A stretch of DNA of 25,775 nucleotides from Verrucomicrobiota bacterium. Its GTDB lineage: Bacteria; Verrucomicrobiota; Verrucomicrobiia; Chthoniobacterales; UBA6821. The notes beneath the pieces were generated by a model that ran no database searches, was not told the origin of the DNA, and saw nothing but the letters and a program-made list of their open reading frames with translations. How positions within the stretch are numbered: position 1 is the stretch's first letter; every line of letters starts with the position of its first letter. The stretch spans positions 1-25,775 of the forward strand of contig WBXG01000022.1 of NCBI GenBank assembly GCA_008932965.1. The letters are read 5' to 3'. The position numbers and the translations under genes are program-made. Positions 1 to 25,775 of the stretch are shown in pieces.

Positions 1-57
1 GCAGTGATGAAAATCAGTGAGAGAAATGATCGTCCAAATGAAGTTCGCTTCATCTGA
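1..57 (+). CDS. Possible 3' end of a gene that starts left of the window (partial, product unknown)
   Basis: Only frame 1 is open from nt 1 to a TGA at 55-57. Frames 2 and 3 stop at 5-7 and 18-20. A strong hairpin terminator follows at 88-126. Confidence 0.3.
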   Translation, partial: AVMKISERNDRPNEVRFI

Positions 58-87
58 CAGAATCCGGCTTATCGCTAACGCACTCTA

Positions 88-126
88 ACGGGAGTGATTT
101 TGAAAAAAGTCACTCCCGTCCTTTTC
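88..126 (+). terminator. Rho-independent-type terminator hairpin
   Basis: ACGGGAGTGATTTT (88-101) pairs with AAAGTCACTCCCGT (106-119). That gives a 14-bp stem with one G-U pair and a GAAA tetraloop, followed by CCTTTTC. The T-run is only 4 nt. Confidence 0.5.
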
Positions 127-160
127 ATCATCAAAACAGATGAATCAATCAAAATCATTA

Positions 161-340
161 ACCCGCATATTTCATACTGAATCGTCATGAGGCGCCGTGC
201 AAAGCTTATTAGTACAAGGAGGGCGAAGGATTGGGATGCCGGGCTGTATGTCTCATACTGCCCGAGGAAGACTTCGAGCTCAACGCATCATCCATCTGGC
301 TTCCCGGCTTCCGTTGTAGATCAGTATGAAATATGAGGGT
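161..340 (+). mobile_element. MITE-like repeat, copy A (180 bp, complete)
   Basis: Terminal inverted repeats are ACCCGCATATTTCATACTGA (161-180) and TCAGTATGAAATATGAGGGT (321-340). TA flanks both ends (159-160 and 341-342). The interior matches copies at 21342-21523 and 10935-11113. It holds no ORF. Confidence 0.8.
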
Positions 341-2897
341 TAGAACAAGCCCAACTAATGAGCTTCAACTCATGAGCCTGTAGCAAATAGGGATGGCTAG
401 GGATAACACGTACGTTCAAGCCGTAAGTACCACTCTCAGCTGCAGGAATTGTTGCAGCGTAGCGAAACACTCCCTCCGAAACAATCTCCTCAACCATCAT
501 TTCTTGAAGATGAGGAATGACCACCTTGTTTTTTTCTAGTGAACCAAAGTAGGTTTGGACCTGGACATCAGCAGGGCGAATTGAGCCTAGATGGACTAAT
601 GCATGAATTACAACATTTTCACCGACAAAGAAATCGTGGTGGCTTTCTTGATGAGCAATTCCATAATCAATGATCTTAATGTGAGACCAAAGCGAGGTCA
701 TTTTATTTTTCCAATGGCTGAGTTCATGAGCAGCTTTAAAATGATCCTGTTCCATTAAAGCGTAACCATGTGCCGCTGGTTCATAAAGCGTGGTGTTATA
801 TTCTTGAACCATACGATGGGTATTAAAAAGTGGAACTACAGTACGCATCGACTCCCGCATCGCTTGAATCCAAGCAAGTGGCAATCTTCCATCAGGCTTT
901 GCGTAATAGAGTGGCACAATCTGATTTTCGAGCAGACTAAAGAGGCTCGCGATATCTCCTTCATCCTGTTCTTCCTCAGTTCCACCAACCATATCACTAC
1001 CGATGGCCCAACCATTTTTTCCATTATAACTTTCCAACCACCAGCCATCTAAAACACTGAGATTGATACCACCATTAAGCGGAAGCTTCATTCCACTTGT
1101 GCCACTTGCCTCATAAGGGCGCAAAGGATTGTTCAGCCAGAGGTCACACCCTTGATAGAGTCGACGCCCAACATTGATGTCATAATCTTCCACAAAAATA
1201 ATACGATTTTCAAAAAGAGGATCGCGTGAATGGTTATAAACTTCTTGAATGATCTTTTTTCCTTCTTCATCAGCAGGGTGTGCTTTTCCAGCAAAAATAA
1301 ATTGCACAGGATGCTCCTTGTTAGTGACCAGACGTCGTAACCGCTCGGGATCGGTGAAGAGAAGAGCCCCTCTCTTGTAGGTTGCAAAACGTCTTGCAAA
1401 ACCAATCATCAAAACATCTCCATTGAGAAGATGATTCACTTCTCGAATGGTATCGGGAGGTTCTCCATTGCGAATACGTTGAGCTCGGACACGTTCACGC
1501 ATAAATTCAATGGTGCGATGCTTGAGAACTTGATGAAGATCCCATAGAACAGCATCTGGAATGTCGATCACCCCTCGCCAAAACTCCATATCGCTTTGTC
1601 GATCTTCCCAGTTTTTTCCAAGATATTTTTCGTAAAGATCATGAAACTCTCCAGCAGCCCAGGTCTTGGCATGCACTCCGTTAGTAATACTTATAATGGG
1701 AACTTCACTCACGGGAATATCCTTCCAAAGATCTTGCCACAAACCACGACTTACAGTGCCATGTAATTTACTAACACCATTGGCAAACCGGCTTGTTTTA
1801 AGAGCTAGCACGGTCATGCTAAAGAGGGCCTTAGGATCTGTTTCCATCTCTCCTAAGTGCATAAATTGATGCCACGAAATACCAACCTCTTCTGGGTAAT
1901 GTCCAAAGTAGGCCCTCATGAGCTCTTCACTGAAGGCATCATTCCCTGCAGGAACAGGGGTGTGAGTCGTAAAAATATTAGAAGCAGCAACGACTTGAAA
2001 TGCTGAAGAGAAATCGATCTCATTTTCTTTATTACGCACTAAGTCGCGAATTCTTTCTAACGAGAGAAAAGCAGAATGCCCTTCATTCATATGATAGACT
2101 TTAGGATGAATCCCAAGAGCCTTGAGGAGCTTCACCCCCCCCATCCCAAGAACGATTTCTTGTTGAATACGGAGTTCATTATTGCCTCCATAGAGTGTGG
2201 CTGAAATATGTTGATCTGTCGGTTTATTTTCAGGAATTGTTGTATCTAGTAAATAAATTTTAATACGCCCAAGTGCTATCTGCCAAACACGGGCAATTAC
2301 AAGGCGCCCCGGAAGAGGAATGCTTATTTTTAAGGGTTCATTATTGATTTTAACTTCCGTGATAGGAAGATAGTGAAAGACTTGGTTCAACTCCTTAGCC
2401 TCTTGCCATCCATGGCTATTGATCTGCTGCTTGAAATAACCATCACGATAGAGAAGCCCTACTGCTGTGAAATCCAACCCAAGATCTGAAGCCGACTTAC
2501 AATGATCTCCAGATAGAATCCCAAGCCCGCCAGAATAGTTAGGAAAGGACTCATGCAAACCATATTCAGCCGAAAAATAAGCGATAGAAGGATTTGATCT
2601 GGTAGAGGCATAGGTATCTTTACGAGAAAGATAATTATGAAAAGCAGTAATGACTTGTTTTAACTCTTTCAAGTAATGTTCATCCTGGCTGATCTCAATA
2701 AGTCGTGACTGACGGCAGAGCTGAAGCATTCGCACCGGGTTATGATTCGTCTCCTCCCATAAAGGAACATCTAGATCACGAAAAAGACGCCGCGCTGTTG
2801 GCTCCCAGCTCCACCACATATTATAAGCTAATTCTCGAAGAGGCTCGATTGACGAGGGGAGCTTTGGAATGACATTAAAGGTAACAAGTGGATTCAT
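321..2897 (-). CDS. glgP: Alpha-glucan (glycogen/maltodextrin) phosphorylase, GT35, long bacterial 'alpha-glucan family' type
   Basis: 858-aa ORF with the GT35 PLP-lysine signature EASGTSGMK and the motifs NEGHSAF and GGLGxLxGD. The last six codons and the stop lie inside the TIR of repeat copy A. Confidence 0.9.
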   Translation of the reverse strand: MNPLVTFNVIPKLPSSIEPLRELAYNMWWSWEPTARRLFRDLDVPLWEETNHNPVRMLQLCRQSRLIEISQDEHYLKELKQVITAFHNYLSRKDTYASTRSNPSIAYFSAEYGLHESFPNYSGGLGILSGDHCKSASDLGLDFTAVGLLYRDGYFKQQINSHGWQEAKELNQVFHYLPITEVKINNEPLKISIPLPGRLVIARVWQIALGRIKIYLLDTTIPENKPTDQHISATLYGGNNELRIQQEIVLGMGGVKLLKALGIHPKVYHMNEGHSAFLSLERIRDLVRNKENEIDFSSAFQVVAASNIFTTHTPVPAGNDAFSEELMRAYFGHYPEEVGISWHQFMHLGEMETDPKALFSMTVLALKTSRFANGVSKLHGTVSRGLWQDLWKDIPVSEVPIISITNGVHAKTWAAGEFHDLYEKYLGKNWEDRQSDMEFWRGVIDIPDAVLWDLHQVLKHRTIEFMRERVRAQRIRNGEPPDTIREVNHLLNGDVLMIGFARRFATYKRGALLFTDPERLRRLVTNKEHPVQFIFAGKAHPADEEGKKIIQEVYNHSRDPLFENRIIFVEDYDINVGRRLYQGCDLWLNNPLRPYEASGTSGMKLPLNGGINLSVLDGWWLESYNGKNGWAIGSDMVGGTEEEQDEGDIASLFSLLENQIVPLYYAKPDGRLPLAWIQAMRESMRTVVPLFNTHRMVQEYNTTLYEPAAHGYALMEQDHFKAAHELSHWKNKMTSLWSHIKIIDYGIAHQESHHDFFVGENVVIHALVHLGSIRPADVQVQTYFGSLEKNKVVIPHLQEMMVEEIVSEGVFRYAATIPAAESGTYGLNVRVIPSHPYLLQAHELKLISWACSNPHISY

Positions 2898-2923
2898 GGT
2901 TTTTTTGTGATTGTTTTATATTA

Positions 2924-3057
2924 ACACACCGGTCTACTACGGAAGCAGAGAAGTCGGATCGATACTTTGTTGAGCCCGAAGTTTTCCATGGGCAGTAGGG
3001 ACTCCAACAGCAGTCGTCAGACTTCTTCACGTTTCTTATCCCATCAGATATTCGGGT
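2924..3057 (-). mobile_element. MITE-like repeat, copy R (inverted orientation, decayed relic)
   Basis: Its reverse complement aligns with copy C and the right half of copy B (GAAGTCTGACGAC..., GGAGTCCCTACTGCCC..., CTTCCGTAGTAGACCGGTGTG). One TIR is truncated at GGTGTG. The other carries an internal deletion (ACCCGAATAT/CTGATGG). TA follows at 3058-3059. Confidence 0.65.
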
Positions 3058-3246
3058 TAAGAAACGCTCCCACGAGAGTTTATTTTTGAAAAAATTTTTT
3101 TAACAAATCTATTATTTTATAATTTTTTATTTTTGGAGATCGTAGGAGTATGAACCATTCAGGCTAGAAGATAACTTAAAAAACAAAATGATTTTCATTT
3201 TTTGATCGACTAGTGTGTTAATCAAAAGCATTCTACTTGGCTCTTA

Positions 3247-3277
3247 TTGTTCATAAATTTCACATAATCTTTATAAA
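3247..3277 (+). promoter_or_regulatory. Candidate sigma70-type promoter for tRNA-Tyr
   Basis: TTGTTC (3247-3252) lies 18-19 nt upstream of TTATAA/TATAAA (3271-3277), about 14 nt before the tRNA 5' end, in a very AT-rich spacer. This is pattern match only. Confidence 0.25.
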
Positions 3278-3290
3278 ACAATTTTAACAA

Positions 3291-3372
3291 GGGTAGGTAC
3301 CGAAGCGGTCAAACGGGGTGGACTGTAAATCCACTGGCTTAGCCTTCAAAGGTTCGAATCCTTTCCTGCCCA
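3291..3372 (+). tRNA. tRNA-Tyr (GTA anticodon), long variable arm, CCA not encoded
   Basis: Acceptor stem GGGTAGG/CCTGCCC with one G-U pair. Anticodon loop is CTGTAAA. It has a long extra arm and the T-loop GGTTCGAATCC. Confidence 0.9.
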
Positions 3373-3509
3373 GTTTATACCTGGTGATGCTCAAGCCAAG
3401 TCATCAATGCACTCTCCTTCAGTTATCAAGGAACTCGCAGCTCTAAGGAGCATAGTGATATGCTCTCCTCCATTGAAAAGGGGATAATTAAAAACGCTGA
3501 AATTTTTTA

Positions 3510-3792
3510 ACCCGAATATTTCATACTGATTGTGACAAGGAGGCCTCGAAAGGCTGATGGAGAACCACCGGCGGTCGGGAGACCGCAGGGGGAGACACTA
3601 CCACTGCCCTGCCCTATATCTTTAATCAGCTCTGAAAGGGCGAGATGAGCGGGAGCGAGCTAGTCAACGCAGACTACGTATTTTAAAGCAGAGCTGTGGG
3701 AGTCCCTACCGCCCAAGTCAAAATGGGAGTCTAACGCAGCATCAACTCTTGCTTCCCGGCTTTCTTAGGTGATCGATATGAAATATGTGGGT
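3510..3792 (+). mobile_element. MITE-like repeat, copy B (283 bp, enlarged variant)
   Basis: TIRs are ACCCGAATATTTCATACTGA (3510-3529) and TCGATATGAAATATGTGGGT (3773-3792). TA flanks both ends (3508-3509 and 3793-3794). It carries about 100 bp of extra central sequence compared with the 180-bp copies. Confidence 0.8.
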
Positions 3793-3867
3793 TATCACCC
3801 AGAGGCTTCCCTAATTCAAAAGGCCATTAGTCTGAAAGATCAGGGCCAGGCTCTGTGGCCTTCAGTA

Positions 3868-4323
3868 TTAAATGCGCTCTTCTTCGATATCATAGACATC
3901 GAAAAAAGAATAGACGGGACGATTCCGAGGAAGATACTTAGGAATATATTCCTCCATGTATTCTTGAAGATGATCTGGAAGCTCACTCATTCTTTTTCCA
4001 CGTAGATCATTGTTCCAACGAATGATTTCAATGGTTGGACGCAATGTTGAGTTAGTGGCAATCCATAGAGCGATCTCATCATCAGTAGCACCTGTTGCTA
4101 CAAATGCTTTAAATGAGTCATAGGAAATTCCTGCAAACTCTAGAAACATCATGTCTAAGGGACAACCAGAATGATAGTCACCTGAACAACCTACAATGAC
4201 CGAACGACATTTATCAACAGCACGAGCTGCAAGAACATAGCCAGCTAATGTTTCCCTCGGACTACGAGGAAATTCCTTGGAAAGATCTTTTGAAATGAGT
4301 TTGGTCTTTTCTATGGAATCCAT
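3868..4323 (-). CDS. DUF5069-like conserved hypothetical protein
   Basis: 151-aa ORF. Its N-terminal pattern PRSPRETLAGYVLAARAVDKCR resembles the DUF5069 family as I remember it. It starts 7 nt after the rpsT stop, so it is probably co-transcribed. Confidence 0.6.
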   Translation of the reverse strand: MDSIEKTKLISKDLSKEFPRSPRETLAGYVLAARAVDKCRSVIVGCSGDYHSGCPLDMMFLEFAGISYDSFKAFVATGATDDEIALWIATNSTLRPTIEIIRWNNDLRGKRMSELPDHLQEYMEEYIPKYLPRNRPVYSFFDVYDIEEERI

Positions 4324-4329
4324 AGAATT

Positions 4330-4722
4330 TTATTTTTTGGACTTAGATTTAATTTTGGCCCTGGCTCGGGATTTTTCTTTGGCACTCTCACCTCGAGCAG
4401 CTTTTACTTTCTTTACTAATTTTACCGGAGCAGCGGCACCAGGAGTCACTCTTGCATTAAAAAGACTTTTCTTACGAGCTGCTTTATTTTTGTGAAGCAC
4501 CCCTTTTTTGACAGCTTTATCGAGCATGCTGGAGAGTTGTTCAAAAACTTTTTTTAATTCGTCTGCCTCTCCTCCAAGGGCTTTAAGGACTTTTTTCTCC
4601 ATCGTTTTGAGACTTGTAGCAACACTGACATTACGTTCATGACGTACCGCCCCTTGTTTAGCACGTTTGGTTGCAGAGTCGCTTTTTTTGGGAGCTGTTT
4701 TAGAAGTATTAGATGATGCCAT
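4330..4722 (-). CDS. rpsT: 30S ribosomal protein S20 with N- and C-terminal basic extensions
   Basis: The S20-like core is TKRAKQGAVRHERNVSVATSLKTMEKKV...KGVLHKNKAARKKS. At 130 aa it is longer than typical S20 proteins, with a lysine-rich tail. Confidence 0.8.
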   Translation of the reverse strand: MASSNTSKTAPKKSDSATKRAKQGAVRHERNVSVATSLKTMEKKVLKALGGEADELKKVFEQLSSMLDKAVKKGVLHKNKAARKKSLFNARVTPGAAAPVKLVKKVKAARGESAKEKSRARAKIKSKSKK

Positions 4723-4829
4723 GATGGATGCTCGTTGATTGAATAATGTGTAGGTAAACTAGTGAAAGTAGGTGAAGCGTTATTGAACAGAATAGGAGAG
4801 GTTCCGTCGATAACTAACCATAGGAATCC

Positions 4830-4901
4830 TGCCAAGGGGGAGAATTGAACTCCCGACCAAGGGCTTATGAGTCCCCTGCTCTACCTCTGAGCTACCTTGG
4901 C
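4830..4901 (-). tRNA. tRNA with CAT anticodon (Met, or Ile2 read via lysidine), CCA not encoded
   Basis: The reverse complement is GCCAAGG-TA-GCTC-AGAGGTA-GAGC-A-GGGGA-CTCATAA-GCCCT-TGGTC-GGGAG-TTCAATT-CTCCC-CCTTGGC-A. The anticodon arm and variable region (GACTCATAA...CTTGGTC) resemble E. coli tRNA-Ile2 as I remember it. Confidence 0.8.
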
Positions 4902-4991
4902 ATTGAAGAGATGGGAAAGTAACATAGAGCTTGCGGGAGCGGAAGTGATTTTTATAAAAAATTGTTTCACGCCAGTTACCTTATAATTTTT

Positions 4992-5037
4992 GACGCTGGA
5001 GGGCTGAGAAGGCTGATGGGGGTGAAATATCCAGGCT
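4992..5037 (+). repeat. MITE-like repeat fragment H (internally deleted derivative)
   Basis: GACGCTGGAGGGCTGAGAAGGCTGATGGGGG matches the left subterminal arm of copies C and D. It joins directly to a right-TIR-like GTGAAATATCCAGGCT. There is no clear left TIR or TA flank. Confidence 0.4.
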
Positions 5038-5058
5038 CGGTATTTTCTGGAAAAAATT

Positions 5059-6594
5059 TTACAATGGAAGCATTTGATAATTTTTACACTCGTAAATAAT
5101 AAGGTGCTCACGTTGCTTGCCTCGTTGTAATGTTGCCTCACTTACAGGAGTAACGCTGGAGAAAGCACCAGAGATCGTCTCTGGGAGATCTTCAAGTAAT
5201 TCTGTTGTGATGTAGAGAGCTTGATGACCAATGAAGGGACTTGTTTTTGGTTCTTCCGTATAAAGTGGATCGATCACCCCTGAAGCTACTGCATCTGCAT
5301 AATGAGGCCACAACTGAAACTGGCTAGAGAAGGAGGGAGATTCTGGGGTGAAAACAGAAGGAGCTCCCTCAAGCTCAGAATAATGAATAGGAAGGAGGGC
5401 TCCTAAAAGAGAGGCGAGCTCTGGGGTCTGAGCAACAATAAAAGAGGGAGCAGAAGCTGCATTAGGATTAGTGGCAGCATCTTTTTCCAGCGCTCGCAAA
5501 CGAAGTAATTCTACAGCAACTTTTTGAACACCTCCTACCCCATGGTAGCTTGGAATCGACCAAGGCGAAGCGTTGTTAATAAAGGGAGCGATTTCCAAAA
5601 TCTGGAGTGCCGAAAAAATTGCTACCATAGAAAGCAGCACGAAACCATTTTTTGCTCTCCATTCTCTTTTAAGGAAAACGTCAACCACACTAGGAAGAAG
5701 CATCGCCCAAAGAACCAGCTGCAATCCGAATGAGGGGTTTTCATGTCCTACCCCCCCCAGACAAAACAAAAACGGAACGATTAATAAAAAAAGAAATGGG
5801 AGATTCTGTTTCTGATCTTTTTTTTCAGAAGAAAAAAGCAAATGACCCATGCTAAGAAAAGAGAATGTTAGTAGGAGCAAGAATTGCCAGAACCAAGGAG
5901 AAGATCGCACCATATCCCAGGAAGGAAAATCATAAGACCAAAAAGAACCCCATGTTATCTGACCCCACTGCAACCAGTCATGATGCATATTCCACCAAAT
6001 GGGCCCCACCCAGCTCAGGGCCAGTAGCAACAATGAAACTGTCATTCCCAGCCAGTCACACTTATTTTTTCTTAGAAGAAGGATTGCTAGGACTACTAGT
6101 AACAACCATCCCACCGAGTAGCTCACTTGAGTCGTCATTCCTAGGAGCAATCCATAAACGATCCAAGTAAAAAGACCTTTTTTATTATTACCAATTAAAA
6201 GCCAGCTCCACGAAAGTGTCGCGATCCAAAGAGTCGCTATAACCGTGGTTCCATCCATGATGAGAGCTGCTGAATTTGTTAGAGGAAGAAGATTCCATGC
6301 AAGCACACTCCAGAAGGCCACCCTCTCTCCATAAAGATTCCATGCAAGCCTCCAGAGAACAAAGGAGGCGAGCAACACAAGTAATGGAGATAGTAGTCTG
6401 ATACCCATTGGTGCAGATCCAGCGAGCCATGTGCTTAGTCTTATCAATGCTGGAACTCCAGCTGGTCCCTCTACAAAACCCCAGTCTAGACGTTGACCAC
6501 AAAGCAACAGGTATGCTTCAGTTCCATTTAAGAACCCTGTGGAAGCAAGAAGGAATCGACCTGCAGTTAATAGAGAAAGAATAATCCAGAGCAT
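5059..6594 (-). CDS. Polytopic GT-C glycosyltransferase (ArnT/PMT_2-like, GT39/GT83 type)
   Basis: 511-aa protein with many hydrophobic segments. The N-terminal loop motif TEAYLLLCGQRLDWGFVEGPAG resembles the (D/E)EAYY...WGY.D.PP loop of ArnT/PMT_2 enzymes. It is divergent from the ABC gene. Confidence 0.65.
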   Translation of the reverse strand: MLWIILSLLTAGRFLLASTGFLNGTEAYLLLCGQRLDWGFVEGPAGVPALIRLSTWLAGSAPMGIRLLSPLLVLLASFVLWRLAWNLYGERVAFWSVLAWNLLPLTNSAALIMDGTTVIATLWIATLSWSWLLIGNNKKGLFTWIVYGLLLGMTTQVSYSVGWLLLVVLAILLLRKNKCDWLGMTVSLLLLALSWVGPIWWNMHHDWLQWGQITWGSFWSYDFPSWDMVRSSPWFWQFLLLLTFSFLSMGHLLFSSEKKDQKQNLPFLFLLIVPFLFCLGGVGHENPSFGLQLVLWAMLLPSVVDVFLKREWRAKNGFVLLSMVAIFSALQILEIAPFINNASPWSIPSYHGVGGVQKVAVELLRLRALEKDAATNPNAASAPSFIVAQTPELASLLGALLPIHYSELEGAPSVFTPESPSFSSQFQLWPHYADAVASGVIDPLYTEEPKTSPFIGHQALYITTELLEDLPETISGAFSSVTPVSEATLQRGKQREHLIIYECKNYQMLPL

Positions 6595-6728
6595 AAGCGT
6601 CGCCTATCCTTACAACCGTTCCTTATGAGAAGCTATCATTTTTTAATAACCAGAGTAGGTCAAAAATGAGTCACACTTGAGTTTTATCTTTTTAAAAGGC
6701 AGAATCGTCCTTTTATCTGATTTTCCTC

Positions 6729-8507
6729 ATGACTCTCTATCTTCGTATTTTTCGTTATTTTCATCAATTTTTTTGGAAGACGCTTCTCTCCATTCTTCTG
6801 ATGACTGCAGGTGTGGGACTCAATTTGTTAAAGCCATGGCCATTCAAATATATCGTCGATGGAATTTTAGCCACGGAGGTCTCGGCCACAACGGCCTCGG
6901 CAAAAGCTTTTATGAGTACGTACTTGGGATGGACCTCACAAGTAGGAGCTGTGGTTTTTCTCTCAGCGACGCTCATTATTATCACACTACTATCGAGCCT
7001 CGTCACTCTTGTTACCAATATGCTTCTGCTTCGTATTGGCCTTCAAGGAACGTTAAAATTGCGCACCGATCTCTACAGTTGCCTGCAATCCTTGCCACTG
7101 AAGTATCATGATGCACGCCGCAGCAGCGATTCTTCTTACCGGGTTGCTTATGACTCACAATCAATTCAAACGATCTACAATAAAGGATTCTCAACCATCT
7201 TCAGCGCGCTCCTCATGTTAGTTGTCGCTTTTATCATCATGGTGAAGATGGATTGGAAACTGACCCTCATCTCACTTGTAGTACTTCCTCTTTTTGTGGT
7301 GAGCATGCGATATTATGCAGAGCGTATACGCAAAGAATCGACTTCGATTCAAGAGCGTGAGAGCGATCTCCTTGCAACAGCTCAAGAAGGTTTGAGCTCT
7401 ATAAGGATGATTCAATCCTTTGGTAGAGAAGCCTTCGAGGTCGATCAATTTCATCATCATGCCAAGCAAAGTTTAGAAGCCAACTTTCGCCTTAACATCA
7501 CCTCCACTCAAAGTGCCCTTGTAGTCGGCACCTTGATGGCACTGGGAACCTCCCTCATGTATGCGGTGGGGGCCCTACAGGTCTTACATTCGACACTCTC
7601 TCTTGGGGATCTCCTTGTGTTTGCCTCCTACCTCACGATGTTATATCAACCCATTGAGCAACTCACCTACACGGCATGGGCTCTTGAAGGAGCTGCAGCA
7701 GGGGCACAACGTTGCTTTGAAGTCCTTGATGAAAAAGAAGAAACTATCGATCTTCCAGAAGCAATTTCACTTAAACAGACCACAGGAGAAATTAGCTTCA
7801 CAGATGTTTCCTTCTCCTATACTCCAGCAAAAGCTGTTTTAAAAAATATTACTTTACTCATACCTCCTGGAGAGACAGTTGCTTTTGTTGGTGGCACAGG
7901 GACCGGCAAAAGCACTCTACTAAGTCTTATTCCGCGATTTTACGACCCCTGCAGTGGTCTTGTACGGATCGATGGACACGATCTTCGCACTCTGAGAAAA
8001 GAATCTGTTCGTCAACAAATCGGAATGGTCTTTCAAGAAACCGTTCTTTTTTCTTCTACCATTCATGAAAATATTGCCTATGGACGCGAAGGAGCCACTG
8101 ATGACGAAATCATCGAAGCAGCAAAACGCGCCAAAGCCTATGATTTCATTATGGGAATGCCTCATGGATTTGAAACTCATGTCGGAGAGCGTGGTGGACA
8201 CTTGAGTGTGGGCCAACGTCAACGCATCGGCATTGCCCGTGCTTTTCTTAAAAATGCACCTCTCCTGCTTCTCGATGAACCGACCTCAGCACTCGATCCA
8301 GAGACGGAAAAAGCCATCATGGAAACCATTTTTGAATTGATGCAAGGCCGCACGACCTTAATTGTTACCCACCGTATTTCAACAGTACATCGACTCAATC
8401 ATATTGTTGTTCTTAAAGAGGGTTCGATTTGCGAGCAAGGAAGTGGTGCTGAGCTACTGGCAGCAGGTGGAACCTATGCGCGTTTGTACAATGCAATGGG
8501 AAACTAA
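6729..8507 (+). CDS. ABC half-transporter, exporter type (MsbA/lipid-exporter-like, TMD-NBD fusion)
   Basis: 592 aa with an N-terminal six-helix-type TMD. Walker A is GGTGTGKST, the signature is LSVGQRQR and Walker B is LLLLDEPTSALD. Confidence 0.9.
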   Translation: MTLYLRIFRYFHQFFWKTLLSILLMTAGVGLNLLKPWPFKYIVDGILATEVSATTASAKAFMSTYLGWTSQVGAVVFLSATLIIITLLSSLVTLVTNMLLLRIGLQGTLKLRTDLYSCLQSLPLKYHDARRSSDSSYRVAYDSQSIQTIYNKGFSTIFSALLMLVVAFIIMVKMDWKLTLISLVVLPLFVVSMRYYAERIRKESTSIQERESDLLATAQEGLSSIRMIQSFGREAFEVDQFHHHAKQSLEANFRLNITSTQSALVVGTLMALGTSLMYAVGALQVLHSTLSLGDLLVFASYLTMLYQPIEQLTYTAWALEGAAAGAQRCFEVLDEKEETIDLPEAISLKQTTGEISFTDVSFSYTPAKAVLKNITLLIPPGETVAFVGGTGTGKSTLLSLIPRFYDPCSGLVRIDGHDLRTLRKESVRQQIGMVFQETVLFSSTIHENIAYGREGATDDEIIEAAKRAKAYDFIMGMPHGFETHVGERGGHLSVGQRQRIGIARAFLKNAPLLLLDEPTSALDPETEKAIMETIFELMQGRTTLIVTHRISTVHRLNHIVVLKEGSICEQGSGAELLAAGGTYARLYNAMGN

Positions 8508-8514
8508 TAACAGT

Positions 8515-9696
8515 ATGAAAAAAAAGAAAATTATCGTCTTAGGTTTTATGGGAGGATGCCCCATTGCAGGTGTTATCTGGCAGCACCTCCACTACATCAT
8601 AGGACTTCAGCGTCTGGGGCATGAAGTATTTTACGTGGAGGATACCTCCCGCTTTCCTTACAACCCTGCAACCTTTGATATTTCTGATGATTACAGTTAT
8701 GCAATTCAAACATTAACTGCATTATCCCAAGAATATAGCTTTGAAGGGAAATGGGCCTACTGTGCACGCTACCGTGATCCACTGGAAATAACTGGAATAG
8801 AGCACTCCAAACTCCTAGAGCTTTACCGCACATGTGATGCTGCTCTTAACATCTGTGGTTCCCATGATTTGAATGAGGATCTAAGTCTTATCCCCCATCT
8901 TCTCTACGTTGAAAGTGATCCAGGAGTAGAGCAAATTAAGATAGATCAAAAAAATCAAGCCACTATCTCTTTTCTTTCTAACCATGAACATCTTTTTACC
9001 TTTGGTGAGCATGTTGGAACGCCTTCTTTTGTAGTTCCAACACACGATTTCAAATGGCTTCCGACACGTCAACCCATTGTCACCTCCCTTTGGTGTAATA
9101 CTCCCGCTGCTCTACCACCAACCGAGGAAGCCCGCTACACCTCGATTTGCAATTGGTCCACTAGTGGCAAGAAAGATATTCTTTGGAATGACTCCAACTA
9201 CCTCTGGAGCAAGTCGCTGGAATTTTTAAAATTTGTCGAGGCTCCTAAAAAGTGTGGAGAAACTTTTGAACTTGCTTCTGATATCAAAAAGGAAGAGGAA
9301 CAGCAGCTTTTCTTAAACAACAACTGGCGATTGGTTTTACCACATGATTTAAGCACTCATTGGAAAAGCTATCATCATTATATCTCTTCTTCGAAGGGAG
9401 AATTCACCTGTGCCAAGGACCAATATGTTCGGCTTCATACCGGATGGTTTAGCGATCGGAGTGCTTGTTATTTGGCTGCAGGCCGGCCAGTCATCACCCA
9501 AGAAACTGGATTTAGCGATTTTTATGGCACTGGCTATGGGCTTGTTGGATTTTCTAGTATGGAAGAAATTGTAGAAGCCGCACGCTCCATCCAAGCTGAT
9601 TATGCAAAACATTCGCAAGCTGCTCTTGACATCGCTCGTGAGTACTTCGAAGCAGAAAAAGTACTTGAATCCTTGTTAGAGAGAGCGGGAGTTTAA
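8515..9696 (+). CDS. Uncharacterised GT-B-like protein, paralog 1 (putative glycosyltransferase)
   Basis: I trimmed the start to ATG 8515 (MKKKKIIVLGF...), 8 nt after the ABC stop. The longer ORF from 8362 overlaps the ABC gene. The N-terminus is GFMGGCPIAGV...LQRLGHEV. The C-terminus is GWFSDRSACYLAAGRPVITQETG, similar to the GT1/Glyco_trans_1_2 nucleotide-sugar lobe. It is a clear paralog of 9742-10935. Confidence 0.6.
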   Translation: MKKKKIIVLGFMGGCPIAGVIWQHLHYIIGLQRLGHEVFYVEDTSRFPYNPATFDISDDYSYAIQTLTALSQEYSFEGKWAYCARYRDPLEITGIEHSKLLELYRTCDAALNICGSHDLNEDLSLIPHLLYVESDPGVEQIKIDQKNQATISFLSNHEHLFTFGEHVGTPSFVVPTHDFKWLPTRQPIVTSLWCNTPAALPPTEEARYTSICNWSTSGKKDILWNDSNYLWSKSLEFLKFVEAPKKCGETFELASDIKKEEEQQLFLNNNWRLVLPHDLSTHWKSYHHYISSSKGEFTCAKDQYVRLHTGWFSDRSACYLAAGRPVITQETGFSDFYGTGYGLVGFSSMEEIVEAARSIQADYAKHSQAALDIAREYFEAEKVLESLLERAGV

Positions 9697-9741
9697 CCTG
9701 GATATTTCCTTTTTTAAAAAAAACCAAGAATACTCTTTAAA

Positions 9742-10935
9742 ATGTCTTTCCTCAAATCTACAAGAACTCCGCTACCACCTGTTTTTATTGGCTGTGGATT
9801 TGCAGCAAAATATCCGATGGGAGGTGGCAATTTTTCTGTTCCTTTGCAATACCTTCTTGGTCTCAAGCGTCTGGGTCGACGTGGCATCTGGCTTGAGGTG
9901 ATGCCGGAGACAGATGATCCTACACTCGATGCCTCGCGAGCACGGACCTTTACAAGACGCATGAGGGAGTATGACCTTGAATACTACCTCCTCATTCAAC
10001 CCAAAGCGTTTCAGAAAAAAAACCCGGAAGAATATCATCTCTCTCAAATGCAAAGCTTCGGAATGGATGTTTCTACATTACGTGAAGAGGCCAAGCATGG
10101 CATTCTTTTGAACCTGAGCTATTCTATCAAGGCCCCTCTCCTAACACTTTTTGAAAGGCGTTTACTCTGCAGCCTAGATCCAACAGAAGTTATTTTTTGG
10201 ATGAGTCGAATGGAGATGGGACAATCGTTTCATCATGAGTTCTGGTCAGTCGGCCTCTGCATGGAATCGATCGATTCCCGGATTCCAAAAGCCATTGTCC
10301 CTTGGAAATCTTTTTTTCCACTCGTGGATACAACCTTTCTTCAAGCACAACCCAAACCACTTTTTAAAACACGCCCCCGTTTTACTACTATTGGACAGTG
10401 GTACTGGGACGGAGCAATTGAAATCGAAGGAACCTATGTCGATTTTTCTAAACAAGCTGCCTTTGCTCCGTATCTCGAATTACCTCAAAAAGTTCCTAAT
10501 GCTATTTTTGAACTTGCCATGAATCTCAATAGTGACGATCCAGAACGAAAGCGCCTTCGTCAACTCGGATGGAACGTCGTCTCCCCTCACCGCTTGATGC
10601 CAACACCCAAGCGTTATTACGATTATCTTGCAGGTTCCCTTGCTGAATTTACTGCAGTCAAACTGGAAAGCAAAATGCAAAGTGGCTGGCTCAGTGACCG
10701 TGCAGCAGCCTACCTAGCCCAAGGTCGTCCAGTGATCACCGAACCAACAGGTGCAGAACAATTCCTTCCCAAAAAATCAAGTGAAAGTGGTCTTTTTTTT
10801 GTACAAACACTTGAGGAGGCCATTGAAGCATCACGCGAAGTCCTTCTTGACTGGCCCCATCTTTCGAAGTCAGCAAGAGCAACAGCAATCGAATATTTTG
10901 ATGCCTCACGAACATTGAAAAAAATATTGAACTAG
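9742..10935 (+). CDS. Uncharacterised GT-B-like protein, paralog 2 (putative glycosyltransferase)
   Basis: 397 aa. It shares LxGLxRLG, the F(T)TI..W block, the FELA block and GWLSDRAAAYLAQGRPVITEPTG with paralog 1. Its TAG stop (10933-10935) is formed at the junction with repeat copy C. Confidence 0.6.
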   Translation: MSFLKSTRTPLPPVFIGCGFAAKYPMGGGNFSVPLQYLLGLKRLGRRGIWLEVMPETDDPTLDASRARTFTRRMREYDLEYYLLIQPKAFQKKNPEEYHLSQMQSFGMDVSTLREEAKHGILLNLSYSIKAPLLTLFERRLLCSLDPTEVIFWMSRMEMGQSFHHEFWSVGLCMESIDSRIPKAIVPWKSFFPLVDTTFLQAQPKPLFKTRPRFTTIGQWYWDGAIEIEGTYVDFSKQAAFAPYLELPQKVPNAIFELAMNLNSDDPERKRLRQLGWNVVSPHRLMPTPKRYYDYLAGSLAEFTAVKLESKMQSGWLSDRAAAYLAQGRPVITEPTGAEQFLPKKSSESGLFFVQTLEEAIEASREVLLDWPHLSKSARATAIEYFDASRTLKKILN

Positions 10936-11113
10936 CTCGCATATTTCATACTGATCGTAACGAGAAGGCCGCGAAGGCTGATTGGGCAAGGCGAGCGATG
11001 AAGTCTGACGACATATGCTCGTGTGCACACTGCCTGAGGAGGACTTCGAGATCAACAAAGCATCTACCATGGATTTCCGGCTTCCGTAGATGATCGGTGT
11101 GAAATTTTCGGGC
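10935..11113 (+). mobile_element. MITE-like repeat, copy C (179 bp, complete)
   Basis: TIRs are GCTCGCATATTTCATACTGA and TCGGTGTGAAATTTTCGGGC. TA lies at 10933-10934 and 11114-11115. It sits inside the co-directional gene block, between paralog 2 and the SPT-like gene. Confidence 0.8.
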
Positions 11114-11231
11114 TAGAGCTTGCATTAGTCCTATTTTTGATTAGCATAATATTTTAGGATTTATTAAACACCACCAATCACACAAGTGGCACTCATTTTT
11201 GACTGTAACCGAGGAGCTCACCATCCACTAA

Positions 11232-12563
11232 ATGGCTAAAGATATTTTTAAAAAATGCCGTGAGTATCATGACTCACATGATGCACGAGCCCAGGGCTTT
11301 TACCCTTACTTTCGCTGCATCGATGATAGCTATGGTAATCATGTGATGTGTCAGGGTTCAGAGAAAATCATGATCGGTTCCAATAACTATCTTGGTCTCG
11401 CTCAAGATCCTCGTGTGATTGAAGCAGCATGTGACGCAACCCGACGTTTTGGATCAGGCTGTACTGGTTCACGTTTACTTAATGGAACAATCAGTCTTCA
11501 TGAAGAGCTTGAGGCTCAGCTTGCAAACTTTTTACAAAGAGAAGCGGTCCTTCTTTTCTCAACTGGCTTTTTTGCTAATCAAGGAGCCCTCACAGCACTT
11601 TTGGAGTCTGATGATTCCATTCTTTGTGATCGAGAAAACCATGCAAGCATTATAGAAGGATGCCAAACTTCTGTAGCACGATTGATTCCCTATCGTCACA
11701 ACTCTGCAGCGGCACTGCGGAACCGACTCAAACGACTTCCTGAGGAATCGGGAAAACTTGTGATCATGGATGGTGTCTTTAGCATGTCGGGTGATATTGC
11801 AGATCTCCCCACTTTATTACCAGTAATCAAAGAATATGATGGAATCACGTATGTGGATGAAGCCCATTCGCTGGGCGTGCTTGGCCCCCATGGCCGTGGG
11901 ACGGTCCATCACTTTGGAGTCAATGATGAAGTAGATATCGTGATGGGAACATTTTCCAAATCACTAGGTTCTATGGGTGGGTTTATTGCTGGATCTCACG
12001 AAATGATTGAGTTCTTAAAGCACAAGGCACGTTGCTTTATTTTCACAGCAGCACTTGCACCAGCTGTTGTTGGGGGCGTTCTCAAAGCCCTTGAAATCAT
12101 GCGTCAAGAACCAGAGCGAATTGATCAGCTTTGGGTCAATACAAGAAAAATGCATGAAGGATTTAAAGCGATTGGTTTTAATATCGGGTCGACACAAACC
12201 CCAATAGTTCCTATTTTGATTGGAAGTGAAGCCAAGGCCTTTATTTTTTCTCAAAGACTTTTTGAAGAAGGAATTTTTGCTACCCCTGCAATCTATCCCG
12301 CGGTACGCTATGGAGAAGCCATTGTTAGAACAAGCTTCATGTCGACACATACAGAAAATGATCTCGATTTGATATTAGAAATATTTGCAAAATTAGCCCG
12401 TGAACTAGGAACCTTCGATGATCCCGTCTATACAGAACCAGGCCGCCGCCGCAACGTTTTTGATTTTGCCTTGCCAGAGCACCATGGAGCTCAAGAAATT
12501 CGAGCAGATTCCGGAGTTGCTTCACTCGAAGAATCCGAACTTTACGCCACCGTTTCCCGGTAG
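11232..12563 (+). CDS. Alpha-oxoamine synthase, serine palmitoyltransferase-like (PLP-dependent acyltransferase)
   Basis: Motifs are FGSGCTGSRLLNGT, FSTGFFANQG, HASIIEGC, YRHNS..LRNRLKRLPEESGKLVIMDGVFSMSGDIA and DEAHSLGVLGPHGRG. The PLP-lysine motif is GTFSKSLG. KBL and BioF have GTLGKA/GTLSKA here, whereas Sphingomonas SPT has GTFSKS. A tail of about 45 aa lies beyond the family core. Confidence 0.8.
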   Translation: MAKDIFKKCREYHDSHDARAQGFYPYFRCIDDSYGNHVMCQGSEKIMIGSNNYLGLAQDPRVIEAACDATRRFGSGCTGSRLLNGTISLHEELEAQLANFLQREAVLLFSTGFFANQGALTALLESDDSILCDRENHASIIEGCQTSVARLIPYRHNSAAALRNRLKRLPEESGKLVIMDGVFSMSGDIADLPTLLPVIKEYDGITYVDEAHSLGVLGPHGRGTVHHFGVNDEVDIVMGTFSKSLGSMGGFIAGSHEMIEFLKHKARCFIFTAALAPAVVGGVLKALEIMRQEPERIDQLWVNTRKMHEGFKAIGFNIGSTQTPIVPILIGSEAKAFIFSQRLFEEGIFATPAIYPAVRYGEAIVRTSFMSTHTENDLDLILEIFAKLARELGTFDDPVYTEPGRRRNVFDFALPEHHGAQEIRADSGVASLEESELYATVSR

Positions 12564-13569
12564 TGTTGTTAAGCTCATCTCCCCTCAGGGAACCTTTTCA
12601 GAGCAACATGGAACAATTTTTCCATTCATTGCCTATGATCACGGTAAACCAGTAGGTCGAATTGCTGCGATTATTAATCGCTCTCATAATACCTATCACC
12701 AAGATAGAGTCGGCTTTTTTGGTTTTTTTGAGTGTGTGGATAATTCTCAAGTTGCCACTGCACTTTTTGATACAGCCGCAAACGTCCTTCGCGAAGAGGG
12801 AATGAGGCTCCTTCGAGGCCCCTATAATCCCTCGATTAACGATGATTGTGGATTACTTACCGAAGGGTTTCATGCTCCTACTTTCGTCTCAATGCCTTGG
12901 AATCCGCCTTATTATCGTGGACTCTATACTGAAGCTGGTCTTGAGTCCGTGCGGACCCTTTATGCATGGATGATCCCTCTTCAAGGAGAAACGCCAGCTC
13001 GGGTGAATAAAATTGTTGAACGGCTGCGCAAGCGTGCTCGTGTTAGTATTCGAAGCATTAATATGAAAAATCTCGAATATGAAATGACTGTTTTGCACCG
13101 TCTTTATAATGCTACACTGGATCGCAATTGGGGCTTCTACCCTATCTCATTAGAAGATCTTTTACATGCTGCGGAGGATTTAAAAGCTATTGCAGATCCA
13201 AGCCTCATTCTCTTTGCATGTATCGAAGATCGTGAAGTGGCCTTTAGTCTATCACTCCCTAATGTTAATGAACTCTTCCATGCAGCACGCCAGCGAAAAG
13301 GTCTTCTTCGTTTTTTAGAAATGGCATTGAGAGTTCAATTTCAAAAACCAAAAGATGCTCGCCTCTGTGTTCTAGGAGTCGACCCGGAACATCAAAACAC
13401 AGGTTTAAGTGCTCTTCTCTTCTATGAAGCCTACATTAGGACAAAAGCTCGCTATCAACGCTCTGAAGTTTCCTGGGTTGAAGCAAATAATACTGAAATT
13501 TTAGAGGGCGCCGCACTCATGGGTGGATGTAGGGATCGCACTTATGAGATTTTTGAAAAACCTCTTTAA
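12484..13569 (+). CDS. Large GNAT-superfamily N-acyltransferase-like protein (about 360-390 aa family, function unknown)
   Basis: The N-terminus FEQIPELL..NPNFTPPFPG and the block FFGFFECVD..QVA..LF..A resemble a widespread family annotated as 'GNAT family N-acetyltransferase'. I chose the start at ATG 12484. An alternative ATG at 12418 has a better AGGA Shine-Dalgarno. Either start overlaps the SPT-like gene (80 or 146 nt). Confidence 0.6.
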   Translation: MELKKFEQIPELLHSKNPNFTPPFPGSVVKLISPQGTFSEQHGTIFPFIAYDHGKPVGRIAAIINRSHNTYHQDRVGFFGFFECVDNSQVATALFDTAANVLREEGMRLLRGPYNPSINDDCGLLTEGFHAPTFVSMPWNPPYYRGLYTEAGLESVRTLYAWMIPLQGETPARVNKIVERLRKRARVSIRSINMKNLEYEMTVLHRLYNATLDRNWGFYPISLEDLLHAAEDLKAIADPSLILFACIEDREVAFSLSLPNVNELFHAARQRKGLLRFLEMALRVQFQKPKDARLCVLGVDPEHQNTGLSALLFYEAYIRTKARYQRSEVSWVEANNTEILEGAALMGGCRDRTYEIFEKPL

Positions 13570-13645
13570 CCCGGATGTTTCATACTAATCGTGACGAGGA
13601 GGTTGTGAAGTCTGATGGGGTGAGGCGGGCGATTAAAAAGTCTCT
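13569..13645 (+). mobile_element. MITE-like repeat, copy D (left half only, about 77 bp)
   Basis: ACCCGGATGTTTCATACTAATCGTGACGAGGAGGTTGTGAAGTCTGATGGGGTGAGGCGGGCGAT aligns with the left arm of copy C. There is no right TIR. TA at 13567-13568 is part of the TAA stop of the GNAT gene. Confidence 0.65.
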
Positions 13646-13657
13646 TCACAAAAAAAA

Positions 13658-14035
13658 CTATTTTTCTTTCTTTTGCTTGTCTGTTTTTGATGGAGGAGTC
13701 TTTTCTTTAAGAGGGCTCTTATGAGCAACTGTCGATTTTACTTCGCTCGTGGCTGAAGATTTTTTTTCTGAAGCAGGTGCTGTTGATACTTCTGAAGAAG
13801 TATCACTTTTAGCAGCACTTTTGTAACCTTCACTTCGATAATCAGTGATATAAAAACCAGATCCTTTGAAAATAAGACCGGCCCCTGCTCCAATTAATCT
13901 TTTCACTTTTCCTTTGCCCCATTTTTTCATCTGACAATGTTCTTTAGGACAGGTGCTATAAACATCAGAAGACATGGTTTGAAAAGCATCAAAATGATGG
14001 TGGCATTTGTGACATTCGTATTCGTAGGTAGGCAT
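13658..14035 (-). CDS. FmdB-family zinc-ribbon protein
   Basis: It starts MPTYEYECHKCHHHFD, with a second CxxxxC pair and the conserved GSGFYITDYRS motif. The C-terminal tail is low-complexity and S/K-rich. Confidence 0.8.
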   Translation of the reverse strand: MPTYEYECHKCHHHFDAFQTMSSDVYSTCPKEHCQMKKWGKGKVKRLIGAGAGLIFKGSGFYITDYRSEGYKSAAKSDTSSEVSTAPASEKKSSATSEVKSTVAHKSPLKEKTPPSKTDKQKKEK

Positions 14036-14183
14036 GGAATCAAGGGTCTAAGATAAATGATGGGAAAAAGGATTTCTATTTGAAAACGATTTTTAGGATG
14101 ATCTTACGTGTATAGGGTATTAAATTAAGAAGTGCAGGTTAGAATCATTGAATTTTTTCTTAGTATAAGGCCTCAGATGGAAG

Positions 14184-15224
14184 CTATCTACCAATGTCTC
14201 TCCTATCAGGAATGAGTTCTGCTATTTGAACTGCATTGAGGGCTGCTCCTTTGAGGAGCTGATCACCACAGACCCAAAAAGAGAGACCATGAGGAGTGGT
14301 ATAATCGACACGTAGCCTTCCTACATGGCATTGATCACATCCTTGTACCTCTAGAGGCATCGGATAAAGCCCCTTGGAAGGATCATCAATAAGATCTATT
14401 CCAGGAGCTGCTATTAAAGCATCTTGAGCTTTTGCTAATGAGAGAGGATTTTCAAATTCTGCATGAATCGAAATGGAATGGGCACGGTAAACAGGAACCC
14501 GAACGCATGTAACAGAAGCCTTCAGATTGGGAAGATGCATGATACGCTGGCTTTCATTCTGAAATTTCATTTCCTCTCGTGTGTAGCCATTATCTAAAAA
14601 AGAATCAATATGTGGCAGAAGATTAAAAGCAATTTGGTAGGGAAAGACGTCTGGCTTTACCTCTTTTTTGTGAGCTAATGCCACTACTTGGTTTTCTAAC
14701 TCTTCGATACCACGAGTCCCAATTCCAGAAACTGCTTGATAGGTCGAAGCAATCACACGAGATAATCCAAATTGTTGGTGCAAGGGATAGAGTGCCATGA
14801 GGGCAATTAATGTGGAGCAATTAGGATTAGCAATGATACCTTGATGAGTGAGGATATCAGCACCATTAATTTCAGGTATGACGAGCGGAACTGAAGGATC
14901 CATTCGGAAAGCTGAGGAATTATCAACCACGACAGCACCCGCACGTACTGCATCAGAAACATGTTTTTCTGAAATGGTTCCCCCTGCACTAAAAAATGCT
15001 ATATCGATTTCATCAAAACTTTCTTTTTCTAAAACCTCTACTGGGATCGATTGCCCCCGAAAAGACAATGATCTTCCCGCTGAGCGAGATGAAGCAAGCA
15101 ACCGAAGTTTTTTTATTGGAAAGTGACGCCGTTCTAAGACCCTTAGGAGTTCCTCTCCGACTGCTCCAGTAGCACCAACAATAGCTACATTTTTTGCTAA
15201 GCTAGATGATTTTTGTAAAAACAT
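14184..15224 (-). CDS. asd: Aspartate-semialdehyde dehydrogenase
   Basis: 346 aa. It has the N-terminal Rossmann motif VAIVGATGAVG, the active-site motif ANPNCSTL, and QAVSG.G. Confidence 0.92.
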   Translation of the reverse strand: MFLQKSSSLAKNVAIVGATGAVGEELLRVLERRHFPIKKLRLLASSRSAGRSLSFRGQSIPVEVLEKESFDEIDIAFFSAGGTISEKHVSDAVRAGAVVVDNSSAFRMDPSVPLVIPEINGADILTHQGIIANPNCSTLIALMALYPLHQQFGLSRVIASTYQAVSGIGTRGIEELENQVVALAHKKEVKPDVFPYQIAFNLLPHIDSFLDNGYTREEMKFQNESQRIMHLPNLKASVTCVRVPVYRAHSISIHAEFENPLSLAKAQDALIAAPGIDLIDDPSKGLYPMPLEVQGCDQCHVGRLRVDYTTPHGLSFWVCGDQLLKGAALNAVQIAELIPDRRDIGR

Positions 15225-15295
15225 TTATTATTTGAAGTAAGGGCGAGGAGTTTATTTCTTGCAGCCTCGGAGCTCAAGAATTAATCATAAAAAGA

Positions 15296-15784
15296 ATGAG
15301 CACTTCCATACCATATCATTACCTAAGAGTTAGTATTTCCAGGCAATGCCTTGAAGTTTTTCCTGGGAGAAATAGCAATGAAAAAAAAGAACCACTTGCC
15401 ATTTATAAAATTTCAAGCTCTCGATTTGGTCTAGGAACGGAAGCGGGAAGTTTATGCACACCGCTAGGGAGCTTCGTGATTGAGGAAAAAATTGGAGATC
15501 ATGCTCCCGAAAGAATGATCTTCGAAGCGAGAAAACCGATAGGCATTATTGCCAATCTAGAGGGAGAAGAGGATTATGTTTTAACACGCATCCTTTGGTT
15601 AAGTGGATTAGAACCTGAAAATGCTAATACTCGTGACCGTTACATCTACATTCATGGAACAAACCAAGAGAACCTTTTGGGTTCTCCTGCTAGCCACGGC
15701 TGCATTCGTCTTGCTAATACTGCGATGGTAGAACTCTTCAACATTGTTCAAGAAGGTGATCTTGTTGAGATTATTGCCTCATGA
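15296..15784 (+). CDS. L,D-transpeptidase (YkuD) domain protein, no obvious signal peptide
   Basis: The catalytic motif is IHGT...GSPASHGCIRL. The protein is 162 aa and its N-terminus lacks a hydrophobic segment. Confidence 0.8.
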   Translation: MSTSIPYHYLRVSISRQCLEVFPGRNSNEKKEPLAIYKISSSRFGLGTEAGSLCTPLGSFVIEEKIGDHAPERMIFEARKPIGIIANLEGEEDYVLTRILWLSGLEPENANTRDRYIYIHGTNQENLLGSPASHGCIRLANTAMVELFNIVQEGDLVEIIAS

Positions 15785-16004
15785 TGGAGCCATTCCTTAA
15801 GCCATGATAGCCCTAGAAGGAGCGATACAGACTACTCTGATTAGTTTCAAAAACTACATCCGGACTAGATTTAGGATGGATCCAAGAGTCAAGAAAACTT
15901 CTAGTAAAAATAAAAATTCGTTTTTAAAAATTGTCCACTTGCAGGTAGAGGCTAACTAGTTTTAGATGAAGGCTAGCAACCAGCTTCGAAAGGAGGCGAA
16001 ATTC

Positions 16005-16121
16005 ATGAAAATCACAAAAATTATTGCACTCGTCGCTTTAGCGGCAGCAGCTCTTACACTTGGAGCATGTCAGTGCCACAAACAGGCACCAGCACCAGCA
16101 ATGACTGGACGTTCCAAATAA
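16005..16121 (+). CDS. Small putative lipoprotein (38 aa), absent from the supplied ORF track
   Basis: ATG lies 7 nt after AGGAGG. The product is MKITKIIALVALAAAALTLGACQCHKQAPAPAMTGRSK, a signal peptide with lipobox LGAC. A hairpin terminator follows. Confidence 0.55.
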   Translation: MKITKIIALVALAAAALTLGACQCHKQAPAPAMTGRSK

Positions 16122-16159
16122 GAGACATCGGATTTTTTATCTGGTGATTTACTTTAGGA

Positions 16160-16195
16160 GGTCGGGCAACTTATGTTGTCCGGCCTTCTTTTTTG
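16160..16195. terminator. Terminator hairpin shared by convergent genes
   Basis: GGTCGGGCAAC (16160-16170) pairs with GTTGTCCGGCC (16175-16185), with two G-U pairs and loop TTAT. It is followed by TTCTTTTTTG on the + strand. The 753-aa gene on the minus strand ends at 16196. Confidence 0.6.
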
Positions 16196-18457
16196 TTAAA
16201 AGTCTTTAGATGTAGTGGCATCATAAAGAAATCGATTCCAATGATTTATTTCATCACTTGCTAAATTATATTTATCCTGAAAATTCTCATGAAATTTTGG
16301 AGGAAGTTTTGAAATGGCGTTGGATTGTACATCCCTTGCTCTTGATAATAAGTAAATAGCTTTTTTTATGTTATATAATCTCGACTGACTTAAATAATCA
16401 GGTTCCTCATGCATCACATCAGAATCATCATCGCTAGAATTAGATGACCAATCTTCATGAAAATAACAATTTTCTGTAGCATAAGCGGCGATTAGATGGG
16501 CTTCTTCTCCCTCACTCCAGCTTATTTCACTTTCCCAAAAAATAATTTCATATTCTACTTCCTCTAACCAATCATGCAGCATTTGATCATTATCTTGATG
16601 AGAGACGTGAGCTGAAAGTTCGTTGATTATTTTAGAAATAACTCCTTTCACAGAGCGGTAGGATGCTTGAGTATCATAGATTGCATCTCTTGCTTTCATC
16701 CAATTTAGATGAAATTTTTCTTCAAGTGAATCTCTATGAGTTGCTTCACAACTCAACAATTGAGCGACTTTTTCATGGCCTAATGCCCGGCGAAAAAGCC
16801 CCTCAATATTCCAGTAATCAAGGCTATTTTTAGCTTCAACAATCTCATCTGAAAATTCTTTCAAGCATGAATCATTACGAAGAGCTAACTGATGCCTATG
16901 CACGATATCTTTCCACAAATGAGCTAAATGTTCTGCAGAGTCAATGGCCTGGTTAAAAGAGTCCTCAAGAACTTCCAAAGAAGGAAGATCTGAAAAATCC
17001 AGTTCCTTCATCATTGATTCAAAGTCTGTTTGGTCTTTTTGCTCGAGTTCTTCTGCTTTTTTCAAATCAATTTGAATTTCCCAATAATCTAGCCAAAAGT
17101 CCCCTTTCCAAAAATTCTTTTTTTCCTCCACAGAACCTAGAAGCTGTTTCCAACCTTGAATACTCTTTTCTGAATTATTGTCTCTCTGTTCCATCATAAT
17201 CTCATAATGAATCATCAGTGTGAGCTTGTCCCACGAAACTAATACTCTGTCATGAGATTCCTTACTGGTATTCCATAGGCTTCTTATTTCTAAAGGCTTT
17301 AATTCAGAGGAAGTTTTCTTTAAAAATTGATTTTTAAAATCATGATATGTTTGTTCTTCACGAGTTATGAGATTTTTAAAAATTCTTTCAACTGATTTTT
17401 TTTTCTCTTGCTTTGAAAGTATGCGCCTTGAGGTAAGAGAGAGTATTTCTTTTTTATTTTTTAGAATATCCATCGTTTCATGATATTTTCCAAAAATCTG
17501 TTGCTCTTCTTCGAACTGGCGAGCCATCGCAATCCTCTGGAATGCCTTCGCTTTTAACCCTGGTAATTCACTTTGAATAGAATCTATCTCATTACTTCCT
17601 ACGAAACTTATTCTGATATCCTCATCAGATCTAGCAGCTGTTCCTAAAGGAGGGGATATTCTTCTTGTAGTTTCACCTGTTTCACTATTTGGAATCTTAC
17701 TGAGGTCAGTAATAGAATCTGGCATTCTAGGATGTTGAGAATTTCCTCTTAAAATGGAGTCGTTGTTGATTGGCTTTTTTACTACTACAATTCCACCTGC
17801 CAAAAGACTCACCACAAGTCCAATGATCTCGTCGACAAATTCATTAGCTACTATTATCGGACTGGGGCCAACTTGAGGAATAATGCTTGAGCTATTGTGA
17901 AACTCATAATGTATTGCATTAGATTTAAGATCATGATCTATTGAATAAGATGAAATTTTATTTGTATTATTGAATGCAGAAAAATTAATTTCATCATTGT
18001 TTGCATCGATGCACTGATGAGTTTTTATCTCATCTCTTTCATATTCACTGAGTGATAAGGCACTAGATTGCCCCCTTTTTATATTGAACCAATGAGAATA
18101 TTGGAATGCATCATTATAACTCATCACAGGGAATCTATACTCGCTTTGATGTAGTAGAGGTTGATAAACGTAATACCCAGGGGAACCAAAACGGACAATA
18201 GGAACTCTTATGATTCCTGAGGGTTCCTGTTCAAAAATTCCATAAGGATCCTGCGATACCTCTTCATTTAAAAAATCACAATAATCAAGAATCTTTTGTG
18301 AATTTTCATTTTCTAAATAATCATCATTCTTAGAAGCCGTGGATGGCTGATCTGCTCTTACTTGAATGACAAAAAGAGAGCTTGAAGCAATCAAAGTTAA
18401 GAGTAAAAAAGCAGCAAAGTATTTTTTTTTTAAAAACAGATATCTGTTCATAGTCAA
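16196..18457 (-). CDS. Orphan 753-aa membrane-anchored protein (signal peptide, about 190-aa exo-domain, one TM segment, about 525-aa Trp-rich helical region)
   Basis: This long uninterrupted ORF begins with the signal or anchor sequence FAAFLLLTLIASSSLFVIQVRA. A mid-protein TM segment reads IIGLVVSLLAGGIVVV. I recognise no family. By eye the DNA is more AT-rich than its neighbours. Confidence 0.6.
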   Translation of the reverse strand: MTMNRYLFLKKKYFAAFLLLTLIASSSLFVIQVRADQPSTASKNDDYLENENSQKILDYCDFLNEEVSQDPYGIFEQEPSGIIRVPIVRFGSPGYYVYQPLLHQSEYRFPVMSYNDAFQYSHWFNIKRGQSSALSLSEYERDEIKTHQCIDANNDEINFSAFNNTNKISSYSIDHDLKSNAIHYEFHNSSSIIPQVGPSPIIVANEFVDEIIGLVVSLLAGGIVVVKKPINNDSILRGNSQHPRMPDSITDLSKIPNSETGETTRRISPPLGTAARSDEDIRISFVGSNEIDSIQSELPGLKAKAFQRIAMARQFEEEQQIFGKYHETMDILKNKKEILSLTSRRILSKQEKKKSVERIFKNLITREEQTYHDFKNQFLKKTSSELKPLEIRSLWNTSKESHDRVLVSWDKLTLMIHYEIMMEQRDNNSEKSIQGWKQLLGSVEEKKNFWKGDFWLDYWEIQIDLKKAEELEQKDQTDFESMMKELDFSDLPSLEVLEDSFNQAIDSAEHLAHLWKDIVHRHQLALRNDSCLKEFSDEIVEAKNSLDYWNIEGLFRRALGHEKVAQLLSCEATHRDSLEEKFHLNWMKARDAIYDTQASYRSVKGVISKIINELSAHVSHQDNDQMLHDWLEEVEYEIIFWESEISWSEGEEAHLIAAYATENCYFHEDWSSNSSDDDSDVMHEEPDYLSQSRLYNIKKAIYLLSRARDVQSNAISKLPPKFHENFQDKYNLASDEINHWNRFLYDATTSKDF

Positions 18458-18504
18458 AAGGAATAAAATAATCTTCTATGATATTAGTATGACTACATTA
18501 ACTT

Positions 18505-19293
18505 TTATTTTTTCTTATTAAATTTTTGATAATAATAATGAATGGCTTCAGCAGTACCTTCTCCTGCCTCATATTGTGAAATACGGCCATTAGCTTTCTG
18601 GACGATTGCCTTAACCTCACGATGGGCATTGGACGGACACGCAACCATACTGGCAACCTCCCCGTCTAACATAGAAAGATCATTATAATGATCACCAATC
18701 GCTAAAATATTATTTGCTTGAAGGGACAAAAGAGAACTTAACTCTCTCAAAACTTTACCCTTATCATAATGCTTATGACAAAATCTCATATAATGACTAC
18801 TTCTTTGAAACGAGAAATTATTAGGGCGATGAGGAAGAGAATCCACCTGCAATACTATCTCATCTAGTAATTCCTCTTTCTCAGCAATCAACATTTCGGG
18901 AACCCCGTCATGATTTTCGAGAAGGGTGGTTTCATCTGAATATTGAGCAATAAGATTTTTAATCTGCTCAAAAAAACGCCCACTTTTTCTGAATAGTTCG
19001 GCATGTAGAGAATCACAATGTCGATTCCACTCTTCAAAGGGTTTCCACCCTTTTTTTTTGTTATGACGATACAGGTGTCTCTCACTAGTGATAATATAAT
19101 CAGGTTCTACTGGGGCATTAAAATATTCTAAACCTTCCAGTAAATATAAAAAATCTCTTCCTGTATTGATCGACCAAACAATTTCATCATTTTTGATTTT
19201 TTCTAGAGCTAGTGCCAAACAATCAACACAGGACTCATGAGGAGTATATCCAATAGAGGTTCCATCAAAATCTGTGGCCAGTAGCTTTAGCAT
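18505..19293 (-). CDS. HAD-superfamily hydrolase (Cof/IIB-like phosphatase)
   Basis: Motif I is ATDFDGT, there is a NTGR-containing motif, and motif IV is GDHYNDLSM. The protein is 262 aa. Confidence 0.75.
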   Translation of the reverse strand: MLKLLATDFDGTSIGYTPHESCVDCLALALEKIKNDEIVWSINTGRDFLYLLEGLEYFNAPVEPDYIITSERHLYRHNKKKGWKPFEEWNRHCDSLHAELFRKSGRFFEQIKNLIAQYSDETTLLENHDGVPEMLIAEKEELLDEIVLQVDSLPHRPNNFSFQRSSHYMRFCHKHYDKGKVLRELSSLLSLQANNILAIGDHYNDLSMLDGEVASMVACPSNAHREVKAIVQKANGRISQYEAGEGTAEAIHYYYQKFNKKK

Positions 19294-19315
19294 GAAAATA
19301 AAGTCATCACTTTTA

Positions 19316-20017
19316 TTAGGAATGGTTTTTCTTGTATCTCTCTTGAAGGATCTCGATCGTTAATGAAAAGGATACAATGCCATAAAGAGTAGTTTTATCA
19401 ATGCAATACCCCAATCCCTCAGCTACAAAAGAAGCTCCAAGAAGAATGAGAAAGAGAAGGGCAATCATTTTAAGGGAGCGGTAGCGCAGGATAAATTCAC
19501 CAACAGGCCCAATATAAAAAAGAAGGGCAATAAAAGAGAAAATGACTGCTGTAATAATAATTAAAAGGTGAGAGGTGAGCCCTATTGCCGTTATGACTGA
19601 ATCAATCGAAAAAATAAGATCTAAGATGACAATTTGAATCACCACAGAAGCCAGGTTTTGTGTTAAAGCAGTAATAGAAGGACTCTTTTCCTTATGTTCA
19701 ACCATGCAGTATAATTCATTGGCAGTTTTACCAATGAGAAAAAATCCTCCTAAAATTAAAGCCAGGTCTCTTGCTGAAAAATGGAAAATAAGAGGAGATT
19801 TCATCTGAACAACATAAAAAGCTCCTACAACAAAGAGCAGACGCAAAAGAAGCGCTAATAAGAGTCCAATCCTTCGGGCTTGCTGACGCACAGATGGTAC
19901 CAGGGGGGCAACAATCAGTGAAATCACCAAGATATTATCAATGCCTAAAATGAGTTCAAATCCTACGAGGAGGAAAAAAGTAAGCAGATTGTCCCAATGA
20001 AAAAAAGAGAGGTCCAT
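19316..20017 (-). CDS. TerC-family integral membrane protein
   Basis: 233 aa, polytopic. It has paired LGIDNILVISL and FSIDSVITAIG motifs typical of TerC/Alx-type proteins. Confidence 0.75.
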   Translation of the reverse strand: MDLSFFHWDNLLTFFLLVGFELILGIDNILVISLIVAPLVPSVRQQARRIGLLLALLLRLLFVVGAFYVVQMKSPLIFHFSARDLALILGGFFLIGKTANELYCMVEHKEKSPSITALTQNLASVVIQIVILDLIFSIDSVITAIGLTSHLLIIITAVIFSFIALLFYIGPVGEFILRYRSLKMIALLFLILLGASFVAEGLGYCIDKTTLYGIVSFSLTIEILQERYKKNHS

Positions 20018-20086
20018 AAGAAAAGAATATCAATACAAGCTGCCATATTAAATTCTCTTTATGGAAACCAAAGATAATTTCTCATG

Positions 20087-20107
20087 AATCCGAATATTTC
20101 ACTTCGA
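20087..20107 (+). repeat. Solo TIR-like fragment G of the MITE-like family
   Basis: AATCCGAATATTTCACTTCGA matches the left TIR of copy B, preceded by its flanking A at 3509 (AACCCGAATATTTCATACTGA), at 16 of 21 positions. It overlaps the TGA stop (20099-20101) of the MFS gene. No interior sequence is present. Confidence 0.35.
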
Positions 20108-21319
20108 GATTCTGCGAACCGGTATTTTAAATAGACAAATAAGAGCGATAACAAGGAATCCTGCGGCAGTCCAAAAAGCTGTCTGTGCATAATATGCTTT
20201 GCTCACACTACAAAAATTTACTTGCAACAAAATACCTCCTAAGAGAGGACCAAAGCAACGTGCCAAGCATCCAGCTGATTGATAAAAGCCAAAAGCGGCA
20301 CCCTGCCATTGCTCATGAGTTGTACGTGAAACAATTGCAGGAAGAGATGGAGTAATAAGACTATCTCCTAGTGCCATCATCACACAGGCAAGGACAGCAA
20401 GACTAACGCTCCAACTTAAAGGAATGAAAAAAAAGGAGGTCATTAAAAAACCAGCCCCGAGGATGGCCAGCAATCGATCACAAACATATTTCGATAACAA
20501 ACCAAAAAGACCTCCTTCAAGAACAATAGCAATGATTCCAAACATTGCATAAATAGAACCAGTCTGTTGTTCACTCATTCCATAACGATGGTAGAAAAAA
20601 AGAACCAGCAAGGTGGTCACCATCGAGAAACCAAGAACGAAAAAAAAGAAAGCCATCAGCACAGGAATATAAGTCTTTTTTTCAACATGCTTTAAAAGCA
20701 TTAGCAAGGAAGTGTGCTCGGGCTCTTTATCTTTTTTTCGCAATGTTTCTGGAAGAAAAAGGAAGATAAGCAAAAAATTCATCGCTGCTAAGCCCGCTGT
20801 GACAAGCATTGGAGCAGCAAAACCGTAATGACAGCAGAGCCACCCCCCTAATGCGGGCCCCATAATAAATCCAATACCATAAGCCGCTCCTATCACTTTT
20901 CCCATCATGGAGGAACGCTCCTCGGGTGTTGAAATATCAGATAGAGAGGCTTGAACAACGCTGATATTACCACCAGCAGCTCCATCGATCACACGAGCTA
21001 CCATCATGATCGTGATAGAACGCGTTAATCCCATCGTAAGATAGCCCATCATGGTTCCAAAAATACTGATTATTAAGACAGGCTTGCGTCCGATACGATC
21101 TGAAAGGTGCCCCCAAAAAGGAAGCATGAAGAGTTGCGCAAGAGAAAAAATTCCTACCAATAGACCCATCTGCCATGAAGCCGCACCTAGGGTCTCAACA
21201 TAACGCGGGAGTATTGGCATCACGATACCAAAACCAAGCATATCAATAAAAACAGTAAAAAAGAGAATTCCAACTTGAAGCTGCTTGCGTGTCATCACAA
21301 AAAGATAGTCCTTCTTCAT
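20099..21319 (-). CDS. MFS transporter (drug/H+ antiporter-like, 12-TM type)
   Basis: 406 aa with MFS motif A, GHLSDRIGRKPVL, and many TM segments. Confidence 0.85.
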   Translation of the reverse strand: MKKDYLFVMTRKQLQVGILFFTVFIDMLGFGIVMPILPRYVETLGAASWQMGLLVGIFSLAQLFMLPFWGHLSDRIGRKPVLIISIFGTMMGYLTMGLTRSITIMMVARVIDGAAGGNISVVQASLSDISTPEERSSMMGKVIGAAYGIGFIMGPALGGWLCCHYGFAAPMLVTAGLAAMNFLLIFLFLPETLRKKDKEPEHTSLLMLLKHVEKKTYIPVLMAFFFFVLGFSMVTTLLVLFFYHRYGMSEQQTGSIYAMFGIIAIVLEGGLFGLLSKYVCDRLLAILGAGFLMTSFFFIPLSWSVSLAVLACVMMALGDSLITPSLPAIVSRTTHEQWQGAAFGFYQSAGCLARCFGPLLGGILLQVNFCSVSKAYYAQTAFWTAAGFLVIALICLFKIPVRRISK

Positions 21320-21341
21320 GATTTATGCTCATATTTTCTTC

Positions 21342-21523
21342 AACCGTGTATTTCATACCGAAGTGTTATGAGACTATGAGCGAAGCTGATGAGTACAAGG
21401 AGAGCAAAGGGTTGTGATGCCGGGCTGTATCTCTTGCTACTGCCCGAGGAAGACTTAGAGCTTGGGCGCAGCATCCAGCTGGCTTCCCGACCTCCGCAGT
21501 AGATTGGTACGAAATATGCGGGT
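21342..21523 (+). mobile_element. MITE-like repeat, copy E (182 bp, complete, closest to copy A)
   Basis: TIRs are AACCGTGTATTTCATACCGA and TTGGTACGAAATATGCGGGT. The interior AGTACAAGGAG.GC.AAGG.TTG.GATGCCGGGCTGTAT...CTGCCCGAGGAAGACTT.GAGCT is nearly identical to copy A. TA is present at the right end only (21524-21525). It lies between the divergent MFS and catalase genes. Confidence 0.8.
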
Positions 21524-21578
21524 TAAGTAGAGGAGTATCAAATATACAGGTTAGTATTCACAATAAATTCCAAGTGCT

Positions 21579-23021
21579 ATGAGCAATTCAAAAACCATTA
21601 CAACAACATCAGGCATTCCTATTGCTAATAATCAATATAGTCTTACGGCTGGTCCTCGTGGACCTTTGTTGCTTGCTGACTACCAACTTTTAGAAAAGCT
21701 AGCTCATCAAAATCGAGAACGTATTGCTGAAAGAACAGTTCATGCAAAGGGTTCTGGTGCTTATGGGACACTTACTATTACTGAAGATATTTCTCAGTAC
21801 ACACGTGCTCTTGTTTTACAACCGGGGACAAAAACAGAGTGTCTTGCCCGTTTTTCGACAGTAGCAGGAGAATCAGGTGCTGCCGATGCGGAGCGCGATG
21901 TGAGGGGTTTCTCTCTCAAGTTTTATACGGATGAGGGAAATTGGGATATGGTAGGAAACAACACTCCTGTTTTCTTTGTCCGTGATCCCTATAAGTTTCC
22001 AGATTTTATCCATACGCAGAAGCGTCACCCCAAGACACACCTACGCAGTAGTACAGCCATGTGGGATTTTTGGTCCCTCATGCCAGAAAGCTTACATCAG
22101 GTAACAATACTATTTTCTGATCGTGGCATTCCCCTAAATCTTCGTCATATGAATGGTTATGGAAGCCATACCTTTAGTCTCATTGATCAACATGGAAAAC
22201 GATGTTGGGTGAAATTTCACTTCAAGACACTGCAAGGAATCAAATTCATGACTAATGCTGAGTCTACGGAGCTCATCGGACGGGATCGTGAGAGTAACCA
22301 GCGCGATCTTTACAATGCAATTGCTTCCAAAAATTTTCCTCAATGGAAATTTCAAATTCAACTCATGACTCAGGAGCAAGCAGCGGCAGCTCCCTTCAAT
22401 CCTTTTGACCTCACGAAAATATGGCCCCATCGAGACTACCCGATGATGGATGTTGGTATTCTAGAATTAAATCGCAATCCCGAAAATTATTTTGCAGAAA
22501 TTGAACAGTCTGCCTTTAGCCCTGCAAACGTTGTTCCGGGAATTAGTTTTTCTCCAGATAAAATGTTACAAGCGCGTATTTTTAGTTATGGAGATGCTCA
22601 TCGCCATCGACTAGGAACACACTATGAAATGTTACCAGTGAATCGTCCTAAACATCCTGCTGTGACCTATCACCTCGATGGTGCTATGCGTTTTGATGAA
22701 CCTAAAATAGGAGATGCCTATTATGAGCCTAATAGCTTTGGTGGGCCAAAAGAAGATCCCAGCTATGCAGAGCCTTCGACAGATCTTGGTTATGTTGTTG
22801 CCGATCGTTATAATGGAAGTCACGAGAACGATGATTTCACCCAAGCTGGTGACCTCTTCCGCCTCATGTCCGATGCAGAACAACAACGTCTCTTTTCCAA
22901 TATTGCAGAGGCTATGAAAGATGTACCTCTGGAAATTATAGAACGTCAATGTGTTCATTTCTCCAAAGCGGACCCTGCTTATGGAGCAGGTGTTCGAGTT
23001 GCACTTGGCATCAAGTCATAA
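21579..23021 (+). CDS. katA: Monofunctional heme catalase (small-subunit type)
   Basis: 480 aa. It has the distal-His region [16 protein letters not shown], the block [26 protein letters not shown], and the proximal-Tyr motif [14 protein letters not shown]. Confidence 0.92.
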
Positions 23022-23084
23022 AGAAACACTAAAGATAATTTCAGAACTTCCCCAAGACAAAGAGAATGACCAAAATAATTTCTA

Positions 23085-23621
23085 ATGCTTTTAAAAGACG
23101 ATGATGAAAAGAGATATCTAGAGCTTCAAGAACAAGCTCTTGATGATGCACGTGAGGGTGAATCAGAATCCCTTAAGAAGATGCTAGAGCATGGATTGCC
23201 AGTTAATTTAGCCAACAGTAAAGGAAATACGCTGCTCATGCTTGCGGCTTATCACGATCATCCCACAACAGTTCAGCTCCTCTTGGACTATGGTGCAGAG
23301 GTTGACCGGCCTAATGATCGAGGTCAAACACCACTTGCTGGGGTGGCTTTTAAAGGCTTTGTGGAGGTAGCAAAACTATTACTCGATTCAGGTGCAAATC
23401 CCCTCACCCCTCAAGGAAACACAGGAACCACCATGGGCATAGAAATGACCCCACTTCGCTTTGCTATGCTCTTTGGAAGGAAGGAAATTCAAAAGCTCTT
23501 CGAAGAGCACCTTGCTTTACCTCAATCCCAGAGGTTTCCATTTTTGCTTAGGATGGCCTCTTTTTTTAGAAAATGGTTCCTAAGAACGCGAATCGAAATC
23601 AAAGAGAAGAATAAGGCTTGA
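23085..23621 (+). CDS. Ankyrin-repeat protein downstream of catalase
   Basis: It has ANK repeat consensus: GNTLLMLAAYHDHPTTVQLLLDYGAEVDRPNDRGQTPLAGVAFKGFVEVAKLLLDSGANP. The C-terminus is hydrophobic and basic. Confidence 0.8.
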   Translation: MLLKDDDEKRYLELQEQALDDAREGESESLKKMLEHGLPVNLANSKGNTLLMLAAYHDHPTTVQLLLDYGAEVDRPNDRGQTPLAGVAFKGFVEVAKLLLDSGANPLTPQGNTGTTMGIEMTPLRFAMLFGRKEIQKLFEEHLALPQSQRFPFLLRMASFFRKWFLRTRIEIKEKNKA

Positions 23622-23643
23622 TTTCAATAAAGAGGACCCAGAT

Positions 23644-24189
23644 TTATTTCGTAGGAACAAATTCAGTAATTTTGGTCCCTTGTATACTTAAGGATGCCAT
23701 CAGCCCACGCTGACTAAAAAAGAGAGCATACATTCCATGTTGGAGTGTTGTTGTGGAAAATGATCCTGAAGCTCCTGCATCTAAAACGACTAAGCTTGGA
23801 GCTCCCCCAAGTTCAAAGCCATCACTTTTTTGAAGATAGCTCAGTGCTTCCTGGTTCATAAAAAAGAGTGCATATCCAAAACGTTGAATTCCTGCTTGCA
23901 GACCATAGGAAGCAGAGGAGGTATTATAATAACCGGCAACTTTTCCTTCACGAAAGAGAACTCCATCTCCACGTCCTGCTCCAAAAATCAATGCACCTTT
24001 AATAATTTCTGGAAAAACAAGAACAGCTATTGCCTTATTTCCCAATTCAGCTGCTTTAGGATTATTTTTATAAAGCCGGGTCAATGCTTCTTCTGATTTT
24101 TTTTCAAGCTTCTGTGAGCTCCACGCCATGGACTGCTCTGAGCAAAGAAGAAGCACCAGTAGCGTGAGGAGTAAGGTTATTTTTTTCAT
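23644..24189 (-). CDS. Secreted SYLF/Ysc84-like (DUF500) domain protein
   Basis: The signal peptide is MKKITLLLTLLVLLLCSEQSMA. The Gly-rich beta pattern (GAGRGDGVL...SYGLQAG...LGGAPS...GASG) resembles SYLF domain proteins as I remember them. Confidence 0.55.
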   Translation of the reverse strand: MKKITLLLTLLVLLLCSEQSMAWSSQKLEKKSEEALTRLYKNNPKAAELGNKAIAVLVFPEIIKGALIFGAGRGDGVLFREGKVAGYYNTSSASYGLQAGIQRFGYALFFMNQEALSYLQKSDGFELGGAPSLVVLDAGASGSFSTTTLQHGMYALFFSQRGLMASLSIQGTKITEFVPTK

Positions 24190-24205
24190 GGTTATTTTTT
24201 AAGTT

Positions 24206-24247
24206 AGCCCGAATATTTCATGCTGAAGGGTTGTTAGAGACTCCTCT
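24206..24247 (+). repeat. MITE-like repeat fragment F (left TIR plus about 20 nt)
   Basis: GCCCGAATATTTCATGCTGAAGGGTTGTTAGAGACT matches the left end of copy E. It is preceded by TA (24204-24205). It is cut off exactly at the 3' end of tRNA-Lys. Confidence 0.6.
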
Positions 24248-24322
<75 letters not shown>

Positions 24323-24402
24323 AAAAAGTTGAGTAGGTAATTCTACACAGATTCATCCCAAGAATGAAAAAGAAAAATTCTTAAAATAGAATGACTCTAG
24401 GG

Positions 24403-25692
24403 TCAAGATCGGCGTCGCCCCTCACCAAAAAAACGATATCCTGTTTTTTTTGTTGGAGCATTATCACCAGCCGAAGGTTTCTTTTGAAAACTATCTCTGG
24501 AGCCAGAAGGAGAGCGACTTCTTCCACGAGAGGCTTCCTGAAGAGGAGGTGCCTGAACCTCCATGTTAAGTCCCTCCGCTTTTTTTCGTACTAATCCGCG
24601 ACCAATGAAACGTTCAAGCGAACGTAACGCTCCATGATCTTCCTGCATCACAAAACTAATAGCCTCCCCAATGGCTTTAGCACGACCTGTGCGCCCAATA
24701 CGATGCACATAATCTTCGTGATGGGGAGGAAAATCATAGTTAATCACATGTGAAATTCCATCAACATCAATACCACGAGCAGCAATATCAGTAGCAACTA
24801 AGACACGCACTTTTCCATCCTTAAAATCTTGCAATGCTCGCAAACGTTGGTTCTGAGAGCGATTGGAGTGAAGTGTTGCTGTTTTAATATTATTTTGCTC
24901 GAGACGTCGTGCAATACGATCGGCACCATGCTTGGTACGAGTGAAAACAAGAACCATAGTGTAGTGATCATGCTCAAGAAGATGCATCAGCAAGACTGGC
25001 TTGAGGTGATGCGGCACTTCATAAACACATTGGGTTACTGTTTCTGCTGGATTAGAACGGCGACCAATTTCAACAATCTTCGGATCACGAAGGAATTCAT
25101 GAGTTAATTTTTCAATTTCTCGAGAGAGGGTTGCTGAAAAAAAGAGCGTCTGGCGCTCGCGAGGAAGTAATTTAACAATTTGGCGAATCGCTGGAATAAA
25201 ACCCATATCGAGCATTCGATCTGCTTCATCAAGGACAAGATGTTCAACACACGAAAATGATTTTTCACGACCCCTTAGTAAATCAAGGAGTCGCCCTGGA
25301 GTCGCAATCACTAGATCCACCCCTTCATTCAATGCTTTTATTTGAGGCCGTTCACTCACTCCCCCATAAATAGTGGCAATTTTCAATGGAAGATATTTTG
25401 CATAGGCACGGGCATTCTCCTCGATTTGAACCACAAGTTCACGTGTAGGAGCAACCACAAGAAACCGGATGCGAGTAGCTTGATGATCTTTTTTTTCCTG
25501 CATCATCCTTGTTAAAAGAGGGAGAACAAAGGCAGCAGTTTTTCCAGTTCCTGTTTGAGCGATACCAATGAGATCTTTTCCTTCGAGAATAACGGGGATA
25601 GCAGCAGATTGAATCGGCGTAGGCTCGGTATAACCAGTTTCGGCAATAGCTTTAAGAATAGAAGAGTGAAGTCCTAGGGTTTGAAACGGCAT
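24403..25692 (-). CDS. rhlE: DEAD-box ATP-dependent RNA helicase (RhlE-like) with Arg/Gly/Ser-rich tail
   Basis: Motifs are the Q-motif region GYTEPTPIQ, AQTGTGKT, DEAD (VLDEADRM), SAT and HRIGRTGRA. The protein is 429 aa. Confidence 0.9.
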   Translation of the reverse strand: MPFQTLGLHSSILKAIAETGYTEPTPIQSAAIPVILEGKDLIGIAQTGTGKTAAFVLPLLTRMMQEKKDHQATRIRFLVVAPTRELVVQIEENARAYAKYLPLKIATIYGGVSERPQIKALNEGVDLVIATPGRLLDLLRGREKSFSCVEHLVLDEADRMLDMGFIPAIRQIVKLLPRERQTLFFSATLSREIEKLTHEFLRDPKIVEIGRRSNPAETVTQCVYEVPHHLKPVLLMHLLEHDHYTMVLVFTRTKHGADRIARRLEQNNIKTATLHSNRSQNQRLRALQDFKDGKVRVLVATDIAARGIDVDGISHVINYDFPPHHEDYVHRIGRTGRAKAIGEAISFVMQEDHGALRSLERFIGRGLVRKKAEGLNMEVQAPPLQEASRGRSRSPSGSRDSFQKKPSAGDNAPTKKTGYRFFGEGRRRS

Positions 25693-25775
25693 AGTCGACG
25701 AGACTAGAGGGTTATACTCAATATGAGAATGATAATCTTATTTAAACCACCACAGAATTCATGTGAAGTATTAGA

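Follow-up and report, generated by a model that had tools for sequence, protein, structure and literature searches.

The dispersed repeats in the window, that is, the whole 25,775-nt stretch of Verrucomicrobiota DNA analysed here, are very probably copies and decay products of one family of non-autonomous DNA transposons (MITEs). The family is novel, and it represents a kind of selfish DNA that is already well known. Its unit can be written as YTA-RCCCGNATATTTCATACTGA ... TCAGTATGAAATATNCGGGY-TAR, with a modal length of 182 bp from TA to TA and a second, long class of ~265-300 bp. The terminal inverted repeats are 22 nt long, (R)CCCGNATATTTCATACTGA and its complement; their tips, CCCG...CGGG, are the invariant part, position 3 is variable, and the terminal stem is retained in 43 of 43 aligned copies. 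Between the termini lie weakly palindromic arms and a small central hairpin, and the units contain no genes and no Pfam-bearing ORFs. Using the terminal-repeat pattern CCCGNATATTTCATACTGA with up to three mismatches, 10 matches were obtained in the window against 0.05 expected, and TA was present at 129 of the 132 ends of 66 full copies. The MITE-like character claimed in the preliminary description is supported: the units are non-coding, end in terminal inverted repeats and are invariably flanked by TA.

The copies in the window were scored by nhmmer with a profile made from 43 copies. Copy A (159-342, plus strand) is full, measuring 184 nt from TA to TA (profile E=3e-49), and its 22-nt ends are 95% complementary. 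It follows directly after the 3' end of rnpB and its terminator, and the stop codon of glgP (TGA, 321-323, minus strand) falls within its right terminal repeat. At the same site in strain L093, there are two tandem copies with one TA in common. Copy R (2920-3058, minus strand), located upstream of glgP, is truncated (profile match 2925-3047, E=2e-20), and both of its terminal repeats are internally deleted. Copy B (3508-3794, plus strand; 287 nt) lies between tRNA-Tyr and a DUF5069 gene and gave two profile matches (3663-3794, E=3e-24; 3508-3561, E=1.5e-10). Adjoining it is a right-end relic at 3803-3846 (plus strand; repeat family D1, 63%; profile E=0.019). Relic H (4992-5037, plus strand; repeat family D7, the left-arm motif; profile only E=0.21), found between tRNA-Met and PMT_2, consists of a left-arm fragment and a right-end fragment and is internally deleted. 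A 144-nt copy at 9160-9303 of L098 carries the unusual CCTGG/CCAGG variant of relic H and occupies the same PMT_2-tRNA-Met interval at its opposite end; the two align poorly.

Further along the window, a left terminal-repeat relic, TTAACCTGGATATTTCC, is found at 9693-9710 (plus strand), where its TAA terminates the 406-aa gene that precedes it. The profile alone gives it no significance (E=11), but the orthologous site in L098 holds a full element and a second, partial one with TA in common, and the relic is the remnant of these two elements, which persist there. Copy C (10933-11115, plus strand; E=9e-44) is full, 183 nt long and flanked by CTAG on both sides, the initial TAG being the stop codon of ORF 9742-10935. 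Likewise, ORF 12418-13569 terminates on the initial TAA of copy D (13567-13645, plus strand), which is a left half only (profile match 13567-13634, E=6.5e-15). Candidate G (20087-20107, plus strand), at the stop codon of an MFS gene, is a terminal-repeat-like 21-mer with ~16 of 21 matches by eye; with a profile E of 0.65-3.3 and no orthologous or other support, it is doubtful. Copy E (21340-21525, plus strand) is full at 186 nt (profile match 21343-21525, E=3e-39) and separates the divergently oriented MFS and catalase genes. It has a decayed left end (TCAACCGTG), is 78-83% identical to copy A across aligned segments, and it was found in every strain examined. A possible second right-end relic, GAGTATCAAATATACAGGTTA, abuts it at 21527-21553 (plus strand; weak, profile E=3). 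Copy F (24204-24247, plus strand) is a left end only (profile match 24205-24227, E=0.003) with a TTAG flank and one mismatch to the terminal-repeat pattern, and abuts the 3' end of tRNA-Lys. Hence, of the nine copies listed in the preliminary description, A, R, B, C, D, E and F are statistically solid, H is weak and G is not significant, while the relics at 3803-3846, 9693-9710 and 21527-21553 were absent from that list. Elements make up 3.6% of the window.

Copy B, described previously as an enlarged variant, is not a one-off and belongs to the long subfamily (~265-300 bp) of other species, in which the standard element carries an internal module of ~100 nt. Full-length homologues of 267-283 nt with ~71-73% identity were found in L075, L060, L032 and L059. 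The subfamilies proposed previously are real, but they are mosaics of interchangeable half-elements rather than simple lineages.

The anticipated copies elsewhere were found, with at least 160 profile matches, including the 66 full copies, in the fetched loci and the window. Among the loci listed, four Chthoniobacterales MAG species carry the family, as do the species of the window itself and one close relative; within the DNA sampled, its occurrence was confined to a narrow, uncultured freshwater group of Verrucomicrobia. One MAG has 83 profile matches in 240 kb and another has 42 in 99 kb, and elements account for 2.4-6.3% of the sampled DNA, these densities being upper estimates because the loci were picked for carrying a copy. 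The family was not found in 78 loci (~0.7 Mb) of relatives at 75% protein identity or less, nor in L100 or L101, a pattern that fits the invasion of a single clade.

The flanks define the target. Where copies abut, exactly one TA is present at 9 of 10 junctions, and TATA never occurs. In L098, a complete element with TTAA on each side is nested in a long-form element, the uninterrupted homologues of which have a single TTAG or TTAA at that position. As read from these alignments, the nested insertion and the single-TA junctions support a MITE whose target duplication is centred on TA, in agreement with what had been expected of filled and empty sites. In 99% of flanks, a pyrimidine stands immediately outside TA, and it co-varies with the base on the inner side, T with A and C with G; a flanking C is seen at 0 of 36 ends with inner A as against 16 of 27 with inner G. 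The duplication could accordingly be 4 bp (TTAA/CTAG) and not TA, and these YTAR flanks suit a 4-bp duplication by a transposase family other than IS630 no less well. The informative filled and empty cases all have the palindromic TTAA and fit a length of 2 bp as well as one of 4 bp.

The original suggestion, a derivation from IS630/Tc1-mariner elements that duplicate strictly the 2-bp TA, may well be correct, though we would stop short of calling it probable. The TA at the centre of the target is invariant and is present once between tandem copies, which share it. IS630 prefers TA within CTAG, a palindromic tetranucleotide context that accounts for 26% of flanks in the present family. The PMT_2 gene contains an element in L098 that is missing there in the window and in L100, and a TA duplication explains this junction by a single 3-nt deletion if the inner A is counted as part of the element. 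Against an IS630 origin, a base of the target should not track the tip of the transposon, as the pyrimidine outer base does, the truly invariant tips are CCCG...CGGG, and five copies are flanked by perfect 4-bp direct repeats that are not palindromic (TTAG/TTAG in four, TTAC/TTAC in one).

We give the same weight to the reading in which the duplication is a 4-bp YTAR, the element proper is CCCG...CGGG and the mobiliser would come from the IS5 group, IS701 or IS1380. The flanking tetramers are TTAA (69), CTAG (33), TTAG (13) and CTAA (9), and 47 of 62 copies have the same tetramer on both sides (TTAA in 29, CTAG in 13, TTAG in 4 and TTAC in 1), the five non-palindromic pairs being among these. 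The invariance of the CCCG/CGGG tips, with position 3 variable, is also in its favour. The IS5 group targets YTAR, and the hallmark of piggyBac is TTAA with CCC/GGG tips; TTAA is the commonest flank of the present family, at 54% of ends, and its CCC...GGG tips match that signature. Target duplications of 4 bp have been described for IS701 (PMC2266710), and IS1380 is a prokaryotic relative of piggyBac (PMC10140906). However, eight copies fit end complementarity only and have no 4-bp repeat, although single transitions would account for these, and the PMT_2 junction, which would take two events, is explained slightly more easily by a TA duplication. A quarter of the flanks are CTAG, which differs from piggyBac, and the resemblance to piggyBac/IS1380 is best treated as a lead.

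No ORF in the gene tables of the window resembles a transposase, as noted previously. Searches of ~0.63 Mb of element-bearing loci, of viral contigs, of plasmid and phage records and of the matches listed for the translated-element profile revealed no cognate autonomous element that has these ends. Neither an IS630-type transposase or element with matching ends nor a piggyBac/IS1380-, IS5- or IS701-type transposase was found in these loci or listed matches. Across the ~0.63 Mb there was no multi-copy ORF of at least 150 aa, and the genes adjoining solo ends are housekeeping genes. The translated-element profile gave 168 matches, of which the best 120 range from 45 to 105 aa, have no Pfam domain and are mostly unnamed or 'hypothetical' MAG ORFs; as none exceeds 105 aa, no host protein is among these 120.

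The repeated bursts of activity proposed in the preliminary description are not supported. No pair of copies within one genome exceeds 97% identity, the two resolvable indels at strain or species level are products of recombination between adjacent copies and not clean insertions, and orthologous copies are older than the species splits. Copy C and its orthologue in L098 share 92.8% identity, as compared with 74% at the fourfold sites of the flanking gene, which points to constraint or gene conversion and not to free decay. Non-orthologous copies across species reach 96% identity, whereas the sampled host proteins are ~82% identical.

These observations bear on a different explanation, in which the family is immobile now and selection maintains it as an intergenic repeat with a structural or regulatory role, its transposon-like ends being merely historical. 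In the way proposed for REP and ERIC, it would act as a hairpin of DNA or RNA that affects termination, mRNA stability or nucleoid organisation. We regard this as unlikely, although the conservation of copy C, the similarity of non-orthologous copies across species, the lack of near-identical copies within genomes and the lack of a transposase in the searched loci are in line with it. So is the folding of single copies, which is better than that of shuffled sequences for copy A (-71 kcal/mol, z=-4.5) and for a second copy (z=-3.8). On the other hand, the suggestion of a long hairpin formed by the entire unit holds for the 22-nt termini, which pair well, but not for the arms, which are only ~65% complementary over 66 copies. 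In the RNAalifold consensus, nothing is retained but the stem formed by the termini and a central hairpin of 5 bp, with a covariation term of -1.44 kcal/mol, and G-U exceeds A-C only modestly (388 vs 298). A simple consensus scan of window positions 1-14000, which include A, R, B, H, C and D, brought up no hairpin of whole-element size with a T-run behind it; the stems that it listed were short and overlapped the right ends of B and C. Moreover, orientation relative to genes is unbiased (14:14), some copies lie within ORFs, close relatives have zero copies, and many copies are visibly decaying, among them H, the 9693 relic and a remnant in L031 at the site of copy C.

It is very improbable that the repeats are structured non-coding RNA genes, despite the stable folds of single copies, or artefacts of metagenome assembly, despite the metagenomic origin of the assemblies: no Rfam family matched any copy at gathering score or E<=1, little covariation is seen, and copies occur in both orientations and within ORFs, while the independent NCBI, ENA, JGI and Logan assemblies contain the same copies at 99.4-100% identity.

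For the favoured interpretation as MITEs, we infer that a DDE-type transposase, supplied in trans, would bind both ends of the unit and insert it at a YTAR tetranucleotide, with the preference TTAA > CTAG > TTAG/CTAA, duplicating either the central TA or the entire tetranucleotide. The family of this enzyme and any present-day mobility of the elements are likewise putative. After insertion, copies change mainly via recombination, giving rise to TA-sharing tandem arrays, half-element mosaics, solo ends left by internal deletions, and breakpoints of rearrangements.

Bacterial MITEs that duplicate TA include Correia (Neisseria), ERIC/IRU (enterobacteria) and RUP (Streptococcus pneumoniae). These are ~100-180 bp long, non-coding and TA-flanked, have terminal inverted repeats and occur in many dispersed, mostly intergenic copies; for Correia and ERIC we know of no cognate transposase in hand. 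The present family is also short, non-coding, flanked by TA, dispersed and ended by terminal inverted repeats. In contrast to them, it occurs in Verrucomicrobiota, its end sequences probably differ from theirs, its YTAR flanks show co-varying outer and inner bases and a possible 4-bp duplication, its arms are only ~65% complementary, and no promoter or terminator signal was detected in it.

Insertions would rarely harm genes because of how the ends of the element are built. In the phase that places TA at codon positions 1-2, the element gives TAA or TAG immediately; in the next phase, a stop follows after six codons at the TGA of the terminal repeat; and in the third, exactly 60 codons are added in a largely stop-free frame. 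Correspondingly, 15 ORFs end on the terminal TAA/TAG, six end on the repeat TGA and six read through. The read-through frame (frame 2) has no interior stops in 58-60% of copies, as compared with 14% of shuffled sequences. Only ~10% of full copies are within ORFs, and most are at gene ends or intergenic.

Rickettsia palindromic elements (RPE) and Coxiella MITEs (PMC5896051) are palindromic and are tolerated in frame inside protein genes, to which they add a peptide. The present family differs from RPE in its preference for gene ends and intergenic positions, its clear terminal inverted repeats and its TA/YTAR duplication, and translation of its inserts is predicted. It resembles RPE in its stop-depleted read-through frame and in its in-frame copies, which occur inside real genes and would be translated into putative peptides. 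Whole copies are read through by the six ORFs, each of at least 100 codons, one of which encodes a GlnD with the downstream ACT domain in frame. The copy in PMT_2 of L098 forms an in-frame insert of 59 aa, and a further in-frame copy is present in a PMT paralogue.

The repeats in the window form a real family. The terminal pattern CCCGNATATTTCATACTGA, with up to three mismatches allowed, occurs ten times in the window against 0.05 expected, and the same units were recovered by repeat finding. A profile built from 43 full copies matched copies A (159-342, E=3e-49), C (10933-11115, E=9e-44), E (21340-21525, E=3e-39), R (2920-3058, E=2e-20), D (13567-13645, E=6.5e-15) and F (24204-24247, E=0.003), and copy B (3508-3794) in two pieces (E=3e-24 and 1.5e-10). 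Copy H (4992-5037) gave a weak match (E=0.21) and has the left-arm motif. The match of G (20087-20107), listed as a copy in the preliminary description, was not significant. Two relics missed there were found at 3803-3846, adjoining B, and at 9693-9710, where the orthologous site in L098, a locus from another species, still has one and a half elements; a further possible relic (21527-21553) adjoins E. Element DNA makes up ~3.6% of the window.

The modal length, counted from TA to TA, is 182 bp. The 22 nt at either end are almost invariant and mutually pairing, and a small hairpin at the centre (GGCTGTATG...CATACTGCC) is likewise retained. However, the arms are only ~65% complementary, and RNAalifold run on 43 copies revealed no conserved arm pairing; hence, the proposal that the whole unit folds as a long hairpin is only partly right. 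Copies are mosaics in which several left-arm and right-arm types occur in varied combinations, and in some the left arm is the reversed right arm. Copy B, originally taken for a single enlarged variant, belongs to a long class of ~265-300 bp with an additional internal module of ~100 nt. B-like copies were seen in two of the MAG species and in the close relative; copies of B-like length, though with a different interior, occur in another MAG. An outer long-form element in L098 carries a 10-nt insertion (TATCTTATAG) within its left terminal repeat (11100-11136).

The window derives from an uncultured freshwater verrucomicrobium, and its repeats are not an assembly artefact, since assemblies from NCBI, ENA, JGI and Logan contain the same locus (99.4-100% identity). 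The fetched loci and the window together gave 160 profile matches and 66 full copies. Elements account for 2.4-6.3% of the sampled DNA, a density biased upward because the sampled loci were picked for having a copy. When one genome per species was scanned for the terminal repeat, the matches listed included dozens of loci in four Chthoniobacterales MAG species; outside these species there were only isolated terminal-repeat matches among those listed, none of which the element profile picked up. When the translated element was used as a profile, 168 proteins among 5.8 billion matched. The best 120 of the 168 are 45-105 aa long without a Pfam domain, and the named ones among them are 'hypothetical' ORFs from MAGs of Chthoniobacterales and other Verrucomicrobia. 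Relatives of the ~397-aa protein encoded at 9742-10935 were used to retrieve 80 metagenome loci (703 kb), and copies were present only at the two with 83% identity; the remaining 78, with relatives no more than 75% identical, contained none, nor did the syntenic loci L100 and L101. The family is confined to one clade. Relatives of the 397-aa protein itself extend to ~50% identity on numerous metagenome contigs, many from the sample series of the lake contigs. A literature search for MITEs in Verrucomicrobiota found no described one. The original observation is thus confirmed and extended, and its reading as a MITE is supported. This adds to Verrucomicrobiota a well-defined MITE family, new but of a familiar element kind, and notable for its YTAR (possibly 4-bp) target and its damage-limiting, translatable design.

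Full copies have 132 ends, and the TA reported initially flanks 129 of them. Abutting copies share exactly one TA at nine of ten junctions, as expected if one element had inserted into the target duplication of the other. The best case of a filled versus an empty site is a complete 183-bp copy in L098, with TTAA on either side, that is nested in a long-form element; homologues without the nested copy read TGGCT-TTAG-GGGGCAG or similar there. A further such case is a copy within the L098 PMT_2 gene that is missing from the window and L100, although its left junction is blurred by a 3-nt deletion.

Of 128 flanks, 99% have a pyrimidine immediately outside the TA, and the flank tetramers (YTAR) are TTAA (69), CTAG (33), TTAG (13) and CTAA (9). 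IS630 prefers CTAG, which serves only as a lead. The outer base tracks the inner one, in that C flanks none of the 36 ends with inner A and 16 of the 27 with inner G, and 47 of 62 copies have the same tetramer on both sides, five of these pairs being non-palindromic. Two models of the target are about equally likely. In the first, the whole YTAR would be duplicated, as by an IS5, IS701 or IS1380/piggyBac-like transposase, and the element proper would be CCCG...CGGG; the base tracking and the tetramer identity are more easily explained in this way. In the second, an IS630-like element would duplicate only TA. Eight copies that fit end complementarity only speak for it, and the junction in PMT_2 slightly favours it, but it accounts less readily for the co-variation of outer and inner bases. 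The attribution to IS630 in the preliminary description is not supported. The piggyBac transposon combines a TTAA target with CCC/GGG tips, and the resemblance of the present family to these features is likewise only a lead. Target duplications of IS701 are exactly 4 bp (PMC2266710), and IS1380 transposases are distantly related to piggyBac (PMC10140906). If the duplication is 4-bp TTAA/CTAG, the family would indicate a hitherto unrecognised bacterial transposase that selects targets in a piggyBac-like manner.

As stated earlier, no transposase lies in the window, and its own genes are ordinary. ORFs at 8362-9696 (~406 aa), 9742-10935 (~397 aa), 12418-13569 (~350 aa) and 16196-18457 (~751 aa) have no Pfam match on record. 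When all ORFs of 150 aa or more from 91 loci were compared with one another, translated elements were the only multi-copy sequence, and the ten ORFs adjoining solo ends are housekeeping genes or lack a Pfam match, with no transposase among them. Nor was one present among the best 120 of the 168 proteins matched by the translated-element profile, all short ORFs without Pfam domains. Viral contigs gave only four matches, each of terminal-repeat length and consistent with chance, and plasmid and phage records gave no relevant match. Between its element pair and the 397-aa gene, L098 has ~350 nt of additional sequence that is missing in the window and that includes a called 111-aa ORF (3778-4113) without a Pfam match.

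The sequence of the element limits its effect on genes. The first bases of the unit are TA(A/G) whichever strand is read, and a TGA follows at positions 20-22, so that translation halts immediately in two of the three phases. Full copies are entered by 28 ORFs of 100 or more codons: the terminal TAA/TAG is the stop of 15 and the TGA of the repeat that of six, another six read through the copy from end to end, and one reads through by a different route. The window illustrates these patterns: ORFs 9742-10935 and 12418-13569 take their stops from the initial three bases of C and D, respectively, the TAA of the 406-aa gene comes from the 9693 relic, and the glgP stop is the TGA within A. Each insertion adds a net 180 bp (60 codons), and the read-through frame has no interior stops in 58-60% of copies versus 14% of shuffles. 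The in-frame copy in PMT_2 adds a 59-aa insert (predicted peptide TRLFHTDSAAACEHLMD...), and further in-frame copies occur in several large ORFs, in a PMT paralogue and in a GlnD, where the copy lies between the HD domain and the ACT domain. Rickettsia palindromic elements show the same in-frame insertion behaviour. The family is a compact natural example of a selfish element whose end sequence limits gene damage, since two phases meet stop codons and the third stays open for 60 codons. It also explains short spurious 'hypothetical proteins' in these MAGs.

Several insertions appear to be older than the species splits, because their sites are occupied in more than one species: the C site in the window and L098 (locus L031 retains a remnant); the 9693 site in the window and L098; and the H interval, where L098 has a partial copy. 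This 144-bp copy, between PMT_2 and tRNA-Met, lies at the opposite end of the interval from H and has the same CCTGG variant; the alignment of this region to L098 and L100 was poorly chosen, and the common variant is its only informative point. The C orthologues of two species are 92.8% identical, compared with 74% at fourfold sites of the flanking gene, and non-orthologous copies of different species reach 96%. The idea of repeated bursts was not borne out by any sign of a very recent one, as no pair of copies within one genome exceeds 97% identity. The conservation suggests that copies are still being replaced from a conserved source, that they undergo gene conversion with one another, or that some are under selection. 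In a joint reading that we consider improbable, though not negligible, the family would stem from a prokaryotic TTAA/CTAG transposon with a 4-bp duplication and CCC...GGG tips, IS1380/piggyBac- or IS701-like rather than IS630, with non-autonomous copies that were host-selected and are now partly maintained (frame-neutral 180 bp, stops in two phases, the third translatable, and 93-96% conserved across species where the transposase was not found).

Some copies might instead be purely functional hairpin repeats. The excess of G-U over A-C is modest, orientation relative to genes shows no bias, and a scan of window 1-14000 for promoters and terminators gave nothing beyond shuffled expectation. Such a role leaves unexplained the copies within ORFs, the decay products and the absence from close relatives. 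Selection at the RNA level was rejected, RNAalifold (43 copies) keeping only the terminal stem, with little covariation. A known structured RNA is dismissed, since Rfam searches (gathering score; E<=1) placed no family on the copies; weak noise apart, the only matches were to tRNAs and to a truncated 3' end of RNase P RNA. The RNase P match, which the start of the window truncates and which therefore stays below the gathering score, is the 3' end of a bacterial class A RNA (window 1-119, model positions 278-367, E=0.007); a strong terminator-like hairpin follows rnpB at 88-119, with copy A directly behind. A match to the ribosomal protein L20 leader (16114-16197, 30.4 bits versus a gathering score of 58.7, E=0.023) lies just upstream of ORF 16196-18457 on the opposite strand and is probably due to chance.

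The resolvable variation among strains and loci is recombinational. Clean empty sites were not obtained among strains, as six strains (99.4-100% identity) share all copies except for a tandem duplicate of A in L093, from the same species, which is explained by recombination or assembly collapse. The 9693 site, being a relic, does not serve as an empty site in the window, and a 182-bp indel between loci L114 and L115 proved to be recombination between duplicated half-elements. In L092, also from the same species, positions 1-418 hold DNA unrelated to window 1-158 to the left of A, with a Peptidase_S8 gene in place of rnpB; the break falls exactly at the end of A, where the terminal repeat is slightly different, and reflects either a rearrangement mediated by the element or a chimeric contig joined via the repeat. 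The family explains strain-level indels as well as contig breaks, and possibly chimeric joins, at repeats. Just upstream of B, a 56-bp segment (3437-3492) is present once in the window and as a perfect tandem duplication in L093 (3640-3751). About 3 kb past the right end of the window, the interval separating a 188-aa gene from rho has a partial element with ~150-bp tandem repeats behind it (L106 9222-9500, L109 9044-9520, L110 9027-9600). The number of units varies by strain, from ~1.3 in L106 to ~3.3 in L110, and the L109 assembly has a run of Ns.

Follow-up and report, generated by a model that had tools for sequence, protein, structure and literature searches.

A bacterial pathway for ceramide synthesis that relies on Spt and bCerS, complemented by CerR, has been published (PMC11087976; PMC11324152), and in Caulobacter crescentus these enzymes correspond to CC_1162, CC_1154 and CC_1164, respectively (Stankeviciute et al., 2022; Olea-Ozuna et al., 2021). 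The genes for Spt, bCerS and the reductase are "often found clustered", Spt-like genes have been reported in MAGs of Verrucomicrobiota, and related clusters produce 1-deoxy-ceramides (PMC11334938). The bacterial sphingolipid flippase is yet to be identified (PMC11087976). A preliminary description of the stretch of DNA analyzed here (25,775 nucleotides, hereafter the window), which comes from an uncultured freshwater Chthoniobacterales (Verrucomicrobiota), had proposed an undescribed locus in which a single pathway makes, glycosylates and exports a sphingolipid-like lipid. The core of this locus is not undescribed, since Spt-bCerS(-CerR) is the published pathway mentioned above. Our analysis points, as the likely explanation, to two independently conserved modules juxtaposed in one Chthoniobacterales sub-clade, of which module B corresponds to the start of the known ceramide pathway.

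Module A (5059-10935) includes a gene for a polytopic, PMT_2/ArnT-like GT-C glycosyltransferase of 511 amino acids (5059-6594, minus strand), separated by 134 nt of divergent intergenic DNA from a gene encoding a 592 amino acid ABC half-transporter of the exporter type (6729-8507, plus strand; MsbA/PglK-like, TMD-NBD, with ABC_membrane and ABC_tran domains in Pfam). The latter is followed after 7 nt by PAR1 (8515-9696, plus strand; 393 amino acids), a divergent GT-B (GT4-like) glycosyltransferase-like protein, and after a further 45 nt by its paralogue PAR2 (9742-10935, plus strand; 397 amino acids). Module B (11232-13569) comprises an Spt-like alpha-oxoamine synthase of the serine palmitoyltransferase family (AOS; 11232-12563, plus strand; 443 amino acids, Aminotran_1_2 domain) and a bCerS-family tandem-GNAT N-acyltransferase (plus strand, from 12418, 12460 or 12484 to 13569). 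The ORFs and layout given previously are real: all six genes were borne out, with a probable change to the start of the GNAT gene (see below), both spacings proved exact, and the divergent orientation of the GT-C gene was confirmed.

As in the Caulobacter pathway, module B combines an Spt-like AOS with a downstream GNAT-type N-acyltransferase of the bCerS family; relatives add an epimerase-family reductase, and the predicted chemistry would likewise proceed from a 3-keto base through N-acylation to reduction. The best NCBIfam model for AOS was SerpalmtaseCFB (483 bits), although this score lies below the equivalog cut-off of 640 and counts against our preferred explanation. Its best PDB match was the Sphingobacterium SPT (E 6e-118, 46.5% identity), and in a neighbor-joining tree it grouped with the S. 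multivorum enzyme (SmSPT; PDB 3a2b, 8guh) to the exclusion of Kbl, ThAOS and BioF in 197/200 bootstraps (98%), which places it with a characterized SPT and outside KBL and BioF. AOS retains H137, D209, H212, K243 (GTFSKS) and R366, sharing with SmSPT both the PLP-lysine motif and the catalytic His/Asp/His, and, like SmSPT, lacks an arginine where S. paucimobilis has Arg378. It differs from SmSPT in its limited identity, its score below the SerpalmtaseCFB cut-off and a C-terminal extension of ~50 residues, which also sets it apart from the Caulobacter-type pathway. AOS is of the Bacteroidota/Sphingobacterium type rather than of the Sphingomonas type (38% identity), and is 40% identical to the Spt of a Roseomonas cluster. 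Judged by these similarities, the 11232-12563 product is an Spt-like AOS at the family level, as had been proposed. It would act as a soluble PLP-dependent synthase that uses serine (or a close analogue) and a long-chain acyl thioester in a condensation yielding a 3-keto long-chain base.

The GNAT protein has a weak match to Acetyltransf_1 (Pfam), and its structural model (pLDDT 83.6) recovered a tandem-GNAT fold resembling MshD and GlcN N-acetyltransferase. Over its full length it is 31% identical (E 5e-47) to the Roseomonas protein encoded at the position of CC_1154 (cerS); the Roseomonas gene is flanked by LptF/LptG on one side and an NTP transferase on the other, with Spt, ACP, SDR and acyl-AMP ligase genes close by, an order that mirrors Caulobacter CC_1156-CC_1153, in which CC_1154 is bCerS. 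Our search found no Caulobacter entry for a comparison with CC_1154. Homology to this syntenic Roseomonas protein, the conserved gene order and the fold model identify the GNAT protein as a bCerS family member, in disagreement with the earlier view that this GNAT family has no assigned function. Its role as N-acyltransferase partner of the synthase is supported by the position of AOS directly 5' of the GNAT-family gene in 54/73 informative genome loci from many phyla; an epimerase-family reductase flanks the gene in 39/80 genome loci. The AOS-GNAT pair, commonly with a CerR-type epimerase/reductase, is kept across many phyla, and in some lineages a PAP2_3/PAP2_C enzyme (Pfam PAP2 matches), which we take to be sphingomyelin-synthase-like, comes after. 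A conserved LPC(Q/R)(S/T) motif is encoded before the ATG at 12484, and the gene probably starts upstream, with TTG 12460 or ATG 12418. Because of this, the overlap with AOS, correctly noted before, would span 104-146 nt instead of 80; unlike in Caulobacter, the Spt and bCerS genes thus overlap by 80-146 nt. The product would convert the 3-keto base into 3-oxo-(dihydro)ceramide by N-acylation.

Reduction, the third step, would require a CerR-type reductase of the NAD(P)H epimerase family, whose gene comes after that of bCerS in the majority of relatives. In contrast to the Caulobacter pathway, the window contains no CerR, and a tblastn search over its whole length found no remnant, confirming the absence already noted; the gene presumably lies at another site in the genome. 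The window also lacks AcpR and AasR, which are proteobacteria-specific, and the lack of an ACP and an acyl-ACP synthetase is no problem, since both are specific to proteobacterial clusters. The reductase gene lies directly 3' of the GNAT gene in relatives (L004, L005, L006, L009, L010, L016, L019, L088 and L093), at the site that is occupied here by a truncated copy of a MITE-like repeat (13567-13625), which starts at the GNAT stop codon. This element, bounded by terminal inverted repeats, is present in at least five copies in the window. A full-length copy of ~185 nt (10933-11117; repeat families D1, D2, D5 and D8, inverted pairs I1, I5, I19 and I21) begins at the PAR2 stop codon and accounts for the 296-nt gap between PAR2 and AOS, compared with 23-190 nt in relatives, in agreement with the repeat insertion described there.

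Campylobacter Pgl combines GT4-like GT-B enzymes (PglA/J/H), an ABC flippase (PglK) and a GT-C (PglB), an architecture that module A matches, and MsbA/ArnT-type lipid A modification uses the same parts (cytoplasmic GT-B, half-size type-IV ABC exporter and GT-C). In contrast to both, the PglK and MsbA models scored far below their cut-offs on the ABC protein, and the GT-B proteins lack EX7E and have weak Glyco_trans_1_2 matches. In PAR1, this canonical motif is replaced by GWFSDRxAxYLAxGRPV. The AlphaFold model of PAR1 (pLDDT 85.3, pTM 0.89) has a predicted GT-B fold, as anticipated, with Foldseek matches to PimA, BshA, MshA, tll1591 and HepE (E down to 1e-10). PAR1 and PAR2 align end to end with 28-30% identity and share invariant motifs. 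They had been called orphan paralogs; with 7335 database matches in 4139 clusters at 50% identity, PAR1 instead belongs to what is, from its sequences, a large and well conserved family. A PAR1 homologue adjoins an ABC gene in nearly all of 80 metagenome loci, and in distant relatives such components are fused into single proteins (ABC-PAR1, ABC-PAR1-GT2, and PAR1 with GT2, GT4 or sulfotransferase); the ABC protein aligns end to end with the ABC part of one natural ABC-PAR1 fusion (P0261), at 35% identity. ABC and PAR1 are 58-84% identical across soil and freshwater Chthoniobacterales. The ABC gene and the two GT-B paralogs form a separate module that is deeply conserved among Chthoniobacterales. 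The GT-C protein matches PMT_2 (Pfam; E 1.5e-10, 42 bits, cut-off 26.1), and only the closest relatives (L099, 61% identity; L088, 52%) keep its gene beside that of the ABC protein. Module A is probably a glycoconjugate assembly and export unit, with two divergent GT-B paralogues, a type-IV ABC exporter and, in the closest relatives, a periplasm-facing GT-C.

To compare the distribution of both modules, we used 80 metagenome loci of PAR1 (module A; 10 kb neighborhood) and 80 genome loci of bCerS. Spt, bCerS or CerR genes were found within 10 kb of ABC-PAR1(-PAR2) in 0/80 metagenome loci, and ABC or PAR genes in 0/80 bCerS genome loci. The closest relative (L099, PAR1 82% identical) has module A without Spt or bCerS nearby, and L085-L087 have the ABC-PAR1-PAR2 trio without Spt. 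The full ABC-PAR1-PAR2-AOS-GNAT block occurs only in four related lineages (the window, L088/89, L092 and L093/94), with protein identities of 71-89%. This restricted distribution and the empty metagenome count underlie the two-module reading. The preliminary description was thus half right: the Spt-like AOS, its GNAT partner and the recurrence of the block in relatives stand, but the claimed novelty of the core does not, and a single pathway of synthesis, glycosylation and export is unsupported by comparative genomics.

Formation of a non-sphingolipid N-acyl amino lipid by AOS and GNAT, for instance a cysteate-derived sulfonolipid of the capnine/sulfobacin type or a 1-deoxy base built on alanine or glycine, seems very unlikely. 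It would fit the AOS score below the SPT cut-off, the presence of cysteate-C-fatty acyltransferases of the same superfamily among its PDB matches and the 1-deoxy-ceramides of related clusters, but AOS matches SPT with 398 bits and cysteate acyltransferase with 242, falls in the well-supported SPT clade, and has no cysteate synthase near the AOS-GNAT pair, while the conserved partners (CerR-type reductase and PAP2 enzyme) belong to sphingolipid clusters. We also doubt, less strongly, that module A is envelope housekeeping apart from ceramide, with an MsbA-type lipid A/LPS-core or PglK-like flippase, PAR1 and PAR2 as core or lipid-linked-glycan glycosyltransferases and an ArnT/PglB-like GT-C. 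The resemblance to Pgl, the strong conservation of ABC and PAR1, the LpxL-like and LpxK genes located within a few kb in L085 and L092, and MsbA_lipidA as top NCBIfam model for the ABC protein are consistent with such a role; however, the MsbA models remain under their cut-offs (431 against 602; 352 against 867), neither PAR1 nor PAR2 matches any family of LPS-core glycosyltransferases in Pfam or NCBIfam, and outside the closest relatives GT-C is not linked to the module.

One integrated pathway, in which Spt and bCerS would make (oxo)ceramide, PAR2 and/or PAR1 would glycosylate it on the cytoplasmic face, the ABC protein would flip the resulting glycosphingolipid and GT-C would decorate it further in the periplasm, appears to us similarly improbable. 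The absence of Spt and bCerS near PAR1, L099 included, and of ABC and PAR genes at bCerS loci argues against it, as do the PAR1-family fusions to GT2, GT4 and sulfotransferase domains, typical of polysaccharide assembly, the lack of specific similarity between GT-C and the GT39 protein of the Roseomonas sphingolipid cluster, and the repeat that breaks the PAR2-AOS junction. That Roseomonas cluster does include GT-C (GT39), flippase and GT4 genes, and, as noted above, the bacterial sphingolipid flippase is yet to be identified; both points favor this reading. Moreover, the five co-directional, closely spaced genes persist in four lineages despite local insertions, and PAR2 lies immediately 5' of AOS in every one of them (L088, L092 and L093 among the relatives), even where an opposite-strand gene splits PAR1 from PAR2. 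This persistence and constant adjacency suggest a possible functional coupling that a strict division into two unrelated modules would underplay. If module A acts on ceramide, the Caulobacter glycosphingolipid glycosyltransferases Sgt1/Sgt2 and the sphingolipid-cluster flippase CC_1166 could be its functional analogues, CC_1166 being of the Wzx type rather than an ABC protein.

Two conserved modules brought together in one sub-clade remain the explanation we prefer. The analysis shows what the genes are at family or fold level, that each module is conserved and that the window has no CerR; what the enzymes act on, and whether module B passes ceramide to module A, is inferred. The locus offers a modest lead, namely that the ABC and GT-B genes might glycosylate or flip ceramide.

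Our ORF map agrees in every spacing with the preliminary description, which had proposed a single sphingolipid-like lipid synthesis and export locus at 5059-13569 made up of one divergent gene and five co-directional genes. The divergent gene, GT-C (5059-6594, minus strand), encodes a 511 amino acid polytopic protein of the PMT_2/ArnT-like class (Pfam PMT_2 at 42 bits over residues 44-195; gathering cut-off 26.1). On the plus strand, an ABC exporter gene (6729-8507; ABC_membrane and ABC_tran domains) is followed after 7 nt by PAR1 (8515-9696; weak Glyco_trans_1_2 match) and after another 45 nt by PAR2 (9742-10935; no match in Pfam or NCBIfam), which encode two GT-B-like paralogues. Beyond a 296-nt gap lie two overlapping genes, one for an alpha-oxoamine synthase, AOS (11232-12563; Aminotran_1_2, E = 4e-56), and one for a GNAT protein first called at 12484-13569 (weak Acetyltransf_1 match). 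Promoter and terminator scans gave matches at chance level across 6400-14200 and therefore carry no information on operon structure. The nearest public relatives are Chthoniobacterales (Verrucomicrobiota) MAGs, and an identical sequence is carried by a JGI metagenome contig that we take, from its Ga-prefixed name, to come from a freshwater-lake sample. Elsewhere in the window, a low-GC island at 16196-19293 (34-35% GC, vs. ~43% in the rest of the window), which may have been horizontally acquired, encodes a 753 amino acid ORF with no Pfam match beside an S6PP/HAD hydrolase gene.

The AOS product is a predicted member of the bacterial serine palmitoyltransferase (SPT) family, and is referred to here as Spt-like. 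Its best NCBIfam model is SerpalmtaseCFB (serine palmitoyltransferase of the Bacteroidota type), which it matches at 483 bits, below the equivalog cut-off of 640. Its best match among solved structures is the SPT of Sphingobacterium multivorum (SmSPT; E = 6e-118, 46.5% identity), ranked above Thermus AOS (ThAOS), Sphingomonas SPT (38%), E. coli Kbl (36%), cysteate acyltransferase and BioF (28%). As expected of a fold-type I alpha-oxoamine synthase, it has the PLP lysine (K243, in GTFSKS) and the catalytic residues H137, D209 and H212; all of these, and also R366, align with their SPT counterparts. Besides 53 GNAT-adjacent AOS genes, our neighbour-joining tree included the Spt of a canonical Roseomonas sphingolipid cluster, two crystallised SPTs, ThAOS, and Kbl and BioF of E. 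coli. For HemA and CqsA, the comparison used HMM scores only. The window AOS and SmSPT fell in a clade without Kbl, ThAOS or BioF in 197 of 200 bootstraps, and the clade enlarged with SpSPT and the Roseomonas Spt was recovered in 156 of 200. The SPT-like character proposed for the synthase is thus upheld, since it groups with characterized SPTs and does not nest inside BioF or KBL. A KBL or BioF identity was rejected on the strength of the HMM scores, the PDB ranking and the bootstrapped tree, and a role in sulfonolipid synthesis, as a cysteate acyltransferase, is judged unlikely from the comparison of PDB matches.

The adjacent GNAT protein had been assigned to a family without a known function. 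We place it by homology in the bacterial ceramide synthase (bCerS) family, based on a Roseomonas homologue, its genomic neighbours and its predicted fold. A PDB sequence search returned nothing useful, and a fold search was needed; the AlphaFold model (pLDDT 83.6) shows two GNAT folds in tandem and is similar to MshD and a glucosamine N-acetyltransferase (Foldseek E down to 3e-13), which together with the weak Acetyltransf_1 match puts the protein in the GNAT superfamily. The family is large (1157 matches) and spread across many phyla. The Roseomonas mucosa homologue WP_019463172.1 (full-length identity 31%, E = 5e-47) is encoded where cerS is found in canonical sphingolipid clusters of Alphaproteobacteria. 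Its gene has LptF/LptG on one side and an NTP transferase on the other, and nearby are genes for a DAG-kinase-family protein, a CDP-alcohol phosphatidyltransferase, Spt, ACP, an SDR and a fatty acyl-AMP ligase. This neighbourhood mirrors CC_1160...CC_1153 of Caulobacter, in which the N-acyltransferase bCerS (CC_1154) has the same LptF/LptG and NTP transferase neighbours; the Caulobacter reductase CerR is CC_1164, an "NADPH-dependent epimerase/dehydrogenase" (PMC11324152). It should be noted that the link to CC_1154 was made via this syntenic Roseomonas protein, and that the best 120 homologues in a search seeded with the Roseomonas protein comprised Acetobacteraceae-type matches only, with no Caulobacter entry.

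The genomic context of the family points in the same direction. Of 80 GNAT-centred genome loci, 73 were informative (≥1.3 kb of upstream sequence), and 54 of these carry an Spt-like AOS gene directly upstream on the same strand. In 39 of the 80 loci the flanking DNA also encodes an NAD-dependent epimerase-family protein of ~330 amino acids, the family to which CerR belongs. In 20 of them its gene comes immediately after GNAT, as is the case in most Chthoniobacterales, a Sulfitobacter and a Bdellovibrionales MAG; the same AOS-GNAT-epimerase triad is present on a Streptomyces plasmid. The GNAT family hence clusters with Spt and CerR, whose genes, with that of bCerS, are "often found clustered" (PMC11334938). 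A conserved family motif, LPC(Q/R)(S/T), is encoded upstream of the ATG at 12484, suggesting that the true start is probably TTG 12460 or ATG 12418. This would give a 104-146 nt overlap with AOS, whose C-terminal extension of ~50 residues overlaps the GNAT 5' end in another frame.

Within the window, the Spt-bCerS-CerR cluster is incomplete, as the reductase is missing. A tblastn search of the 25.8 kb with a relative's reductase found no CerR-type gene (best E = 5.7), and neither an epimerase-family ORF nor any other reductase occurs among the window ORFs; neither approach revealed a CerR remnant. Genes for ACP and acyl-ACP synthetase are also missing, which is expected because they are specific to proteobacterial sphingolipid clusters; neither recurs as a conserved neighbour across the 80 GNAT loci. 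The GNAT stop codon is followed after just 88 nt by a convergent zinc-ribbon gene, and the stretch between them opens with a truncated repeat copy (13567-13625). The repeat is a MITE-like intergenic element of ~185 nt with terminal inverted repeats of ~22 nt (TAACCCGCATATTTCATACTGA...TCAGTATGAAATATGAGGGTTA), present in at least five copies in the window (158-345; ~2909-3064, in reverse orientation; 3505-3796; 10933-11117; and 21339-21527), with a further fragment at 24205-24247. It had no Rfam match, the Rfam search returning only three tRNA genes (3291-3372, plus strand; 4830-4901 and 24251-24322, minus strand), of which the first and last adjoin repeat copies. The ~185-nt copy at 10933-11117 accounts for the 296-nt gap between PAR2 and AOS, which measures 23-190 nt in relatives without the repeat. 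Repeat ends coincide exactly with three stop codons, namely those of PAR2 (TAG, 10933), GNAT (TAA, 13567) and a minus-strand phosphorylase gene (321-323). An Spt-bCerS pair can occur without an adjacent CerR, here with a mobile repeat exactly at the junction.

Upstream of this pair, the exporter has the generic ABC exporter architecture and MsbA_lipidA as its best NCBIfam model, but scores below the MsbA equivalog cut-offs (431 vs. 602 bits for TIGR02203; 352 vs. 867 for NF008381). The two paralogues had been called orphans, a term that does not suit PAR1, which has 7335 matches, many at ~70% identity, and falls in a family of 4139 clusters at 50% identity in a representative library. A PDB sequence search with PAR1 gave nothing useful, and a fold search was again required; its AlphaFold model (pLDDT 85.3) has the two Rossmann domains of a GT-B fold and, with Foldseek matches to PimA, BshA, MshA, tll1591 and HepE at TM 0.5-0.6, its predicted fold is nearest to GT4 enzymes (PimA, BshA, MshA, HepE). 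PAR1 lacks the EX7E motif, the region reading GWFSDRxAxYLAxGRPV, and has no Pfam Glycos_transf_1 match, only Glyco_trans_1_2 at 20 bits, below its cut-off. PAR2 aligns with PAR1 from end to end and has the same invariant motifs, suggesting that it also adopts a GT-B fold. Distant PAR1 relatives occur as natural fusions (ABC-PAR1, ABC-PAR1-GT2, and PAR1 with GT2, GT4 or sulfotransferase domains), and the window exporter aligns along its entire length, at 35% identity, with the ABC part of one ABC-PAR1 fusion, which argues that the exporter and PAR1 would act as a unit in building and exporting some glycoconjugate. Only in the closest relatives does GT-C accompany this module, and it has no specific similarity to the GT39 protein of the Roseomonas sphingolipid cluster.

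Whether the five co-directional genes form a single unit was addressed by examining loci around homologues of GNAT or PAR1. Apart from the window, three lineages (L088/89, L092 and L093/94) have the ABC-PAR1-PAR2-AOS-GNAT block, with proteins 69% to 89% identical to those of the window, and in two of the three a CerR-type reductase gene directly follows GNAT. In two lineages an opposite-strand gene lies between PAR1 and PAR2 (L088 11221-13134, 637 amino acids; L093 6321-7382, 353 amino acids); these unrelated ORFs, neither with a Pfam match, split ABC-PAR1 from PAR2-Spt-bCerS-CerR. Other loci speak against a single unit: in 80 metagenome loci centred on PAR1 (58-82% identity), no gene for an AOS, a GNAT or a reductase lies less than 10 kb away, and none of the 80 GNAT-centred genome loci has ABC or PAR genes. 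ABC and PAR1 are almost always adjacent in the PAR1 loci, with PAR2 following in closer relatives. The closest of these loci, L099, has the arrangement DUF5069-S20-GT-C|ABC-PAR1-PAR2 in common with the window, continues after PAR2 with a DEAD-box helicase gene, and also contains the repeat (4881, 18561 and 19453). The simplest reading of these gene neighbourhoods is that two independently conserved modules became neighbours in one sub-clade. It is possible that the ABC/GT-B module is also functionally coupled to the ceramide genes, taking into account that PAR2 is always the gene just before AOS and that a bacterial sphingolipid flippase has not yet been identified (PMC11087976).

The relatives of the ceramide genes offered several further observations. 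In ten loci (L034, L036, L052, L054, L055, L067, L071, L072, L075 and L080), a membrane protein matching PAP2_3/PAP2_C, which we take to be sphingomyelin-synthase-like, is encoded ~1-3 kb downstream of GNAT; in MAGs of Gemmatimonadota and some others its gene comes after Spt-bCerS-CerR, and it is a candidate head-group transferase. Ignavibacteria/Bacteroidota-type loci have a class IV aminotransferase in its place. In L179, a JGI metagenome contig from a relative with ~50% identity, a 374 amino acid protein with no Pfam match is encoded between bCerS and the CerR-type reductase (11108-12232) and could be an extra component of the sphingolipid pathway. A complete Caulobacter-like sphingolipid cluster (L083/L091) lies at 265.7-295 kb of the 358-kb Roseomonas mucosa plasmid NZ_CP147881.1, where acpR and cerR are separated by inserted genes for a GT39 (GT-C) protein, a Wzx-type flippase, a GT4 and an ELM1-type glycosyltransferase; its bCerS homologue is annotated as "hypothetical protein", and in other records as "dATP pyrophosphohydrolase". 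Plasmid-borne bCerS-family homologues of ~30% identity were also found in Rubrobacter, Streptomyces, Ensifer, Rhizobium and Pseudomonas, a condensation-domain protein following the triad on the Streptomyces plasmid, and three Escherichia records contain bCerS-family matches.

The preliminary description had presented the locus as a candidate undescribed one. Its core corresponds to the published Spt-bCerS-CerR pathway, and Spt-like genes were reported earlier from 22 Verrucomicrobiota MAGs (PMC11334938); the core therefore belongs to a known kind. In the accessible literature we found no published description of an Spt-bCerS pair adjacent to an ABC/GT-B module, of a local loss of CerR, or of the ABC-PAR1 family. 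A more far-reaching scenario, which we regard as rather unlikely, is that one Chthoniobacterales sub-clade recruited ceramide genes into an ABC/GT-B operon, where PAR2, perhaps with PAR1, would represent a new family of ceramide glycosyltransferases and the MsbA-like exporter a bacterial sphingolipid flippase; the window lineage, having lost its local CerR, might then export a glycolipid based on 3-oxo-ceramide.

With this locus, a freshwater Chthoniobacterales lineage is added to the increasing number of bacteria predicted to produce sphingolipids. The ABC-PAR1 proteins are a large uncharacterized family that merits separate annotation. A more useful lead is offered by the position of Spt-bCerS beside a conserved ABC-exporter/GT-B module in four lineages, the window included: as the inner-membrane sphingolipid flippase is still to be identified, this ABC exporter is a concrete candidate.
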